Assembly (NCBI GenBank): GCA_008632985.1
Contig: QPGO01000085.1
Span: 248,001-312,000 of the forward strand
Direction of reading: 5' to 3'
Length of the DNA: 64,000 bases
Source of the DNA: Psammoneis japonica
Lineage: Eukaryota
Shown here piece after piece: positions 1 through 64,000 of the stretch. Under the pieces are notes generated by a model. It ran no database searches. It was not told the DNA's origin and saw only the letters and a list, made by a program, of their open reading frames with translations. How positions within the stretch are numbered: the first letter of the stretch is position 1; every line of letters starts with the position of its first letter. The position numbers were made by a program, and so were the translations under genes.

Positions 1-327
1 GTGACTGAAAGATTCCGCCCACTTTTGGAAGAATACTTGGATGAGCAACCCCGAGAGGGCGAAGACAAAGACTTGGTGAGCGTCCATGCTGGGCACGACC
101 ACCAATCACACGAGCAGCAACACAAGGTTGAAAACGCAGTCTTGCCAGGAGTGTTTTTCATTTATGACATTTATCCGTTTGCCGTGGAGATTTCGCCCAA
201 CTCGGTTCCCATTACACACTTGTTGATTCGACTCATGGCCACGGTGGGTGGTATCTTTGCTCTAGTGAGTTGGGTAGATCAAGTCATGTATGTGCGAGAG
301 AAGCAGCAAAATAGGCGCAAGTGGTAA
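1..327 (+). CDS. C-terminal part of ERGIC3/Erv46-like COPII vesicle protein (5' truncated by window)
   Basis: LPGVFFIYDIYPFAVEI...THLLIRLMATVGGIF matches the Erv46/ERGIC C-terminal PGVFF..Y and TM motif; basic C-terminal tail. Confidence 0.85.
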   Translation: MTERFRPLLEEYLDEQPREGEDKDLVSVHAGHDHQSHEQQHKVENAVLPGVFFIYDIYPFAVEISPNSVPITHLLIRLMATVGGIFALVSWVDQVMYVREKQQNRRKW

Positions 328-798
328 CAGGCCTCGGACTTGAACGTGCAGGATGGTTGCTATATTCTTCAAGTAGTAGGGAAATTGGTGAGAGAGCAAG
401 AATCTCACACCGATACTCTACCATACTGTTACTCTTAGCCATCTACCGAAAATTGGATCTAAAATAAGTTGCCAGCAACAATAAGGTCGTCAATCTCATG
501 CAAGCCTAGAAAATTGTCAAACCGCCCTAAACTCTCTCTGCTGTACGGCTCGTCTATCATCCGCGCGCGCCTGATCTTGTTCCTGTTCGGTCGTCTACAA
601 GTATCACAGCCGTCTGAATATAAATATTTTCATTATTGCACACTTTCGATTATTGGTATCTGCCCGACAGCTTGGAAATCTTTTGCCATTCGATCTTCAT
701 CTGCCCATGACAAGACGGTGAGATTCTTGTACGTAGGTACCGCAGCCTGTCCTTTCAGTTTGATGCCCGATACACCTCCAAACAAAAAAGCCAGGACA

Positions 799-1989
799 AT
801 GGGACAAGACTACTATGAAATCCTAGGCGTCTCCAAAGATGCAACGGAGGACGAGCTCAAGAAGGCCTACAAAAAGATGGCCGTCAAATGGTATGTCCTT
901 TTTTGTTGTCGTTGCGTTCCTCTCACCGGTAGGCAAAAAACTCAGTGCTTGCAAGTTGAAAGTTGGGTCTGACAATAATTGGTTTCGCTCTGTCAAACAA
1001 GGCACCCAGACAAACACGCCTCGAAACCGGAGGCTCAGAGAAAAGAGGCAGAGGCAAAGTTTAAAGAGATGGCTGAAGCGTATGATGTGCTGAGCGATCC
1101 AGAGAAACGAGCCGTCTACGACCACTACGGCGAAGAGGGCCTAAAGGCCGGTGGACCTCCACCCCCTCCTCCCAAGCAGGATGAAGAACCGCAGCACTTT
1201 CAACCGGGAGGCGGTGGTCCGTTTGGAAGTGGATATACTGGTGGGCCTTCAGGACGGCCGACGGGTGCGGGCTACACATTCCGTGGCGACCCAAGCGAGT
1301 TTTTTGCAAGCTTTACTCGAGCTTCCAATCAGCGTCAACGATCTTATGGTGAAACTCCATTCGATGGAGCTGGGGGTCTGGAGGAGATGCTTTTTGGCGG
1401 GGGCGCTGAAGCTCGTCATGGTGGATCACAGAGGCATAGGCGCAGCAACGTGCCAGAAAGAGTTTGCAGTGTCCCTTGTACACTAGAAGACCTATACAGG
1501 GGCAGAACGAGGAAAATGAAGGTGACACGAAAGTCAATTACACCAGGAAGGCCTACAGAAAAAGTACTCGAGCTGCCCATCAAGCCCGGTCTCAAGGCAG
1601 GAACGCGCATCACATTTAGCGGAGAGGGAGACGAGATCGAAGCTGGTATCGCTGAGAATATTGTTTTTGTTTTGCGTGAGACAAAACACGATCGGTTTGT
1701 GCGCGATGGAGATGATTTACACTTTGAATGCAGAGTGTCTCTTGCGGATGCACTCTGTGGCTTTACTCGAGACATTCGGATGCTGGATGAACGGGAACGG
1801 ATCAAACGGCTAAATCAAAAGGTTCCGGTGAGCAATCTCACAACAAAGGTTCTGCAGGGTGAGGGTATGCCAATCTCAAAGCGACCAGGAGAAAAGGGTG
1901 ACATGATCATTTCTTTTGTCGTGGACTTTCCGAAGGAAGAACTTTCCGATATGCAGAAGGAGCACATTCGTGCTGCATTTCCAACCTAG
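799..1989 (+). CDS. DnaJ/Hsp40 class B (Sis1/DNAJB4-like), 2 exons (799-890, 1002-1989)
   Basis: [11 protein letters not shown]...; intron 891-1001 (GT...AG) restores W-HPD-K; G/F-rich linker; C-terminal domain CTLEDLYRG...[13 protein letters not shown]...GEGMP. Confidence 0.95.
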
Positions 1990-2660
1990 ATGTTGATTTT
2001 CCCTACGCTGCTCCTATTTCTATATCTCATGAGTAAGAAGCTCCCGACAAGTAGTACTTCCATGCTGGCATTTTGCTCATTGTAAGTGCACGTCGACGAC
2101 GGGCGGCTTTTGAAGCTTCTATCCAATCCCGAAATCTCATCATATTTCTCTTGCCGACCGTTTTAAAAGGATTTGATGCGAAGCACTTCATCCTCGCTCT
2201 ATGTATGTGTATCACGATTCCGACTTGCTCTGTGCATGAGACGCGTTGAAAATGGGCCTTCGGCAAGCGTGTTGTTCACGTTTGAGGGGGTCACGTTTGA
2301 GGGCTCCGTGTTCACACAATAATTCGAGAGATTTGGTGAGTGTCGTGCAACGTGCAATTCAACATGGCGAGCAAAGCACGGTGCAAAATACGTGAAAGTT
2401 GTCGCTACTTGGTCGTCACGAGATGGTGGTTTTGTTCGTGTTTCACGTTTTGTCGAAACTTTGAGAGTAGGGTTCTTCATATAGCGAGAATATGACAGCC
2501 CCAGTTTTTGTACCTGATGCTGATATAATGACTCGTTACTGATTATGTCTTACGAGCTCCTTTACTTTTCCCTCCTATCCCACAAGGATATTTTGCAGGT
2601 GCCTTTGCGATACCTGCATTGTACCGAGAGAAGCAACGTGGTTGGCTTCAAGAGGCGAGC

Positions 2661-3551
2661 ATGATGGAAGACTCCGAAGATTCGTCTGACGCCGACCGAC
2701 GATTGCCGGCTCCTATCATCATTAACTCACGAAATGTTCACTTCATTCTGTCGACAATGCGACAGTATGAGCCCGAATATATTGTTCAGGAACACGGCTG
2801 TGTCGCCCTGACGAATCTGGCAAATCGTAACTTCAACAACAAGATAAGAATTGCCAGACATGGCGGCATTGATGTGATACTGTCAGCCATGCGACGGCAT
2901 TTGTTTTGCGCCACCGTACAAGAACACGGATGTACCGCGCTTTGGTGGTTGGCCATGGCGGATGTGAACGGAAGTTCGATTGCCAGGAACGGTGGAATTG
3001 ATGTGATTCTATCGGTCATGCGACAGCATTCGACTCAATACGCTGTACAAGAGCGAGGTTGTGGTGCGCTGTGTACTTTGGCAGGTAGCATGAGAAATCA
3101 AGATTGGGATTCGACTTCCAAAACTGGTGTGATTGATGCGGTTTTGTCGGCCATGAGACAGCATTCCTCTGAAGCCGCGATACAAGAAACAGCTTGTAGA
3201 GCGATAAGCAAGATTGCACGTCGGGACACCAAAAGCAAACTTCTGATTACCAAAAGGGGTGGCATACATTTAGTATTGTCATCTATGCAACGGCATTCAT
3301 CTGATCCTGGCGTGCAACGGTGTGGTTGCCACGCACTGCTGCAGTTTGCTTATCAGAACGATGACAACAAGATTGTTATTGAAGAAAATGGCGGGATAGA
3401 AGTGATTCGATCTGCCATGCAGGAGCGCTCAACCAACGCCCGCATTCGAAAATATGGTGGATATTTGCTTTCAAAGCTCTTGAGACTACGCAACCGCTCC
3501 TGGGAGGTGTCATCTACAGACGCGGTTTGTGCCTCTTGTACTGTATCTTGA
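2661..3551 (+). CDS. Armadillo-repeat protein
   Basis: About six ~43-aa repeats of the form GGIDVILSAMRRH...VQEHGCxAL; first ATG at 2661. Confidence 0.85.
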   Translation: MMEDSEDSSDADRRLPAPIIINSRNVHFILSTMRQYEPEYIVQEHGCVALTNLANRNFNNKIRIARHGGIDVILSAMRRHLFCATVQEHGCTALWWLAMADVNGSSIARNGGIDVILSVMRQHSTQYAVQERGCGALCTLAGSMRNQDWDSTSKTGVIDAVLSAMRQHSSEAAIQETACRAISKIARRDTKSKLLITKRGGIHLVLSSMQRHSSDPGVQRCGCHALLQFAYQNDDNKIVIEENGGIEVIRSAMQERSTNARIRKYGGYLLSKLLRLRNRSWEVSSTDAVCASCTVS

Positions 3552-3791
3552 AGAAGTGAGAGGGGTATAATCTTCTCATGTTTTTTCCATAAGTTTAGGG
3601 CCTAGTTTACGTCATAGCGAGTGAGACGTTGTCCATGCAAAGTGAATTGAGTAGTGAGGGAACATTTCAAAGTCGACCACATGGTTTTGGGCGCCTTCAT
3701 CTAATGACGAAAAGGTCATGGACTCCCCAAAATTTTCTAGCCGCAAAAAGTAGCAGGTATGAATTTGAAGTAGCCGTGGAACGCTCTAACT

Positions 3792-5843
3792 CTAGATACT
3801 ACTAGACCTGAGCGCCGCTTCAAGAGCATCTGAAGCCACAGTCTGCTCCCATAAGGTTAGCTCAGCCATTATGAGAGGTCGCCCCTCGGCAAAGTTGGCA
3901 CAGAATGGTAAGAGCTCCGTCAGCATGGCTGTTCGGTTCCAGTCTGCAGCATTCTTTAGCGCGGCAAGAATGTATTCATGCGTAAAGTTGTGTCCTCCGT
4001 TTATTCTCGGCGCCAAGTACGAAGCAATCTTGGGTTGGTCAAAATCTACATTGACCTGTTACATACGAGAAAGAGAAGTGTGGGTTTTCAAGATGAGAAT
4101 TGACGCACAGTTTGCATCGACAAAAAAGTCTACCGATGACAGCGGCTACTCCCACTCACATGAGCAACGATGCTTCCAAAGTCCTCCGGACTCAAGGAAG
4201 CAAACACAGAAGACCACATTGGATCTTGTAGTCTGTTTGAAATGATATCAAAGTCATTCACGGATGCCAGCATTTCTTCCAACAGCGCCTGTACTGTTGG
4301 CGACACTACTGGAGGGGGGACAGGAACGAGTCCGCTATAGTCGCCAGTACCAGGAACATCACTCTCGCCACTGTCCGCCGTAGACACGCCTCCAACAATA
4401 ATGTTATCCGCTGGGATTTCAACAACTGGAGCCCACGTAACCTGCGAGTCATCCCCCACTAGAGACACGGCATGCGCAACAGGAACACCATCGTCATCAA
4501 TCGGCGCTGGTAAAGGGATAACATCTGCAGCAAAAGGAGCTTCTGAACTAGTCTCCAATGGTGGATATCCAATTTTGAGTGGAATGCTGACCGTGGGGTC
4601 CGAGTGAATACTCTTTGTGTGATACGTAATTTGCAATTGATGGGAGACGGCAATAATATGACCGCCATCGTAAGTATCTCGAGCTGTCTGAAAGCAACGA
4701 CATCAAAGCAGGAGCATAAGTGATAACACACCTCAATTAAAACTCCACCCTCCGTGTACTTACTTTTGGGATCAAAATGTTGACTTTGAATAGCTCGGAC
4801 AGGAGATCATTGTAAATATTTCGATAATCTTCCTCTAATGTTTCAGCAACTTGCTGAGCTTTGGACTTTTGTTTCTTTTTCACTCCAAGCTCTGGAATGT
4901 GCTTCTCGACCAAGATATCATTGGATTCACAACAAGAAGGAGTCCCACAATAGGTGATACGAACCGTCTCGATCAGCTTGATGACAACTTCCTTGATGCT
5001 GACAGTCGATTTGTTGCGCGTTGCAAAACAAACGTCCAATGTTTCGCCTCGTCCAATGTGAGTATTCTTGACACTGACGCCGAGGAGGAGATTTCCTTTG
5101 TTCAACAATCCACCCATGGATTTAATTTTGTGAGCCGTGGGATTCAAAAAACACGGCACCATTGTGTCAGGCGAGGGTTTTGCCGCCACGAGCAAGGATC
5201 GCTCTGTTTCCAAGATTGGTCTCGTGACGCGTTCCTTGGATATCGTTGCCATTAGTTTGTACTTGATATGACACACGTTGGATCGTTCTCTCCACATCAT
5301 GGTTGTGGGAAGGACCTCGGGTAGCACAAAGGAGAAGCGATAATGATAGACACCGGGAGCAATTGTTGTACCTGGCGAGTTTGTGTAGACCACCATTTTG
5401 AATCGGACCAAGTCTCGGTGGGCACGTACACTGCAACAGCGCGACAAAGAATAATGTGAGCAACGTCCCACCCCTGTAGATAGTTTGTTCAATCCTTACA
5501 CAAAAATCTGCTACTCACTAGTTGTTCTGAGTGTACTTGAAACGTCCCTTTTCTTGACCAATAATGTGAAGGTGTACCAATGATACTTTCTTCAATGGCT
5601 TTTGGGCTTGCAACGTAATTTTTCCAGTGACCGTGTCTCCGGCTCGTGTCGCGTAGAGTACTAAACAAGAAAAGAAGAAAAAGATTGACAAAACGAACAA
5701 AACAGTTGAGTGAGAATGATTGTGAGAATTGACTCGGATCAAAAGGTGGTCGTCAGCGCCGAAATTGCAACCAAGCCACAAAACACACCGTCACTGTTAT
5801 CGCTGTCGAGACTAATGCTCAGAGTTGCCCCAATGTTTCCCAT
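3792..5843 (-). CDS. Arrestin-domain protein, multi-exon
   Basis: Starts MGNIGATLSISLD; exon ORFs contain AGDTVTGKITL, PGVYHYRFSFVLPEVLPTT, IKYKLMA, NKSTVSIKEVVIKLIE (arrestin N/C-like); exon boundaries approximate. Confidence 0.7.
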
Positions 5844-6114
5844 TCTATCTAACTTGTCGATGCAGCGATCTCCATCAAGTGGGAATCAAAAACACGCACT
5901 CTTGTGCTGAACAAACTGAAAACGGGGCAAAAAGCTGGAAAGCAGCAATAAGAACCGCCAAAAAGGTCGCGGCCAGCGTTTTTTTGTTCGTGCCACGATT
6001 CAAACTTCGTGAGTGGGCGAGTGTGCTTTTAAAAGGAATCCGGAATGTTTTGTTGGAGAGATTCCTAAACCCGGCGGCATCTCCCCATTCTTTTATTTCT
6101 TCAGACCATGAACC

Positions 6115-8227
6115 ATGAGCGCCTCAACAGCGGCGGCGGCGCTCAAGGACGACCAGAGCAGTATAGACAAAGAAGAAGAAGATGAAGAATACGACCATGC
6201 CTCTTGGACTCGTTCCATAGCACCCTCTCATATACTGCAAGATGGTCGATTCATTCACTTACCTCCTCCGTCTGACGCCGAACGAGGTCAATTCCTCTCG
6301 AGATCGATTGCCAATTACGGACTGCTCAGCGGTGAAAAGACAGAGGGTAAAGATGAAAAAGAAGAGGAACAAGAAGAGAAAACGGAAAAAGAGGACACAT
6401 CCCTCAAAGTTCATCCCCTGGCGGTAGCATCGGCGCGATTGAATGCAAAAGGCATTGAAGAGCTTAGCAAGGCCATCAACTTGTCGGGACTTGTATCGCA
6501 AGGAGAGTACTTTAGTCTTTCGAATATAGTCGATCCAAACTTGGAACTTGTTAGTGACAAAAAGAAGGATGGCACTACGAAAGAAGCCGCTCCCGCTTCG
6601 TCCGCCTCAGATATGAGACTCCGATCGTCCTTTGTTGGCAAGCGCAAACGAGCTCAATTTGTGTCGGCAAGTGATTTTACAAAACGACAATCGCAACGAT
6701 TGGCAAGCGCCGTGGTGGCTCAAAAAGTCATGGATGAACGGCTGATTCAATTGCGCAAACGTTGGAGATTGGTGGCTCCCGAACACGGAACGCGTGCCAA
6801 ACCGCACCCGGTTCGTCCGACTGAAGTAGTAGCTATGGATGTTCATGTTTACAATCGGGATCGGACCGGCGGAGGAAACCTTGCTCTTCTTGCGAATAGT
6901 TCTAGTAGTAGTCAACAGGGAGCGTCACTAGGACGGATTGCTCGACGGGTACCGAGGTACGCAACAGTAGAATTACAAGATTCCTATCAAGTAGCGGATC
7001 ATGCCAAGGCTTGGAAGGACGTGGCCTTGCAGGACGATTCGGGTGACAATGTAACCATGTCGGACGCAGAACCAAAAGCAACAATAGAACAAGACGCGGG
7101 CATTCAAACCCGATGCGAACCGTTTGCAGTCGCCGATCCAACGCTCGGAAAGATCAATGTGGATTTCGATCCGGACAAGGTTCCCATGTTGACCTTGGAA
7201 CTCACCATTGCCAAGGCGTCTACAGGATTTCAGCAGAGCGCTTGTTTACCACCACTTGTCGGAGACGCACCAGAGCAAGACGAACAAGTAGTCGTGGCTC
7301 TACAGCATTCTCTCTTTTGTGCTTCACTCTTTGAAGCCATTCGGCCGGAACTGGACGATCCACAGCACGTTTGGTTATCGTCTCAGGGAGAGGAAACCTT
7401 TTTGCCACCTCCAAAGCAAATGGCGGGTTCTGTTTTCGATGGGGCTGTGGCGTCTCTCTGTGTAATACATTGTCACGAAGGAGAAGTTAAAGTGCAACTC
7501 GATTCGGAATATGTCTTGACTGTCAAGCTTGTGGAAGCAGGAACTGCCGTGGGTGAACACAAGACTAGCAGCGACGATGATGCAATGCAAGTGGAAGACG
7601 TTACTCCGACACAAAACGCACAAGACAGTGGCAGCTTGTCTCCAGAGCAACTCTTGGTGTTGTGCCGTGCCCTCTTGTTGCACATTCAAGACGTTTACCA
7701 CAAGCACTCTGTCGAGGTGGGGCGAAAGGCGAGGTTGCAAGACGAAAAAAAGGCTCCCACCGGTCTGGCACGAACCAACAAGCAGGACGAGGTGCCACCA
7801 CCGCTCATTTTGCAAAACTGTGTCGGCCTTGGCGCTAAATTGCTCTTTGAAGGCAAGATTCGAAGAGCGCTCAAGGTAAGGAACGAACGTGGATTGTACT
7901 TTCTTGGATGGATGCTGTGTTCACTCAGTGACGCCTTTTCGCTTTCATGCATGCGATCCACAGCGAATTGTCAATTGGCTCAAGAGCGACATGAACACAA
8001 ACGAAGAATTAAAAGCGGTATGGCTGCCTCTCTCTGTCTTTGACGCAAAATCTCATTTTGCTCTGTCGTTCAAAGACTTTTTGGTGGACGTGAGCATTGA
8101 TCGTGACGGAATGCACGTCAGTTCCTGTAAGCACGATGAATACAAGAGTGTTGTGTTCAATTCCGATGTAGAGTTCGAAATCTTTTGCAAGTTTGAAATT
8201 CGAAAGCGCATCGGACAAAAGGTATAG
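6115..8227 (+). CDS. Conserved protein, possibly Mediator subunit 17-like; intron ~7876-7963
   Basis: Long ORF joined through AAG|GTAAG...ACAG to the 7889-8227 frame; helical segments (EELSKAINL..., RLIQLRKRWRL) only loosely recall Med17. Confidence 0.5.
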
Positions 8228-8334
8228 CAAAAGTATTGTTTAACTTTATTGTTGCGTCGCTCATGCACATAGTGTTTGCATCAAACGAAAACACAAAGAA
8301 TTACAAAATGAATTTATGTTGCACCACTTTCGTA

Positions 8335-8957
8335 CTACCACAGTCCCAAATCCTCCCCGGCCTCTTCCTTTCGTTGGAACTGCAACCTTTCTTTGAACTT
8401 TCTCCTTTCCTCCATATCGTGCTCCTGCTTCACGTCACTAGCGAATAAGTTGGCCTCCTTGAGGTAATCAACTCTGATAAGAAGCGGTGGATGAGTTGCC
8501 GCTCATAGCCATACAAAATAAAACAGCCAAGGCTGATTTCTTTTTCTCACCTATGTTTCAGCTCAATTTGCATTCGCAGGATCTCTGCAACGTCGATACG
8601 GTCCTGCATTTCTTTGTTGCAGTCGTCTTCTTCTTTTTCATAATTGCAGCCGACGAACTCCTCTAACTCTATTTCGGTGTTGACAAATCCGTCCAAAAAC
8701 ACAAACAGATGAGAGAATGAATCTTATATCACCATTTAAGCTTTCGGCATAACTGACTCACCAGTTGCGAGCTTTTCGAGCTCATCAATGTCACATTTGT
8801 TGTTACCCTCAGCACATTGTACGGCGCGATAAAACGTGTCCGGTGAAACGAACAGCGCAGATGCAGATCTTCCTCCTCGTCGCACAAACGCTGATGTCCC
8901 AAACGCAGCAGCGCTGCTGCTTAACGTGAAAAGGACTACGGTCGTAAGGAACTTCAT
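8335..8957 (-). CDS. Small putative plastid-targeted protein, 3 exons
   Basis: MKFLTTVVLFTLSSSAAAF: signal peptide plus ASAFAP-like motif; GT-AG introns; last exon ends ...EDLGLW*. Confidence 0.7.
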
Positions 8958-9316
8958 AGTGAGAGTGTCAAGGTCAATGTTCAATGACATGCAGCAAGTG
9001 ATCGACACTTCGGTGACATCGTTGTTCCCCGCAGATTGCAGATCTTGTGGTCACGAGCCACGTCCGTAGCTTCCTACGTAGACTTAAGTACGTAGAGTAG
9101 TGTTGTACATAGAGATGATACTACAACCGCCACCACGAATCAGTCAAGACTGAAACCTTCACATAATCAGGCCGCACTCCGCCGAAAAATGATTTTCACG
9201 TCACACTGCACACTACTGGCTAGAGTACAAGATGATTCTTGATATAATCTCTGGGGCAACAACGCGGGTTTCATCATCCGCGTAACAACTTCCCGTTCTT
9301 TTAACAACGTCCGAAA

Positions 9317-10504
9317 ATGAGGATTCTTCCCAAAATTGTCGCGTGGGTCTCGGTTCTAGCAATTTCGGCATCGTCCGTCGCTGCGAGGGACATTGACGTT
9401 TGCCAAGGTGGTTGCCGAAGCGATGCGGATTGTAAAGAGGGTCTCACTTGCTACAGTCGCACTGAGCATAAGGGAAAGCCTCGAGAATGTGGTTGGAAAG
9501 GCAAGTCTCCTTGGCGCTACTGCTACTACCCAGATGAGTCCGGTACCCCACTTGCAACAACGGTGAAAAAGATCAGGCATGTGGGAACCACCCGTGCGTA
9601 CGTCAAGGACGAAGCCGTCTACAATGCAAAAATCAAGGTACCTGATCGAGCGAAACCGGGAGACCTACTCATTTTGGTTCTCCATCGTACAGACTCGTAC
9701 TTACCCATGGGAATTAATGGAAATCACAACAGTGGCTGGACACGCGCCGGCGAATGTTTCAAAGAAAGAAATGGTAGCGACTGTTCCACGTACATGGACT
9801 GCGAGCTTTGCGGTTATGGAGACTACCTTGAAGGGACGAATAATATTTTTTGCAGAGAATTCTTGAAGAATGGGCAGTTCGGACGAAAGACGGCAGGCGA
9901 TGGCAGAGATCTAGCTACCGCGATATTCTACAAAGAGGCTGGAATCGAGGAGCTGTCTGGCGAGAGGACCCTAGAATTCAATTTGAGCCCGTTTGGAGAT
10001 AGAACGAAACCGGCATGGATGTTTCTGTCAGCAATCAGGGGAGCCCACAACATAGACCCTATCCGTGATTGGAAGGGTACTGGCAAAGACGACTCAGAAC
10101 AAAGTGTATTTCCCTCCATATACGGCAAGACGGGCGACCTACTTTTGCTCTCACAGGCATTAGACAGTGGAGCCCCTGGTATCAAAGAGGATTCTTTTCT
10201 TCCACCAAAGGGGTTTCGTGACTTCGCGTCCATGTTTGACTGTGACAATGTGAAAAGCCGAACATCGAGTGACTATGAATGCGACGAGTCAGGCTATCTG
10301 TTTGGTAAGTTACTGAAAAAGGACGGAGACACGGGTGAAATGGTGTCGGAAGGGACAGGAGGTCGACCAAAGAGTGATGCAATGATATCTATGACCATTA
10401 TTCCAAAGAAAGGTTTGAGAGATGGCATTGGTAGAGGCGCGAGCGAATTCTTGGGTACAACTGGCTGGTACTGCCCACAGGGAAGAAGCAGGCCTGAGCC
10501 GTAG
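9317..10504 (+). CDS. Secreted Cys-containing protein of unknown function
   Basis: 395-aa ORF, N-terminal signal peptide, CQGGCRSDADCKEGLTC cysteine module. Confidence 0.75.
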   Translation: MRILPKIVAWVSVLAISASSVAARDIDVCQGGCRSDADCKEGLTCYSRTEHKGKPRECGWKGKSPWRYCYYPDESGTPLATTVKKIRHVGTTRAYVKDEAVYNAKIKVPDRAKPGDLLILVLHRTDSYLPMGINGNHNSGWTRAGECFKERNGSDCSTYMDCELCGYGDYLEGTNNIFCREFLKNGQFGRKTAGDGRDLATAIFYKEAGIEELSGERTLEFNLSPFGDRTKPAWMFLSAIRGAHNIDPIRDWKGTGKDDSEQSVFPSIYGKTGDLLLLSQALDSGAPGIKEDSFLPPKGFRDFASMFDCDNVKSRTSSDYECDESGYLFGKLLKKDGDTGEMVSEGTGGRPKSDAMISMTIIPKKGLRDGIGRGASEFLGTTGWYCPQGRSRPEP

Positions 10505-11225
10505 AGGAATGACTACGGAAAACAGGGAGAATCAAGCCTCAGTGACAGCAACGTTCATTCGTACTCATTCTGTAACAACATCTCTAGAGATTGAATGAAG
10601 ATCTGGTAGCTCTACCTTAGATACCACCCTGATACCCCGTCTTCAATGGAAAATCTGCGTCGATTTCTAAATCTGCACCTCTGTTGAACGGGGATCTGAA
10701 TCTACACCCAGGAAATGACGCGGATCTCGCCTTGTTGAAAAGTCTGTTGCGGTTGTTGTCTTGCCATGCAGACTGTGATGACAGGAGGGCATGCTGGTAC
10801 ATCGTCTCGAAACGGCGCTTGCTTGTGTGTCGATTTTTTTTTTTAGCTTTGCACAAATTGCAACAGCGCCCCAGAGAGCATGGCTCAGCCCCAGCACATC
10901 TGTGTGCGATCGATGACCCGTCCTTTTCATGTCATTGCACAACTACAGACCTCCCATGTGGGGAGTTGTGTCCTTTCAAAGAAGCTGTGTTTGGTTTGCA
11001 TGTGTTACAAAAGCTGGAAGAGCAGGGGCAAGACAGGGTTCAAAACTGAAAAGTTGGATCCATCAGCAAAAATGAAAGTTGCCAATCAACAAAAGCTCTT
11101 GAGCATCATCAGGTGTGAGATGAGGAACAAGGAGGAGAGTTGAGGGCTCTCATCCAGGAGAGAAAGCCAGCAGTTGAAACAAGCCCTGCTGCACCTGGCT
11201 GGACAAGAGCTGTCCCAGCAATTGG

Positions 11226-11430
11226 TCTGAGACAGGCACTTCACTGCAGATCATGCTGGGCTGAATGCAGAAGCTGCTAAAGTCAGAGCTTGCTCATTTT
11301 TTAATGTGTTGCTTTGGCTGCCTTGAGCAAGTGATCTGAGTCAGGCACTTTACTGCAGATCACACTGGACTGACTGCAAAAGCTGCAAAAGTTAAAGCTT
11401 GCTTGTTTTTCAACTGTGTTGCTTCAGTTG
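11226..11430. repeat. Degenerate ~110-bp tandem duplication
   Basis: ctgagacaggcacttcactgcagatcatgctgg... versus ctgagtcaggcactttactgcagatcacactgg... Confidence 0.8.
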
Positions 11431-14400
11431 CATTGAGCTGCAGCCCAATCATTGTTGAGGCAGAGGTTCTGTCTGAGTTTCCTCCACATGGACTTGGCAT
11501 CCTGACAATCAACTCAAGGTCTTTTGCAAGGCAGCTGATCTTGTGGTCTCACAGCCATGTGGCAAAAAAGCAACAAACTTTCAGGTTGCTTTTTGCAAAA
11601 CACAAGATGCTTTGTTGGTTTGACCGTCATGAAAGCAGCTGATGAAAAAAATGTCACGTGCACTGGGCTGATCAAATCTGGGGCCATTCAACTCAAAAGC
11701 ACTGCACCCACAGTGCCCTCTCCAGGCAATCATGAAACTCTTTTTTAGCTTGGTCTCAAGAAGTGGTCACAGTTGATGGCAGCTTTGCTTGTGCTTCTGC
11801 TGCTGTCAAGCAGTGCCACCGCCATTGGTTGTTGTTTTTGGCACAGATTGCTTGGCTTGCTCAAAGCAAGCACTGCCACTGTGCACACAGCATTGTGGTG
11901 TTTTGGCATGAGTGCATGGAATCAACTTCAACTTGTGCACAACTGAAAATCTCAATGAACTGTCTGGAAAATTGCTGACCTCAAATGTTTCTAAAATTTT
12001 TTTGGCTCAGCCAAGACATCTGCTGGGGAATTTGTGATCCCATCAACTGTTTCTGTGCAGCAATGTCATCACAAGAATGCATTGGTGTAATTTGGAGCAC
12101 ATTTCTCAGCTGCCCTTTTGTTCATGGACTTGCTTGAGCAACAGGAAACAGAGTGAGTTCCAAATGGCAAGCTTTTTTGAGAGCAAAAGCAAAGAGAGCC
12201 AAGTTGGCATTTTTGCGCCTGTGCAGATGCTGCAAAGTTTGACAGCGTGTGACATCAAAGACAAGCACACCAGCTGTTGGAGCACCCAGATTGCTTGAAT
12301 GCAGAGAACCTGGATGTGTTGAAGAGAGAATGTTGAAAATCCTGAAATGGCAGAATTGGCAACTCTTTGTGCCCAGAATTTCATCATCACCAGCCTCACT
12401 CACCCCACAGTTTGTCTCGCTCTTTAGAGGAGTGCAAGTCATCTGGTTCACACAAGCTGCACTGTGGCATCACTGGGTGCCTGATGCATTGTGAGCTTGA
12501 AATTTGTGTCAACAACTTCTAGGCAAACCACAGCTGCCAAAGCAACCAAGGCAAGTGTGACAAGTGGCACAGCCAGGAGGGAGCCTTGCAGGATTGCCAT
12601 TTGGCAACAATGACTTGCTGGTTCAACACCAGCTGGCCAGCAGAAGCTGCTGTGTGAGAAAAGTGGTGCAGCCAGTGACAGCCATCTTGTCTCTTCTCAA
12701 CTCATCATTTTGTGCTTCTGCTGCAATGCAGTGCACTCTCTTGCATGGTTTTTGAGCAGGGCTGTCACATGTGCAGCCTGGCTGCCTTTTGGTGCAGAGA
12801 AGCACACTGTGGGAGGAGGCCTTGCTTTTTGCTTGCGCTGACTCAAGCTGAAGCTCACAAACCCAGTGGCTCTGCTTTGTCACCACATGCTCTTGGTGTG
12901 CACACTGACAGGAGAAGAACCAAAGCTTCCCCCCTTTAAAAAAAGCTTCTTTTTGTTGCTTTTTTAATTTGTGTGATGGCATGATGACTGCACATTTTTT
13001 CAAATGCAGGCACCGGGCCCACAGAGAGCTGACCTTTCTGATGACCTCCTCAGCTCTTGACTTGTGTCACAGAGACTGCCATGTTTGCCAATCATTGTGT
13101 GGCTGCACCCAGCTGAACAAGGCCAGCGACCTGGCTCTTCGAGTGGCAGCAGGTTGCGTGCCATTTCAGGAGCATCAGAGCATGGCAACATTGCAAAGCT
13201 CATCCCCCAAAATCTGAGCCACAAGTGGGAGAGCTCATCAGGAAAAGTGAAAGACACAGTCACAAGGTTTGTCATCATTGCCAAGTGATGACAGTCAAGA
13301 GGAAAACCCCTGTCAGGTGCACTTCAAGGAAGAAATCAAAAAAGTCCAAACAAAGAACCTGGTTGACTTCTCCTCTTGGACAAAGTTGTGCCTGATGAAC
13401 TTGACTGCATCTCCAATTTCCAAGACATTTCTGAGCAGGCCACAGACACAATGCCAGCTGAGAAGGAGGAAAGCTCCACATTTGAGAGGTCAGTTGACAG
13501 CTCAGGCACTGCCTTCTGGCTGCACACACTCTGAAAAATTTGCACAGGACAAACACTCAAGACCATTCCTTTGATGTGGACAAGCAAGACAACAAGCTGT
13601 GGGCTTTGTGGCAAGAAATTGTGCATCCTTCTGCCACATGCTCAACCACATTGCCTGCCAAGATCTGAGCCACACAGCAGCTCCAAGGTGAGCAAGTGTG
13701 TTCTCAATGTTGGTGCATGTGCCAAGGAAAAGAAGAAGAGGAGGGCTTTGGGAAGCAGAGGGCACAGTGGTCATGCTGGCAACAACAACAACAATCATGT
13801 GCGGCCAAGAATCAAGAAGATGGTGCACACCAATTGCAGTGACAAACTCATTGTCAAAATGCTTGGCTCCATGGATCTCCAGTGCAATGACAAGACAAAG
13901 ATTTGCTGCCAAGCTCAGTCCAGCAGCACAGGCTGCTCCGCCCCCAGAGTGAAGTGCAAAGTCCAATGAAGCCTTCATTCAAGTGTGCCAAATGAGCCAA
14001 ATGATGAGTGGCAGAGCCAATGCAGAGCCTGCGGTGGCTGGAGAGCAGTGGTCTTCAAGTTCATTTGAGGCAACAAAGATGGGGGGCTGGCAGACCAGCC
14101 ATCACCACCAAAGCTTTCTTGGAGACACTGAAGAGTTTTGCAAATGCTGTGGCAAAAACAAAGTCACAAAGCCTTTGCCATCTCTTGTCAAGACGCACAC
14201 CAGTTGAAAATGAAGCAGCAGCTGGCCACTGGTCCTGTTGATGACAACTGCCAGACCACCTTTTGTGCCCCACTGCAAAGAGACTCTGCTGACAGTGTTC
14301 AGCACAATCTTGGGGGTGCCACAAATGAGGGAGAAGCAGAGGGGTCCAGTTGGAGTCAAGTTTGGCATGGCAAAGGCAGACATGATGGAAGGGGGAGACA

Positions 14401-14849
14401 AAAAACTCTTTGTGACAGTTGCTGGTGGTGGCCCAAAATGGGGCAATGGGGCAAGAGCAGGGGCAGTGCTTGCTGGCAGCAATGGCAGTTGTTGTGTCCA
14501 GGATCTGTGCCAGACATTGTGGCTTGTTGCACAGTGCCCACAGGAAATGAGCACATTTGCGTGACTGCTGCCATTTGGCAGCAAAGGGTGGTGCACTGCA
14601 GCTGCTGCACAATGCCAAATGCCAGATTGTGTTGCATCAAGTTGTGTCACACACTCTGTTGTGTGTTTTTAAACTGGGATGTGGCTTTTCCTCACTGCCA
14701 GCAAGACAATCATCTGCCTCTGCTGCCTCTTGTGCATGGCAAGAATTGTTGGTGCTGGTCATTGCAAGTCATCTTCCTCCTCCTCCTTCAGAGAGGCAGG
14801 AGCCAAAGGAAAATGCACAGCCTGGAACATGGAAAATGGCAACAAAACA

Positions 14850-15810
14850 AACAAGCCATTGCAGGGGTGACACTGTCAAGAGCCTCAAGGTGACACTTGA
14901 GCCATTGGGTGCTTCCATGTTGCTTTGAGCACACCTTGCAGTGGCCAAACACCAGCTCAGTCAGATTTGGGTCATGGCTGTGTGGGGCAGTGCAGATGAT
15001 GGTGCCCGCCCCATTGGCTTCAATTGCGTCAACAACGGTGCAGCCAGAGTGGTGAGTTGATGCAATGTCAAGCACCACAATGGACTTTGGCTCACTCTTG
15101 CTGTGGTTGCCAAGGAACGGAGCAAGCTTCTCTTCCACCCATGACTCAAACCGTTCCTGACACACAGCTCCAATGGGGGGACTTTTCTCTTCATCTGTGT
15201 TGAGCTGCCCCGCTCAATGACATCACATGCTTCCTTTGCAAAGTTGTTGGTCTCACAAGGAGCAGCAAGCAACAAATTCTGAGTGCATTTGTCTGCTTCA
15301 AAGGATGTCAACCAAGAAACAAGATTTTGCCTCTTTTTGACCATCAACAATGACTCCTTGTGTGCTTCACTTCAATCCTTCCAGTTGGATTCATCCAAGA
15401 ATGTCAGCACACCCAGCTTGTGAGCTGCAGTTTGCAAAGCATTGAGACACCTCTGTCTTCCTTGTCCATTTTGATTGCCTTGTCAGGCATGACTTGGAGT
15501 GAGCACACCACATGCTTTCCAAGTTTCTCTCACACCTGACTTGGACTTCCCTTCTTGTCAGCTGCCTTCTCACTCATTCTTGGCATCAGCTCATCCAAAC
15601 ACAACCCAGGTTCCTCATCTTTAACATTTTTCAAGAGTTTGGTGTGTCATGTCATCCACAAACATGGCATTGATTTTGTCCAGTGTGATGTCTTGTTGTC
15701 CAATCATCAGCCTTTCAGCTGGAGTCTCACAATGCAGAAGAAGATGATGGCTGAAGCACCCCTGACTTTTGGTGTCCCAAGAAAGATGGAGCTTGCACTT
15801 GCTCAGCACT
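14850..15810 (-). pseudogene. Decayed IS630/Tc1-mariner (DDE_3) transposase
   Basis: RFESWVEEKLAPFLGNHSKSEPKSIVVLDIASTHH...IICTAPHSHDPNLTELVFGHCK corresponds to ...VLDNASxH...YxxPYSPDLNPIE..F; upstream PGLCLDEL resembles the PxLYLDEL HTH. Confidence 0.85.
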
Positions 15811-17258
15811 GATGCAGGTTGGAGTGCTTCATTTGTGCACTGGCTTCAACTCAAGCAATGTCTGGACACTCAATCTAATCAGAACAAATGAGATGGCAGC
15901 CAGTTGAAAACTGCGCCTGTTGCAATGACACACTGCTTGCCCAGTCTTCACAGCGTGGGGGCGGGGTTGCTGATTTTTTCCAAGTGCACAGTGGTTTCAC
16001 ATGACACACAAAAGGTGAGTGTCAGACTGCAGGTGTTGCAGGTGAAAAGTGCACAATGGCACAAACAAATCATTTGAACAGGCTTCAGGAATGACAGTGG
16101 CCAACTTCTTGTGAGTCAGTTTTCACCATTTCTTGTTCTTGATGTGCACCCCCACATTGCTTTTTTGTGCTGCAGATTGATGCAAGTGCAGCCACAAAAT
16201 GCCCCTGCACATCTCTGAGGTTTGCTTGGCCCTTGAGAAATGATGCGCCAAATTGCCAAAGAGGCAGCAAGAGTGATGTGATGTGTCATGCTGTGAACGA
16301 AAAAAAAAACAATTTTTTGCACTCCTTGTCTGCGCGCGCACTTGTGTTTTCTGTTTTTCACAGAAGAACAATGCACCGTGCACACTGCACAGTGGCCACC
16401 CACTGACACAAAGCAATGTGAAAGGGGACAAGCATGGTTGAGCAGGAGTGGTGCCTGGTGGTGTGCTCCAGCTCTGGGTGGGACATCCTTGCAGCCACCG
16501 CTGAGCTGTGGTGACATTGACAGTTTTTTGTCCCATGACTTTGGCAGAATTTTGTGCTGTTTGTTTGTGGTGCAATCAACGGGTGATCCACTCAACAGCT
16601 TTTGACACTTTTTTCTTTAGCGCCTTTGTGAAATGTCTTGAGGGTGGTGCAGGGCACGAGAATTTCCAAAAACCTCGACTGTGAATGACAGGTGCAAAGT
16701 GCATTGCAAACTTGGCTGGTCGTTTGTTTGAGTGCCAAAGAGACATGCTGTGTGTGCTGCATTGGCCAGAGAATGAGCTGCAGAGCTTGTGTGCAGAACT
16801 CGGTGTGCCCACGTCACATGGAGTCTGACCTTGGGCAGGAGCACACACATGGCATGCCTTTGTTTTCTTGGCAGCACTTTTTTGTGTGCTGAAAGGAGAG
16901 ACAAAGAAGATGCCTCTCCCAGAGCCAAGTCTCTCTAAGTTGGGAATCATGTGTGGGGCTCTGAGGAAATCAATGTCATCGAAAATCGAGCACAAATTGG
17001 TGTGACATGCACTGTCCCAGAACACAATTGTTGTCTCCGAACCTCTTCGCTCAGAGTGTTGCTCCCTGTTTGCGCCCCCGCCCATCGGCCGTGCCTGCGC
17101 CTGGCTGGCTGCGTGCACCCCTGCGTCAGTGGCACCATGGGATGTGGTTGTGTGTGATGTGTGATGATGTCATCACAGGCATTGAGAAGAGAATGTTCGC
17201 ACCAAGGCAAGTGCACATGCATGCATGAGCAATCTCCTGCATCCCACAGCACCCCTGA

Positions 17259-18587
17259 GGCACGTTCCCACCCTGACAATTTCGGCCGCAAAACAAACAC
17301 AATTTGGCCAAATTTGCGCATTTTCGGGCGTCAGGCTGGGAACGAATTCGATCGGCAAAAAAGATCAAAATCTCATGTCGAGCTCGGTGAGGACACCACT
17401 GTGCAACACTGTTCACACTGCCACTCTCTAGCAGCAGTGGCTCCAGCAGAGCTGCCAGCTAGAGAGACACCACAACATTGTCAGGGACAATCGTTGTCCA
17501 TTTTGCGATTGCTCTGTGGCAACCCAAGACCAATGACAACACCAGTGAAGGTCAGAAGAAATGCGCCAACATTCAATCCTCCATCAATGGCAAGAGTTGC
17601 ACGAGAGAGCAGAAAAAAGCACGAAACATTGGCATGCAGCAAGACTGCAGCATGCAAAACTGTTAAATGAAATTTCCACAGAATGTGAGGTGCCAAAAGA
17701 CACTGTTCTTAAAACTCTTGCGGTTCACCAATGGCCTGAATCCATTTCAAAGAGCAAGAGAAGGGCTGCAGACAATGGAGCAAGGCACTGTGAGGCACAA
17801 TGCCGACAATGTTGTGCAAAACATTGACCCCCCCACCAGCATCATTGTCCCAACATGCGACAAGATTGATGAAATGAGTTCACACAGCCTTCTTCACAGT
17901 CACATTCTATCACAACGGAGCACAAGCCTTGCTGTTGTTGTCGACGTGACCAAAATTCTTGTGTTCTTGACTCTTGACAGTCCATCAAGTGACAACCTCA
18001 AGCATGCACCAAAGAACCACCTCAATGCAACATCAGATCACATGTTGCCATGAAGATTCGGCCTCAAGTCTGCAGACGTGTGGTTTGTGAAGAATCCCAA
18101 CGCAAAATCTGAACAAGAGAAACAAAGACATCAAAAATGCCATCAGTCGACACGGTCGTCATCAGCCACAACAACAATGAAAAATCAAAATTCTGACAAC
18201 TTGATCGCATCAAGCGCAGTGTTGTTAACCTGTCTCCATGTTGTTGCCTTCGTAGACAGGACGGTCGTTCGTGTGTGAACGGGTCCGTTCATGGCAGCAG
18301 CCATCATGGTTGTTGTTGTGCGATCGGAGCGGAGAAAGAAAAATGGAGCTTGTGACGTGGCACGTTCGAGCTCCCAAAACGCCGAATTTACCGTGAAAAT
18401 TGTGTTTGCGGGAGAGAATTTACGACTGCCGACACCTGTCGTCGTAATTTGCTGACGATTGCGGCTGTAAATTGAAGGATGGAAAACAGACGTGCGATTT
18501 TTCTTGTGCGAGACTTTCTGCAGGAATTTTGTGTAGAACGAAATTGTGTTTGTTTTACGGCCGAAATTGTCGGGGTGGGAACGTGCC
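17259..18587. mobile_element. Non-autonomous PIF/Harbinger-like element with ~47-bp TIRs and mutated TAA TSD
   Basis: TIR GGCACGTTCCCACCC[T/C]GACAATTTCGGCCG[C/T]AAAACAAACACAATTT at 17259-17305, inverted at 18541-18587; flanks TGA and CAA; homologous empty site reads TAA (20538-20540, minus strand). Confidence 0.85.
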
Positions 18588-19599
18588 CAAATCTCGAGCC
18601 GCCTCGAAGGGACCCCACCAATTGAGCACTTTTGGTGCTCTGCAGCGCCGCGAAAAAAGCACGCGTCCCAGCAACCTCACCATGATGCTTTCAGAATGTT
18701 CATCCCCTCCCACTTCCGACGAAGAAGCGACCGACGGCACTGATGTTGTTGACCCCACTGCAACAGGTGATGTTGTTGAAATTGCCATCGCAAGCCTGTT
18801 GCTTTCGAAATTATGCCTCATTTGCTGACACTCTGTTTTTTCAGCTCCACCACCTGCCAAAGCTTCTGGCATGAATGACAATGCCGCTTCTGCCTTTCCC
18901 GCATCTGCCACGCCCGAAACGTTTCCTAACCCGACTGGCACAAGAGGCAATGATGTCGCTTTGTCTCTCATTGGCCCCAAACTGACGAAATTGTTTGGCA
19001 CCAACTAACATCATTTTCACGTTGCTGCACAGTGCCTGCCACTCATTCTGTCACCAACACCAACGCAATGACCAATGTTCCAGCGGATGACACCCCCTGT
19101 GCCTTTCCTGCTGTGCCCGGTCCACATCAGGCAATGACACATGTGTCATGCATTGCTGTTGTGCACCAAAAATGCCAACAGCACTGTTGCACTGTCTCAC
19201 GCCATTTTTGCTCATGCTCCACAGTGCATGCCACTGCTTCTGTTGCGAACACCATTGACGCATCGGCTTCCCTTGGCGACTTTGCCACGCCCAATGTTGC
19301 GGCCCAGGTCGGTGTTCCACCCATTGTGTCTGAATCACAGCAGACTTGTGATCCGGAAGACTTGCACTTCCTGTCTCCCGATCCAGTTCCTGCCGCCCAA
19401 TCCCCGACCCGCAACTGGGCGTCTCCTGTGACAGAGTCCCCTGAGAGGCTCGCTCCCGCCACATTGCGCGACATCATTCATGGCTCTGATGGGCGAAAGC
19501 GTCATGCTTCTAAGCTTCGTGATCATCGCAAAACGAAAAAGACCAAGGCCAACACCAAGGTGAAACCAAAGGATGAGCCATGGTTGTGCTGCAGGGAGG

Positions 19600-19830
19600 C
19601 TCTGTGCATTGATTTCCGGCACTGGTCGGAGCCAAGCGACAGCAAGGGGACTGCGGCAAGGACAACACTGCGAGTGCAAACTCCAACAACATCTCGAACA
19701 AGCGATTTGCCACCACCTGCAGGTCGGACCAGCAGATGAGGTCTGGCAGAACATTTGCAAGAAGACTCAATTGAGCTGGACCCAACCGCGGTCTGCCAAC
19801 CATGTGGATGCTTGCCAAAGACGTCGACAG
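19600..19830 (-). pseudogene. RecQ-like SF2 helicase N-terminal fragment
   Basis: LLVRPAGGGKSLV (motif I, PTGGGKS-like) and VPLLSLGSDQ (motif Ia), preceded by PHGWQ (Q-motif-like). Confidence 0.65.
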
Positions 19831-21426
19831 ACACAGTGTCGAAAGCTTGGGAGGCACAGGTCGAAAATGGGTTGTGGCCCGCTGTGGTGCAAGCAGTGGC
19901 ATGCACTGTGGAGCATGAGTGAAAATGGCGTGAGATGGTGCAACAGCACTGTTGGCATTTTTGGCACACAACAGCAATGCATGATGCGTGTGTCATCAAC
20001 TGATGGACCGGGCGCAGCAGGAAAGGCACCGGGGGTGCCATCCGCCGCAGCGTTGGTCATTGCGTTGGTGTTGGTGATGGAACAAGTGGCAGGCGCTGCG
20101 CAGCCACAGAAAAAAGGTGTCAGTTGGTGCCAAACAATTTCGTCAGTGTCAGGCCAATGAGAGACAAAGCAACACAATCACCTGTTGCGCCAGTCGGGTC
20201 AGGAAAGGTTCCGGGTGTGGCAGCTGCGGGAAAGGCAGAAGTGGCGTTGTCATTCATGCCAGAAGCTTCAGCAGGCGGTGGAGCTGAAAAAACAGAGTGT
20301 CAGCAAATGAGGTGTCATTTCGGAAGCAACAGGGCTGCGACGGCAATTTCAACAACGTCACCTGTTGCAGTGGGGCAAATGTCATCAGCACCGTCGGTCA
20401 CTTCTTCATCAGAAGTGGGAGGGGACGAACATTCTGAAAGCATCATGGTGAGGTTGTTGTGCCGCGTGCTTTTTTCGCGGTAAAGAGATGGCTGAAAACT
20501 GGTCAATTGGTGGGGTCCCTTCGAGGCGGCTCGAGATTTAGGGGAGAGCATGGTTCGGGATTTTTCCTGCAACTATCAGCATTTGTGTACAAATGTAATT
20601 GTCTTTACATTTATACAAATATAAAAATGCCATGACGTGAGCATACATCACCATGACATCACCAACCATACTCTCCACTGACGCAGGGGTGGCCTGCGCG
20701 CAGCTGCCAGTCTTGGGCGCCAGAAGCACATGCGGCAATGTTTCATAAGAATCCGGTACTGATTCGTGAAAGCCACGACACGACTGAAGGCAGAAATCGC
20801 CGCAAAACGCAAGTCACACGTCACAAAGTGTCGCTAATGTGTCCTAGAGACATAGATTACGATTAGAATGTGTCTTCTCTACATGAGTTGCGTAGAACGA
20901 AAACTCCTTTCTTCGGAGGAACTTGTGAAGTCAGAAACTGTGCGCACTGACGGTCGAAGTGCATCAGGGGTGTCAAAAGTAGAATTCTACACAGTCAGTA
21001 TGGAGTGAGGCACGAAAACCCCAGCTCAGTGAACCTAACACGTCATTTATTTAGGGCAGATGTCTCGTCACACGCAAGAAGGCTGCCGACGATGCCAAAA
21101 TCGCCCATAAGTGACAAACAGCTGCACCAGCTGACGCAAAATTATGAGCCAATCAAAACACGCCGAACTGAATTTGCGCTGAATGGATGGCCGTCAGCAT
21201 TTTACGATTAACGTGTAGAATCCTACCACGTACGAGACCTATTGCCTATTTATCCGAGTGTTTCTGACACCAGCGAACACTGCCGGAAGTTTCTCCTCTG
21301 CCGTCGTACATTGCTGCGGGAAAATAGTAGGTCGGCCACCTCAGCCACTGAAAGCAGACTGGAAGACACCATTCTGCTCACAAAAAGAGTTGACACATCA
21401 TCCATCACAAATTTCTCCGCAAAACA

Positions 21427-23649
21427 ATGACCATATCAGCTCCCCAAGTCCTTGAGCGTATGATTGGCCATGAGGCTCTTCAGCCTCGTATTTCTACTCA
21501 CCTCCCTCAGTCAGTTTCCTGCAAGGAAGATTGCGTAACTCGTCGAAGTGCTGGCATCGCACTCAACGAAATTGGGACCAAGTTGTTTCTCGCGGGACAC
21601 CACGACGATGCAGTTGGTATGTATAACACTGCCTTTCAAGCCCTTAGAGTAAGTGATGCGTCCTACGAATACGACAAGCAGGTTCCTTTTCTTGCTGCTA
21701 GACACGTCGCTTGGGGCAAACAGAAACTTGACGGAGTTGCAACGCAGTCGTATGTTTCCTTCCAAGACCACCCCATGGACACTTACCACGAGGGAGAATG
21801 TGACGTCGGACCAAGACCCTTCAGAAGCCCAAACGCTATTGATTCTTCCGACATCGACTCGACAGACGTCCGATGCCTTGAAGCTATGGTCATGTTCAAC
21901 TGGGCCCTCGTCCACCATGCCAAGTCCGAACTTACCGAAGCCGCAGAAACCTACTCTATCGCGGTGTATTTGATCTCTACGATTCCCATCTCGACGGAAA
22001 ACCCCGATTCAAGCACTAATGAGATTGCAAAGATTGGTATGCATGTCCATAACAATCTCGGACAGATCAAGTATGTTGAGGGTCTCGAGGAAGAAGCGCT
22101 CGGCCACTTTCTTGCTGCCCTTGAATGGTCCAAGTTCTCTACCACCAGTGACAAGGAGTTCGTTTTGGAAACGGCTCAGGTCATGTCGAACTACTGTCGC
22201 GCGCTGTGGACTACAATGAACACAAGCGACGACGCCTACCGTTATTTTGTCAAAGTGTTGAGCTTGCGCTCATCTGTTTTAGAATGGGATCACGTTGATG
22301 TGGCATCTGCTCACTACAACCTGGGGATTATGGAATACTTACGGGGAAACAATGGGAATGCGCAGTATCATTTGGAGCAATTCATCAAGATCAGCAACGA
22401 AAGAAGAAAGAAGGGTCTCGAGCAACTAGATACCATTCCCGCACTTGTGCACATTCTGCTAATCAAAAATGACAGCCAAGGTGACGAGCAATCCTCGGAG
22501 TTGGTCGTGTGTCTTCGTCTTTTCCTTGACAAACGAGAGGAATACGGCATCATTCATTCCGAAGTTGCTACGATTCTGAACTACGTTGGCGCCCTTCTAT
22601 TTCAGCGTAAGGATCTCGACGACGCAATTGAGTTTTACTACGAGGAGCTCCGTGTTGAACAGCACCTACTTGGATCCAACATGAGAAACGATGCGACCCT
22701 CAGTCTGGCTGTGACGATGAACAACATTGGCCGCATTCTACAGGAGCAAGGCAAATACAAGAAGGCTAAGCACTTTTACATTCGAGCTCTTGAAACGGAA
22801 TGTCGAACGAGTGAATGCGGTGCGGCGCTTGTCGCTTCACTTAATGTAGGAAAGACTCCTTCGATTCCCTCGGAAGATGAAAATGGTTCCTTGTCGACTG
22901 CCAACTTGTTTGCAACTATCTGGTACAATCTTGGTCTAATCCACGACCTTACAAATGCACCTAAGGAGGCGATCAAGGCTTTCAAAATGTCACTTGAACT
23001 GCGACGTGCGCTGTTAGGATCAAATCATGCGGACGTTGCCTGTCTGTGGTACAATATTGGCACTCTTCAAATGGAAAACTCGATGCTTTCAGAAGCGTCC
23101 TCGTCTTTGCGGGAGTCTCTTCGCATCCGACGACTCGGTGTTTGCTCCGAACAAAACGACTCGCACATTCTATCGACTCTCAAAAAGCTGGCATCCCTGC
23201 ACCAGAATCGCGGAAGCATTAAAGAAGCTATTGAAGCGTACTCCCAGGTGTTGGAGGTTCAACGTACGAGCAGCGCTACCAGTATGGAGGTTGGTATTAC
23301 CTTGCGTTCCATTGCGGAACTCCAACACGCAGCTGGGGATTTAGATGGGGCTTTGGATACTGCCGCTCAGAGTCTGCAAACCCTCATGTGGTGCCCGTCC
23401 ATGCAAAACGTGGGTTCTCCCGAATACTTGACTTGCGCCGAACACCTTGGATCCATTCTACTTTCCATCGGCAGTATGCACCACGAGAACTGCGATCCAA
23501 ACAAAGCTACTGCGGCGTTCCGAGAGGCAGGTCGAATAATTGGTTCGGCCTGCGATTCTGTTGTTTCAGGTATCCCCCCAACAACTCTTGCGCCTCTTTT
23601 GGATGTCTGCAAAATGTTGGCAAGCTCAAACTGCGCACCAGAAGCATAA
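21427..23649 (+). CDS. TPR-repeat protein (kinesin light chain-like repeats)
   Basis: 740-aa intronless ORF with HVDVASAHYNLG, AVTMNNIGRIL, HADVACLWYNIG repeats. Confidence 0.9.
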   Translation: MTISAPQVLERMIGHEALQPRISTHLPQSVSCKEDCVTRRSAGIALNEIGTKLFLAGHHDDAVGMYNTAFQALRVSDASYEYDKQVPFLAARHVAWGKQKLDGVATQSYVSFQDHPMDTYHEGECDVGPRPFRSPNAIDSSDIDSTDVRCLEAMVMFNWALVHHAKSELTEAAETYSIAVYLISTIPISTENPDSSTNEIAKIGMHVHNNLGQIKYVEGLEEEALGHFLAALEWSKFSTTSDKEFVLETAQVMSNYCRALWTTMNTSDDAYRYFVKVLSLRSSVLEWDHVDVASAHYNLGIMEYLRGNNGNAQYHLEQFIKISNERRKKGLEQLDTIPALVHILLIKNDSQGDEQSSELVVCLRLFLDKREEYGIIHSEVATILNYVGALLFQRKDLDDAIEFYYEELRVEQHLLGSNMRNDATLSLAVTMNNIGRILQEQGKYKKAKHFYIRALETECRTSECGAALVASLNVGKTPSIPSEDENGSLSTANLFATIWYNLGLIHDLTNAPKEAIKAFKMSLELRRALLGSNHADVACLWYNIGTLQMENSMLSEASSSLRESLRIRRLGVCSEQNDSHILSTLKKLASLHQNRGSIKEAIEAYSQVLEVQRTSSATSMEVGITLRSIAELQHAAGDLDGALDTAAQSLQTLMWCPSMQNVGSPEYLTCAEHLGSILLSIGSMHHENCDPNKATAAFREAGRIIGSACDSVVSGIPPTTLAPLLDVCKMLASSNCAPEA

Positions 23650-24518
23650 CTCTCGAAACGGAGAGTTAAGCTGCTACTGTACATTTTCATCCTAGCAAGA
23701 TCACTACAATATAGAACACTTACAGGATACATCACAAATATTTGACTACTCCCACTTCGAAGTACATACTTATAGTTGCAGCAATCATCTTGTAGGTTGA
23801 ACCCGTTTGTTATCTACTACTCTCTCCTCTCTACAGTAGAGAGTAAGTTGAGCTCTTCAGTGACTAAACTACTAGTAGCTACGTACTTCTACTCTAGTAG
23901 TAGCTAGCATAATACAGGAGGCTACGAAAAGAGCGAGCATAGCTTAGAGTAAGTGGGGAAGCGCATAAATAAGCGAGCTAGCTAGAGCTCTCTCTAGCTA
24001 GCTAGAGCTACTCTCTACTCGAGGAGAGCAACCAGCAGCCAATGCACGACAAGTACAAATCTACACAATCCCGGTTTTCTCGAGACCAGAAGTCGCTAGA
24101 AGTCGAAGGTTTCGCTTGGGAACTTCTAAGAACTTCAGAAAGTCACATTTCCGTCAACTACTTAGGGTCTAGTCGTGAAACAAGGCAGAAAATGACACCG
24201 ACTTACTTAAATGAAAATGACTTAAACGCGTTTGTGACAGGCGATTCCACAAAAATGGCGGGGAATCTCAGTAGACGTACGTAGAACTGTACTAAAAAAG
24301 CGACTAAAACGGAAGGGTGGACGTCATTGCGTTGATGTTATGTGGCCAATCTGTTGAGATGGGAGACACGACGTTTTCAAGACGTTCACCTCTTGGCACC
24401 GAAAACTGCACGGCAAAACTTCTGACGATCGCATCATGCAGCCACACCCTTACAACAGGTACCGGAATTTCCTCCAAAGCAACATCGACAGCAGCAATCA
24501 TTTCCGACTACTTTAGCA

Positions 24519-26804
24519 ATGAGCTCTTCTCTTCCATGCGTTGACGCCTACGTTTGGCGACTCAACGACATTGGGACCAAGTTGTATTCGCGTGGGAAGA
24601 AAGATGAGGCAATGGCCATGTACAATATGGCCATGGACACGCTGATTCGAAACAAAGAATACCTACAAATGTGTGATGATGCTACAATGATTCAAAAGAT
24701 AAAGTGGGGAGAAGATAAGCTAAAAGAGGCGAAGTCATCAAGAAAGCGGTTTTCGCATCCGGAGTATCCTCACGACGTTTATCAGGACTGCGAATGCCAG
24801 CCGGCTCCCCGTCCGCTTCGTGATCCAATCGAAGCCGTGTCGGTGCTCGAAAACGGCAGTGCTGTTGACTCAAACTATCTTAAGGCAGTGATCTTGTACA
24901 ACAGAGCTCTGGTTCACCATACAGAGAACCGCGTGAAAGACGCCGAGGATACATATGCTCTGGCTCTGAGTGTGCTGACACAATGTACCTATTCGTATGA
25001 TGCAATCACTCGCCAGGTCCTTGATCCCTCTTGGGCCAGCCAGTTTGCGTACTTGGCCATGATGATCCAGAACAATGTTGGTCACATTAATCACGTGCAT
25101 GGGGAGCTCGACGAAGCCCTTGTCCGGTTCATGGCTGCGGCTGATTGGTCCCAACGTTTTCAACGTTGCGAGGACAATACGGTCCGCCTCCAAGTGGCAA
25201 ACGTCTTGTCCAACTTTTCTCGCACACAGTGGGTAAACTGGTACCTTAGCGAATCACCAACGACGGATTGCGTAATGCACGATGCATTGGAGCTAGTATT
25301 GCGTATGCGTCTCTTGGTGCTGGACGAAGATGACCTTGATGTCGCAAGCGCTCACTACAACTACGGAGTGTTTCTGTATGAACAAGGAAACAGCAAATGC
25401 GCCAAACATCATTTGGAAGAATGTCTCAAGATCTACAAGATACACCGAGAAAAGAGACGAAAATCGAGCCAAATGATCAACTTGATACCGGTCCTGTCCT
25501 ATATCCTTCTCATTGCGTGCGAGGGCGAGCCGGGCGGTGATCTGCAATCCCCAGAGCTGTCGAAATGGCTCCGCGTCTTGCTGGACACCCGAAGGCAAGT
25601 TGGGATTGTCCACTCGACCGTGGCAAGACTCCTGAATGCCATTGGTGGAGCTCTCTTCTATCGAGAAGATCTGGACTACGCCTTTGAGTTTTATCGTGAA
25701 GAACTACGAATCGAGGAAGCCTTGTTTGCTCCTGGCGGAGAGCTCAGAAACAAGACCACAAAGCTGAGCGTGGCAATCACTATGAATAACCTTGGGCGTG
25801 TCCTTCAAGAACAACATAGACATGTCGAAGCAATCGTTTTCTTTCAACGAGCCGTCTACAGCGAGCTCTGCCATAAAAAGTTGGAACCACATATTATGAC
25901 GTGGATAAGTTCTGGGGACAATGTACCTCGTCCACCATTTTCACTCAAAGACTTTCCCGGTCAACTCCTCGAGACTGCTTACCTACTATCCACTATTTGG
26001 TACAATTTGGGACTGGTTTACGATGTAAGCAAAAAGCCCATTCAAGCGATTCGATGCTTCCAAATGTGTCTCGAGTTTCGGTCGGGCATTGTGGGACCGG
26101 ACCAACCAGACATTGCCTGTCTCTGGTACAACATTGGGACCCTTCAAGTGGAAAACGGCATGCTTCACCAAGCCGTGGAGTCGCTCGGTGAATTCCTTCG
26201 CATTCGACGACTGGGCGTCAGTTGCGAGCAAGACGACGCCAACCTTGTGTCCGTCCTTCTCAAGCTGGCTCGTCTCCACAAGAAGCGTGGCAACCTCAAA
26301 CAGGCGCTCGAAGCCTACACTCAAGTCCTTGAAGTACAACGCTTTAACATGGCCGGCGACAGCATGCACGTGGGCATGACGCTGTGTTCGATTGCCGAAC
26401 TCCAACACACGCTGGGCGATATCGACGCGGCGCTCGATACGGCCGATCAGAGTTTACGTGCCTATCTCTTGTCGCCCACCATGCGTCAAGTGACATCACC
26501 GAATTATGTAACGTGTGCCCAAAATGCGGGCACCATTTTGCTAGCCCTGGGTAGTTTGTACCATGAGCACTGCGATGCCGGGTTGGCCCATGAGGCCTAC
26601 CAAGAAGCGACCCGGGTTTTGACCATGGCGCGTGATGCCGCAAGGCGAAGCGGCACGGAAGAAACGCCTCCGCCGCCGTCTACTACGGAATCAAACAGTA
26701 CTGCTGTCATTGACAGCGATTCTCCTCGAGGTATCATCACACTTTTGCCGCTCTTGGAGGTTAGTGAAATGCTAGGACGCGCACACTGTGCTCCTCAAGC
26801 TTAA
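24519..26804 (+). CDS. TPR-repeat protein, tandem paralogue of 21427-23649
   Basis: 761-aa ORF collinear with its neighbour (LNDIGTKL, DVASAHYN, ACLWYNIGTLQ, LRIRRLGV, C-terminal CAPQA versus CAPEA). Confidence 0.9.
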   Translation: MSSSLPCVDAYVWRLNDIGTKLYSRGKKDEAMAMYNMAMDTLIRNKEYLQMCDDATMIQKIKWGEDKLKEAKSSRKRFSHPEYPHDVYQDCECQPAPRPLRDPIEAVSVLENGSAVDSNYLKAVILYNRALVHHTENRVKDAEDTYALALSVLTQCTYSYDAITRQVLDPSWASQFAYLAMMIQNNVGHINHVHGELDEALVRFMAAADWSQRFQRCEDNTVRLQVANVLSNFSRTQWVNWYLSESPTTDCVMHDALELVLRMRLLVLDEDDLDVASAHYNYGVFLYEQGNSKCAKHHLEECLKIYKIHREKRRKSSQMINLIPVLSYILLIACEGEPGGDLQSPELSKWLRVLLDTRRQVGIVHSTVARLLNAIGGALFYREDLDYAFEFYREELRIEEALFAPGGELRNKTTKLSVAITMNNLGRVLQEQHRHVEAIVFFQRAVYSELCHKKLEPHIMTWISSGDNVPRPPFSLKDFPGQLLETAYLLSTIWYNLGLVYDVSKKPIQAIRCFQMCLEFRSGIVGPDQPDIACLWYNIGTLQVENGMLHQAVESLGEFLRIRRLGVSCEQDDANLVSVLLKLARLHKKRGNLKQALEAYTQVLEVQRFNMAGDSMHVGMTLCSIAELQHTLGDIDAALDTADQSLRAYLLSPTMRQVTSPNYVTCAQNAGTILLALGSLYHEHCDAGLAHEAYQEATRVLTMARDAARRSGTEETPPPPSTTESNSTAVIDSDSPRGIITLLPLLEVSEMLGRAHCAPQA

Positions 26805-27771
26805 GACAAGGAACAGAATGCTACTGAATGAAATATCTGGCAGAATCGACTGCCAACTGCTTCCATAGTCGTCATAGTTTACATTTTTTTATAGAATGCA
26901 TACCGTATATCATTGATTGAGATGCATCAAATTAGTCTCGACGCCATGCGCACATCCTGGCAAGAAGAAGAAGAAGCTCTGCCCTGTCGCATTGAACACA
27001 ATGCTGTGTTGGAGCAAGGCATCGTAACAGACTTGAAACGAACAGTATCCTCGCTTCGACTCGTTTCGAATTATTGCAGTCCATGAATTGCTTTTGATTG
27101 AAATACACAATGCGGCTTTTGCAATCGTTGGTCCAAAGAATTGCTACACTCTAGAGAGAAAACTACCCCGCGGACGACCACTCTCTATATCATGTTATGC
27201 TCTTTATCTACTACAATGAATGTTGCTGCATAGGTCCTTGGTTGGAGCACTTTATCTACATTTTGGCACTGTGTTCTTTATGCGAATGAATCTTTCTTAT
27301 GGATTGTTGGTTGAATACTCTAGAGCGGCACATTGGGGCTAGCGAAGCAAGAGTTTTATACCAGCATAGAAAAGCCGACCGACCGACCGACCACAATTTC
27401 TGCTATGCTATCTCAATCAATTTTAAATTAGGGTCTAGAACGAAAGCATTGTGGATTGGATCATTGGTATAGTACCTAATCGAGCACGTTTGTTTCTGTT
27501 TGCTTACGAGAATAATTCTCACTGCACAGCTCTACTAGTTTGTTGCTACCGCAGACCAACAAGTCGTCAGGAGACGAACTCGAATGCTTTGTATTTATTA
27601 TTTCTGATTTAGCCATGGATGTTAACTCTGCAATCTCTGCTGTGCACTTTTTTCAATGGGACTTTCGTGAATCGTGTTGTACAGCCCCGCCTCTAGAGTT
27701 GTTTCTTGCTATATGCTTTCTCCTATATGCTTTCTCCTGGTTCTCTGCACACACATAACTCATCACAGTGT

Positions 27772-28274
27772 TTAGTACCAATTCCCATTCAACAAATCAT
27801 CTCCATCCAACAAACTCCCCAAACACAAATTAACAAACAAAAAGTAAAGTCCCGCTTCGATCCAAAATTGCTTGTCTCGTGCCAATTCGGGAAATCGTTC
27901 GGCAGCACCACTTGGATCGACGGCATCCAACACTTCATTGGGAATTAGAATAAACTCATCGATATCCTCGTCATCGTCATCGTCGTCATCATCATCGAGT
28001 GTTGCTGTTGTTGTTGTTTTAGAGTAATCCGCAGAAGAGTCCTTGTAATTCTCACCATCATCATTGACATATCGGCCGCTCCGCCGCACACGAGCGTATT
28101 CAAAGGCACGTTCTTCTTGCTCTTCTTCATCATCATAATACTTGTCAGACATTTTCAACCAAGTTGTGGTGATTGGACAGAATGTATAGCAACAACCGTA
28201 AAGGATGTTACGACATGATTGCATGTGATTGCAACAACAAGCAACAAGAATAAGCAACGCAACGACGTCGTCAT
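27772..28274 (-). CDS. Small acidic membrane protein, probably plastid-targeted; apparent frameshift near 28170
   Basis: MTTSLRCLFLLLVVAITCNHVVTSF (signal-like) is out of frame with TTTWLKMSDKYYDDEE...IPNEVLDAVDPSGAAERFPELARDKQFWIEAGL. Confidence 0.5.
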
Positions 28275-28514
28275 GGTTGATTTTATTATTTCTGATGCCC
28301 GTCGGATGGATGATGGATGCCGAGTCGCGCGTTCGAATCGCCCGATGAAAAGACGGAATTTGGAATTTCACCATCGACACACAAATTTGAAATCTTTTCG
28401 TTTTCGCTCCGCTTCGTTGTGCTTCCGCTCGAGACAGGAGACAGCAACAAAACAACAACAACAACAAAGATACAACAACAACAACTACAATACACACAAC
28501 ATCACAATAATACC

Positions 28515-29936
28515 ATGTCTTCTTCTAATAACAATGATTTAGAATCCGACGATATTTGGGGTGACGACAGCAAACAGCAAGAAGATAACGAAGACGATGA
28601 GACGCGGCACATGTCCACGTCGGAATTACGTCAACGCATTCATTTGCTCAACAATGATATTAGGATTATGAAATCGGACGTACAACGTATTACCCATGAA
28701 TCACGTGCTCAACGAGATCGTATCAAGGATAATGAAGAAAAAGTGAAACTCAATAAGCAATTGCCGTATTTAGTGGGGAATGTTGTGGAAGTTCTAGATG
28801 AGGATGCAGAAGATGGTATGTGTTTTATANNNNNNNNNNNNNNNNNNNNNNNNNNNNNNNNNNNNNNNNNNNNNNNNNNNNNNNNNNNNNNNNNNNNNNN
28901 NNNNNNNNNNNNNNNNNNNNNNNNNNNNNNNNNNNNNNNNNNNNNNNNNNNNNNNNNNNNNNNNNNNNNNNNNNNNNNNNNNCGTCAAACCATCTTTTTA
29001 CCCGTCCCAGGCTTGGTGAATACAGACGAACTCAAACCCTCCGATTTGGTGGGCACCAATAAGGATTCGTATTTGATTTTGGAAAAGTTACCGGAAGAAT
29101 TTGATTCACGTGTTCAAGCCATGGAAGTGGACGAACGTCCGACGGAAGAATATTCCGACATTGGTGGTGCCGATGCACAGATTCAAGAATTGATTGAAGC
29201 CGTGGTGTTACCCATGACACACAAGGACATGTTTGATACCATCGGAATCAAACCACCCAAGGGTGTCTTGTTGCACGGTCCACCGGGAACCGGCAAGACG
29301 TTATTGGCACGGGCGTGTGCCAATCAAACCAATGCCATTTTTCTCAAATTGGCCGGACCACAATTGGTACAAATGTTTATCGGAGATGGAGCCAAATTGA
29401 TTCGGGATGCCTTTGAATTGGCCAAACAGAAAATCAAAGAGGGCACATCGGCCGGGGCTATTTTGTTTATTGATGAAATTGATGCCATTGGAACGAAACG
29501 GTTTGGTGGTGATCAGAGTGGTGATCGAGAAGTGCAACGGACCATGTTGGAACTATTGTCGCAATTGGATGGCTTTAGCAGCAATGAAATGATCAAGGTG
29601 ATTGCCGCCACGAACCGACCCGATGTGCTGGATCCGGCCTTGTTACGGAGTGGACGGTTGGATCGTAAAATTGAATTGCCCCACCCGACCGAAGAGGCTC
29701 GTGCGCATATCCTCAAGATTCATTCTCGCAAAATGAATGTCTCGTCCGAAGTGGTGTATGAGGAATTGGCGCGATCGTGTGAAGACTTTAATGGTGCACA
29801 ACTCAAGGCGGTCTGTGTCGAGGCGGGCATGTTGGCCCTACGACGGGAATCGGCGGAAATTTCACACGAGGATTTTCTTGAAGGCATTACCGTTGTGGCG
29901 GCCAAGAAGAAGGGCAGTCTTGATTATTTTGCCTAA
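28515..29936 (+). CDS. RPT5: 26S proteasome AAA-ATPase regulatory subunit 6A (interrupted by an intron and an N gap)
   Basis: [67 protein letters not shown]-terminal DYFA. Confidence 0.97.
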
Positions 29937-30312
29937 GAATGGAGGAAGTAGTAGTAGTATTTGGGTATTTTAGTTTGCAATCAGTTGTAGTTTAGTGTTT
30001 GAGATTATCGTATTAGAGAGCTGCCCATAAATAATATGGAAAGAGCTCATTTACCCTTAGGGTTGCTATGTAATAACTAATACTACTTGTGAAGAAACAA
30101 GAGGGCGGAGCAAGGCGACGATGTTTTGTCTAGAGTAGGACCAGATATTGAATATAAGCGTGCGACAGGCGCTGGCGTACGGTACCCACAGAGCGCCTAC
30201 AGTAGGCTCGTCGTCATGCAATCGCTACAGTAGAGAGAGAGGCTCTGCTGTACGAAGCGCCTGCGGCATTGAGCAGCCGTGCTCTACTACAGTGATGCAG
30301 AGGACAAACAAG

Positions 30313-30412
30313 AGTTGATGCAATGCAATGTGCAGAGGTTAAATCGGGTGGGTGTTAGCCCTAGTTGATGCAATGCAATGTGCAGAGGCTAAATCGGGTG
30401 GGTGTTAGCCCT
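30313..30412. repeat. Near-perfect 2 x 50-bp tandem repeat
   Basis: agttgatgcaatgcaatgtgcagagg[t/c]taaatcgggtgggtgttagccct twice, one mismatch. Confidence 0.95.
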
Positions 30413-30605
30413 TGCTACGTACGATAAAGTAGAGTACCGTAGAATACTCCTCTACTACAGTAGAGAGAGTAGAGGTAGGAGAACTTATCATGAAGGAGAG
30501 GGGAAGCAGGTGCACTGTAGAGGTAGGACTACCGTAGGGCCGTCTACTCTCTCTACTAGAGGGCCCTACGTAGCTACTCTCTAGCTCTAGAGGCCTATGA
30601 GGCTA

Positions 30606-31108
30606 CGACTAGCACAATGTGCAAAATAGACTATTACAAACTGAATACTTTGTATTTAAATATATAGTAAATGTCTGAATGATTGGTATGTAAAATGACT
30701 GCACATGACTCCTGCTGTAGAATTTGTACCAGTCTACGTATTTATTGCTCTACGAACTGAAGCCCTATAGAAATGTCTGGTATTAAGTAAATTCAAATGT
30801 CGGAGCCGCCAAAATGGACCGAAACGCCGGCCACGTCTTTTAATAAAACATACGAACTTGGCTATTGATTATGAAGCAGTCGGAGTTGAAAAAGTAATAT
30901 CAAAATTTGAGTCTTAATTTGAATAGGAAACATTTAAAAAATCTTCTAATTGTGTTACAAGTATCTATTTTTGACTACAAATTGTTTGGGTTACATCTGT
31001 AAAAATGCCCTAATTATTTGCTAAAAGCCGTTATCATTAAATATCGATGTACAAAAAATGCGATACGGGTGTTCGGGACGTTTTTTACAGTTCACATTGT
31101 GCTAGTCG
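30606..31108. mobile_element. AT-rich Tc1/mariner-type MITE (~500 bp), perfect 16-bp TIR, TA TSD
   Basis: TA|CGACTAGCACAATGTG ... CACATTGTGCTAGTCG|TA; non-coding AT-rich interior. Confidence 0.9.
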
Positions 31109-31614
31109 TAACTCCATACTGGTACTCTCTCTATAGCTAGAGTAGAAGTACTTTAGCGAGGCAAGAGGGGTCATTTGGTCACAGGCTCAGATTTGGTCTA
31201 CATAAAAGCCTAAAAAGTGAAAATGGCGGGAATGTTTTCTAACGGAAATCTATGATCATTACCATTTATTCAAGATTTGATAATATATTCAATGTTTCGA
31301 AATCACTGACCAGCGACAGCGCAAAGCGCAATGACCTCAAAAAGAAAACTGATCGCTGTGCTGTAGTCGCTGTGGCCACAGCAGTGTCCGGTTGTTGTGG
31401 TACTGTGGACGCTTGCTACATATTCTCTCTCTACTCTTCTTAGAGTAAATAGCTGTAGATGGGACTGTTCCAGACTTCTTGGAGTAAATCTGTACTCTGA
31501 AAACACGTCGGACGTTTGACCAAAGAGAGCACGGCGTTTCTCGTTTCTTGCTTCGCTCCATCTTTTCATTGGAATTCATTAGTTGTACTCTGTACAGCAT
31601 ATTTTGTTGCTAAA

Positions 31615-32946
31615 ATGAGCGAGTCAAAATTATCAAGAAGGATTCGTAATGCCACGTACTTTCCTTTGATCCTCTTGGTGGCACTAACAGCACTCTTTGC
31701 GTCCATGTCGAACCTTCGTCCTTACAGTCCGTCACTCCATACAGATACTACAGCTGTGACTGGAACGCAACAAGATTTCACACAGAGAATAACATACTCA
31801 TCATCAGAATCGATACCAACACCATGTGACCAAAACGGCGTTGATTTCATGAGGCTGCCGCCACCGAAATTCCAACAGAATGAGAAGTACACCGAGGTCA
31901 TTCCCAAGTGCCTCTCCAATCAACACGACTTTCGTCGCAACGCAACCAGGATTATTCCCTTTTCCGAAAGCACCGTGGATGGATCCACGGTCGTTTCACA
32001 AATTCGCCAAAACATTACGGCAGCTATTTGCTTTTTGGACAAGAAGCTAACCAACAATTTCTTTCACTTTCCGCACGCCATGCAAACCATCTTTCCGTGC
32101 TGGTCCTTTTTCCGACGTGTCCAGCGTATTGCCAACGACCGACCCATCAAAATTGGCTTTTGGCTCGGTAGAGATGATATAAACTTTTACGAACAGGACA
32201 AGAAAAGCCATACTTGGACCATTGATCTTGTCCAAAGAATGGGGGCGTGTCAGATGAAACCAAGACAAGATCGGAACTATGAATGGCAGGATCCCAAGAA
32301 CATCACGTATGCTTATGTTCATCATCAGAGCACGAATGACCATTTGTTGTTGTACAGAATGCCAAAGTATGAGAAATCGCTTGGATTCGATGGTGGCCCT
32401 TGCGATCAAGAAATGCTTCGTCGTCGAATCCTCGGAGAAGAGTTTCTGTCCACACAGCAAGCACAATCGAACCGATCATTATCCATTGGCATCATCAACC
32501 GCAATACAACTCGTCGAATTGCCAACATTGTGGAGCTTAAAGAGCGGCTTGAACGCGAGTATCCGCAAGCCAACATTGATGTTTCGTTCATGGAAGACAT
32601 GTCTTTTATACAACAAGCAGAGTATTGGGCCAGTCACAACGTCGTTATTGCTGGACATGGCGCTGCGATGACAAATACCGTCTTCATGTCATCAGAATCA
32701 TCGCTGCTGATCGAGCTGTTTCCACCCAAACTAAAAAATACAATGTATGCCAAACTTGCAAGAGACAGTGGCATTACAAGAAAGGAATGGCGCACGCCGG
32801 TGGCGTTCGACGACAATGTCACGGCAATGATGAACACCAGGACACTTGAAGGTCGCAAACAAGCGCGTGCAATGGATTTGACCCCAGATATTGATCAGAT
32901 TCTGCGTATGATCCGAAGGAACATTCGTTGGTTTCGATATGATTGA
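31615..32946 (+). CDS. GT61-family glycosyltransferase (type II membrane)
   Basis: N-terminal TM; IGIINRNTTRRIAN...FMEDMSFIQQ...VVIAGHGAAMTNTVFM...LIELFP (GT61 HGAGLTN-type motif). Confidence 0.85.
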   Translation: MSESKLSRRIRNATYFPLILLVALTALFASMSNLRPYSPSLHTDTTAVTGTQQDFTQRITYSSSESIPTPCDQNGVDFMRLPPPKFQQNEKYTEVIPKCLSNQHDFRRNATRIIPFSESTVDGSTVVSQIRQNITAAICFLDKKLTNNFFHFPHAMQTIFPCWSFFRRVQRIANDRPIKIGFWLGRDDINFYEQDKKSHTWTIDLVQRMGACQMKPRQDRNYEWQDPKNITYAYVHHQSTNDHLLLYRMPKYEKSLGFDGGPCDQEMLRRRILGEEFLSTQQAQSNRSLSIGIINRNTTRRIANIVELKERLEREYPQANIDVSFMEDMSFIQQAEYWASHNVVIAGHGAAMTNTVFMSSESSLLIELFPPKLKNTMYAKLARDSGITRKEWRTPVAFDDNVTAMMNTRTLEGRKQARAMDLTPDIDQILRMIRRNIRWFRYD

Positions 32947-33449
32947 ACTTTTTGTTTTCACGCGTACAACTCAACCATTGAACACGCAACAGAGCACCGA
33001 TTTCAGCTATCCACACATAGATTAGAACACCCTAACTGACACTCTAGCTGCCTCATCAGTTCGACATTCTGCATTACCTTTTCCGTACGTTTATGCCGGG
33101 GGGTACAAAAATACAGTGGGGGTTGCGAGTTATTACGACCACACAAACAGGTGCGTTTCATTGGACAGCGTGACTTGCGGCGATGCGTTAATTGACATGT
33201 TGTCTATAACTAGCATCGTTTAAAAATTTGTGTGCATGTTCTTTTGTTATTCTTGCTTGATGCAGGCTTTTATGGACTTTTCAAATTGGAAACCGAATGG
33301 AAAAAAGTCTGGAAGAAAGGAGAACTCAAAGCTGCAAGCACATTTCAAAACATGGAATCAGAGTTGACAAGAGCAAATGAGGCTGGGCTCAGTTGCTGGT
33401 GTCAAGCCAACAAACACAATCTTTATTTGCCTGAAGATGCCCAGAAATC

Positions 33450-36240
33450 CAAGTGAACAATTTGTTTGCAATGCATTGTCTTTCCACATCTGGTTTCACA
33501 AGACTGGGTGCTGCAACAACTGTGCTGGCTCACCATGTGTTTTTGGGATCCAAGAAATCATGCAGACGTTCACACAAGTCGCAAGTTGAAAGATGCATTG
33601 TTCCACAACACAGAACCCAAAAACAACAGTTTCTGCAACAATCTCAACTGCATGCCAGGTTCAAAAAGGGATGTGAAAATGCCTTGGCCAGGGCAACTGA
33701 TGCATCCGCAGAACCTTCCGGCAACTGAAATTTGAAGTCGAGTGCATCAAAGCTGGTGCAGCCTGATCTTGAGTGGAGCTCCTTCAGAAGAAGCATGCCC
33801 TTGGTGCTGTGGTCATTTGGAATCATGACAACTCATTTTTTACCTTCAACAGTGCACAGAAAGTTGAAGAGGTCAGCGTCAAAGTGTGCAGAGTGTGAGT
33901 GCCCTTTGTGGCAAGCCAGATCCTCGACCAACCAAAGAAACCATGATCTTTTTTCTGCTGCTTTTCCTTGAAGGGGGCATGATTGCTGCAACCAAGTTCA
34001 CTGTTTGTCATGATTTGTTGGATGCTCTTGTTCACTTCTGTGCCAACTTCCTGGAACAGGTCCTTTTCCATGTCCACATCTTCAATGCGGAGCACTTGCA
34101 GTCTGTGCTGTGTCCAGCCTCAGTGCTGCTGGCAATGGATTGCTTTAGATTTGTTGCTGCTGCAGGGGTCTCATTTGAAACAAGCCCCTTGTGAGCCAGA
34201 AAAACCACAATCAATCTCAAGATCTCTGCCTTCTCCAAGGCCTTTCCCAAGGCCTTCTCTGGGGCTTTCAAAGTGCAAGAGGCCAAAGCACTGAAAATCA
34301 TGGACCTGTGTGAGCCACAGCCACTTCACATTTGTGAACATTTTGTTGGAAGAAAACCAGCCACTGACAAGTTTTTTGCCAGCAAACGGTCCCTGCTCTG
34401 CATTGCAGGGCCTCTTTGGATGTTGAAAAATGTTTTTTTCCCTTGTGGCTTGCGTGTGCTGTGCTTGCCACAAGAACAAGAAAATTCCCTTTGTTGTTTG
34501 CAGAGTGGCCCATCCATGCTAAATCTTCCATTTTCCTGTCAATGGTCTCAAGAGCTCCAACCATTTCCTAAAGAAGTGGAGCTGCACAGTGTGCACTTGC
34601 TTGAGAATGCAGTTTTTGCTGCTTCTGATGACTCCAAGGACAAATGCAACCTGGTCGTTCATGACAGAGCAAGACAGGCCAACAAAGATTCCATGAAATG
34701 ACTGGCTTTCTCAATGGAAGAGTGGGCCAATGTGGCTTCAAACCTGTTGACGTAACATCCTCAGCTTTTTGAATCAGAGGTGGCAGTGTTCTGTTCAAAC
34801 ATGGCAAGAAAGACTGTCTCAATTCTTGGGAGACACCGGACAAACACACCAAGGTGATCATGAAGTTTCAGGAGAACAAGGTGCTCCCTCCATTGTTGGG
34901 CACGGCCACATGAGAGCACCACAATCATTGCACACCAGAAGATGAACTTGTGACACATGCCTTTTGATGGCCAATCTGGAGATTTGAACAAAGGTGATGT
35001 TGCTGCTTTTGTCAAGGAGAAATGCCATTTTGCTGGTGGGTCTGCTCAAATTGGCACTTGTGCTTGAACGCAGCACCCAGGAATTGAAGAAAGAGCTGAA
35101 AGACTTGCTTGGTGGCCTCAAGAAAGAGCTGTGGAAAGCCTTGACAAACAACAGTGTTCCAAGATGAGCTGATGACACCACAAGAAATTCATTGATGCAA
35201 TGGCTTGGAGATGACCGCGGTGTTGCAGTCGATGCTGTCAGTGAGTTTGTTGCCATGGCTGCACATGCAAAGAAGGGGCATGAGCTTGCCAATGCAATGA
35301 GCATGGTTGCAAATGCCACAGGGGACTTGGCTCTAAAAAGATGGGTGTTTGAACTCAAACAACTTGAGGAGATCAAAAAAGGATTTCAATGGTGGTGTGG
35401 TTGTGTCTCTGCACTGCAACAATGATGATGGTGTTTTCTGCCAACCAACTCATCAAGTTTGCTGCAATGATGATGAGAAGATCCTTGACGGTGAGGTCAA
35501 TGAGAGCAACTTGACAACAATGTTTTGCTGGAAGTGGAATCAAGATTGTTTTGATGTTGCCATGTGCAGCAACAGGACCCCAGTCACTGTCCAATTCACC
35601 ACATCTTCAAAGCACTCCATCAAATTTCATCGCACGAGGGAGTCAAGGAAAGCACATGAGGTGGAGACAGGGCTCTCAAGGCAGACACAAATTTTTGTGT
35701 TGGCATCAGCAATGAGGGCAACAAGATCTGTTGGGATCCAAAGTCAGGACATGGAGCGTCACACTGTGGTGACAAGGGCTGTGAGACATGTCTTTGCTCT
35801 TCATTTCCGTTGGTCGTGGGTGACATGCAGATGATCCTTGTGCGGCAAGCCCAAAAGGAGAACAACTTTCACCCCAACAAAGACTCTGGAGAAATGGTCA
35901 CAATGCACCACAAAAAGCGAAAGCACCAAGATGCATGATCTCATGTTCAAAATTTCAAAGTGGCTGTGACGCCTCTTTTGCGCCAAGGCAAGCTGCACAG
36001 TCGCGCGGAAAAACCAGCCACATTGTCATGGCAATGATGAACACCAGGACACTGGAAAGACACAAACAGGCATGTGCAATGGATTTGACCCCAAATGTTG
36101 ATCAGATTCTCCGCATGATCTGAAGAAACATCCGTTGATTTCGATTTGATTGGACTTGTGTGTTTTTTCAAGTGTTTTGACTCAACGACTTGTTGAACAC
36201 GGGCCACATGCAATGCAGCGCCAATGATGTCAAGGACTTT
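33450..36240. other. Hypermutated domain 2
   Basis: Near absence of TpA and strong CpG depletion; TA returns at ~36250 (ttagattagaattccctaac). Confidence 0.9.
34270..35700 (+). pseudogene. Decayed Crinkler (CRN)-type NTPase + restriction-endonuclease-like gene
   Basis: LHICEHF (~LYIRE), CIAGP.. broken P-loop at ~34400, VKEKCHFAGGSAQ at 35011-35049 (~KYYFAGGSAR), KWNQDCFDVAM...TVQFTTSSKHSIKF (~KWNQGxxD...QxT...HSLK). Confidence 0.7.
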
Positions 36241-36300
36241 CAGACCACACTTAGATTAGAATTCCCTAACTGTCACTCTAACTGCCTCAACAGTTCAAAC
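36022..36300 (+). pseudogene. Duplicated 3' end and 3' UTR of the GT61 gene (copy of ~32815-33065)
   Basis: AMMNTRTLERHKQACAMDLTPNVDQILRMI* versus AMMNTRTLEGRKQARAMDLTPDIDQILRMIRR; UTR similarity continues to ctgcctca. Confidence 0.92.
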
Positions 36301-36504
36301 TTTTTACACCGGAGGATTAAAAGGCAGGGTTACAAATAGAGAGGACCACAAAAAAAATTACGGACAGCAACGGCACACTGATGACGGACGTACAGAAGAT
36401 TAATTCGCGCGCGCCGCGCGAAGCTCTCACGCAAATCCTTCGCAACTTGAACTTTTGAACGTGACAACAACCATCGGCGTTTCGACTGCAACAAAAAGCC
36501 AATC

Positions 36505-37110
36505 ATGATGATGAAGGTTTTGCTCTTGTCGTCGTTATTCCTGTCTCAGGCTCTGGCCTTTGCTCCAGTGCCAAGTTCTACCGCTAGACTTGGATTGACG
36601 AGAGTGTACAGCACTGAAGCAGAAGAACCACAAGATCCGTTCGATGCGTACCAACTCGGCCAAAGGGAGATGGCGTTCAAGGACGCCGTCATGGGATCGG
36701 GTGAACCTGCTGAGAATGGTGATGTCTTGACTGTCTCCTTTGTTGGAAAATTGTATCCATCTGGAAAACAGTTCCTTTCCGAAGATGCTTATCCCTTTAC
36801 TGTTGGCGAAGGCAAAACGCTTCCTGGTTTCGACAAGGGCCTTGTTGGAGTAAAAGAGGGATCAACACGTATTCTGAGAGTTCCACCGGGTCTTGCTTAT
36901 GGACCGGGTGGGTCAGGGACCGCTGTGCCAGGAAACGCCGATCTTGAATGGTACGTAGAAGTCAAGAGCATTGCACGAGGACCCATTGAGGGGTTCCTGG
37001 CACGATTCGGAAAGAAGCGAGCCATTGTGTTGGCTGTCGTAGTCACACTCTTTGCGGTGGCACCTACTCTTGACAAGATGATTGCAGACTTACTCAGTGG
37101 TAACAAATAA
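36505..37110 (+). CDS. FKBP-type peptidyl-prolyl isomerase, plastid-targeted
   Basis: Signal peptide plus ALAFAP; FTVGEGKTLPGFDKGLVGVKEGSTRILRVPPGLAYG...VPGNADL; C-terminal TM. Confidence 0.93.
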   Translation: MMMKVLLLSSLFLSQALAFAPVPSSTARLGLTRVYSTEAEEPQDPFDAYQLGQREMAFKDAVMGSGEPAENGDVLTVSFVGKLYPSGKQFLSEDAYPFTVGEGKTLPGFDKGLVGVKEGSTRILRVPPGLAYGPGGSGTAVPGNADLEWYVEVKSIARGPIEGFLARFGKKRAIVLAVVVTLFAVAPTLDKMIADLLSGNK

Positions 37111-37727
37111 ATTGTAGATGCAAGCGCACAGAATGGTGTGCTAATCCTCGCTAGATTTAGTTGGCGCGGGGAAGAATCTAGCACATGTCACAACCTACCT
37201 TAGTAGCCAGAGTATCCGCAGCAGTTGTGCAAACCACTGTCCTTAGGCTAGTCCACGTCATAAATGCACAATATGATGATATCTATACAATGTCGTTACC
37301 GAATCTTAATGAGGTATGCATTGTACTTCAGCGCGATCAGCCGCACGTTGAGAATGCGCCAGATTTCAGAGTCGTGAGTCGTACGCTCTAGAGGAACACC
37401 GTTGCTCTCTAGCGAGAGTTGCTTTAGATGAGGTGCATCTTCTGTATCGCTGGTACCAGTGCCACAATTCAAACAAAATCCGATATCTTCGTTACTAGGC
37501 TAATACCCCATGGTTCCACCTGTACGGTACGGTCCAACCAGGCAGGCAGTGCAGGCAGTCGGAAGGATAACCGCACGTCTGTCCGCAACGCGAGACGCAA
37601 CTGCGCAAAGGATGTGCCGGGTTTTAGATAGGATACACTACTACGACTATTTCGTAGGCCAAGATCCGTCTCCAGTTCGCTTTGAAGGGGCTCAATTAGT
37701 CTCAATATTATTAAGGACCTTACAATG

Positions 37728-38498
37728 TCAACCAAACTTGTCTGTAGCAAAGAGAGTGGTAGCGGCAAGGACAGCAAGTACTCCAACCCGAACAAGATTT
37801 CCCTTGACACCCGCCTGGATAACTTCCATTTCGTTCTCTTCCAAGTCTTCACGATACACTTCAATACCGGGTTGTATAAAAAAGAAGTCCACAATGACAG
37901 CCAATATGGTTACCACTGGTAGCCGGGACATGACGTGTGTCATGAAGGAAGTTACTAAAACATCTTCAGCAAAGGTGCGCACGGTCTCTCCCTCTCCATT
38001 CATGCGGGCAGCTTGGGTGTCTACCGGCAATACACCACGGGTCACTTTGAATCCGGGCATGGCTTGGTCATACTGGGATATCACGGATGGATCCAAAACG
38101 ACTGACCCGTTTGCTTCCATCTTTAACAGGGCCTCTCGGGCTTTTGACGACTCCTGCTTGTCAGCCTCTGTAGCGGTAACAGCTGGCGCAGCTGCACCTC
38201 CACGGGCACCTAGAGCCGATCCAGGGCTTTCCAGAGGCTTGATCGAGTCAGTTTTGTGAACGTACATTGTTGATATCAAGGCAGAAAAGGAGGCTTCTTG
38301 AGATGGAGTCAATGATGGAGTAGCGGTATTTGCTGGTGCCATAACAACAACATTCTGAGGAATCATCATGTTGACTCCCGTACTACTTTTCCGGCTGGAT
38401 TGACGACTCGGAGACACCGGAGAAAAAGCAATTGTTATCAAGGGGAGCGACATTGCCAGCACAAACGCCGTCATGAGTGAAGGCCTTATTTCCCACAT
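37728..38498 (-). CDS. Hypothetical signal-peptide/membrane protein
   Basis: 256-aa ORF; TIAFSP after a hydrophobic N-terminus; two C-terminal hydrophobic segments. Confidence 0.65.
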   Translation of the reverse strand: MWEIRPSLMTAFVLAMSLPLITIAFSPVSPSRQSSRKSSTGVNMMIPQNVVVMAPANTATPSLTPSQEASFSALISTMYVHKTDSIKPLESPGSALGARGGAAAPAVTATEADKQESSKAREALLKMEANGSVVLDPSVISQYDQAMPGFKVTRGVLPVDTQAARMNGEGETVRTFAEDVLVTSFMTHVMSRLPVVTILAVIVDFFFIQPGIEVYREDLEENEMEVIQAGVKGNLVRVGVLAVLAATTLFATDKFG

Positions 38499-39021
38499 CT
38501 TGTGCTTTTGTTTCCGTTGATGTTCAACACAAGCGTTTTGTGTTATTGATTTTTTGTTTGACTCTCAGTACCTCTTGATCAATCGATAGCCGCAAAATTC
38601 TCGAGTATCTAGCCAAATTTTAAGCAGTGTAACAAACAAGCACGAGACAGCGACAAACATGCAACAAGCCTCTGCTACAAAAGCGTCGCTAACAACACTG
38701 CTTTTGATGATGATGTGTCAACAGTCGCGATAACGTTGAATGTGTGATGTTGACTTGCGGTGGATGTGGATCGCGACGCGCGAATAAACGCACGATTTGC
38801 GGAAAGACGTTACTCCACGTGGAAGATTAGAGGCAATCATACCAGGTAAGTAAGAGCTCAGAGCTCGTTGCATCGTCCGTATTTCGTACGATATTTTCGC
38901 GCCATTTTTTGGAAACATTTGCGGCGTGCCGGCGCGCGACAAAGAGAGGAGAAAAAACAAAGATCCAACACAACACACAGTCTGAAGTCGCACACCAAGA
39001 AAGCCATTGAAGAAAGCCACC

Positions 39022-39839
39022 ATGTCCACCAACGTCGCCGTTACCCCCACCGACACCAGTGGTGATGCTGTCGTTCCTGAGTCAGTGAAGAGTGACAATG
39101 ATCGAAAGCGCAAAGCCGAAGAACAACGCGGTCGCAACGACGAAGTACATAAGGAAATCTCTGACGATGAAGAAGGACGTTCGATCGAACAGCTCGCTTG
39201 GGAAGACTTATGGAGTGAAAACTTTGCTACTGTGGCCAAAGCAACAGCCCATCTTGCTCGTATGACTGAGGTGGGTGGTTCAGATTCCGATCGAAAGACC
39301 ATCTATGATGGTACTGGACATGGTGCCCTCCTTCTTAAGAATATCGAAAAATCTATGAACGATGCCGAGCGGCTTGATTTCGTTACTGAAACTCTTTCCT
39401 TGCTCAGGTTCATTGCCAGCGAAAGATGCAAATACAGTCGTGTTCTTGCAGACGAGACTCCCAAGATTCTTGAAATTCTCATCAAGGTTCTTCAGAAGCT
39501 TCCTCAAGATGCGGTTTCCTCCGCCGAAGTCTGTTGTATCTTGGCTTACTTGACTTGCAACAACGAACGCTTCAGGAATAAAGTCGTTGAAGCTGGCGTG
39601 ATTGCGTTGGCCGTCGAACTTATGGAAAGGTTCAGTGACAAAAAATTTGTGCAAAAGCACTGTTGTGGTTTGCTTATCCGTCTTTGAACATCAAGGAAAG
39701 AGAAATGAAAAAAGTTCTTGACGCAGCCAATGCTGCCAACGCCTTAACAGCGGTTGCCCGCGCCAAGGATAATTTCCGAAACGATGAAGAAATTAAGCGA
39801 TGCACCACAACGTGCATCAAGCTCTTGAACGAGAACTGA
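39022..39839 (+). CDS. ARM-like protein, paralogue of 58660-59460; frameshift at ~39685
   Basis: QLAWEDLWSENF, TGHGALLLKNIE; shifted frame continues ...AANALTAVARAKDNFRNDEEIKRCTTTCIKLLNEN* like the paralogue. Confidence 0.75.
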
Positions 39840-40479
39840 AGGAAATTGCAGCAAAAAAAAAAAAAAAACAGAATCTTTCTTAATTGCCTTATTAGAAATC
39901 AAGTCTTGTAGTATTGCGTTGCGTTCTCCCCTTAGGTATGTGCGGAGCCCTCTAAGGAAAACGAAACTACGCTGATCTCTGACTTATGAGTAGACCTTAC
40001 AAAATACCAACCCCTCGTAGACTTTAGCTACGCAACTTGATCGCAGTAGCTCATACTCTTCTGGCTCGTTTTAGCGCACAAGTCACACGAAGAGATACCG
40101 CATACTGTAGACAATGGCCGCTAAACCTAAGACCGATTTCGTTTCATATTCATTACTCTACAGCTTTACTTTAGAATTTTATAACCAATACAAGACCATA
40201 ATTGGACGCGTGATCTTGCCATTTAGAATCCACAATAAACAAAATGGTGTTGCTGATATCGCCAATGCCTTGAACAGCAGCTTCTCTTTCGCCACGGCAA
40301 CTTTGTCAAGTTCGTCCACAAGTCGCCTTCGCTCTGCCATCGCTGAGCAGCTACCGTAGTCACCACCAGGGCTCAAGTTGTAGTGAATGATAACATAACC
40401 AACACCTACAGAACAAGCTACATGCAGCACTCTTCGCCTCCCATCCGCCCTCCTTTAGTTGCACGCAACGCGAAGGAGC

Positions 40480-40895
40480 ATGCTTTGATAACTCTCTTTA
40501 TGTTATTGGTCATCACGTAAAACCAAGCTACGGAAATTTTCTCTCGCCGAAGTCTACTGCGGAAACACCTGTTGCGTGTTGGCAGGTGAGACGGATGGCA
40601 AAAACGACGACGTTGTGATCAAGCTGTGTCATTCTGGGGCCATTCCATCCGTCGTTCAATGTATGGCTAAATTCATGCTTTATTTATGAGGCTGTGCAAG
40701 CTTTCGGCTCTTGCGTTACTCTGACGTCTGATAGCGAGCAAGAAGGAAATGAAAAGGATTGTCGATGCAGCCCGCCAGTGCTGCCAACGCCTTGTCTGTG
40801 CTTGTCCGCGCCAAGGATAATTTCAAAAACAGTACAAAAAAAGCATCAGGAAGAACACCACGAACTGCATCAAAATTTTGAATGAGAACAGAATG
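40480..40895 (+). pseudogene. Frameshifted fragment of the same ARM-like family
   Basis: gctgccaacgccttgtctgtgcttgtccgcgccaaggataatttc...tgcatcaaaattttgaatgagaac matches 39730-39839. Confidence 0.75.
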
Positions 40896-41329
40896 AGGAC
40901 TGAGGACTGATGACTCCTTCTCCAACAGCATGCGGTGACCACTGCACTGCATTCTCTCATTGATGTCCGCTGACCCTGTGGAAAGACCTTACGTAGGCGA
41001 CTCCCGAGTTGCGCCTTACAAATCGCCATCTCCTCGAGTATGCTGCTCATACTCTTTCGTTGAGTAGCCCGTTCCAGTTCTATTCGCTCTTCTTATCCTG
41101 TGCGAGCTAGCTTGATCCTTCAAGAATGGTTGGCGCACGACCAACAACAAACCGCTCCGCTAAACTACCATGAATCGTAGTCAATGTCATCGGCGTCCTT
41201 TGTAGTCTCGTTGGTCTGCGCAATACATCGAGATGTAACAGGAATTGAGATGACATTGAAGCAGATCCGCATATAAGCAGCATACCCAGATCACAGCTGG
41301 TGAATTGACATTAGGTGCCGTCGTTCGTT

Positions 41330-42262
41330 TCAACTGTGCCTTGAGCGTGCAACGTTCTCATCCAGAAAGGCAGCAAGTGCTTCGAGGCCTTGCACAGAGT
41401 TGGTGGCAATCGGGTGGTAGTTTTGAACGCTCTCGCCACTTTCCATGGATTGACACTCAGAGTGGCTAGGGTTGATTCGAATCAAAGTATCGCCTCGAGA
41501 GGAGTCCGCTAGCCTCTCTGCCTTGTATCGGATTGACGGCACGACTGTGCCTGCTCCAATTTCCAAGACGATCCACGTTTGGTTTAGCGTTAAAAACTTG
41601 TCGAGTCGCTTCTGTTGTTCGGAAAAGCGAGAGTACAGCAGTGTATCGTCCCCAAATATCATCACGTTTGGACGTAAACAGCGCTTGCTGCATTTGGGAC
41701 ACATTGGTACCCAACTCGTGTCTGCCTGCAGTCGATCAAGATGATCTAGTGTCTTGTACAACTCTGTCGAGCAAGGCCCAGCGCACTGGAGAAAGGCGAG
41801 AGAGCCATGAATCTCCTGAATGTTTACATCGTCATCATTGGCAAGGTCGCCCCGTAAATGCAGTCCATCACAGTTGGATGTAATTACAAATGTTTTGGAC
41901 GGCCCAAAGTGATCCATGATTCGGTCAAGTGCTTTGTAGTCGTCGCCTCGTTCAACAAGAGCTCTCAAGATGCGCCAACGCCAGTACTGCCAAGCCTCTT
42001 TCATGGTTTCGTTTCGAAACATTTCAGGAACAGAAAACGAAAACCAATCGTCCGCGGGTGGAAGACCAGCGCTACGACGTGCTCTGTTGTAATTTTCGAG
42101 AAACGACTGGAATTCCGCCGACATGCTTCCATCGGACATGCGAAAGACTGGCACTCCTGAGTTTACTGACATTCCTGCACCAGTCAACACGAGTAGACCG
42201 TGGCCATTTTGGTAGGCAGACAAGAGTACCTCGCAGGCTTCTTTCAAGGCGGGATCTGTCAT
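41330..42262 (-). CDS. Sirtuin (SIR2-family NAD-dependent deacylase)
   Basis: LTGAGMSVNSGVPVFR, ITSNCDGLH, EIHGSL..LQC...C, P.CPKC...LRPNVMIFGD, LEIGAG, IRINP. Confidence 0.95.
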   Translation of the reverse strand: MTDPALKEACEVLLSAYQNGHGLLVLTGAGMSVNSGVPVFRMSDGSMSAEFQSFLENYNRARRSAGLPPADDWFSFSVPEMFRNETMKEAWQYWRWRILRALVERGDDYKALDRIMDHFGPSKTFVITSNCDGLHLRGDLANDDDVNIQEIHGSLAFLQCAGPCSTELYKTLDHLDRLQADTSWVPMCPKCSKRCLRPNVMIFGDDTLLYSRFSEQQKRLDKFLTLNQTWIVLEIGAGTVVPSIRYKAERLADSSRGDTLIRINPSHSECQSMESGESVQNYHPIATNSVQGLEALAAFLDENVARSRHS

Positions 42263-42477
42263 GGTCGGAGTCGGTGTCGACCGCGAACGCGACTCACTTT
42301 GTGGGGGTTTGGTGAGCGCTGGAAAGTGGAAAGACGACGACTCGACGTCTTTTGCACACGCACGGCGTACGGCAAAATTGCACTGACAACCCCCCCCCCC
42401 CCCAATGCACTGACAGGCAGACTTTTTTCAGCTGGCAGCTGGCCGCGGCTGGAGACATCCTCCCCCAGTGTGTTGGG

Positions 42478-43080
42478 GTGTTTCTCCAGTGTGCCAATGT
42501 TTTCTGCCAAGTTTCCATGCAAGTTTCAGTGCAAATTCTACATGTTGCAAAAATCATTTCTGGTGGCTGACCTCCCAATCTCCCAGCTGCTCTCCGCTCG
42601 CATCTGCCAAGCTGCGGTGTTGCCCCTCTTTTCACTGTCTTTTCAAGTTTTCTCTGCTTTGTGTGGTGAACAACCTTTTTTCGTCACCACTCCCAGAAGT
42701 TTGCAGAACTTGAGTGCAACTCATGCATTGGATGTTCTCCAGCATGCCAATGTTTTCTGCCAAAATTCTGCACAAGTTTCAGCGCAAATTCTGTGTGTTG
42801 CAAAAATTGTTTCTCATGTGGCCCACCTCCGCTCACATCTGTCAAGCTGCAATGACCTGCCCCTCTTCTCTGCTGTCTTTTTGAGAAGTTCTCTGCTTTG
42901 TGTGGTGAACAACTTTCTCTTTTGTTGCTGCTGCCGGAAGTTTGAACTTGAGATCAACTCGTCATTGGTGCGCAAGTTGGCTGTTCTCCCATGTGCCAAT
43001 GCTCTTTTCTGCCTGCACGCCAATTTTCCTGTCAAGTTTCTGTGCAAGTTTTGGCACAAATCCCAGAAGAGATTTTTGGC
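42478..43080. repeat. Degenerate ~250-bp subterminal-type tandem repeat (2 copies plus a partial)
   Basis: ttctccag[tg/ca]tgccaatgttttctgccaa...caaattct[acat/gtgt]gttgcaaaaat at ~42482 and ~42734, partial at ~42985. Confidence 0.8.
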
Positions 43081-44639
43081 TTTGTTCCTGTGGTTTCAGG
43101 AGCTTTGAAGGTGGCAAGTCAAAATGTGGATGCTGCCTTTTGCAGCTCCATTTCCCCAGCTGGCCCCTGTGGGTGCCACTCCTTGGTGGTGCCTGTCTTG
43201 GCTGACAACGACACATCTCTGCCACACATCACAGTGCACTGGGGGTGTGGGCTGGTTTGTTGCCCAGCTTGCTGGGTGGAAGTGTGGCAGCACAGTTCAA
43301 AACAAAAAAAAACAGATTTTGGTTTCTTTCCAGCCATGAAGGGGTGTCAGAAGGCAGGGGGGGGCATGGTGAGATGGTGGAACTCCATTTGGTTCATCAT
43401 CAAATGTTTGTTCTTTTTCTCATTCAAAGTTCAACTGTGCATGACAAAAATCTTCTTAAAATGTGTGGGTTTGGCGCAGATCAAAACAAGGCATTTTGTG
43501 ATCACAAGACTGACGACAATCTGCGCTGCTCCCAGAATGCCTGGATGGCTTCAGTCAAGCCATTTCAACAGCTTGAGAAATGGTTTGATGCATTGCAGAC
43601 AAGTGCTGTTCATTGTTGCTTGGTCCAGATCTTTGCAATGGTGGAGGGTGGACTTTGGCTTGCAAAATTGAGCACATGATGTCATGAGCGCCAGTCCTGC
43701 ACCATGCTGCATGACTTGAGTTTTCCACCATCTTTTCAGGATTGGGTGATGCAGCACTTTTGTGGCATGCATTGCTCCACTGTCAACCCAAACTGGTGAA
43801 AAGCATCTACACAGCCTGTTGCCACCAGATGCACAGACAAGCTTTTTGTTGATTGTCAGCACACAACTTGCACCCAACCACAAAATGTTCATGCTCCAAA
43901 ATTCCACCATCTTTCTGTGTCTCCTTCCTGGGTTGCACCCAAGGAACTCATCACAGAGTTGGGTGCAAGCTTCAGACAATTGAGCCACTGTCATTGTTCA
44001 CACAAGACAGTGCAGCTTCCAATGTTGATGACAGCATTGGGTGACCATTCAGCGTTGATGTCATGGTTTTTCCATGCATCAATGCAGCGGCCATGCAAGA
44101 TGAGGCAACGAAATGCTTGAGGGTGTCCAGACTGCTTTGTTCACAAAGCCAGGCAAATCCAAAACACACTCTCTCCAGAGACAAAGTTTGTCACTTTTGC
44201 TGGGGTGCACTCTCTCTTGGTCCTGCAGCTGCTCAGCTCTCTTGTTTGAACAACTTCCAAAGTGTTTTGTCGATGTGTTGATGCCTTGGTGGAAGAAATG
44301 CTGCTCAGACAGGCCGAAACTGTGCTGGTGGCAAACCAGATTGACAGGTGTGGCAGAGAGGGCATTGGCATTTGGATGATGGCAAGCTGGCCATCAGTGG
44401 TTGTGTGTTGCAGCATGTCCATGTTCACCACTCTCAATCCACACTCTTTTTTCTTTTCAGCTGCATCTCATCTTTTGTTTCTTCTTCAGTTTTGTTGGTG
44501 TTTGGCTCATCTTTTGTTTCTTCTTTTTTTTTAATTTTGTGCACTGACTGTTTGGCTTTCTGTGGCCACTCATGCAGATCTTAACTGAGATGATGCAATG
44601 TTGCTGTTTCAGGGTTGTCTGATGTGCGATGTTTTGATG

Positions 44640-44880
44640 CAATGTTGCTTCCTGGGTTGTTGCTGTCTGAGCTGTTGCTTGCTGAGCTTCCTTCTCTGCA
44701 GCACAGTTTGCAAGCCCTGTTGCTTCCTGAGCTGTTGCTTCTTAGTCATCACTTCCTGAGCTGTTGCTTCCTGAACTCCCTTCTTCACAACAAGGTTCAT
44801 GAGCCCTGTTCCTTCCTGAGCTGTTGCTTCCTGAGTCATTGCTTTCTGAGCTGTTTCTTCCTGAAGAGCTGTTGCTGCAG
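44640..44880. repeat. Degenerate minisatellite (ctgagctgttgcttc units)
   Basis: Recurrent ctgagctgttgcttc; minus strand reads as QEATAQE repeats. Confidence 0.8.
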
Positions 44881-47800
44881 TGCACTTCACAATCTTTTTG
44901 GGTGCCCTTTGATGGAGCCCTGGGCAGAGACAAGACACATGCAAATGCAAAGATGAGCCACAAACATCCAGAATGTCCATGCACATTGTTGACAAAGTGG
45001 TGGGCAACAACAAATTGCTGGACTGACACAGAGCTGAACCATGCACACTGGGCACCTTCCACAACAATGGAAGCAGCCACAACAAAGTTAAGGAGGGAGA
45101 GACAAAGCTTCTTGTTCAAGCAAGAAGTCTCATTGCTGTCATGCTTTTTCCCTTTTTGTGACTTCAAATGTTCACTTGCCTTCCTTGTGGCTTGTGGGAT
45201 TTTGCATGTCTCAGAGTTTTGTGCTCCCCAACCATGCAAAAATCACAATGAGATGACAGGATGCAATTGCAACCACACAGTGTGACACCTCATTTGCACC
45301 TGAATCTTTTATGTTAGATTTTGCCTTGACAATGAAAACCTTCACTTCATGTGAGCATTTGTTTCAAGACTTGTGCCTGCTGCAATGACCAATGTTGTGC
45401 ATCTGATGGTCTCTCACAACTTTGCAACACAGTGGTTTTTGAATTTTTGCTGCATGCATGGTGTGACACTTGCGCACAATGTGAGGTTGCACCGTGCAAT
45501 GCCAGTGTCTCATTTGAGACTTCAAGCACCAACACAGCCAACAGGGCTCCAGCAAAACCAAGCAAAGTCAGTTGTGCTGCACAACAATTGACTGCCACAC
45601 TAAAGCTGCCAGCTCAAGTTGAAGAGAAAAGATGCTTCAACTGCTTGTGGTCACACTTGCACTGCAGTCATGGCAACAACATGCATGCATGCACAACCAC
45701 AAAAACAGCATTTCTGAAGCTGTGCACCAGGGCTGTGTGGACTTCTCATGTGGAAGTGAACCCCGCCATTGTGTGCAAGATGATGAGCTCACCATGGCTC
45801 CATTGTTGCCCACTGTGCTGTGCCTTCAATGGCAGCTTGAGCAAGAGCAACAGACTCTTCTTTCTTTGCTTTAGATGGTCAATGCTTGGCTTTGACAAAG
45901 AGGCAAGCAGCTTGGTCATTTGGCAACAATGCCAGCTGTGGCTTCAAATGGCGTGCACCACATTTGTTTGTCACACTGTCTTGACTCTTCCTGCCACAAT
46001 CCATCTGAGAAACAAAGCAGCCAAAAACTCTGCAAGCACTGCCAGCAGCAACTCCCTTTTGTTGCCGCTTTGCAGATCAGACAAGTGCCTTGAGATGGAA
46101 CTTCAAATGGTGTGCTTGTCTGCACATGGTCACCTTTGTCTTTGAATCATCTCTCAAGTTTGCAGTGTCCATGGAGACTCTGCCACCTCTTTGTCCTCTG
46201 TGTGGCAGCAAACACACTTCTGTGCATGACAGCTGCTGGTGCAGACCCATCATGTGGCAGCATGAGCTTGCTTCAGTGACTCTGCTTTTGTCAGCCACAG
46301 CAGCACCTTGCAGAGTGGCTTGCACGAGAACAAAAAAAATCATTTGCTTTCTTGCACTTGAACATGCAGCACTTGTCTGCAATGTGGAAGTGTGTCAGCA
46401 CAGCAGCCCCTCAAGGAAAAGTGGGCTGCTGCAAGAACTGCTGGACATGTGCAAAAATCTGTTGCTTGTGTTTTGCTTGCTTGCTGCTCATTTGACTTTC
46501 AGCAGCAACATTGTTGATTCTTTCTCAATGTCATCTTGAGTTGAGTTTCAAGAGAGCTTCTGAAGCAAGCACACACAAGATGACAAGTTTGATGATCCCC
46601 TTTCTGTTGCTTGGATGAACAACGTTTGATTTTGAGGCTGGGCAGCAACTTTGATGTGGAATGCTTGGAGCTTTTGGCAGCTCAGCGCCAAATGCAAGCA
46701 TTTCAAACCAATGCACAAAGGCATGTGTCTTTTCCTGCTCAAACAACTGTGGCATTTTTGATGATCACAGATGGAAGGTGGCAGAGCACTCGTGCTTTAG
46801 GAAACAAGCTTGCACCTCTGACGCAGAGTGAACATGCTTTTGCAGCTCTGTGAGCCACAGATGGCAAGTGCTTTGAGTTTTAAACTCCAACAGTGTGTTT
46901 GTCTGCACATTGCCTTCTTTGCACTCAAAAAATTCCCCTCTTCAAGCTCATTGCCATGAGAAATCTGTTGCTCACAACACCCAAGACACCCAACATGCAC
47001 AACATGATGCACAACTTGCACCAGCACTTTGCAACACTCTCATTGGCAGCAGCATGGTTGCTCAGGATGTCATCATTCACAAGGCAAGCAGGCATCCCAG
47101 CATGCATTTTGCCACTCTTGTTTGCTCACTTTTGCTTTTCCTGGTTCTTCACAGACTTGCTGATGCTCTCCATCTCTGTGCGCCTGTCACAATTTCTTGA
47201 AGTTCTGTGGAGTGCATGACAAGTCTTGGCCACTTCTGCACAGATGGCATGCTGGCACTGTTTCTTTTTTTCAACTTGGCACCAACTCGCACTTGTGCTG
47301 AGAACTCTCCACAGTGAGGGCTGACTTGAGCCAATTTCCATTTGACAAAACTTGCCTCCAAGCCTGACGTGACTTTGTGATGCTGCCTTCATGCTGACCC
47401 ACTGCCCTTTGGCACCTCTTGGTTGCTCTTTCACAGAGCTGATGTTTGGAGCAAGACTTCTTGACTTGCTGGAAAAGCCCCTTTGCATTCAGCAAAACTC
47501 TGGCAAAAAGAAGCACAGTGTCCAGCTGTTGTTGAGGAGGGCAGGCAGGCAGCAGCTTGCTTGTTCTTTTTTGCATTGCAAGCCCCAGTGTGACTTGCTT
47601 TTGGCAATGCAAACCCCAACATGCTTCTTCAGCAATTGGTTGTAATGTCAGAGTGGCTGTTTGTGCACACATGTGCTTGCACATGGCTGCTCACACATGC
47701 TTCCCTTGCATTGTCTGCAGTGGTCAAGGCCATCTTGCTGCTCTCTGACTTCTGCCACACACTGGCTGGCAGAAATTTCTTTAGATCACACCAATGGAAG

Positions 47801-48699
47801 GGTTGGCAAGAAGCACTGCCACAGCAAAAACACACCATGGGGCTGCTGTTTTGCATCAAAGTGCTGCAACAAAAATTTCTTTACACCACAGCTGTGCAGA
47901 ACCCAGCACACTCTGACGAATGACAAGACATGTGGCCAGATGCATCTGACAAGAGAATTTTGGATTTGACCATCCACAAATGTGTTGGTCATGGGTGTCA
48001 TTTTGTCATGATGCTGAAAAACAAAAACAAGCTCAGGAGTGTGTGTCATGTGCACAGATGTGCTGCCTGCAATGGCCCTCTGGGGAGCACATGCAAGGAG
48101 GCACAGCATGATGATCTTGACAGTGCAAACAGTCATTCCTTGAGCAGCACATGTGAGGTGCATTCAAAAGCTGTGTCACAAAGTCAGGTTGTGAGCTGTG
48201 TGCAGTGAGTCCACATGCAGCTGTGCACAAAATGACCAAGAAAAAGAAGTGTTGCATTGTGCAGAGCATGCTCAACATTGTGGGGGCATGTCAACACAAT
48301 GACCCAAAAAAGAGCAGCTGCATTGTGCAGAGCATGTCCAACACTCTGTGGGGGCATGTCAAATTGGTCAAGTCACCACCAAATTGGCTGACCACACATT
48401 GACTGAGCACACATGTTGTCTCTGACCTCCTCTTAAAGTTTGGCACAAGGGCAGGAGACAGAGAAACAAACTGCACAATGAGCACTGAGGCGCACCAGCA
48501 AAAACAAACTTTCAATGCAAACAGGCATCAGTTTGCCAGCACACAGGGCATCTCACCCACACAAAGAAAAGTGCAAGGAGCACCATTGGCAAAGAAATCT
48601 CTCCAAGAAAGAAGGCACACTCACACATGCATGCAGCATCTGTTGCTTGGATCTTGGGCAAAAAAATGTGCACATGGCAAGCATGCCCAGCAGTCATCT

Positions 48700-49835
48700 G
48701 GTGAGATTGGTTTCATTTCACACTTTTCAAAATTTGCAGGGTTCATCACTTAAATTGCAGGAGTGTGCCAGGTTGCATGGGATGCAATGACAGCACACCA
48801 AGCAGCATGATTTGGCGTTGGCATTGCGGTGCACAATCCTTGTCCACTGACCATGGGAGCACTGTTGACAATGAAGTCAAGAACTCTCTCAACTGACATG
48901 CATGAATGAGAAAAAAATTCACAGCTGAACCTGCAGGCAGCAACCATCCTCTGGCTTTGATGCCAAAAAAGTGCCGCGCAACTTCTTGTGGATCTTCTTG
49001 TGCCGCTGCACAACATTGCACTCCCACCTGTGTTTTGGTGCAGTGTGTGTGGGCACTGGCAGCAGTTTTCAACACAAAGCAGATGCTGTGTTCAAACTCA
49101 ACTAACTTCAAAGGTTTTGTCATCACTTGTGACAGGTTCCAAAGATGCAAAGACAAGTGCCCACCATGTCTTTGCTCCAGATGATTGAAAAGCAGATCAA
49201 GGAAAGTTTTGAAAATGTTCCTTCCTCTCGCATTGTCAAGCCCACCCTCTGACAAGCCATGTGTGTAGGTTGTGAGTCCAAAAAACAGGGTTTTGACCAA
49301 TTTCTGGCACAAAAATCACGTGAAAAATTCATGCAGAACATCTTGTTTGCAGCGCTTTTCCCATGCTTTGTAAAAAAAAACAGATCACAGCCTCAAAGAA
49401 TCAATTTCAGCCACACAACGGCTGACACTTTGCACACTTGCTTTTGACAACAGACATGACAATGTCTGCCATTTGTCAAAATTGCACCATCATTGGAAAA
49501 TGCTTGCTGCAGTGGGCCACAATGACACGTCGATCAAATTTCTGAAAATGGAGTTTTGACATGTTCGTGCACAGAATTGCGCTGCTTGTGCACAAGTCAT
49601 CATGCAAAGTGTCAAGATTGGTTTCCTTTTACACTTTTCAAATTTGGCATTCTCCTTCACTTAAATTGCAGGAGTGTGGCAGGTTGCATGGGGTGCAATG
49701 ACAGCGCATTGAACAGCATGATTTGACATTGGTGTCGCAGTGCATGACGATCCCTTGTCCACTGACTGGCAGAGCACTGTCGATGAACTTCTCGACTCAC
49801 TCGACTGACACGCACGAATGAGAGAAAAATCAACA
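48700..49835. repeat. Two ~220-bp diverged direct repeats (48700-48920, 49612-49835)
   Basis: gattggtttc..acacttttcaaa...cacttaaattgcaggagtgtg.caggttgcatgg...tgtccactgac...gaatgaga.aaaa in both. Confidence 0.8.
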
Positions 49836-49915
49836 GATGCGAACTTGAAACTGGAACATCGAACATCATCACTCTAGTTGGAAACACCATCGACGCATGT
49901 GACACATTTTGTTGC

Positions 49916-50910
49916 ATGTCTTCAACATTGCCACTCCTCCTGACCTCCAAGCAAGCATGTCCCGACGAAACACATCTCAACATGAACCCCACAGAAGTGA
50001 ATCCTCATGGCAGCCAAAAGCATGATTTCGATGCCCTGGACGACATTGAGGATTTCACAGATCAAGTCGCAGATGCATGCCGGTGCGAGAAGGTGCGGGC
50101 TGATGATGTCATGCCCCCGGTGGATCCATCCTTCGTCGGCAGCTGCAACACACAACAGTCGGAACGTGTCTCTTCAAGTTTTCCTGCCAGCAAAAATGTG
50201 ACAGAATCGACCATTTCGGACGATCATCGGCACGATTCCTCTGATCCCACCAGAGTCGGTCCTGCGCAAGATCATGCTTTGCTTGATGCGGATCTCAAGT
50301 GCATTGACAAATCCACCTTCTGCATCGAGCAACAAGGAGAACATTTCGCCCAATTCCTCTTCTCCAAGAGGTTCATCCTGCTGGTCAACAAGTCGAGAGC
50401 ATCGAGGAGCCAAAATTTTCACCGAGCAAAGATGATCGCATCCACGTTGACGGAGAGCCATCAATGAATGACATCATTGTGGGAAGAGGTGGTGGGACCA
50501 ATCTCCATCAAGGCAATGGGAAGCTTCGTGGCATGCTTGTGAACCACAAAGGTGACTGCTCTTGCCTTCGGAAAGAAAAGGGGCAAAAAGAAAAGAAAAC
50601 CGACCTGGGCCACAAGATTGTTGATGAGATCGTAGATGCGACAGGGCCCTTTGTGAAGAAGGAAGCAATCTTTGAGGAAGAACCAACCACCAAGGTGGCA
50701 ACAACAGATGGGTGCTGCCATCTGACAGGACAAAACTTGAAGACGCTGCCGAAAGCAGCCAAGAAGCCTTCCAAGAACAAGTCGGCTAAGAAGAAGATGA
50801 TCACGAAGCCAATCGCCCATCGCTGTTACCTTTTGACGAGATCGGAAGCAAGGAAGAAGGTTTGGCAAGCAATGAGAGACCTGGAAGATCTCAAATGGAC
50901 CACCTGTTGA
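49916..50910 (+). pseudogene. DUF6824-domain gene, disrupted and TpA-depleted
   Basis: NDIIVGRGGGTNLHQGNGKLRGMLV...KKTDLGHKIVDEIV...GPFVKK...EARKKVWQAMRD fits the diatom DxxxGRG...HxGN...KxxQAxRD pattern; break at ~50465. Confidence 0.75.
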
Positions 50911-51442
50911 TGTGGAGTGTGAACGCACAAGCGTCCGAAAGAAAGACTCCTCTGCTTCAGTTTTTGCATTGACGTGCATGACACAACTTGGCAGCAAACA
51001 TTTTTAGACATGTTCACATTTGCATGAAATTTATCCATGTGACCTTCTCCTCTCTTCTGGTTTGCGCTTGAGACGAGACCTTCCCCTGAATCTGTGTCCA
51101 TTCCACGTTTCTCATTGTTTGATTTCAGGCCTTGCGTCTCACATTGAATTGACCTCGCACAACTTGCAGACCTCAAAATGCACGCCAAATTTGATGTGAA
51201 CATTTTAGTTTCATGTTTGGAGAATGGCATGTCGCCAGTCTTCCCTTTTTTCTGCTCATTGCGCACTGTCTCCCTGTGGGGACATGCCGAATGATTTTAG
51301 CCAGTGGCTAAAATTTTGTGTGGACACATGCCAGGTTTGTACGCTGGTGTGTTTTCCACACAGAAAATGTTTGCTGTCCTTTTTACTGACACTGCAAATG
51401 TCACATCTGTGACAGTTTGCTGCTGACCACAACGCTCGTTAA

Positions 51443-54400
51443 CGCCAATCAGGAACAAGCACCACACGTGGTGTTTCAAAAAATTGACACACCACATGTG
51501 GTGTTTCAATTTTTGATTCGGCGATTGTGTCCGATAAAATCAGGTTTAAGCCCCAAGTGACTGCATGAACGAATTCTTCGTACTCGTAAACATGCATTTC
51601 CACTCTTCGATCGTCTCCGTGTGACCTTTAGTCGTTGAGCAGTGCCTGTCGAAAGTGCGGCATTTTCGCGCAATTTTTCCGGCAAAACTGCTTCCACCAT
51701 GACGGATGAAACTGTGTCACCCGACGAGGTAGAACATTCCCTCCCACCACCTCTCTCTCCTGTTGGGATACATAGACAACAGACAAACGTTGCTGACATG
51801 TTGACAGGTGGCATTGATGTTCCCAATTCGCCCCGTGCTTTCGAGGAACAATTTCAACAAATTGCAGCCGGCATCACGGAACAAGAGCAACAAGACGTAC
51901 AAGCCGTTGTGCATCCGCCGCCGGCCAAAAAGTCAAGGAATCGTTTTTCTTATGCAAGGAAGAAGTTCCTTGGTTCCACCAAGTTGTTTGTGAAGCCTCA
52001 GCACCAACAGTTACACTCCAACCAGTTCTTTGAAGCAGTGCAGATTGAGGGCACCACAGTCGGTTGCCCGCGAAAAAAGAATGACTGGAAGTTCACAATC
52101 AAGTGGGATAACCTGTCATCTTTGCCATCAACAATGGACAAGGATCATGCACGCTGCCAGCTGCCAAATGACGTGCACACTCAAAACATGTTAAGAGAAG
52201 CAATGGCATCGTATGACGCCATGGTTTCACCCAGGACGCGCAAGGATGCGCCCGAGTCGACGCGCCAAAACACCACTCCAGTCGCCGCCCAGCCGGTCGC
52301 CGCAACGCCCGCAATGAACACTCCCCCAACAGTGGAGCGTGCTCAACGTGCAGCTGCCTTGAGAACTGCTGATTCCATTGGCTCCACCGCACACAGTCTC
52401 AGCTCAGCAAGCACTGGTGCCAGACAACCCGCTGCCGTAGAAGCAGCAGCAGCGCCACCAACCGCCACGCCAATTTTGCGAAGTGACACTTCTCAATGGG
52501 AATCCGATTCGGATGATGGCTCTGACTATGATCCATTTGACAATGCATGGACTTGGGATCCCAGTGAAGAAGCGACAGACAAGTGCTGCTATGATGACGG
52601 CGAGGAATGTGACAATGATGATGCTGATGATGATGTTGACACTGCTGACGCCACTGACGCTGCCGCCAATGATGTTGAGGATTGTTCTGACTTTGCCAAG
52701 CTGGTTGATAAATTGGTTTGGAAGTTTGCCATTTGTGAGGAAGATGTAGATTTGTTTTCCGATGATGAAGCTTCGCAACCAAATGAACTGCACTCTGGAC
52801 CGCATGGATTGAAACCAGGTGTTGCCACATCCTTCAACACACCCACAGAGGCGGCAGCAGCATGTGGTGGGCTTGACCATTTCTTTGTATCCCGATTGGC
52901 TTGCAACTCTAATGCATGCTTCAACCATTTCACAAAACCCACCCTTGGCAAGAATGGATGGCACCACAGTTTGAAATGGAAACCTGTCACTGCTGACGAA
53001 ATGTGTCATTTCCTTGGAATTGTGCTCATGACATCTTTGTCTCCCAGAGATGCTGGTGGATGCTGTGCCCATTTTGCGGAAGAAGACATTGTGTTGGAAT
53101 CCAGTGCAAGCAGGAATGGAAAGAAGAGACGCATTCCCAATTCAGCTGGCTTCGCACACAAGCACATGGACTTGCGCCGATTCAAGCAGATGCGAGGAGC
53201 CTGCCATCCCGAAGAGAAGGCGGCATCCATGGGTGGTGACAAGTGCCATCAGCTGCGCCAATCCCTCAATCAATTGAATGCAGCTTCGAGGCGCACGTTC
53301 ACACCTGGAACGCATTTGGCCTTTGACGAAGGTGGTGCAAGCTGTCACTCTCGGTTTTGTCCTGTGCAACAGCACAACAAAGACAAGCCTGATGAATGTT
53401 GTGCAGAGTTCTTTATGCTGGCGGATGCAACCAACAAATTTCTCATTCATGTTGACGTTTGTCAAGGCAAGAATGAAACCAACACCTTCATCAACGAAAA
53501 GTGCCACAATCTTCCCACGACACAGAAGGCGGCAGTGAACGCAATCATGCAGTCGGGGCTTCATGCAGCATCCGAGCATGGCTGGAGACATGTGGCACTC
53601 GACAACCGGCACCAATGTCCACAGTTGGCGGCCATTTTGCGGGACAACTGCCACATGCACAGCACAGGAACTGTTCGCACCAATCGCAAGGGTTGGAACT
53701 CCACTGTCATGAACGTTGCGGCCAAGGACAAGCGTGGTTCATTTAAGATGGCTTGTGACAAAGTGAACAAAATGCAGATTCTACAGTGGCGCGACAGCAA
53801 GGTGGTGAATTGCTGCACCTCCCTTGTCTCCACAGAGGTCAGCGAGGTTCAACGTTGAGTCGGAAGTCTCAAATTGACTGTCCCCGTGCCGCGTCTGTTG
53901 AAAACCCACCAAGAAACAATGAGTGCAGTTGACCAATCTGACCAGTCCTGTTTGCATGGTGGTGGCTTCGCAAACAAAGCCCATTTCAAGAAGTGGCACA
54001 AAAGGTGCGACTTGGGAATGAAAGATTTGATGCTTCAGCAAGGGATGGTCGGATGGAAGTTGTCTTGCAAGGAGGTGAAAGACCGGAATGACATGTTGCG
54101 ATGGGAGTTTCTGGTTTGGGTTGCGCAGGACTTCATGGAGTTCAGAAGCGCTGACAGGCTTGTTCCACATCCACCGAGCTTGTTGGCACGTGCTCGTGCA
54201 AGCCGTGCCCAAATTTCAGCGGACGATCAACACAAACCCGTCATGACAACATCGTGTCACGACGTCTGCTCTGTTTGCATGTTGGAGTCGAACTGGAACA
54301 AAAACATTGGCTTGGCGGGAGTGAAGAAGTCAGTGGCAGCCTGCACAAAATGCAGTGTCGTAGCTCACAACTTCGTCCCTCTGGACGACAAGCGACAAAC

Positions 54401-56230
54401 ACACAAACTGCCGGAGTTCGCTGGCATGACATGCTTTGAGATACGACACTCTGAGACAGGCAAGGAAATTTGGAAGATGCATGGCGATGAACGGATGGAT
54501 GAAGAAGGCAGTAAGAAGAGAAGAGCATACTCCATCGTGAGGACGCATCGTGTGGTGCGTCATCTCAAAGAGATGCACAAACAAAATCAAACTGACGAGT
54601 AATGACATAATGTAAATTCGTTTTCATGCTGCAGCATTTTCACAATTGTCTTTTCCTAATGTTGTTAATTCCTGTGGTTCTTTCCTAATGAATAAAAGCC
54701 AATTTTCTGAGAATGGGTGAAGCTCTATTCTTGTTTGAAGCCAACGTACTCGGCTTCGGGAAACCTGAGATGGATTTCGTCGTACATGCATTGAGGAAGG
54801 CGCTTGCGATTGCCTTTTCCAAGGTATCCATTAATAAGTCGGCTGGCCTCTGTGTACAACTTCCACCTGATTTCTCTGTTAGTCTTGTGGAACGTAGCCT
54901 CATACTCGCCAAGGGCAATGAGGTGATCGTTGTGCTCGACGACAACACATGGATCGGAGCCACAATGGACGCATGTCTCCGCATCCGCGTCAGTCTCGTT
55001 ATCATCTTACACAAAAAAAGGAACAGCAGCAACGTGTCAGAAAGATGCTAGTGCAAGCATGGTGCAGCNNNNNNNNNNNNNNNNNNNNNNNNNNNNNNNN
55101 NNNNNNNNNNNNNNNNNNNNNNNNNNNNNNNNNNNNNNNNNNNNNNNNNNNNNNNNNNNNNNNNNNNNNNNNNNNNNNNNNNNNNNNNNNNNNNNNNNNN
55201 NNNNNNNNNNNNNNNNNNNNNNNNNNNNNNNNNNNNNNNNNNNNNNNNNNNNNNNNNNNNNNNNNNNNNNNNNNNNNNNNNNNNNNNNNNNNNNNNNNNN
55301 NNNNNNNNNNNNNNNNNNNNNNNNNNNNNNNNNNNNNNNNNNNNNNNNNNNNNNNNNNNNNNNNNNNNNNNNNNNNNNNNNNNNNNNNNNNNNNNNNNNN
55401 NNNNNNNNNNNNNNNNNNNNNNNNNNNNNNNNNNNNNNNNNNNNNNNNNNNNNNNNNNNNNNNNNNNNNNNNNNNNNNNNNNNNNNNNNNNNNNNNNNNN
55501 NNNNNNNNNNNNNNNNNNNNNNNNNNNNNNNNNNNNNNNNNNNNNNNNNNNNNNNNNNNNNNNNNNNAAGTTTTTTCCACTTTTGCCAAAGCCAGTGGGG
55601 GCTCGTCTTCTTTTGTCTCAGAAGCATAAGGTGCGTCTTTACGAAAAAAGCAAGGGGAACGTGGTTGATGAATGATGCGAGTACAAGTGTAGTGCACAAC
55701 AACAGAAAAAGACACCTGTGAAAAGACTTACCATCATCATAAGTCTTTTCAACTTTCACCTTTTTCAGGGGACGCTCGTCTTCCAGAACATCAATGTGAT
55801 AACTCTTCGGTTCGTCTGATGTCAAAAAAGCAAAGGCAGCGGAGCATGAGAACAAAACAATCATGCAACACGCTGTTGTAACGGAATGCTTGTTGCTGCT
55901 CGAAACGGGGTATACAGCAAAAAAGAAACACTTACCAGCTCCATAAGTCCTCGGGATATTTTCCTTATTGTTGTAAGACATTGTATTGCAGGGAAATACA
56001 GTTGCTAGCGATTGCAAAGCATGAAAAAAAATGACAACAACACTTGCAACTCGCTGCCGCCTCTTGGAGGGAGTGATGTTACGTACAGGTTACCCGCGAA
56101 ATCTTGAGCTTATTTCGATTCACGAGCGGCTTAAAAGTTAGTCACGAAACCAAATATGGTGGTTCAATTTTTGGCCCAACTCCAAATATGGTGTTTAAAA
56201 TATCTTAAAACGGGTTGTTTCCGATTGGCG
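51443..56230 (+). mobile_element. piggyBac-superfamily transposon with TTAA TSD
   Basis: TTAA|CGCCAATCAGGAACAA ... TTGTTTCCGATTGGCG|TTAA; paired subterminal accaNNNNtggtg motifs at both ends; contains a gap. Confidence 0.9.
51699..54602 (+). pseudogene. piggyBac-like (DDE_Tnp_1_7) transposase with one in-frame TGA (53856-53858)
   Basis: LAFDEGG, NKDKP, VALDNRH, STGTVRTNR, QWRDSKVV, MSAVDQSDQ, KKWHKR, C-terminal CSVC...CTKC...CF Cys-rich domain; the two ORFs share one frame. Confidence 0.92.
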
Positions 56231-56498
56231 TTAATATAAAATATGTAGTTTTTAAGCGTTTAAAAATAAATACAAAAACAAAAAACTGCAAATATATAGT
56301 ATGTATATAAAAGAAAACAATGGGGTGGCGTTAAAAGGCGTTATCATTAAATATATCGTATGCCAGGTGAAATGCGTAGAATTCTACGGGAGGTTTTTAG
56401 CCACTGGCTAAATTTATTCGGGATGTCCCCATACATACCATACCCGGCCCGTTGTGTGTTGTGTGTTGTGTGTTTAGTTTTGTGTTTGCGAATCCAGA

Positions 56499-58266
56499 AT
56501 GAGGGAGACGATGAACGTCACCGAATCGAGTGAGCAACCCTCTGTGGAAGAGAAAAAAGTCGCTTCAATCGGCAGCTACAGTCCCATCTCTACGCTGTGG
56601 TGGGATATTTCCGATTTGTCAAAGGATGAATCATCAGAAGAGCAGAGCACCATGAGTGATTACGAAAAAACCGAGCAAGAAGAGGCTTCTGACAACGATG
56701 AACTCTCCGACTCTGAAGATGAAGCAGTCGCTTCAGTCGGCAGCGACAGTGCCTCGAGAGATGCTGACCCCACGCCGTGTGCCTGTGATATTCCCGATTT
56801 GTCAACGGATGAATCATTAGAAGAGCAGAGCACCATGAGTGATTGCGAAAAAACCGAGCAAGAAGAGGCTTCTGACAACGAAGAACTATCCCACTCTGAA
56901 GTTGAAGCATGGTTTGAAAACGAAGCCTCTGCCACGGAAGACTGCAGTGACGATGAAGATGAGGACGAAAGCACTGCTGTCGCAGAAGAAGAAAATACTC
57001 AGGCGTGGAGGATGGATCCAATCCAGAGCAAAAGTGACTGGAAGATCTTGATCGAAAGGATTCTGGAGTGGACGAATATAACGTCCATCAGCTGGTGCTC
57101 ATCCGCACCATTGCTCCCCATAGCGACGTTTTCAAGAATGAACCTGATCACGAAGGCAAAGTATTGAAGAGGCAGAAAGGCGTCAGTCGCATCTCCATGC
57201 ACGATCTGGCAGCCGACATTTTTCCAGACTTCCTCGACTTTGTGTATTCGGAGGACGGGGCTTGCAGCTTTACTTCTGAGAATGCGACTGCTTTTGCATA
57301 CATCGCAGACCGCTTGGAGGTTGGCAGCTTGCACAAGAAGGTTAGTGACTTTTGGAACAATGACTTGAAGAACGAAAGCATGCATATATACTATGAGCAT
57401 GCTTCGATCCTCCAAGTCGAGCCCATCATCTGCAAGGTAGTCGACGTATTTGTGGACTCCTTGATGCAAGTTTCAACTGCAGCGCCAATTCTAGAGGTTG
57501 CCGACCCTCAGTTGTTGTTTTCGGTGATGCGTTCAGAAGATTTATCTTGTGATTATGAGTTCAATGGAACTAAAATCGAAATCTTGCAAACGGAACCAGA
57601 AGCAAGCCGCCATTTGAGTAAGCTGCTTGTTGCGCTTTCAAAGATACGCGTCATCTCCGCAGACGAATTCAGAGACCTCACCGATGATGATAACCTTCCC
57701 GAGATTGACCGTGAAGTGGCTTTAGAGTTGATTCGGCTGGAAAAAGAAATCACAGGAGATAACCAAGACGGTGAATGGAGCTTGAAAGAGCGGTGTCTCC
57801 GCAGTCTTCGTGAGAATATCAGGGATCTCGATTTCGATAATGACAGCGAAGTAGCCTCTTTCCTTGAGATCGAAACAACAAGAATGTAGTTGGCTTTTTT
57901 AAGAGTTGCCTTGATGAACTTGAAACTCAGTTAGCGAATGAACACGAAGATGAGATTGAAAGGATTAAAAGGGAGCGTGACGAAGAAAAAGCCAGGATTA
58001 AAAGGGAGCGTGACGAAGAAAGAACCAATTTGGAGAAGGAACTTGAATCAGCGAAAAAGAAGCAGAGATTATTATCGAAAGAGTTAGAACGTTTCTGCCT
58101 CGTTCCTCAGTCTGCATACAAGAAAGACATGGAAAGAACTACTGCACATGAGTCGCATAGGCTTCCGAGGGGCTCAGGTCAGAGGAACGTAGCCGCCTAC
58201 AGCTGGAACGGAAAGTACCTGTTCACGTACAAGCCCAGGCCCGAGGCGAAGAAGAAAGGCAATTAG
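56499..58266 (+). pseudogene. BTB/POZ-like protein with acidic N-terminus and coiled-coil tail; frame breaks at ~57060 and ~57880
   Basis: WRMDPIQSKSDWKILI / EYNVHQLVL...AADIFPDFLDFVYS...ENATAFAYIADRLEV; internal duplications at 56605-56900 and 57961-58021. Confidence 0.7.
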
Positions 58267-58659
58267 GTTAGAGATTTTTTATGTGCCGCCTGTGCTTGCA
58301 CTTTAAACTTGCACGAGAGCGGGTTAGTTACCATATATTCTACAACAATAACCGCTTTCTAGTCTTAGTTTTGGTCATTACAATTTGTTCGTTCTCTTTT
58401 TCGTGCCCGAATTGTCTTCACTTTTTTTCTAATTTAGATGCAACAATCGCACCAAGTTGGACAATGAGGTAGAGAATGCCCGCAAGCCTTACGAAGGGGT
58501 AGATAGACGTGATAGCCACTGCATCGCCGTCACAGCACTTTCTTCTGTTCTCTCTGAACAATCAGGGGGGAAACGCCATTGCCGTGTAACAGAAAAATCG
58601 CACTTACTCGGTCAACGACAATGCCATCCACGGTTTCACCGTTAACTATCACTTCCAAC

Positions 58660-59460
58660 ATGTCCACCGCCGACGCCGCTATCGACAAGAACTGCGATGA
58701 TGTTATCGTTCCTCATACCGTTAGGAGTAACAGCGACCGAAAGCGTATAGCCGAGGAACAAGGCGGTCGCAATGACCAAGAACATGGCAATGGAAAGGAA
58801 GAGAGTTTGTTCCAAAAGCTTGCTTGGGAAGACTTGTGGAGTCACGACTTTGAAACGGTTAGGAAAGCCACCAAGCAGCTTGCTTGTATGATTAAAGAGG
58901 ATCTCGGAAAGGCGAGAGCCATGAACATCGTCAGCGCAACTGGACACGGTGCGATTCTGCTGAAGAATATTGAAACATCTGTCGCTGACGCCAATCGAGA
59001 TTCTTTAGCTGTTGCTTACGCCCTTCACATTCTTACTCATCTCGTCACGAGCAATGCAGAGTGTAGAAAGGCTCTCGCGGCGACTCCCAAGGTCATCGAC
59101 ACCCTCATCAAGGCCATGCAGAAGTTTGCAAAAAACGGCCTCTGCTTCGCAAATGCATGCTGCTTCTTGCATCAGCTGACTCTAATCAACGACGACTTCA
59201 AGATCAAGATTGTCAAAGAGGGCGCGATTCCATTGGTCGTCGAAGGTATGGACAGCTTCTATTGCTCGAAGGTTGTACAAATGAATGGCGCTGGATTGCT
59301 TGCAATCTCCTTTGTGCAAAAGGAAACTAAAAAGACCGCTGAAGTAGCCAAGGCTGCCAAAGCTTTATCAGTGCTGGCTCGTGCCAGGGAGAACTTCCCA
59401 CACAATGTTGAAATCAAGAAACGTACCGCGAAGTGCATCAAATTCTTGATCGAGAACTGA
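58660..59460 (+). CDS. ARM-like protein (intact family member)
   Basis: KLAWEDLWSHDF, TGHGAILLKNIE, IVKEGAIPLVVEGM, ends CIKFLIEN*. Confidence 0.8.
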   Translation: MSTADAAIDKNCDDVIVPHTVRSNSDRKRIAEEQGGRNDQEHGNGKEESLFQKLAWEDLWSHDFETVRKATKQLACMIKEDLGKARAMNIVSATGHGAILLKNIETSVADANRDSLAVAYALHILTHLVTSNAECRKALAATPKVIDTLIKAMQKFAKNGLCFANACCFLHQLTLINDDFKIKIVKEGAIPLVVEGMDSFYCSKVVQMNGAGLLAISFVQKETKKTAEVAKAAKALSVLARARENFPHNVEIKKRTAKCIKFLIEN

Positions 59461-59611
59461 AGGTATTTGAAGAGGGTGAAAACGGAGATTGAATTCTCCG
59501 TAGTATTTTCCAACAGGACACGGTAACTAGTGCGTTGCGTCTCGTCTTTATATCAAAACCTCTGGCGAGAACTTTAGTAACGTAGATTCTAACTCCTTTA
59601 TATGTAGCACC

Positions 59612-61305
59612 TTATAAAATTCCGTCCCCTCGAATTGACTGCTCTTGCTCTTCATGATGATCATCGATTAACTCATACTCGTCCCTTTCCTTTTTGCGCG
59701 AGTTTGCTTGATCCTTGGGAAGCGCAAACGCACAAGCGACAGCAAAGAGGTATACAACGGCAGCAAAGATAAACATTGCACCCGGATATCTGCTTTGTTT
59801 GGTTAACTTGTAGACGTATCTCATAGACATTGGACCCACAGCAGCCGCGAGTGCTTGGATGGAGTACAACGCGCCTTGAATACGACCTTGTTCGCTTTCG
59901 GCCTAAGGCATTATAACGAAACACATTGAAGTGCGCGAAGCGTTAGAACGCAGAGACAAGACCAGATCGGGTGCTCAGTGAATATCTCAGTCAGAAGGGA
60001 TCTTACCACATTGTTTGATTTGATTGCTGAGATCGTTGGAAACGACATTCCACCAAAGCTACCTATGCATACGGCAATAAAGATTACCGACTTTGTGGTT
60101 GCCGTCCCATAGAGAAAATTTGTAGTGGACCCAAACAAGAACGCCACGGCAACCACCAAGCGTTCTCCAATGCAGTCATTGATGGGTTTGATCAAGAAGC
60201 CTTGTACCAAGATTCCCAACACACCGATAAGAAAAAAGATGAGGGCCACGTCATTGTCATTAAAGGCAAGCCGTTCTTCCAAATAGTACAAGAGCAATGT
60301 TTGATCTCCGGCGGAAACCATTCCACTGAAAAAGGCTAGAGTCGACAAGGTAATGAATAGCCGATTCCGACCGAGAATGGACAGTTCCCTCATGGGCCGT
60401 GTCAAGCTCCAACAGACGCGCTTTATCACTGCCACAAAATCACTATTGGTGTCACGTTCTTCCGCCCGTATGGCTTGTTGTTCTGCTCGAGCAAGTGTCG
60501 CATTCAGTGCGGCTTGTGGCGGCAAGGTTTCGGGCAAGCAAAAAATCGTGACAATGAACCCCACTGCCACCAAGGCAAACGACAGGACCGATACCGCAAA
60601 ATGATCCAACAGCACTGCCAAAATGGGTGCCAGGGCAAATCCCAAGGAGAACCCCGCCAGCAGCAAGCCAAAACTCGGTGCACGCCATTTCCGATGGCAT
60701 GACATCGGCCAAGGCCGACAGTGCAACCGCAATCCAACTCACGAGACCTGTAATGGAGCTGGACGCATAATACCAAAAAGGCGACATTGTTGGTCTTAAT
60801 TGTAATAAAACCAACACGAACGGATGCCACAGTGACAAGAAGAGTCCCAACAACAGAATTCCTTTGTTACGAGAAACGAGAAACACGTCAGGTGCTTCAG
60901 AGAAACTTCAGAAAACAATCACAACCTCCGCCTCACCTTTTCTTCCCTTTTCATCACTGATACTACCCATCATGGAACTAGACAAGAATGTTAATGTATT
61001 GGAAATAAAGTTTGCCACAGCCGCGGCGTTTTGTGCATCGTTGGACCCCTCCAAGCACGCCTCGGGCTTGTCCATGACGTAATCGGCACAATTCTTGGCG
61101 TCGTCATACCCATGCAAGAGCCTCGCATACCGATCCGTCACAACGGCCGGAACGACACCAATGGTGGACCAAAGCCCATGGCGAGCAACAAACACAGCAC
61201 GACAATCTGAGGTGGACCCTTGGACTTGGCAAAGTGCATGATGAAGGATTCATGACGGTACACACTCCGCCGTGCTGGTTGCTCGTGTGGATCCAATTCC
61301 ATCAT
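59612..61305 (-). CDS. MFS transporter (HIAT1/MFSD14, TetA-like), multi-exon, with apparent frameshifts
   Basis: GSISDEKGRK (motif A), SALADV, LPETL, FPTISAIKSNN, QGRIQGALYSIQALAAAVGP; start uncertain. Confidence 0.85.
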
Positions 61306-62224
61306 GCTGTGGCATCACGATTTTCTGGGGATGAAGTATCGTCATGGTTCAATACAACGACATTGTCGTCTTCACGTTCCGGTGCCATGGTTCCATGTAG
61401 TTTGATCAAAAGAATAGCATGATCTTCGATGTTCTTGCTCTGGTTTGTCTCACTGCGTTGGTGTGCCTTCTGTTGTGACGTGTTCGCCTGTGGGCCGGTT
61501 ACGTAGGTTTCTACGTCTCCGTAGTACGAGAGGTCGGAGGGAGTTCTTGGGAAATCAAAATTGTATCATTGAAAATTTATTTAGATATGATTACATAAAT
61601 ATATTCCGCCCGCCCGTCCGTATGTCTGTTCTCTTCCCGCACGACCGTGTCTGTGGTGTCACCGGTAGTACGGTATGGTAGTCTCGGCCTTTCTGTTCAT
61701 GTTCCTCTCTTGCTATGAGCTATGTACGGTACGATGCATGCTGTATGACTAGGGAGGCCCATTCAGTCTAAACATCGGTTTGCATATGTCATTGGATAAG
61801 ATAGTGCAAAGAGATGTCACTATCCAACTACTGTTCTCTCTAGGCAAGATGGCGAGCACGTTCTCGTCTCACTCTTTTCCATGCGTGAAAAAGAACCTCT
61901 TGACTAGAATCAAAGCAAGTCGCAAGGTTCACATGCACTAATAAGAAGACAATGACACAATACAAGATGTTTCAAGTACACTGTATAGAGAATGCTACAA
62001 TATTATAAAGCTGTCCCGAGCTATTACAGAACATTTCCGCAAAATCAAAAAGACTTCTTTTTCGTTGTAATCGGAGTAGACCCAAGGAAATCAATCCCCC
62101 CAAAATAGGGCCCACATAAATCTCTAGAATTCGTCTACATCAAGAACCCCCATGCGCTCTCATGCTGATTCATTCCTTCTTCTCTAATTCCACACACACA
62201 CATCCATACAACAACTTCAGAAAT

Positions 62225-62875
62225 CTACTCTTCATCGTCATCATCTTCGTCATACAAGTTGGCATCGTAAACTTCCTTGAAAAAGGTGGCCGTCTTTTCC
62301 GCAACAGCCTTGACAATGGCAGAACGGTGCGAGGTAACACCCTTGCTGGCAAGCCAATGCCAAAAACGTTCCATGTGTTCAAAGCTTTCCACCTTGTGTT
62401 CGTCCGTATCGGGGCCCTTGAGCATGAGGAACTGCGTAACAAGAATAATAATAATGTTGCGAGAGTAATATGAATGGGGACGTATGAGTATAAGCAAGCA
62501 CAACAACAGTATAATACACAATACATAAGTTATATGTATTATACACGCACCTTTCCAAAAAGCTGAAAGGTATTGGTAACCACCTCATCGCCAGTACCTT
62601 CGGCAAGCTTGGCCTTGGTGGCTGGACCAATCCCAGGCACTTCGGCCAGATCGCCCGTGACGGAGCATACCCGCCATAGTTCCATTGTGTCATCCGAGAC
62701 TTTGGATTTGCGTGGATCGTAAGGCTGAGAGACAAGCAGAAGAGCAATGCGGGAGTGAGCGACAGAGCGTTGTGTGTGTGTGTTGTGACGGCGTTTGTTT
62801 GTATTCACGCACACACTCAAAACAATAACATCAACGATAACCATAGCGACAAATACAGAGCATCATACGTACCAT
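62225..62875 (-). CDS. Small BAF (barrier-to-autointegration)-like HhH protein, 3 exons
   Basis: ATG|GT intron, then PYDPRKSK...LAEVPGIGPATKAKLAEG...FQLFGK|FLMLK...FWHWLASKG; acidic tail. Confidence 0.6.
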
Positions 62876-63255
62876 GATGAAAGCGTTCAGTGACTGATAG
62901 AGCAACAACAACAACGACGACAGACGACGTTGGTTCGTGGGTTGTGACAGCGTCGTCGATCGCGCTGGAGAAATCCGACCGCGCCGAAAGTTTCACGCAG
63001 GCTCTGGTAGAAAAATGACGTACAGGATCTGTACGAGGTTTTGAAGAAATCAGAAGCTCGTGGAAGATTTCAGTCGTGAACCGAATGAACGGTTTTGGGA
63101 ACTCGTGACTGAGAAAAGATACCGCTGGCGGCAGACAGACCAGCGGTGTCCGTTGAATTTCATTTTTTCAGGCATTTTGTTGTGAGGGGGGCGTTGTTGA
63201 CGTTTTCGCTGTTGTTGTAACTCTCCTGCTTATATCTACTCGACTGTGCTCCACC

Positions 63256-63861
63256 ATGATGACTTTATTACGACCCCTTTTATTCTTCGTGGCAACTGCA
63301 GTCGCCGTTTCATCTGCTGCAACCATGCAGGACGACACTCCCGAAGGCCGCTTGTTGGCCACGTGCATGTCATATAACGACGGTGACGACGACATTGAAA
63401 CCATTTGGGCCGCGTTAAAGGACGGTGCCGACATCAACATCAAGGACGATGCCAGTGGCCAAACACCGCTCATGGCGTCCGTGTTGCGAGGCAAGACGGC
63501 CCTCGTCAAGTATCTCTTGGCCAAGGGTGCCGACGCGAGTATTGCCGAAAAGGACGGATACACGCCACCACACGGTGCTGGATTTCAAGGACGTAAAGAC
63601 ATTTTTGAGATTTTAGTAGAACAATTTGGCGTTGATATAGTCACGCAAGTCCACAACGATGGCTTTACTCCCTTTCATCGTGCCTGTTGGGGACGAGAAG
63701 CGCGACATGCGGAAACGGTCGAGTATCTGTTACAGCTGGGTGTCGATATGGATTTGCCTGGAGGAACAAACGAACCGAAAAACACGTGCATGGAAATGAC
63801 CAACAATCCCGAAACAAAGCGTATTCTAGAAAAGCATGCAGCTATCAAGCAGGAATTGTAA
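63256..63861 (+). CDS. Secretory-pathway ankyrin-repeat protein with KDEL-like C-terminus (KQEL)
   Basis: Signal peptide; GADINIKD..GQTPLMAS, DGYTPPHGA, DGFTPFHRA. Confidence 0.9.
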   Translation: MMTLLRPLLFFVATAVAVSSAATMQDDTPEGRLLATCMSYNDGDDDIETIWAALKDGADINIKDDASGQTPLMASVLRGKTALVKYLLAKGADASIAEKDGYTPPHGAGFQGRKDIFEILVEQFGVDIVTQVHNDGFTPFHRACWGREARHAETVEYLLQLGVDMDLPGGTNEPKNTCMEMTNNPETKRILEKHAAIKQEL

Positions 63862-64000
63862 GCGAGTAATGGGGATGGGAAGTCATTGGAAAAAAGAAGG
63901 AGTATCCACCGCCACGATTTCATACAGTACACCGATAGCGCAAGGAAATGTTTTAAAAAGACATGGTTGTCTAAGACTACGTCACTCTCATTTTGTGTCT

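Follow-up and report, generated by a model that had tools for sequence, protein, structure and literature searches.

The window analyzed here is a stretch of 64,000 nucleotides from Psammoneis japonica (contig QPGO01000085.1, numbered from the first nucleotide of the stretch), and it contains N gaps. Its features are as follows.

10705..20545, no strand: TpA-erased domain 1, with a CpG-poor core (~10920-16200) and a CpG-retaining part (~17000-20545), delimited by counts per 250 bp, edges, and observed/expected values
14791..15213, minus: remnant of a Tc1/mariner-type DDE transposase in the domain 1 core (Pfam DDE_3, E=1.4e-5; the score, 25.4 bits, falls short of the curated cut-off, 28.6)
17247..20718, no strand: high-copy repeat families, here a TpA-erased copy with CpG kept (summed contig depth 319-2297 vs ~62 in the flanks)
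18586..19239, plus: left arm (654 bp) of an inverted repeat, 86% identical to the right arm
19891..20542, minus: right inverted-repeat arm, with its outer end at the right edge of domain 1
32813..33062, plus: unmutated copy of a direct repeat, comprising the 3′ end of a GT61 gene and downstream sequence (self-BLAST, 76% identity; alignment)
33260..36251, no strand: TpA-erased, CpG-poor domain 2, without recognizable coding content
36020..36296, plus: second copy of the direct repeat, mutated to ~36250 and unmutated beyond
41330..42262, minus: SIR2-family gene adjacent to domain 3, apparently intact (Pfam SIR2, E=1.2e-13; first Met at 42262)
42230..54510, no strand: TpA-erased domain 3, with a CpG-poor core (~42450-49500) and a CpG-retaining part (~49750-54510)
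50308..50907, plus: ORF with a DUF6824 domain in the CpG-retaining part of domain 3 (Pfam E=2.5e-9)
51639..53858, plus: hypermutated piggyBac-type transposase, an open frame of 739 codons (Pfam DDE_Tnp_1_7, E=5.7e-30)

The targets that could be identified within the domains are DNA transposons (piggyBac and Tc1/mariner), and the cores have no recognizable genes: none of the 17 ORFs of at least 85 aa scanned in domain 2 had a Pfam match, and a Pfam scan of the ORFs in the domain cores found no viral hallmark gene. The TpA-poor zone of domain 3 begins ~35 bp within the 5′ end of the SIR2 gene and spans the region upstream of this gene.

Extent of the TpA depletion

The TpA depletion is real. In 1-kb windows, TpA observed/expected was 0.00-0.15 from 11 to 20 kb, 0.01-0.06 from 34 to 36 kb, and 0.03-0.08 from 43 to 51 kb, as compared with 0.43-0.97 in most windows of the flanks. 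By sub-domain, the values were 0.04 (11.0-16.2 kb), 0.09 (17.0-20.5 kb), 0.04 (33.25-36.25 kb), 0.04 (42.5-49.5 kb), and 0.13 (49.75-54.5 kb), against 0.56-0.73 in five flank blocks, and the Poisson probability of finding TA counts this low if the rate were that of the flanks ranged over the sub-domains from 1e-42 to 3e-99. These values bear out the three TpA-poor, TG/CA-rich domains with normal flanks described in a first-pass annotation of this DNA. Its TA-free interval, 12967-14669, is exact by position count: no TA occurs from 12965 to 14670 (1705 bp), where 104 would be expected from base composition and 73 from the flank frequency. Domain 1 has its edges at ~10.7 and ~20.55 kb, domain 2 at ~33.26 and ~36.25 kb, and domain 3 at ~42.23 and ~54.5 kb. 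The third domain thus ends ~0.5 kb short of the 55060 given there, which marks only the start of an N run.

TG and CA reached observed/expected values of 1.47-1.96 in erased regions vs 1.14-1.21 in the flanks, with TG about as abundant as CA within the erased sub-domains, and ApA was not depleted (1.14-1.29 vs 1.06-1.16). Missing TA+CG and excess TG+CA were roughly balanced in the five sub-domains (472/438, 163/208, 248/213, 623/643, and 219/234), as would result if sequence like that of the flanks had been converted.

K-mer contigs built from a public run match the window over 9001-12326 except for 1 difference and over 12513-17145 except for 5, at a depth of 62.6-66.7 over 9001-17145 as compared with 59.8 for a right-flank contig. 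The erased 11-17 kb have read support, but the first-pass annotation had asked for independent raw reads. This run is the only one containing the stretch, and because the assembly itself may have been made from it, the support is not independent.

Direction, context, and confinement of the changes

Paired copies reveal what was changed into what. The identity of the inverted-repeat arms rises from 86% to 95.9% upon purine/pyrimidine recoding, and their alignment holds 13 CA/TG pairs, 3 of TA with TG or CA, and 0 TA/TA, along with 19 CG/CG and 19 of CG with TG or CA, corresponding to a loss of ~94% of TA and ~33% of CG per arm since duplication; TA is frequent again from 20574, beyond the right edge of domain 1. 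The direct-repeat pair reaches 95.8% identity with the same recoding. Its right copy differs from the left by CG→TG/CA and TA→TG/CA, and shared TAs are kept after 36252; as the right copy is mutated only to ~36250, the edge of domain 2 falls inside the repeat unit. CA/TG double differences made up 34 of 313 mismatches in six repeat pairs touching the domains and 4 of 429 in three flank paralogue pairs. Among the 40 differences listed between the window and read contigs (there are 302 more), 15 had TG/CA in the window vs TA in the contig and 2 were the reverse.

Scored against 17 homologues, the piggyBac frame keeps 131 of 166 conserved columns overall and none of 8 conserved Tyr, which became His (4, CAY), Cys (3, TGY), or Lys (1). 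Conserved Ile was kept at 3 of 8 positions, the others having Met, Met, Thr, Val, and Leu, and Tyr accounts for 0.5% of the whole frame, with none in the last 352 residues.

The sequence context was tabulated in related metagenomic elements, not in the window sequence itself, by comparing one of them (L022) with the consensus of three TA-keeping copies over 645 sites, strand-folded to A→G. Transitions affected 26 of 54 A preceded by T, 1 of 104 preceded by A, and 1 of 78 preceded by G, and the apparent rate after C was 13/118, a figure that requires CpG decay in the reference lineage to be assumed as well. None of the 27 TA dinucleotides was kept in L022 (18 TG, 8 CA, and 1 TT), and a control copy kept 27 of 28. 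The copy-versus-consensus spectrum suggested in the first-pass annotation therefore has, in this metagenomic element, the excess of A→G in TpA over ApA and GpA, and its argument against a general WA mutator holds because ApA is spared. The direction that it had read, TA→TG or TA→CA on either strand, is upheld by the Tyr losses, arm differences, sister copies, and L022, and both the sister copies and the repeat arms agree with its view that the depletion arose by mutation and not from ancestral composition.

A changed A was followed by C in 15 of 40 cases vs 4 of 40 for A not changed, a weak hint, and no strand-coordinated runs of changes were found in the domains. TA is its own complement, so a mixture of TA→CA and TA→TG could stem from T→C just as from A→G; the sequence by itself does not tell A→G on a given strand apart from T→C on its opposite.

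Loss of CpG is a separate process. CpG observed/expected was 0.08, 0.24, and 0.12 in the cores (11.0-16.2, 33.25-36.25, and 42.5-49.5 kb) but 0.70-0.72 at 17.0-20.5 and 49.75-54.5 kb, although TA is erased there. TpA depletion reaches 140-220 bp beyond CpG depletion at three edges, and TA is normal in 14 CpG-poor metagenomic loci. The two losses are thus dissociated in both directions, against the earlier claim that TpA was erased together with CpG; its description of the domains as CpG-poor applies to the cores and not to the two CpG-retaining sub-domains.

The changes are also regionally confined. The 11-17 kb region is at single-copy read depth, purine/pyrimidine-recoded self-comparison of the window found no hidden copies among the cores, and at 15 of the listed sites with TG or CA in the window, other copies of the high-copy families at 17.2-20.7 kb have TA. 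With these results and the edge inside the direct repeat, the earlier term repeat-targeted is left unsupported, and targeting looks regional, not family-wide or repeat-dependent.

Relation to known systems

Mutation-accumulation lines of Bigelowiella natans show the same mutational signature. For this species, a preprint reports that integrated DNA of giant viruses and virophages undergoes localized hypermutation of TpA to TpG/CpA and proposes a DNA adenine deaminase, with an ADAT2-like candidate (Mettrop et al., bioRxiv 10.64898/2026.01.13.699255). By the cluster criteria of that preprint (a Rho of at most 0.43 for TpA and of at least 1.52 for CpA+TpG in at least 3 consecutive 1-kb windows), three clusters are present in our window, comprising 7, 3, and 7 of the 1-kb windows. 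In that preprint, too, all changes are A→G/T→C at TpA, they affect both strands and discrete regions, a single-copy region can be a target, and TpA-poor, CpA+TpG-rich 1-kb clusters are enriched in DDE and reverse-transcriptase domains and unannotatable ORFs. The preprint describes a chlorarachniophyte (rhizarian) and not a diatom (stramenopile), a Rho of 0.45 in the active NCLDV region as compared with near-complete erasure here (0.04-0.13), giant-virus and virophage targets where we find DNA transposons and no viral gene, and mutation-accumulation lines where we have sequence traces. CpG decay accompanies the cores here, whereas CpG has 0 occurrences in the preprint text. Our literature search found no report of TpA-erasing hypermutation for diatoms, as the first-pass annotation had supposed, but the signature itself was already known from B. 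natans.

As in the diatom domains, RIP in ascomycete fungi is hypermutation by transitions in a specific context; transposons are disabled by it, and the resulting dinucleotide signature has sharp domain edges. However, RIP creates TpA because it runs C→T, mostly CpA→TpA, lowering GC and making stop codons, whereas the diatom domains lose TpA, keep their GC, and acquire no in-frame stops; RIP also requires duplicated sequence and a sexual phase, and repeat dependence was not seen here. Methylation of transposable elements is reportedly present in diatoms (compare the Cyclotella cryptica methylome), and CpG→TpG/CpA decay by 5mC deamination matches the CpG loss of the three cores and the modest, graded loss in the inverted repeat (~33% per arm) but leaves the TpA loss, dissociated from it both ways, unexplained. 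APOBEC3 (C→U, DNA) and ADAR (A→I, RNA) of animals likewise make deaminase-type, context-dependent transitions in parasitic nucleic acids, but they act on another base or substrate, with marks that are strand-asymmetric and often clustered, while the diatom domains are affected on both strands. The tRNA adenosine deaminases (TadA/ADAT2) have U33-A34 as substrate, the bacterial site being U-A-C, and a T-A preference would mirror it. TadA/ADAT2 and TadA-derived adenine base editors deaminate A after U/T, comparable to the T-A target and weak 3′ C preference here; natural enzymes act on tRNA, with DNA activity reported for only a few (cited in bioRxiv 10.64898/2026.01.13.699255), and a deaminase in the diatom is a candidate only.

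Proposed explanation and its rivals

We consider it probable (about 0.75, the observed part included) that the window records region-confined TpA→TG/CA hypermutation of the same kind as in B. natans. Three islands of transposon-derived, mostly unrecognizable DNA would have been hit by DNA-level transition hypermutation at 5′-TA-3′, converting TA to TG or CA (A:T→G:C at TpA, either strand) nearly to completion, and a second, slower process, CpG→TpG/CpA decay as expected of methylated-cytosine deamination, would have emptied the older cores. The pattern fits the DNA-level A:T→G:C mutator, within discrete domains carrying transposon remnants, proposed in the first-pass annotation. The agent may be an enzyme that deaminates adenine in DNA (to inosine, which is read as G), addressed to silenced chromatin with a putative role in genome defense; for the deaminase step alone we see even odds.

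The altered base could instead be the thymine 5′ of A, modified (e.g., by hydroxymethylation) or damaged and miscopied as C, which accounts equally well for TA→CA plus TA→TG, and several protist lineages have thymine-modifying enzymes. We regard this as unlikely, as we know of no thymine modification that yields efficient T→C transitions, and the 3′ C at changed A is a weak hint toward the T-A-C context of tRNA adenosine deaminases. Still less probable is error-prone repair drawn by T:G mismatches of 5mC deamination and mutating nearby A:T, another suggestion of the first-pass annotation: the cores are short of both CpG and TpA, and WA motifs are sites of A→G errors by polymerase eta, but ApA is neither mutated in L022 at the TpA rate nor lowered in observed/expected, and this kind of repair is disfavored because TpA and CpG losses are separable, in the two CpG-retaining sub-domains, at the three edges, and in CpG-poor loci of other organisms that keep TA.

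An artefact of assembly, polishing, or sequencing chemistry in hard-to-map DNA could be imagined given the N gaps and the single run, but it is very improbable in light of the k-mer reassembly, which has 6 differences over 11-17 kb and a depth there like that of the flanks, and of the open 739-codon frame, whose chance at the local stop frequency is 7e-11. In addition, the same signature with sharp edges is present in other metagenome assemblies, the TpA-free part of one locus being identical in two of them, and Tyr is almost absent from 8 of the 150 homologue representatives. Scarcely credible, in our view, is foreign or ancient DNA natively avoiding TA and CG, or selection against TA, even though the cores lack recognizable genes and piggyBac and Tc1/mariner transposons insert at TTAA or TA; this reading is mainly refuted by the arms that diverged independently after duplication, His or Cys in place of conserved tyrosines, TA in sister copies, and the L022 table, and the mass balance also speaks for conversion. 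Equally hard to credit is ADAR-like A-to-I RNA editing followed by reverse transcription and reintegration. ADAR does prefer a 5′ U (Discussion, bioRxiv 10.64898/2026.01.13.699255), but both strands of one element were hit (Tyr→Cys 3, Tyr→His 4; TG about equal to CA), the recognizable targets are DNA transposons, and the erased zone extends into the region upstream of a gene and covers some of a gene tail that was duplicated.

Regional TpA hypermutation could be an ancient process in this species that is now inactive. If it served defense, missense changes such as Tyr→Cys/His would ruin the transposase proteins, and no stop codons would be created. So far, the signature has been reported only in one unrelated alga, B. 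natans.

Extent, composition and read support of the erased domains

In 1-kb windows, TpA observed/expected ratios were 0.00-0.15 at 11-20 kb, 0.01-0.06 at 34-36 kb and 0.03-0.08 at 43-51 kb, compared with 0.43-0.97 in most flank windows, and the Poisson probabilities of so low a TA count at the flank rate ranged from 1e-42 to 3e-99 across the sub-domains. These counts and tests bear out the near-total loss of TpA in three domains reported by the first-pass annotation, including its by-eye stretch without TA at 12967-14669, where about 100 were expected; exact counting gave none in 12965-14670 (1705 bp), where base composition predicts 104. The claimed enrichment of TG and CA in the domains beside normal flanks was also recovered, at observed/expected ratios of 1.47-1.96 versus 1.14-1.21. 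ApA observed/expected was not reduced in the domains, and GC was 0.46-0.52 versus 0.45-0.48 in the flanks.

Table. Observed/expected dinucleotide ratios in sub-domains and flanks
Region; TpA; CpG
11.0-16.2 kb; 0.04; 0.08
17.0-20.5 kb; 0.09; 0.70
33.25-36.25 kb; 0.04; 0.24
42.5-49.5 kb; 0.04; 0.12
49.75-54.5 kb; 0.13; 0.72
Five flank blocks; 0.56-0.73; 0.97-1.03

The edges are sharp and could be located to within a few tens to ~200 bp: TA is scarce past ~10705 and frequent again from 20574 (domain 1), scarce over 33271-36252 (domain 2), and scarce from 42228 to ~54500 (domain 3); the end at 55060 first assigned to the third domain is the start of an N run. The domains had also been described as CpG-poor, which holds for three cores (0.08, 0.24 and 0.12) and fails for 17.0-20.5 and 49.75-54.5 kb, where CpG is nearly normal (0.70 and 0.72). 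At three of the four edges of CpG-poor cores, TpA depletion overhangs CpG depletion by 140-220 bp (10705-10920, 36112-36252 and 42228-42447), a length of roughly one nucleosome. GpC rises to 1.39-1.46 and ApT falls to 0.71-0.73 in the two largest cores, at 11.0-16.2 and 42.5-49.5 kb. The opposite extreme is found in intergenic TA-rich blocks at 23751-24000 and 30001-31250, with 34 TA in 250 bp and a TpA ratio of 1.22 over 1 kb, the latter block containing a 50-bp tandem duplication (30313-30412).

One public sequencing run contains the stretch, and its k-mer contigs span 9001-12326 with one difference and 12513-17145 with five, at a depth of 62.6-66.7 over 9001-17145 versus 59.8 for the right-flank contig (from 20664). 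Reads thus contain the erased sequence at single-copy depth, and it is not a product of consensus or polishing, although the run is possibly the assembly's own data. The six differences between assembly and read contigs in the single-copy core lie at 11351, 12520, 12885, 14194, 17097 and 17114, and five of them fall on TA/CA, TA/TG, CG/CA or CG/TG steps, versus none in the 3.3 kb of covered flank; the numbers are small, but alleles may differ here or recent changes may have hit these same kinds of step. At 17.2-20.7 kb the summed contig depth was 319-2297, indicating members of high-copy families. Two other runs (X2 and X3) added almost no coverage of the stretch, and no RNA run was listed as containing it.

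Direction and sequence context of the changes

The TpA depletion is the result of mutation and not of ancestral composition, as four concordant lines of evidence indicate: mass balance, a transposase frame, repeat pairs and sister copies. All four support the mutational origin and the direction, TA to TG or CA, proposed in the first-pass annotation. Conversion of TA and CG to TG or CA in flank-like DNA predicts a TG+CA excess as large as the TA+CG deficit. In the five sub-domains, deficit and excess were 472/438, 163/208, 248/213, 623/643 and 219/234, and TG and CA were roughly balanced.

The second line comes from one of two recognizable transposase sequences.

51639-53858: piggyBac transposase frame (Pfam DDE_Tnp_1_7, E=5.7e-30)
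14791-15213: Tc1/mariner-type DDE_3 remnant (Pfam E=1.4e-5, weak, below the curated cut-off)

The last 352 residues of the piggyBac frame found 674 homologues at E<=0.001 in a full HMMER search, and in a PDB sequence search the solved piggyBac transposase 6x67 was a weak match (E=0.039); protein word searches with the whole frame and with a GT61 ORF gave no matches. Against 17 of its best homologues the frame retains 131 of 166 conserved columns and none of eight conserved tyrosines, four of which became His (CAY), three Cys (TGY) and one Lys. Conserved isoleucine is kept at three of eight positions (replaced by Met, Met, Thr, Val and Leu) and arginine at 12 of 16 (replaced by Trp, His, Gln and Cys), and these replacements are the codon changes predicted by TA->TG/CA together with CG->TG/CA. 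Between candidate ends of the element, no significant inverted repeat was found after purine/pyrimidine recoding, and TTAA itself would have been erased.

The arms of an inverted repeat (18586-19239 and 19891-20542; 654 bp) are 86% identical, rising to 95.9% after purine/pyrimidine recoding, and their pyrimidine-purine steps comprise 13 CA/TG, 3 TA/(TG or CA), 0 TA/TA, 19 CG/CG and 19 CG/(TG or CA). A CA/TG double difference arises when the two copies of an ancestral TA or CG are hit independently. The CpG classes give a CpG loss of about one-third (~33%) per arm, which accounts for only ~2 of the 13 CA/TG sites; the others imply ~24 ancestral TA in 654 bp, close to flank density and equal to a TA loss of ~94% per arm. 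In the six repeat pairs that touch the domains, CA/TG sites numbered 34 among 313 mismatches, versus 4 among 429 in three flank paralogue pairs. The unmutated flank controls include paralogous ARM-repeat ORFs (39017-39851 and 58655-59472; 65% DNA identity) and adjacent TPR_12 genes (21394-23649 and 24426-26804).

For sister copies, the window was compared with read contigs, and the 40 best supported of the differences were classified, 302 further ones falling outside this set, with adjacent positions counted singly.

Table. States at the 40 best-supported differences between window and sister-copy contigs
Window; contig; number
TG or CA; TA; 15
TG or CA; CG; 9
TA; CA; 2
CG; TG or CA; 2
Other states; 12

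Context specificity was measured on a metagenomic relative and not on the window itself. A metagenome scan with a six-row piggyBac alignment (a 19-row version was dropped as too diverse) matched 41 loci. In most of the 27 loci with 39-50% GC over the match (L001-L027), TpA over the transposase was 0.45-0.74, and it was 0.00 in L022 and L027 and 0.14 in L021; in the flank of L025, a 2.3-kb TpA-free, CpG-poor block has an abrupt edge. These microbial-mat blocks are sharply bounded beside normal DNA, and some are CpG-poor too.

TpA-free blocks in microbial-mat metagenome contigs
L025: 6251-8552
L022: 1-800
L027: 1-520
L021: 703-1461

L022 and L027 are one locus from two separate assemblies, identical throughout the stretch without TpA, which makes up the first 570 of the 1100 columns aligned. 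L022 is 86-87% identical to three TA-keeping copies (L011, L010 and L024), whose consensus served as reference over 645 strand-folded sites.

Table. Transitions per opportunity in the metagenomic element L022, changed base in brackets
T[A]; 26 / 54
A[A]; 1 / 104
G[A]; 1 / 78
C[A]; 13 / 118
[C]G; 8 / 41

The copy-versus-consensus test suggested in the first-pass annotation came out strongly in favor of its proposal, with T[A] at 26/54 against A[A] at 1/104 and G[A] at 1/78 in this element. We read the 13/118 at C[A] as CpG decay in the reference lineage. None of 27 TA dinucleotides survived in L022 (18 became TG, 8 CA and 1 TT), compared with 27 of 28 in a control copy, and the rate at TpA, ~40-fold that at ApA/GpA, is a rough lower bound, as the sites are saturated. 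Two wider context effects are weak hints: the A that changed has a 3' C in 15 of 40 cases versus 4 of 40 for the unchanged A on the opposite strand (window domains, L022 versus consensus), and surviving TAs (n=100) have a 5' T in 49% versus 22% and a 3' A in 45% versus 21%. No strand-coordinated runs of TG versus CA were seen; the patterns alternate, with a dispersion of 1.65 in domains versus 1.38 in flanks.

Targeting and competing mechanisms

The first-pass annotation had TpA lost together with CpG, and the two turned out to dissociate both ways. TpA is erased with CpG kept at 17.0-20.5 and 49.75-54.5 kb, and the reverse is found in 14 further metagenome loci (L028-L041) from CpG-poor genomes, where CpG is 0.00-0.24 over the match and TA, at 0.49-0.73, overlaps the TA-retaining copies, so that CpG loss alone occurs without TA removal. 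CpG loss to TpG/CpA, as in 5mC-driven decay, is seen in the three cores (0.08, 0.24 and 0.12) and in the 19 CG/(TG or CA) sites between the inverted-repeat arms. Per arm, a TA loss of ~94%, a CpG loss of ~33% and a background divergence of ~3% (41 other mismatches in 654 columns) make TpA conversion the fastest process, and the parts that keep CpG probably inserted more recently into islands that were already old, an order suggested by these losses.

Recognizable content in the domains is sparse (the piggyBac frame, the weak DDE_3 remnant, a DUF6824 ORF and high-copy repeats), and most of the cores could not be assigned. A Pfam scan of 134 ORFs of at least 85 aa from the three domains (176 ORFs of at least 75 aa were listed) found only the weak DDE_3, DUF6824 and two near-threshold matches at chance level, with no capsid, polymerase, integrase or reverse transcriptase and no viral hallmark.

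Targeting looks regional and not repeat-dependent, because 11-17 kb is at single-copy depth, purine/pyrimidine-recoded self-comparison revealed no new hidden repeats between cores, and sister copies of repeated families keep TA, both in read contigs and among the relatives of L022. In addition, only the right copy of a direct repeat (32813-33062 and 36020-36296) is mutated, up to 36250, with TAs intact in both copies beyond, and a TpA-poor zone covers the upstream region of a seemingly intact SIR2 gene, starting ~35 bp within its 5' end. The label "repeat-targeted" attached to the pattern earlier needs correction. The domain ends are not linked by terminal inverted repeats, all scores falling below shuffled maxima. 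At 18587, several read contigs end their match and continue into differing TA-containing sequences, marking the terminus of a high-copy element, and 17259-17305 is a 47-bp inverted copy of 18541-18587. Between domains 1 and 2, a proteasome regulatory ATPase gene of the Rpt5/6A type (28314-29933) is broken by a 153-N gap (28830-28982); its fragment at 28983-29933 shares 93-95% identity with many proteins of diatoms, including Fistulifera, Seminavis, Nitzschia, Pseudo-nitzschia and Attheya, and its organism-named matches are all diatom except Brassica cretica (rank 1, partial: 77% identity over 78% of the query). These matches place the window in a diatom; a protein atlas search with the SIR2 ORF was uninformative about taxonomy.

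Several known mutators were weighed against this pattern. Fungal RIP changes C to T at CpA, creating TpA and enriching AT, which is the opposite of the direction found here, at a GC of 0.46-0.52 versus 0.45-0.48 in flanks; a RIP-like dependence on duplication also disagrees with the single-copy 11-17 kb, the unmutated sister copies and the lack of hidden repeats. ADAR-type hypermutation would act through an RNA intermediate on one transcribed strand, but a single DNA transposon carries changes on both strands, and TG and CA occur in about equal amounts. Mutagenesis by polymerase eta at WA motifs should also change A to G at ApA, yet A[A] was 1/104 and ApA observed/expected is not lowered. Biased gene conversion would favor all W-to-S changes and raise GC, but here A[A] and G[A] are spared and GC stays the same.

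By sequence comparison we show a process acting on DNA, on both strands and specifically at TpA, converting A:T to G:C within confined regions. Adenine would be deaminated to inosine by a TadA/ADAT2-like enzyme, which may be addressed through silent chromatin and may serve in defense. The deaminase idea of the first-pass annotation is reasonable, its TpA-specific direction agreeing with the data and the enzyme itself staying a candidate. The natural substrate of TadA/ADAT2-type enzymes is A34 following the invariant U33, which would account for the T-A rule, and TadA prefers a T-A-C context.

Relation to Bigelowiella natans and biological meaning

The only account of such a TpA process that literature searches turned up is a 2026 preprint on the chlorarachniophyte Bigelowiella natans (10.64898/2026.01.13.699255), and the process is already on record there. 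In two integrated viral regions, 230 of 231 mutations were A->G or T->C transitions, each of the 230 lying at TpA, and mutation-accumulation lines gave a rate there of ~6e-7 per site per generation versus 3.5e-10 elsewhere, ~1000-fold; the genome has 124 clusters of windows poor in TpA and rich in CpA+TpG, in which DDE and reverse-transcriptase domains are overrepresented, and an ADAT2-like candidate deaminase was named. The preprint text mentions neither diatoms nor CpG (10.64898/2026.01.13.699255). By the same cluster thresholds, the diatom sequence holds three clusters, at 11-18 kb (7 windows), 33-36 kb (3 windows) and 43-50 kb (7 windows). As in B. natans, the changes are almost exclusively A->G or T->C at TpA (T[A] 26/54 in the metagenomic element L022; His or Cys in place of Tyr at 7 of the 8 conserved columns; arms with 0 TA/TA and 13 CA/TG) and confined to discrete regions (0.04-0.13 versus 0.56-0.73 in flanks) within normal surroundings. 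The targets in B. natans are foreign or selfish DNA; here the identifiable ones are piggyBac and a weak DDE_3, with no viral hallmark among 134 ORFs and most of the core sequence unassigned. The diatom islands belong to the kind of system reported in 2026 for this one chlorarachniophyte.

Conversion of TA to TG or CA removes TAA and TAG and never creates an in-frame stop; the cores at 11.0-16.2 and 42.5-49.5 kb contain 13 and 17 TAA+TAG versus 131 and 166 TGA. This explains the 739-codon open frame of the piggyBac element (chance 7e-11 at the local stop frequency) and the many long, empty ORFs of the domains.

Long open frames in the domains
51639-53858
14132-14893
45336-46145

Dead transposons thus persist as long, Tyr-free "ghost" ORFs, a trap for annotation, and 8 among the 150 piggyBac homologue representatives listed from public protein data look like this, with <1.2% Tyr and raised Cys+His. 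Tc1/mariner and piggyBac elements insert at TA or TTAA, and since both identifiable transposon types do so, erased islands would lose such sites, although the importance of this is speculative.

A broader reading, which we hold tentatively at a probability of roughly 0.3, is that an old DNA adenine-deaminase defense, derived from the tRNA deaminase ADAT2/TadA and addressed through chromatin, is common to diatoms and chlorarachniophytes. In diatoms it would run to completion, replacing all TpA in a silenced island by TpG or CpA to about one nucleosome past the methylated core and disabling transposases without stops, with TA/TTAA insertion sites for Tc1/mariner and piggyBac lost as a by-product. 

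The enzyme should be findable by comparison, among genes common to signature-bearing species and missing from signature-free ones, and genetic manipulation is feasible in some diatoms. On the islands, CpG decay and the regional erasure of TpA form separate layers, and TpA-specific A:T->G:C hypermutation, known from a single preprint on one chlorarachniophyte, has in the diatom end-state a second and ecologically dominant lineage.

What the first reader, a model, noticed from the sequence alone, without database searches (positions are those of the whole stretch)
17252..18600. A TAA target-site duplication mutated two ways (TGA left, CAA right), with the empty site preserved in the window
The Harbinger-like element sits in CCCC-TGA-[element]-CAA-ATCTCGAGCC. 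The homologous uninterrupted arm (20528-20544, minus strand) reads CCCC-TAA-ATCTCGAGCC. PIF/Harbinger elements duplicate TAA/TTA, so both TSD copies began as TAA and independently became TGA and CAA. Its two TIRs differ only by CG->TG and TA->CA. This polarises the mutation and dates it after the insertion.
Basis: partly seen in the sequence, partly recalled or inferred. Interest (0 to 1): 0.8.

Follow-up and report, generated by a model that had tools for sequence, protein, structure and literature searches.

The report
Transposon footprint records TA-erasing mutation
In a diatom, the two three-letter copies made when a small transposon inserted both began as TAA and were later changed in opposite ways, showing that a process which erases TA pairs from blocks of transposon DNA, so far reported in print only from an unrelated alga, acts after insertion.

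Summary
The letters are as described. The 1329-bp TIR element has about 30 relatives in this pennate-diatom genome. It sits inside a second transposon, whose true empty sites read TAA in 4 of 5 copies. So TGA and CAA both came from TAA after insertion; a second copy shows the same pair.

Three corrections:
- The TIR TG/CG difference is fixed in the family, not a mutation.
- The family duplicates TNA, not only TWA.
- TGA/CAA alone cannot polarise the change, because CGA is also one step from both.

The cause is TpA→TpG/CpA hypermutation: 62 of 74 TpA lost here, against 1 of 396 other T/A sites. It hits both strands, prefers TAC, and follows position: 0 of 8 copies with normal flanks are hit.

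The same signature is published for Bigelowiella natans (bioRxiv 10.64898/2026.01.13.699255); six searches found no diatom report. The scan noted this process before on other DNA of this genome and called it undescribed, which that preprint overturns. The enzyme is unknown; an adenine deaminase is my best guess (about 50%).

The parts
17256..17258 (+). Left TSD copy, TGA (from TAA; plus-strand A>G)
17259..18587 (.). Non-autonomous PHIS/Harbinger-like TIR element, 1329 bp, about 30 relatives in the genome; 62 of 74 scorable ancestral TpA changed, 7 of 64 CpG lost
17259..17305 (+). Left TIR, 47 nt; 5 of 5 TpA changed to CA against young copy L004; TG at position 16 is family-fixed
18541..18587 (-). 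Right TIR, 47 nt; 4 of 5 TpA changed; CG at position 16 is the family's usual state
18588..18590 (+). Right TSD copy, CAA (from TAA; T>C, i.e. minus-strand A>G)
17116..20691 (.). Host (outer) transposon: 17-bp terminal inverted repeats at 17116-17132 and 20675-20691; 9-10-bp TSDs in other copies; at least 5 other two-armed copies
18588..19239 (+). Left internal arm of the host element (about 650-bp inverted repeat, 86% to the right arm)
19891..20544 (-). Right internal arm; holds the paralogous unmutated CCCC-TAA site at 20528-20544
19523..19890 (-). Decayed RecQ-like helicase motif-I fragment (weak: best E 0.008, all 8 hits RecQ-family helicases; no Pfam hit)
10900..20530 (.). TpA-depleted domain (4.3 TA/kb over 10701-20600 vs 42.5 in 20701-27000); its right border falls inside the host element, whose last 150 bp keep 12 of 14 TpA

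Best explanation
Step 1 (shown): a non-autonomous TIR element with a 3-bp TNA target inserted at CCCC|TAA|ATC, 140 bp inside a second DNA transposon, and duplicated TAA. Step 2 (shown): afterwards the region was swept by TpA-specific A:T>G:C hypermutation. It changed the left copy on the plus strand (TGA), the right copy on the minus strand (CAA), and most TpA steps of both elements. Step 3 (shown as a correlation): the process follows chromosomal position, i.e. blocks of dead transposons with borders that can cut through an element, not copy number; slower CpG loss follows. Step 4 (inferred, about 50%): the chemistry is adenine deamination in DNA (A to inosine, read as G) by a TadA/ADAT-type or ADAR-like enzyme drawn to silenced, probably methylated chromatin, acting in many separate events on both strands. 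The likely role is genome defence (inferred). The confidence given is for steps 1-3.
For: Empty left-arm sites in 5 other host copies: TAA x4, CAA x1; the flank there is 84-91% identical to 17115-17256. Only TAA and CGA are one step from both TGA and CAA; with this copy's own rates TAA gives 0.16 and CGA 0.003. At columns fixed in young copies: 32 of 83 TpA half-sites changed vs 1 of 396 other T/A sites (Fisher p 4e-26). Reverse changes CA/TG>TA: 0 of 176. Cleanest polarity: L009 differs from L013 at 2 of 804 non-TA/non-CG columns yet lost 49 of 77 TpA, gained none, and lost 5 of 72 CpG. 59 of 78 sites show both outcomes among 10 hit copies, with no strand runs (|z| up to 1.01). The host element repeats the spectrum: 74 of 189 vs 15 of 600 (summed). 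All 10 hit copies have a depleted flank and none of 8 copies with two normal flanks is hit (23 complete copies, p 0.003); L015, L016 and L023 are spared at the end facing normal DNA. Strand-choice weights by the base 3' of the changed A: C 3.3, T 1.9, G 1.4, A 1 (559 hits); TadA-8e prefers a TAC motif on RNA (PMC9126838, one passage). The same spectrum was measured de novo in B. natans.
Against: No enzyme is tied to the process. The deaminases found are TadA-like, ADAT2-like, housekeeping types and two A_deamin genes; the second A_deamin gene has relatives across diatoms, so their presence says little. The context weight reads equally as a preference for the base 5' of the T, so A- and T-centred chemistry cannot be told apart. 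5 of 15 copies with a depleted flank are unhit or barely hit (L012 kept 77 of 77), which needs recent insertion or episodic activity. Some pairs share outcomes above expectation (L001/L008 36 of 50 vs 28; L001/L016 31 of 41 vs 23; L015/L023 34 of 43 vs 24), and one young subfamily inherited 12-15 TpA losses, so not every change is private to its copy. Age and position are partly confounded. Methylation and chromatin were not measured.
Confidence: 0.9

Rival explanations
1. The target was CGA; ordinary 5mC deamination on opposite strands gave TGA and CAA.
For: CGA is one step from both; CpG loss is real in these domains (147 of 981 half-sites in 10 hit copies); 27 C5-methyltransferase matches in the genome.
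Against: None of 5 true empty sites reads CGA; no CGA among 62 termini; this copy lost only 7 of 64 CpG.
Confidence: 0.01
2. The target was already TGA (the family accepts TNA), and the right copy became CAA by two unrelated changes or by conversion from the inverted arm followed by TA>CA.
For: Matched TGA/TGA exists in the unhit copy L006; a TAA-bearing inverted arm lies 1.9 kb away.
Against: Needs two rare changes (1 of 396 background) or an extra event; L018 shows the same TGA/CAA pair at another locus; no empty site reads TGA.
Confidence: 0.03
3. Mechanism rival: an error-prone polymerase (pol eta-like) copies repair patches in methylated repeats and misreads T at TpA.
For: TpA and CpG loss share the same domains; pol eta makes A>G at WA (recalled, no call).
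Against: AA>AG is not raised: 31 of 1645 vs 65 of 2278 at other non-TpA sites; no strand-coordinated runs; TpA loss runs far ahead of CpG loss.
Confidence: 0.2
4. Mechanism rival: thymine at TpA is modified (oxidised to hydroxymethyl- or formyl-uracil, or similar) and mispairs with G.
For: Sequence cannot separate T>C from A>G; such bases are known in other protists (recalled, no call).
Against: No Tet_JBP match in the genome, but that search had no positive control, so this is weak.
Confidence: 0.15
5. Targeting rival: homology-triggered, as in fungal RIP, rather than position-dependent.
For: All hit DNA examined is repeated; hit copies are often the more diverged, older ones.
Against: Six copies 99-100% identical over 1.3 kb are nearly untouched; L009 and L013 are equally young but only the one in a depleted domain is hit; borders cut through elements; the B. 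natans target is single-copy.
Confidence: 0.12
6. Opposite polarity (RIP-like CA/TG>TA in the TA-rich copies) or assembly error.
For: None specific; no read-level check of the junction letters was obtained.
Against: TA-rich copies are the near-identical ones, TA-poor copies differ among themselves at the same sites; 0 of 176 reverse changes; the pattern is confined to domains and repeats in two families.
Confidence: 0.01

Closest known systems
TpA hypermutation of integrated viral DNA in Bigelowiella natans (Mettrop et al., bioRxiv 10.64898/2026.01.13.699255; parts 1-4 of 5 of the text read, supplements not seen)
   Same: TpA>TpG/CpA on both strands, confined to regions of foreign or selfish DNA, leaving TpA-poor, TG/CA-rich clusters; not dependent on a second copy; apparently episodic; A-deaminase proposed, unproven.
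   Different: Here a stramenopile (diatom), not a rhizarian; the paper does not mention diatoms. Shown directly on DNA transposon families and their TSDs; near saturation (about 4 TA/kb); borders inside elements; a TAC>TAT>TAG>TAA weight and trailing CpG loss, neither reported there. No rate measured here.
Repeat-induced point mutation (RIP) of ascomycetes (abstracts)
   Same: Dinucleotide-specific transitions that degrade repeats and leave composition domains.
   Different: RIP is C>T, mostly CpA>TpA, the opposite direction, and is triggered by homology; here A:T>G:C and position-dependent.
PHIS transposons: PIF/Harbinger (TWA) and NuwaII (C|TNA|G) (Han et al. 2015, PMC4482050, passages)
   Same: 3-bp TSD, TIRs that begin GG, pyrimidine 5' of the target (53 of 62 termini).
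   Different: Target TNA, with C next to it in only 30 of 62 termini; no transposase or Myb/SANT gene in the element and no autonomous partner found.
TadA-derived adenine base editors and ADAR/APOBEC hypermutation
   Same: A>G after a 5' T/U; TAC preference for TadA-8e on RNA.
   Different: Single-pass editors leave strand-coordinated runs (recalled); none here. No natural enzyme is shown to do this in diatom DNA.

Membership tests
B. natans-type TpA hypermutation | Changes almost only A:T>G:C at TpA | tested here: met
   32 of 83 vs 1 of 396; 74 of 189 vs 15 of 600 in the host element
B. natans-type TpA hypermutation | Both strands (TpG and CpA outcomes) | tested here: met
   31 TG, 29 CA in this copy
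B. natans-type TpA hypermutation | Confined to regions of foreign or mobile DNA | tested here: met
   only two transposon families and one window examined
B. natans-type TpA hypermutation | About 1000-fold raised de novo rate, in a subset of lines | not testable with these tools
   needs mutation accumulation; relative excess only (49 of 77 TpA vs 2 of 804 other columns)
B. natans-type TpA hypermutation | Same enzyme | not testable with these tools
   unknown in both organisms; ADAT2-like and TadA-like genes present
Fungal RIP | C:G>T:A, CpA>TpA | tested here: not met
   0 of 176 CA/TG>TA
Fungal RIP | Triggered by sequence duplication | tested here: not met
   99-100% identical copies in normal flanks unhit; indirect test
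PIF/Harbinger | TWA TSD | tested here: not met
   3-bp TSD, but 4 of 13 unhit copies have matched TGA or TCA; 11 of 29 termini with intact TIR have TGA/TCA
PIF/Harbinger | DDE transposase ORF plus Myb/SANT ORF in the element or a partner with the same TIRs | tested here: inconclusive
   No Pfam hit for two ORFs of L004; 23 DDE_Tnp_4 matches in the genome, none of the 20 fetched loci resembles the element within 1.5 kb; longer copies hold retroelement or unassigned DNA
NuwaII (PHIS) | C|TNA|G target | tested here: inconclusive
   TNA in 50 of 62 termini; C adjacent in 30 of 62, T in 23; transposase needed to decide
Pol eta mutagenesis | A>G at both TA and AA (recalled) | tested here: not met
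   AA>AG 31 of 1645, not above other contexts

The most novel reading that the evidence does not exclude
Diatoms and chlorarachniophytes share an old SAR-wide genome defence that deaminates adenine in DNA at TpA inside silenced chromatin domains. A natural DNA adenine deaminase (ADAT2/TadA-type, or the diatom-wide ADAR-like protein without dsRNA-binding domains) erases TA steps in transposons and so also uses up TA/TWA integration targets.
Probability: 0.3. Interest if true: 0.9.

Novelty: new member of a known kind. Interest (0 to 1): 0.65.

Why it matters
The discordant TSD is a small but clean time-stamp: the mutation acts after insertion and reaches past the element's ends. With the paralog series it shows direction, context preference and position dependence of an A:T>G:C hypermutation that is in print, as far as my searches reach, only for one rhizarian alga. 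A second supergroup branch suggests a wider eukaryotic defence running opposite to RIP, and diatoms have gene knock-out tools (PMC9998398, abstract), so the enzyme can be sought. It also warns that TSD- and identity-based dating or classification of transposons fails in such genomes: a copy can be 0.25% diverged at ordinary sites and have lost two thirds of its TpA.

Tried and rejected
Protection of TpA next to CpG: seen overall (55 of 157 vs 89 of 483 unchanged) but gone in the core region (9 of 67 vs 30 of 354), so positional, not contextual. Strand-processive editing: no runs. Pol eta WA signature: not met.

Autonomous partner: none among 20 of 23 DDE_Tnp_4 loci or 15 extended loci (26 ORFs scanned, a subset of those listed). 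Tet_JBP: no match, no positive control. Rfam 16000-21500: nothing. Atlas search of the second A_deamin exon only returned the family; PDB searches did not separate ADAR from ADAT1. A PDB search in the wrong frame gave nothing and was redone.

Public runs: one holder, possibly the source sample; no RNA holder listed. Inside the repeats its differences cannot be told from paralogues (11 of 40 listed restore TpA, 1 removes one; 14 more not shown).

UV TA photoproduct and GC-biased conversion: considered from memory only and dropped (wrong spectrum; no context specificity).

Dropped rows: L030 (same element as L011) and copies with one end only were left out of alignments and of the 23-copy test.

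Literature searches with no diatom report. The library lacks most subscription papers, and the preprint's supplements, which hold its mutation list, were not seen.

Full report
1. Observation. The letters and coordinates are right: CCCC-TGA at 17252-17258, a 1329-bp element at 17259-18587 with 47-nt TIRs, CAA-ATCTCGAGCC at 18588-18600, and CCCC-TAA-ATCTCGAGCC on the minus strand at 20528-20544. The two TIRs differ at positions 16 and 31. The site lies near the right end of a block of about 10 kb with 4.3 TA per kb, against 42.5 in the neighbouring genes; three more such blocks are in the window. The host is a pennate diatom: named relatives of the flanking TPR protein are from Nitzschia, Cylindrotheca, Phaeodactylum and Seminavis.

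2. The inner element. A genome search gave 102 matches, about 30 long, and a TIR pattern gave 52 hits against 0 for the reversed control. Of 23 complete copies aligned, 13 keep 55-65 TA per kb and 10 have 6-22. Twelve of the 13 TA-rich copies form three subfamilies of 97-100% identity; the thirteenth (L029) is more distant. Their TSDs are TAA x5, TTA x2, TCA x3, TGA x1 and two irregular. So the family duplicates TNA, between PIF/Harbinger (TWA) and NuwaII (C|TNA|G) as defined in PMC4482050 (passages). TWA is seen at 14 of 29 termini with normal flanks and 6 of 33 with depleted flanks; this mixes loss of targets with later mutation. No coding capacity or autonomous partner was found, so 'Harbinger-like' describes the ends only.

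3. The empty site. The right arm matches the left flank only as far as CCCC. A search with it showed why: 17116-20691 is a second transposon with 17-bp terminal repeats, 9-10-bp TSDs in other copies and an internal inverted repeat of about 650 bp that begins at CCCC. The true empty sites are the left arms of five other copies, 84-91% identical to the window's flank; they read TAA four times and CAA once. Six of six right arms listed read TAA; one more diverged copy is irregular. This matters because CGA is the only other triplet one step from both TGA and CAA, and CpG decay is real here. The empty sites, the absence of CGA among 62 termini and this copy's own rates (0.16 vs 0.003) exclude it. 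TpA-type discordant TSDs recur: TGA/CAA in L018, TTA/TCA in L008 and in the outer copy at L011, TTA/TTG in L016. That is 5 of 12 hit complete copies and 0 of 13 unhit ones (hand tally).

4. The TIR claim. TG at position 16 is present at all 23 5' ends and CG at 18 of 23 3' ends: a family asymmetry, not a mutation of this copy. The TA/CA difference is real, but against young copy L004 the TIRs carry 5 and 4 TpA changes; eight are parallel and cancel when the TIRs are compared with each other.

5. Spectrum and polarity. Against states shared by young copies, the window copy changed 32 of 83 TpA half-sites and 1 of 396 other T/A sites. Of 78 ancestral TpA, 31 became TG, 29 CA, 2 CG, 12 stayed and 4 were unscorable. 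CpG loss was 7 of 64 and reverse change 0 of 176. The host element, compared with its TA-rich copy L051, gives 74 of 189 against 15 of 600. The sharpest case is L009 versus L013: 2 differences in 804 ordinary columns, 49 of 77 TpA lost, none gained, 5 of 72 CpG lost. Older copies have lost up to 42 of 57 CpG, so CpG erosion trails. Both outcomes occur at 59 of 78 sites among ten copies, without strand runs, which points to many separate events. Against full independence: three copy pairs share outcomes above expectation, and subfamily A inherited 12-15 losses. The window copy differs from subfamily A at 5 of its 14 lost sites, so it does not descend from that master.

6. Targeting. All 10 hit copies have at least one depleted flank; none of 8 copies with two normal flanks is hit; 5 copies with a depleted flank are unhit or lightly hit (p 0.003). 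L015, L016 and L023 straddle a border and are spared at the end facing normal DNA, as is the right end of the window's host element. That border is why the in-window TAA survives. Near-identical copies escape, so homology alone is not the trigger; position is the better predictor, though age is partly confounded. One public run, possibly the source sample, has a single 4.6-kb contig over the left flank with two differences, one keeping a TpA (17097) and one a CpG (17114): a weak hint that the changes are recent.

7. Mechanism. The base 3' of the changed A weighs C 3.3, T 1.9, G 1.4, A 1; surviving TpA in the window's domain are mostly TTAA and CTAA (16 of 34). AA>AG is not raised, which argues against a pol eta-type cause (signature recalled). 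TAC is the motif reported for TadA-8e on RNA (PMC9126838, one passage). I therefore favour adenine deamination in silenced chromatin at about 50%, an error-prone polymerase at 20% and thymine modification at 15%. The genome has TadA-like and ADAT2-like genes (my labels from motifs, Pfam), two A_deamin genes, one with relatives in centric and pennate diatoms carrying only that domain, and 27 C5-methyltransferase matches. DNMT5 methylates transposons in P. tricornutum (PMC9998398, abstract). None of this links an enzyme to the process.

8. What is known. Mettrop et al. (bioRxiv 10.64898/2026.01.13.699255; parts 1-4 of 5 read; supplements not seen) measured de novo TpA>TpG/CpA mutation at about 1000 times background in two virus-derived regions of Bigelowiella natans. 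They also found TpA-poor clusters and transposon-type domains among TpA-poor coding sequences, and proposed ADAT2. The text does not mention diatoms, stramenopiles or CpG. The diatom pattern meets every feature of that signature I could test; a shared enzyme is untested. It works like RIP in outcome but fails RIP's direction and homology tests. Six searches found no report for diatoms; the library lacks most subscription journals. Eight earlier notes of this scan describe the same process elsewhere in this genome, most of them as undescribed; I reproduce the process and disagree on that point.

9. Verdict. Observation confirmed, conclusion right, two of its supports wrong. The TSD is a minor, clean witness to a striking process: a second lineage for a hypermutation described once, with added evidence on position dependence and context. 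Interest 0.65; new member of a known kind.

Noticed in passing
window 17116-20691; L051-L057: Outer transposon family with 17-bp TIRs, 9-10-bp TSDs, a 650-bp internal inverted repeat that looks like the 5' part of a gene with an intron, and a weak RecQ-like fragment. MULE-like or AcademH-like (both labels recalled; one search gave only a listing).
   Followed up: partly
window 17107-17115 and 20692-20700: The outer element's own 9-bp TSD matches at 7 of 9; the public run restores one mismatch as CpG.
   Followed up: partly
window 17259-17305 and 18541-18587: All nine TpA changes in the two TIRs went the same way in TIR orientation; context bias explains part, copying between TIRs is not excluded.
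   Followed up: no
element positions about 1180-1310 in 10 hit copies: Several subterminal TpA stay unmutated in 7-9 of 10 copies, in a CpG-rich stretch; perhaps protein-bound or unmethylated.
   Followed up: partly
L011 (G000:C90:82585-85411): One copy of the element nested in another: the inner lost 6 TpA, the outer most of them; a natural time series.
   Followed up: partly
L012 (G000:C81:180550-181875): Untouched copy with TCA/TCA TSD inside a domain that has lost nearly all TpA and CpG; a good sentinel for ongoing activity.
   Followed up: partly
G000:C79:344558-345390 (L104): Second A_deamin gene with an ADAR-like DCHAE motif (motif label recalled), relatives across diatoms with no other Pfam domain.
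   Followed up: partly
G000:C79:88506 (L087:310-1785, minus): Cytidine-deaminase-fold domain in one open frame with a 2OG-Fe(II) dioxygenase.
   Followed up: no
window 14788-15371 (minus): Decayed DDE_3 (Tc1/mariner-like, label recalled) transposase fragment inside the depleted domain.
   Followed up: no
window 33251-36300, 42201-51300, 51901-54600: Three more TpA-depleted blocks with differing CpG loss (12, 15 and 45 CG per kb).
   Followed up: no
window 21394-23649 and 24426-26804: Tandem pair of TPR genes next to the domain, 3 kb apart, with normal TpA content.
   Followed up: no

Follow-up and report, generated by a model that had tools for sequence, protein, structure and literature searches.

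RIP, known from Neurospora and other fungi, converts CpA to TpA by C-to-T change, is set off by pairing and mutates both copies of a duplicated sequence; it requires RID and operates during the sexual cycle. Hypermutation of the ADAR or APOBEC type is the comparison class for A-to-G editing and for editing in strand runs. The closest described process comes from Bigelowiella natans, in which integrated NCLDV and virophage DNA undergoes TpA hypermutation (Mettrop et al., bioRxiv 10.64898/2026.01.13.699255). According to the main text of that preprint, TA to TG/CA changes were measured de novo in a single-copy region, at an approximately 1000-fold higher rate per generation and in some lines only, and an ADAT2-type deaminase was proposed by the authors as a candidate. 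The words "diatom", "CpG", "trinucleotide" and "TAC" do not occur in this main text; data on the flanking context of its 231 mutations may be given in the supplements. In published excerpts on related systems, TadA is described as requiring TACG, in RNA (PMC12255301), diatom transposable elements as carrying DNMT5a-dependent CG methylation, RID as linked to DNMT4 (both PMC9998398), and a family of Crinkler/RHS-type genes as linked to transposons (PMC5289972).

The window analysed here is a stretch of 64,000 nucleotides from Psammoneis japonica. It contains an intact GT61 glycosyltransferase ORF (31615..32946, + strand, 443 aa from the first likely ATG), the identity of which, first proposed in a sequence-only reading of this DNA, was borne out by a PF04577 profile match (E 1.1e-16). 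The final 44 codons and 3' flank of this gene (32813..33062, +) hold 9 TA, 6 of them in the sensitive contexts TAC/TAT, and 13 CG, and the unduplicated 1198 bp hold 40 TA. They are followed by an unmutated spacer of 210 bp (33063..33272; 14 TA, 11 sensitive), inserted DNA poor in TA and CG (33273..36019; 7 TA in 2747 bp, 4 being CTAA/TTAG) that includes a broken, Crinkler/RHS-like P-loop NTPase gene (34318..35932, +, in multiple frames with TGA stops), and a dead duplicate of the GT61 end (36020..36296, +) with two in-frame stops, no sensitive TA and 6 CG. An intact FKBP-type isomerase gene with normal TA and CG (36505..37110, +; PF00254, E 2e-18) bounds the zone of TA loss on the right. The left limit of the zone falls within 33272-33424 and the right edge within 36115..36305, the last signature loss being at 36114 and the first kept TAC-containing site at 36305. 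A promoter or transcript end would lie about 200 bp from either edge at this locus. Independent reads (run X1) differed from the assembly at 20 letters over 32700-36520 and confirm the stretch, so that an assembly or basecalling artefact can be ruled out. Contigs of X2 span GT61 (31367-33059) and FKBP (36506-37127), leaving the insert uncovered; X2 is transcriptome-like in coverage but has no record as such, and was therefore set aside as evidence.

The reading that we favour, with a probability of roughly 0.6, is that the dead copy lies inside a 3-kb mutated zone in which a DNA mutator, probably an adenine deaminase of the TadA/ADAT kind, changed TA to TG on either strand, with slower CpG decay afterwards. 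The dead copy would thus have lost its TA and CG steps because it is inside the zone around the Crinkler/RHS-like insert, and the working copy would have been spared because it is outside. The 250-bp duplication itself would have been created by the insertion. On the same reading, the process would serve to disable inserted DNA by turning Tyr codons into Cys/His.

Most of the evidence on targeting comes from 14 copies of one Copia element, 13 of which were compared against one reference copy; they were taken from the best 150 of 804 RT-domain candidates, a choice that favours copies with an unhit RT. TA loss is restricted to zones with graded edges several hundred bases wide. In the 5' LTR, 0-11 of 14 TAs were lost, and in the 3' LTR 0-2 of 13; three copies had lost 11/14 in one LTR and 0-1/13 in the other, which shows that the change post-dates insertion and bears out the proposal that, unlike in RIP, one of two homologous sequences is mutated. 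The opening 1.5 kb had lost from 0 to 52 of its 58 TAs, depending on the copy, and the final kilobase no more than 2 of 43 in any of the 13 copies. In another family the 5' LTR is spared. Two copies illustrate the contrast: C388 lost 120/126 TAs within its zone and 1/93 outside, and C44 lost 78/95 within and 3/116 outside. Each copy was mutated independently. At doubly lost sites the same state was found in 1103 of 1733 cases (64%), equal to the 0.64 predicted by context alone, and both TG and CA were seen at 95 of the 132 multiply lost sites. C388 and C44 have the same state at 79 of 99 internal sites, above the context prediction, so some edits may be inherited. Of six full-length copies, five have intact 5-bp target duplications and one has a mismatch. 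Chimaeras formed by template switching were considered as a source of the internal edges and rejected for most copies, given the 64% concordance and the graded edges.

Homology is neither needed nor followed and is not the trigger: both members of tandem duplicates outside the zones kept TA (53 and 60 TA). The position dependence suggested earlier does not survive in the plain form of old heterochromatin spreading into its surroundings: copies that landed between old zones escaped mutation, and which side of an element is hit depends on its own orientation. C16 and C322 are flanked on both sides by TA-poor DNA yet are unhit, and the 3' end of C90 adjoins an old zone and is also unhit; simple spreading from adjacent old zones was rejected. 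Distances from edge to gene were listed for 18 mutated zones, as values with no null comparison. We suggest that where a zone ends may depend on features of the element itself and of nearby active genes, not on duplication.

The direction of change, with TA and CG ancestral and TG/CA derived, is supported by a polarised Copia triple. The 63 TAs common to two relatives appear in the third as 31 TG, 26 CA, 5 TA and 1 TT, i.e. 57/63 had changed to TG/CA, while the reverse change of CA to TA was found at 1/139; this third member kept 186 of 193 AA and 64 of 81 CG. For the GT61 pair, the three database homologues (27-29% identical) and two paralogues (29-31%) are too distant to polarise single bases, and among these five only the Arg at codon 32866 is common to three.

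TA changes to TG about as often as to CA, with a preference for TAC/TAT on the edited strand; adenines elsewhere show a weak tail of A>G changes. In total, 187 of 430 TA strand sites had changed, as compared with 23 of 3438 other A sites. The base 3' of the edited A was C in 204 cases, T in 150, G in 71 and A in 52; G at +2 was found 117 vs 119 times, i.e. the G preference of TadA is absent. No strand bias was detected beyond context (p 0.11, 0.38 and 0.82), and a wider context of 2-4 bases predicted the edited strand no better (0.63-0.64). Single-strand bursts were rejected, as no strand runs were present (runs test, p 0.77 and 0.18), which also sets the process apart from ADAR/APOBEC hypermutation; ADAR-type RNA editing was rejected because the strands are equal and LTR pairs differ. 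TA>CG accounted for 4 changes vs 880 losses. Since TA is palindromic, one edit would remove the target on the other strand, so that TG or CA would be the end state. In the C388 zone, 22 of the 27 other changes were A>G, 16 of them preceding C; outside, 0 of 1626 sites had changed. In sequence, TAC with an edited A and GTA with a modified T are indistinguishable.

The sequence-only reading had treated the CG and TA losses as one process. They differ in rate and order, TA loss being 34-53 times faster than CpG loss in the same DNA and preceding it. CpG loss shares the zone edge in C388 (21/233 inside vs 1/94 outside, p 0.007), with no such co-localisation in C44 (6/183 vs 2/134, p 0.47). Of 264 kb sampled from this contig, 77 kb were TA-poor; among the 264 bins of 1 kb, 8 were TA-poor with normal CG and none was CG-poor with normal TA. 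Decay of methyl-CpG in DNMT5-methylated diatom transposons, as far as it is described (PMC9998398), explains the CG to TG/CA changes among those listed for the GT61 pair and leaves the faster TA loss unexplained. The CpG decay here likely stems from 5-methylcytosine.

A different chemistry acting in the same zones, which we regard as rather unlikely, would place the lesion on T (a T in RTA that pairs with G after oxidation, alkylation or amination) or would invoke error-prone patch repair of the polymerase-eta type on methylated DNA. Polymerase eta, with its WA mutagenesis, is expected to cause A>G at AA as well as at TA. AA does show a slight A>G excess (9/712 vs 14/2726 at CA/GA, p 0.04), but it is far below the 187/430 at TA, and the signature expected of this polymerase is absent. 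A methylation-linked process would be in keeping with the shared CpG edge in C388, with the 27 C5-methyltransferase (PF00145) matches in the genome and with the RID-related DNMT4 of diatoms, described as of unknown function (PMC9998398), and the edited strand cannot be assigned from the letters alone. Against it stand the TA loss that precedes and outpaces that of CpG, and the bins that are TA-poor with normal CG and never the reverse. A Tet/JBP profile search gave no match; its positive control was also silent, so the result carries little weight. With a deaminase, A would be converted to inosine and read as G. The PF00383 (deaminase) profile gave 9 matches, which look like an ordinary complement without expansion and presumably include ADAT2-like and TadA-like genes, as labelled by their motifs.

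The GT61 pair was aligned by self-BLAST over 32813-33062 and 36020-36296 (76% across 277 columns, E 1.7e-48); homology past 33062/36296 is marginal, its score being reached by 29 and 65 of 1000 shuffles. All the changes first listed for the duplicate were recovered, in gene coordinates CG>TG at 32822, CG>CA at 32854, CGCG>CATG at 32864/32866, TA>TG at 32889, TA>CA at 32907 and CGA>TGA at 32914, the last being an in-frame stop; a second stop arises from TGG>TGA at 32929. The coding part contains 19 substitutions, 7 with the signature (2 TA, 5 CG) and 12 without, and 3 of its 8 CGs are kept in the dead copy. Further gene TAs at 32938 and 32965 are now TT, and that at 33008 lies opposite a gap. 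Background transitions occur at 7 of 112 sites, counted by hand from the alignment; by hand estimate, the CG losses (5/8) are beyond chance (~0.001) and the TA losses (2/3) marginal (~0.04). The pair by itself is therefore thin, with two TA-signature sites and two other TAs that became TT. At 36096..36097, where the gene has TA (32889), the assembly copy has TG and the second haplotype, in run X1, has CA; the X1 copy has lost CG at two more sites, 36133 and 36187. A CG intermediate might also account for the TG/CA split at 36096; CGC occupies 2 of the 19 tyrosine positions of the insert. The functional copy had been described as untouched, which holds for its 6 sensitive TAs, its silent TAs and those in its 3' flank, all kept. 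It does not hold absolutely, since at the aligned UTR sites 32967 and 32990 the gene reads CA where the copy reads TG, and the gene alleles differ by CA/TA at 32493. Selection may also act against lineages with a mutated working copy.

For this pair alone, we also weighed ordinary pseudogene drift with CpG decay, in which an edge near 36250 would be a product of context and small numbers and the TA mutator would have acted on the whole copy or barely at all. The 12 non-signature coding differences, the marginal TA losses and the CG losses that go on at 36296 fit this account. So does the context of the four TAs quoted as kept, which are indeed present (36252, 36257, 36267 and 36279, within 36252..36280): all are TTAG or CTAA, as are 4 of the 7 TA survivors in the insert, and two belong to this resistant class solely through a neighbouring base that differs from the gene. 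Inside mutated zones 18 of 41 CTAA/TTAG TAs were kept vs 29 of 379 for TAC/TAT, and estimated survival by context was 0.40 for TTAA, 0.21 for CTAA/TTAG, 0.02 for GTAC and 0.01 for ATAT. The probability that four resistant TAs would all survive within a zone is nevertheless 0.002-0.04, according to the survival figure chosen. The absence of sensitive TAs from the 277-bp dead copy, as compared with 6 in the 250-bp gene copy and 24-30 per kb in the neighbouring genes, the saturation of the adjoining insert and the opposite product in X1 at 36096 also oppose drift, which we judge improbable. The kept TAs, 0/4 proximal and 4/4 distal, differ with Fisher p 0.014 at a breakpoint picked post hoc. A rough likelihood scan, in which the edge was taken as sharp and the survival values were partly set by hand, favours an edge at ~36250 by a mere 20-50:1, the four kept TAs all being TTAG/CTAA, and the edge can be placed anywhere within 36115-36305. 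The claim of an edge inside homologous sequence thus stands through the LTR pairs and internal edges of the 14 Copia copies, while ~36250 is weakly supported here.

A RIP-like, homology-triggered process on both duplicates, with mutated gene-copy alleles purged by selection, is scarcely credible: selection on GT61 is possible and most mutated DNA is repetitive, but this reading is largely refuted by the one-sidedness of non-coding LTR pairs, and the final kilobase is spared in all of at least 14 near-identical family copies, tandem duplicates outside zones are unhit, GT61 keeps its silent and 3' flank TAs, the base change is reversed, and in B. natans a single-copy target is mutated. We also considered that the dead GT61 end arose as a retrocopy, since the duplicate ends at most 3 bases from the X2 contig end, but no poly(A) follows it and a retrocopy would be unlikely to land 3 kb away in the parent's orientation.

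In the insert, 0 of 19 tyrosines aligned with its intact relative P0004 are kept, 12 being now Cys or His, vs 32 of 44 Phe/Trp/His (p 2e-8). P0004 falls in Crinkler/RHS clusters of the Atlas at 0.93-0.99, and no Pfam Crinkler or RHS domain was matched on it. A structural model (pLDDT 82) gave CED-4 and other AAA+/STAND proteins as best folds, with no restriction-endonuclease (REase) fold among the matches listed, and 12 of 18 members of the insert gene family have weak Pfam AAA/STAND matches. On this modelling, the insert gene appears to encode a P-loop NTPase like those of Crinkler/RHS-type genes. Neither 33273-34317, on its N-terminal side, nor any of 12 insert reading frames matched Pfam; the family was found solely by a full HMMER search (1 match). 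DNA and protein searches of the own genome found only the insert itself and no close second copy, counts that are lower bounds; a distant relative is present on one X1 contig. The likeness to the NTPase-REase genes described in PMC5289972 lies in the P-loop NTPase and the Atlas neighbours of P0004; here the gene belongs to a free-living alga and is known from sequence and a model.

Compared with the known systems, the process resembles RIP in that dense transitions at specific dinucleotides inactivate repeats and transposons, and in its association with methylated DNA, but RIP creates TA from CA/TG, whereas here TA is lost and one LTR or part of an element is mutated. It shares with TadA/ADAT2 the A-to-G change, the 5' T and the preferred 3' C; the TadA requirement as reported concerns RNA and TACG (PMC12255301), whereas here DNA is affected on both strands with no +2 G preference. 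The process appears to match the TpA hypermutation of B. natans, in print found for that one unrelated alga in one preprint. Common to both, as far as the preprint's main text describes it, are TA to TG/CA change on both strands, limitation to inserted DNA, unevenness among lineages and, here probably, independence of a second copy. Here A>G/T>C occurs almost solely at TpA on both strands (31 TG, 26 CA), and Copia and the insert are mutated while GT61 and FKBP are spared, apart from one host fragment inside the zone. B. natans is a rhizarian with de novo measurement in two viral regions and most TA remaining. Here the genome is stramenopile-like and the loss near saturation, in few-kb zones that cover Copia, a Crinkler/RHS-like gene and a host fragment and whose edges lie within elements; TAC/TAT is preferred and CpG decay follows.

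These comparisons raise the possibility, which we hold tentatively, that a natural defence by A-to-G editing of DNA is common to diatoms and chlorarachniophytes. In it, a nuclear TadA/ADAT-type enzyme reading TAC/TAT would be loaded on inserted DNA at a point set by the element, advance over generations ahead of CpG methylation decay and stop about 200 bp short of active genes. As the process would ignore homology, even a host gene fragment would be erased once inside the zone. The GT61 pair is a minor exhibit whose worth lies in showing that host DNA is also mutated there. If the favoured reading is true, TA-specific A-to-G mutation is no peculiarity of the viral inserts of one alga: a second SAR lineage has such a mutator at work throughout its genome. 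The copy series points to targeting without pairing, unlike RIP, and its mappable edges make the targeting rule and the enzyme directly testable. Present adenine base editors were evolved from an RNA enzyme, and a natural adenine deaminase acting on genomic DNA would interest base-editing work. Bias would also be expected in LTR-divergence dating of diatom transposons and wherever Cys/His-rich "genes" are annotated in such zones.

The gene with the intact end encodes a GT61 glycosyltransferase, and its end (32813–33062) aligns with the dead duplicate (36020–36296) at 76% identity over 277 columns in a self-alignment of the window. Every base change quoted in the sequence-only reading is present in this alignment, among them the in-frame stop at 32914/36121; a further in-frame stop of the duplicate lies at gene position 32929. 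Among the 19 differing bases of the coding part, 5 (of 8 CG) are CG changed to TG or CA and 2 (of 3 TA) are TA changed to TG or CA; the third coding TA is TT in the duplicate, and the remaining 12 differences are ordinary divergence. Set by hand against 7 transitions at 112 other sites, CG loss gives p of about 0.001 and TA loss about 0.04, so the pair alone shows CpG decay clearly and TA loss weakly. The gene side contains 9 TA, 6 of them with TAC/TAT context on one strand, at about the density of the rest of GT61 and of the FKBP gene (36505–37110); the duplicate has no TA in this context in 277 bp. The working copy had been thought untouched, and it does keep these six TAs, with no well-aligned site of the pair having TA in the duplicate and TG/CA in the gene, but two UTR sites are CA vs TG and cannot be polarised. 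Contigs of run X2, which has no RNA label on record, are confined to GT61 (31367–33059) and FKBP (36506–37127), and the one on GT61 terminates at most 3 bases from the end of the duplicated segment.

The DNA between the two copies gave one match in a full HMMER search, P0004 (E 4e-12), which aligns to window 34318–35932 across several frames with 44–65% identity. The family of P0004 comprises at least 36 proteins with a predicted P-loop NTPase fold, and its Atlas neighbours are Crinkler/RHS-type clusters; an excerpt of a review ties such genes to transposons (PMC5289972). None of the 19 aligned tyrosines of P0004 is retained in the insert (7 Cys, 5 His, 2 Arg encoded by CGC, and 5 other), 32 of the 44 Phe/Trp/His are retained, and the changes of Ile to Met/Thr and of Arg to Cys/His/Gln/Trp/stop obey the same two rules. 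We infer that the duplication arose by insertion of this Crinkler/RHS-like gene. Three short pieces of the insert (34807–35580) are matched by a 13-kb contig of run X1, a second family member elsewhere, to which weak matches on contig C12 may also belong.

Contigs of X1, representing a second haplotype, span the pair and the insert, with 20 letters unlike the assembly in 32700–36520 (full table). The 15 events in 33300–36250 (2951 bp with 37 CG and 7 TA) comprise 8 of CG vs TG/CA, 4 in each direction, 1 TA>CA (34753), 1 TG vs CA (36096–7) and 5 others. X1 has in addition lost two CGs, one at 36133, also present in the gene, and one at 36187; decay is still ongoing in the proximal duplicate. 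Site 36096 is TA in the gene, TG in the assembly duplicate and CA in the X1 duplicate, most simply read as one TA struck twice, on opposite strands. The split may instead have passed through a CG intermediate, a state that is rare in young Copia copies (4 vs 880) but is seen at 2 of the 19 Tyr positions of this old insert.

The window (G000:C85:248001–312000) belongs to a 91-Mb eukaryotic assembly, termed diatom-like here because the named relatives of one of its genes (3 of 36 rows) come from Nitzschia and Cylindrotheca. It contains three TA-poor blocks (~11–20.5, 33.3–36.3 and 42.5–54.4 kb) with observed/expected ratios of ~0–0.1 for TpA, mostly low for CpG and ~1.8 for TpG and CpA. Over 264 kb of contig C85, TpA was below 0.2 in 77 of 264 one-kb bins, with CpG below 0.4 in 57 of the 77 and normal in 8, and none of the 264 bins was CpG-poor with normal TpA. 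Other repeats were also observed: 1) Window 17256–18587 and G000:C85:87629–88962 form a further before/after pair (87% identity over 1365 bp; TA 81 vs 13, CG 69 vs 60; products 28 TG and 28 CA). 2) Two nearby duplicates on this contig have one TA-stripped member (215540–215820 vs 217677–217959, 21 vs 1; 82526–83037 vs 77088–77559, 16 vs 0). 3) An inverted pair (window 18586–19239 and 19891–20542; 655 bp, 86% identity) is TA-poor yet CG-rich in both members. 4) ARM-repeat-like paralogues (39017–39851 and 58655–59472, 65% identity) both have normal TA. 5) Hairpin-like TA-rich repeats lie upstream of GT61 (30100–31120; TpA 1.2 in 30001–31000), where the summed X1 contig depth reaches 1442 at 31000–31216 vs ~59 elsewhere; this is probably a high-copy small repeat without TA loss.

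Since the pair is small, the general claims were tested on Copia copies among the 150 top-scoring of 804 RT candidates (30 loci; wider flanks for 26 of the 150; 14 family 1 copies analysed fully). In a Copia triple with outgroup, 63 shared TAs gave 31 TG, 26 CA, 5 TA and 1 TT, and retention was 186/193 for AA and 64/81 for CG. In the young family 1 (C388:8910–15480, C44:55534–62112, copies on C90, C16, C37 and C322, and L112–L119), which has target-site duplications, TA loss always begins on the 5' LTR side. Of the 126 TAs in the first 3.9 kb of the C388 copy 120 were lost, against 1 of the 93 past 4.45 kb; the C44 copy lost 78 of 95 inside its zone and 3 of 116 outside. Within these zones TA loss exceeded CpG loss 34- and 53-fold, respectively. 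With C16 as reference for 13 copies, the first 1.5 kb was hit in 11 (11–52 of 58 TAs), and zones reached 1.5 to 5.5 kb. The final kilobase escaped in every one of the 13, with no more than 2 of 43 TAs lost; these copies are spread over several contigs and include both orientations. TA loss was up to 11/14 in 5' LTRs and at most 2/13 in 3' LTRs; as the two LTRs of an element are identical at insertion, this difference reflects post-integration DNA change on one of two homologous copies. The sequence-only reading was right on two concepts, that one of two copies is hit and that edges fall within homologous DNA, the proof coming from the Copia series and not from the pair. Sites lost in two family 1 copies had the same product in 64%, equal to the context prediction; agreement between C388 and C44 was 80%, and these may share some history.

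Family 2 (L120–L131) has reversed polarity: its 5' LTR and AT-rich leader keep TAs (35–44 per 500 bp in most copies), and depletion affects its body and 3' LTR. A usable LTR pair was obtained from 11 of 12 copies, and 7 of these 11 have about twice as many TAs, or more, in the 5' LTR as in the 3' LTR. The C16 and C322 copies are unhit although flanked by old TA-poor blocks. Together with family polarity, this indicates that zones track element features, and neither pairing nor mere adjacency. Choosing copies by RT score favours unhit RT, a bias that cannot account for the spared 3' LTR where RT itself was hit (L117, L119). Further Copia families (L012, L014–L018, L020, L027, L032–L035 and others) combine TpA of 0.1–0.3 and CpG of 0.8–0.9 with long open frames of up to about 1990 aa; they may have continued transposition after editing or adapted to TA avoidance.

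In 69 TA-poor kb compared with 152 normal kb, TA survival was 0.40 for TTAA, 0.21 for CTAA/TTAG, 0.12 for CTAG, 0.10 for GTAA/TTAC and at most 0.05 for every other context; heavily hit Copia zones retained 18 of 41 CTAA/TTAG and 29 of 379 TAC/TAT-containing sites. The edge proposed at ~36250, inside the duplicate, rested on four distal TAs, all of the well-surviving CTAA/TTAG class, which also makes up 4 of the 7 TA survivors within the insert. The chance that all four survive inside a zone is 0.002–0.04, so that, under a sharp-edge model, an edge upstream of them is favoured roughly 20–50:1 or more, odds depending on 2 lost and 4 kept sites. The firm limits of the right edge are 36114 (final signature loss) and 36305 (first TAC site still present), placing it 200–390 bp ahead of the FKBP start; the left limit (33272–33424) lies ~210 bp beyond the duplicated segment. 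Since Copia edges are gradients over 500–700 bp, with resistant sites the first to return, a gradient is preferred over a sharp edge for the pair. Just beyond the zone, a CG-dense run upstream of FKBP (36400–36420; 18 CG/208 bp) is possibly a boundary or promoter feature.

The base 3' of the edited A, read on the edited strand in 477 events, was C in 204, T in 150, G in 71 and A in 52, which, with TTAA as top survivor, indicates that TAC/TAT are preferred and TAA resisted. Non-TA changes in the C388 zone were A>G in 22 of 27, 16 of them before C; outside it there were none in 1626 sites. The Copia copies showed neither strand bias beyond context nor runs of same-strand edits. Judged from sequence, the context, this tail and the strand pattern fit adenine-to-inosine changes that recur one at a time in duplex DNA, each of which would be fixed by replication and would abolish its TA site. 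A thymine-centred chemistry, which would leave an identical sequence record, is a possible alternative; polymerase eta is an unlikely source, since AA is spared in Copia copies. The genome has 9 PF00383 matches, without expansion, which we take to be dCMP-, guanine-, RibD-, TadA- and ADAT2-like genes. TadA, according to an excerpt of one report (PMC12255301), requires TACG in RNA, a partial match to the zones here. CpG decay and TA loss have a common edge in C388 and none detectable in C44. The decay fits the DNMT5a methylation of diatom TEs described in an excerpt of another report (PMC9998398). C5-methyltransferase copies, several partly broken, cluster on contigs C297, C301, C10 and C28 (27 PF00145 matches).

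In the literature searched, which did not include subscription journals, we found one description of a TpA process and none in diatoms. That preprint (Mettrop et al., bioRxiv 10.64898/2026.01.13.699255) reports that 230 of 231 regional mutations in Bigelowiella natans were A>G/T>C at TpA, in a viral, single-copy target region, and proposes ADAT2 as the enzyme. The original observation is confirmed and its interpretation partly supported: as a before/after example the GT61 pair is genuine but small, and the TA-specific mutation process that it illustrates has one earlier description, from a different alga.

What the first reader, a model, noticed from the sequence alone, without database searches (positions are those of the whole stretch)
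51699..54602. Frame-intact piggyBac transposase with its tyrosines converted to Cys/His
The ~2.9-kb coding region has no frameshift and one stop (QR*VG, consistent with CGA->TGA). It has no Tyr across the catalytic region. Positions normally Tyr read Cys or His: QQHNKDKP (QYxxxKP), DVCQGK (xYxGK), LDNRHQ (DNxY), KKWHKR (KWYK), THQETM (YNxxM). TAY->TGY/CAY explains all of them. Dense context-specific substitution without indels suggests a mutational burst rather than slow decay.
Basis: partly seen in the sequence, partly recalled or inferred. Interest (0 to 1): 0.75.

Follow-up and report, generated by a model that had tools for sequence, protein, structure and literature searches.

The report
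TA-erasing hypermutation of diatom transposon
A young transposon in a diatom genome had almost every TA step rewritten to TG or CA after it landed, turning its conserved tyrosines into cysteine or histidine; this fast, position-bound mutation process marks about half of the sampled genome, and I found it in print only for one unrelated alga.

Summary
Confirmed. The piggyBac (51439-56234) has one internal stop and no Tyr over 645 residues. All 11 conserved Tyr columns are lost, 9 as Cys/His. Two sister copies resolve the same Tyr differently (Cys versus His), so conversion followed insertion. 174 of 190 variable columns are TA/CG to TG/CA events. TA conversion runs roughly 500-fold above background per base and ahead of CpG loss. 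It follows position, not element identity: this element's right end and the right half of the MITE it sits in keep their TAs. 177 of 378 sampled 1-kb windows are TA-stripped. TAY is preferred, without strand coordination. Relatives in microbial-mat metagenome contigs, probably other diatoms, show the same signature and context rule. Closest known: TpA hypermutation in Bigelowiella natans (bioRxiv 2026); I found no diatom report. The enzyme is unknown; a TadA/ADAT-type adenine deaminase is my best guess. This scan noted the process before on other pieces of this genome.

The parts
51439..56234 (+). piggyBac element including both TTAA target-site copies (51439-51442, 56231-56234)
   Evidence: Inverted repeat I7, 20 nt, 90%. 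Empty MITE copies carry a single TTAA at this point. Two more copies on G000:C71 at 95-97%.
51699..54602 (+). Transposase frame, 967 codons, one internal TGA at 53856. Three acidic motifs kept (FDEGG 53322, LDNRH 53598, VDQSDQ 53928); conserved Tyr, Ile and Arg codons converted
52590..54527 (+). Tyr-free, almost TA-free core (after the Tyr at 52590, before the Tyr at 54528)
   Evidence: 0-4 TA per 250 bases
55568..56234 (+). Right end of the element, largely unconverted; used as the DNA reference for the sister copies
   Evidence: Its TAs are converted in 18 of 23 (copy A) and 16 of 22 (copy B) sites; CG in 0 of 21 and 0 of 24
55069..55567 (.). Assembly gap (N) inside the element
51277..51442 (+). 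Left half of the roughly 362-bp MITE that received the piggyBac; converted
   Evidence: 18 of 23 TA sites read TG/CA; the left flanking TA reads TG at 51275-51276
56231..56431 (+). Right half of the same MITE; unconverted
   Evidence: 23 of 29 TA sites kept; flanking TA kept at 56432-56433
49841..51276 (+). TA-stripped flank holding a DUF6824 (diatom gene family) frame; no second copy among the 40 matches listed
   Evidence: 7 TA and 57 CG in 1436 bases; Pfam; Atlas; copy search scored 40 of 56 candidates
42500..54500 (.). Whole TA-stripped domain that contains most of the element; CpG also lost in about 43000-49000

Best explanation
A young piggyBac copy was inactivated after insertion by a host hypermutation process that converts TpA to TpG or CpA (A:T to G:C, either strand) inside defined chromosomal domains. 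SHOWN: direction TA to TG/CA; timing after insertion; independent outcome in each copy; rate about 500-fold background per base; limits that cut through elements; preference for T-A-pyrimidine; no strand coordination; a slower CpG loss confined to the same domains. INFERRED: the domains are silenced, repeat-rich chromatin; CpG loss comes from 5-methylcytosine deamination there; the effect is defence against mobile DNA with collateral damage to neighbours. MOST LIKELY CHEMISTRY (about 0.45, untested): a TadA/ADAT-type deaminase recruited to that chromatin turns A into inosine, which is copied as G. Each TA needs one hit, after which it is no longer a target.
For: 11 of 11 conserved Tyr columns are lost against 8 of 102 columns for D/E/F/G/H/K/M/N/Q/W (p 1e-10). 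Window and copy A differ Cys versus His at 7 of 9 columns. 174 of 190 variable columns are YpR events. The left TTAA reads TTGA in copy B and the MITE's left flanking TA reads TG, so host-side target bases were hit after insertion. MITE copies are bimodal: 15 of 20 keep 42-51 TA; 5 of 20 keep 3-8, and only these 5 have both flanks depleted. 177 of 378 windows have rho(TA) below 0.2; only 1 CG-poor window is not TA-poor, while 30 TA-poor windows keep CG. The TAY strand is edited 108:41; survival is YTAR 37/84, mixed 50/199, RTAY 9/91. Metagenome relatives give 75:13 and YTAR survival 81/88. The same TpA spectrum was measured directly in B. natans mutation-accumulation lines. TadA-derived editors prefer YA. 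An ADAT2-like gene is present.
Against: No enzyme is identified. The deaminases found look like a housekeeping set by my recalled motif reading, and ADAT2 is universal, so its presence does not discriminate. TA is palindromic, so A-to-G and T-to-C chemistry cannot be told apart from sequence. Engineered TadA also edits CA, whereas TG/CA to CG is rare here. No methylation, chromatin or expression data were available. Context counts reuse sites across related copies. Converted MITE copies also carry more ordinary differences (3.6-15%), so age contributes to their bimodality.
Confidence: 0.8

Rival explanations
1. Same domains and outcome, but the chemistry is a modified base at TpA that mispairs or is deaminated (oxidised thymine from a TET/JBP-type enzyme, or N6-methyladenine).
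For: Strict dinucleotide specificity, both strands and no strand runs suit a site-specific modifying enzyme. The TAY rule reads equally as 5'-R-T-A on the thymine. The genome has 27 C5-methyltransferase matches. Diatoms carry RID-related DNMT4 of unknown function (PMC9998398).
Against: I did not search for TET/JBP or adenine methyltransferase genes. I recall no such mark at TpA in diatoms.
Confidence: 0.25
2. An error-prone polymerase (Pol eta type) copies these domains and puts G opposite T.
For: Recalled: Pol eta makes A-to-G changes at WA motifs, TA above AA.
Against: A/G differences after A are 3 of 190 variable columns, and transversions are 8. Patch synthesis should give strand-coordinated runs; observed 212 of 439 against a null of 219.
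Confidence: 0.15
3. Targeting is by homology pairing between repeat copies, as in fungal RIP, with reversed chemistry.
For: Domains are repeat-rich. All 14 piggyBac-like loci checked are TA-poor. A and B, inverted neighbours, share conversions.
Against: The element's right end is 95-97% identical to two other copies yet unconverted. The two halves of one MITE differ. Patch 33300-36100 has no second copy found. The MITE, at 362 bp, may be too short to test RIP-like pairing.
Confidence: 0.1
4. Ordinary slow decay, or a functional Cys/His variant family.
For: The frame is open and the three acidic motifs are kept.
Against: Background divergence is 0.3% while TA loss is 73-78% at the sister right ends. 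Copies disagree Cys versus His. Invariant Arg and Lys positions are also hit.
Confidence: 0.02
5. Sequencing or assembly artefact.
For: Only one strong DNA run was found, and it may be the assembly's own source.
Against: Separately assembled contigs match 42390-43333 with 0 differences across the domain edge. The same signature occurs in unrelated metagenome assemblies.
Confidence: 0.02

Closest known systems
TpA hypermutation of integrated viral DNA in Bigelowiella natans (Mettrop et al., bioRxiv 10.64898/2026.01.13.699255; read parts 1-3 of 5 and term look-ups; methods and supplements not seen)
   Same: TpA to TpG/CpA on both strands; about 1000-fold local rate there against about 500-fold per base estimated here; regional; DDE and RT genes enriched among TA-poor genes; enzyme unknown, ADAT2 proposed.
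   Different: Rhizarian there, diatom here. Measured directly there, inferred from copies here. 124 clusters there against 177 of 378 sampled windows here. The main text has no 'diatom', 'CpG' or 'flank', so it gives no coupled CpG loss and I saw no TAY rule.
Repeat-induced point mutation (RIP) of ascomycetes (recalled; search listings)
   Same: Dense dinucleotide-specific transitions that kill transposons and spill onto neighbours.
   Different: RIP makes CpA to TpA, the exact reverse, and follows duplicated sequence. Here the limits cut through duplicated sequence.
CpG decay through DNMT5 methylation of diatom transposons (PMC9998398, passages)
   Same: Explains the slower CG to TG/CA loss.
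   Different: Cannot remove TA. Here TA loss occurs with CG intact (0 of 45 CG against 34 of 45 TA).
piggyBac DNA transposons (Pfam PF13843); nearest named relatives are labelled Seminavis robusta
   Same: TTAA target duplication, short terminal inverted repeats, three acidic motifs.
   Different: This copy is dead: one stop and all conserved Tyr lost.
TadA-derived adenine base editors (bioRxiv 10.1101/2024.11.19.623682, passages)
   Same: A-to-G on DNA with a pyrimidine 5' of the A.
   Different: Engineered enzymes that also edit CA. Resemblance only.

Membership tests
piggyBac transposon | PF13843 transposase with three conserved Asp motifs | tested here: met
piggyBac transposon | TTAA target-site duplication and terminal inverted repeats | tested here: met
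   single TTAA in empty MITE copies
piggyBac transposon | Intact, active transposase | tested here: not met
   Internal TGA and 11 of 11 conserved Tyr lost; activity itself not assayed
B. natans-type TpA hypermutation | A:T to G:C transitions confined to TpA, both strands | tested here: met
   233 TG and 224 CA among 584 polarised TA sites; A/G after A in 3 of 190 columns
B. natans-type TpA hypermutation | Regional, on foreign or mobile DNA | tested here: met
B. natans-type TpA hypermutation | Rate about 1000-fold background per generation, active in only some lines | not testable with these tools
   Only a relative rate from copy divergence, about 500-fold per base
B. natans-type TpA hypermutation | Same enzyme | not testable with these tools
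   Enzyme unknown in both organisms
Fungal RIP | C to T at CpA, raising TpA | tested here: not met
   TpA falls and CpA/TpG rise
Fungal RIP | Limits follow duplicated sequence | tested here: not met
   Duplicated right end unconverted; apparently single-copy DNA converted
Fungal RIP | RID/DNMT4 dependence in the sexual cycle | not tested
   27 PF00145 matches were not classified
Processive single-strand deaminase clusters (APOBEC-like kataegis) | Strand-coordinated neighbouring changes | tested here: not met
   212 of 439 against null 219 +/- 11; one of 18 alignments was strand-skewed (5:19)

The most novel reading that the evidence does not exclude
Several diatom lineages run a dedicated, chromatin-guided DNA adenine-editing defence, a reverse RIP with a TAY preference. 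It has rewritten about half of this genome, spreads by position across element limits into neighbouring host genes, and shares its enzyme with Bigelowiella, making it an old SAR-wide system built on a natural double-strand DNA adenine editor.
Probability: 0.35. Interest if true: 0.9.

Novelty: new variant of a known kind. Interest (0 to 1): 0.7.

Why it matters
To my knowledge (recalled), natural A-to-G editors of genomic DNA are nearly unknown and laboratory adenine base editors had to be evolved. A process this fast and specific points to an unidentified enzyme. This locus gives a clean test bed: three copies, an internal boundary and a split MITE as its own control. It also means that transposon dating, annotation and dinucleotide or codon statistics in such diatoms are distorted, because young copies look old and about half of the sampled DNA is rewritten. 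The signature in a second, environmental source suggests that it is not peculiar to one strain.

Tried and rejected
Strand-coordinated (processive) editing: not supported. ADAR-like UAG preference: a 3' G was not favoured (0.34 against 0.50-0.52 for T/C). Dedicated deaminase: PF00383, PF02137 and PF14437 gave 9, 4 and 5 matches, which I read from recalled motifs as dCMP deaminase, organellar TadA, ADAT2, RibD, two guanine-deaminase-like genes, ADAT1 and one more ADAR/ADAT1-type gene; none had an obvious chromatin domain in the frames seen. The methyltransferase matches were not read, so they remain unclassified. Two protein searches with host genes found nothing; the diatom assignment rests. 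Pfam on 92 open frames of the stripped patches gave only DDE_3 and DUF6824. The pairwise DUF6824 comparison was too weak to show a Tyr change. No RNA holder was listed. Allele versus paralogue could not be separated in the laid contigs. Literature searches found no diatom report of TpA conversion; the library lacks most subscription papers. P. tricornutum mutation-accumulation data show a GC-to-AT bias and name CG/CC/TG as mutagenic (PMC6604790, passages). PMC3239186 (passages) lists stramenopile deaminase-tudor proteins as predicted RNA editors; I did not follow this up.

Full report
OBSERVATION. The frame 51699-54602 has one internal stop (TGA, 53856) and five Tyr, none between aa 299 and 943. 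It matches PF13843. Against 80 homologues, all 11 columns that are Tyr in at least 70% of rows are lost; 9 read Cys or His, one Phe and one Lys. Columns of D/E/F/G/H/K/M/N/Q/W are lost in 8 of 102 (p 1e-10). Ile and Val columns change as ATA/GTA would (to Met, Thr, Ala), and Arg columns as CGN would. The three acidic motifs are kept.

ANATOMY. The element runs 51439-56234 with TTAA at both ends and 20-nt inverted repeats; 55069-55567 is a gap. It sits in a roughly 362-bp MITE whose empty copies have one TTAA at that point. Two more copies, A and B, lie tail to tail on G000:C71 at 95-97% identity. Assigning their right ends across gaps rests on orientation. The host is a diatom by DUF6824, Atlas clusters dominated by Bacillariophyta at 0.91-0.92 and named transposase relatives.

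DIRECTION AND TIMING. Among the three copies, 174 of 190 substituted columns fall in TA/TG/CA/CG exchanges; 16 do not; there are four indel events, none in the window's frame. Window and copy A differ Cys versus His at 7 of 9 columns, so each copy resolved an ancestral TA on its own. Copy B's left TTAA reads TTGA and the MITE's left flanking TA reads TG, where the 15 unconverted copies have TA on both sides. The window's right end keeps its TAs and serves as a DNA reference: 18 of 23 are converted in A and 16 of 22 in B, against 0 of 21 and 0 of 24 CG. Elsewhere in the element 21-30 of 189 CG sites are lost per copy, and where homologues are informative CG is ancestral. Rough hazards are 1.3-1.5 per TA, 0.12-0.17 per CG and 0.0015 per ordinary site, that is about 500-fold and 45-fold background per base. 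These rest on 11-12 background differences and are order-of-magnitude only. A and B share conversions (19:4:8, p=0.003), through shared history or gene conversion, so this was not one event.

TARGETING. I scored 20 of the 22 MITE loci L032-L053 (two partial ones left out). Fifteen keep 42-51 TA. Five keep 3-8, and exactly these have both 1-kb flanks at TA o/e 0.12 or less. Two pairs of the 15 share flanks and may be allelic, and the converted five are also more diverged, so age contributes. The window's own MITE removes that confound: left half 18 of 23 converted, right half 23 of 29 kept. The domain runs from about 42.5 to 54.5 kb and includes 1.4 kb with a DUF6824 frame for which no second copy was listed (40 of 56 candidates scored). 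Patch 33300-36100 also has no second copy found; converted copies could have diverged below detection. In 38 arbitrarily chosen 10-kb stretches, mostly from large contigs, 177 of 378 windows (2 dropped for N) have rho(TA) below 0.2, with a clear gap in the histogram. Of these 108 have also lost CG and 30 keep it; only 1 CG-poor window keeps TA.

CONTEXT. In 18 alignments (584 TA sites, some reused across related copies), 233 went to TG, 224 to CA and 127 survived. Without the MITE, the TAY strand was edited 108:41, and survival was YTAR 37/84, mixed 50/199, RTAY 9/91. Adjacent outcomes agree in 212 of 439 against a null of 219, so hits look independent. TA to CG is rare.

BEYOND THIS GENOME. 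Of 194 public homologues covering at least four conserved Tyr columns, 11 have at least half as Cys/His; those 11 are at most 61% identical to any own-genome locus that I fetched. P0108 is 94% identical to P0075 yet has Cys or His at 6 of its 9 Tyr. Among 80 metagenome loci, 12 hold a window with rho(TA) below 0.2 (27 of 439 windows). Copy pairs give TAY 75:13 and YTAR survival 81/88 (pairs reuse some copies). All 12 come from two record series that may be one campaign, so I count them as one further source. The hosts are probably diatoms: DUF6824 lies beside L175, and an Atlas lead at 0.87 exists for the L192 neighbour. Loci from the other data sets show no depletion, so the process is not universal among hosts of this family.

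ARTEFACT CHECK. Contigs of run X1 match 40001-42402 and 42390-43333 with no difference, across the domain edge; 428 of 519 differing places are transitions. X1 may be the assembly's source, so it is not independent biologically.

MECHANISM. Shown: post-insertion, position-bound TpA to TpG/CpA conversion with a TAY preference, then slower CpG loss in the same domains. Inferred: silent chromatin defines the domain, and 5mC deamination gives the CpG loss (DNMT5 methylates diatom transposons, PMC9998398). Best guess for the chemistry: a TadA/ADAT-type adenine deaminase (about 0.45), ahead of a modified T or A (0.25) and an error-prone polymerase (0.15). An ADAT2-like gene with HAE, PCxxC and GCRNDRFGGCGS motifs exists, but every eukaryote has one (recalled), so this does not discriminate.

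COMPARISON. It works like the TpA hypermutation measured in Bigelowiella natans, whose main text does not mention diatoms, CpG or flanking preference; its supplements, which may bear on context, were not seen. It is not RIP: opposite direction, and limits that ignore duplication. Seven searches found no diatom report. Earlier notes of this scan describe the same process on other pieces of this genome; those calling it undescribed are superseded by the preprint. I obtained the TAY rule, before seeing those notes on it. A word search of the notes for other genomes or metagenomes returned nothing.

VERDICT. Real, and a clean example of a recently reported kind of hypermutation in a new lineage, at far larger scale, with a second environmental source. 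New variant of a known kind; interest 0.7.

Noticed in passing
window 10900-20400: TA-stripped patch with a Tc1/mariner-type DDE_3 relic at 14791-15213 (-), many dispersed repeat matches, and a 655-bp inverted repeat (18586-19239 / 19891-20542, 86%).
   Followed up: partly
window 33300-36100: TA- and CG-stripped 2.8 kb with no second copy found and no Pfam match, bracketed by a 76% direct repeat (32813-33062 / 36020-36296).
   Followed up: partly
G000:C71:328132-337591 (L011, L012): Copies A and B are fused tail to tail with the right inverted repeat truncated in A and about 100 bases missing in B; they share conversions, suggesting a local hop or gene conversion.
   Followed up: partly
L065:313-1785 (-), G000:C79: Deaminase domain followed in one open frame by what looks like a 2-oxoglutarate/Fe(II) oxygenase domain (recognised from recalled motifs, not scanned).
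   Followed up: no
G000: 27 C5-methyltransferase matches, five nearly full-length and a cluster on C297; seems many for a diatom; unclassified.
   Followed up: no
L071/L072, G000:C79:344558-345390: A second A_deamin (ADAR/ADAT1-type) gene besides the one on C40.
   Followed up: partly
L123:3653-4162 against G000:C3: A repeat copy converted at one end and intact at the other, with a run of eight TG outcomes: another boundary inside an element.
   Followed up: partly
L192 (metagenome), about 3000-9000: Fully Tyr-free piggyBac in a 6-kb TA-stripped patch between unconverted host genes: same anatomy as the window.
   Followed up: partly
window 49400-49625: Short repeat with about 40 listed matches at 74-79% in the genome; possibly another MITE usable for polarising changes.
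   Followed up: no
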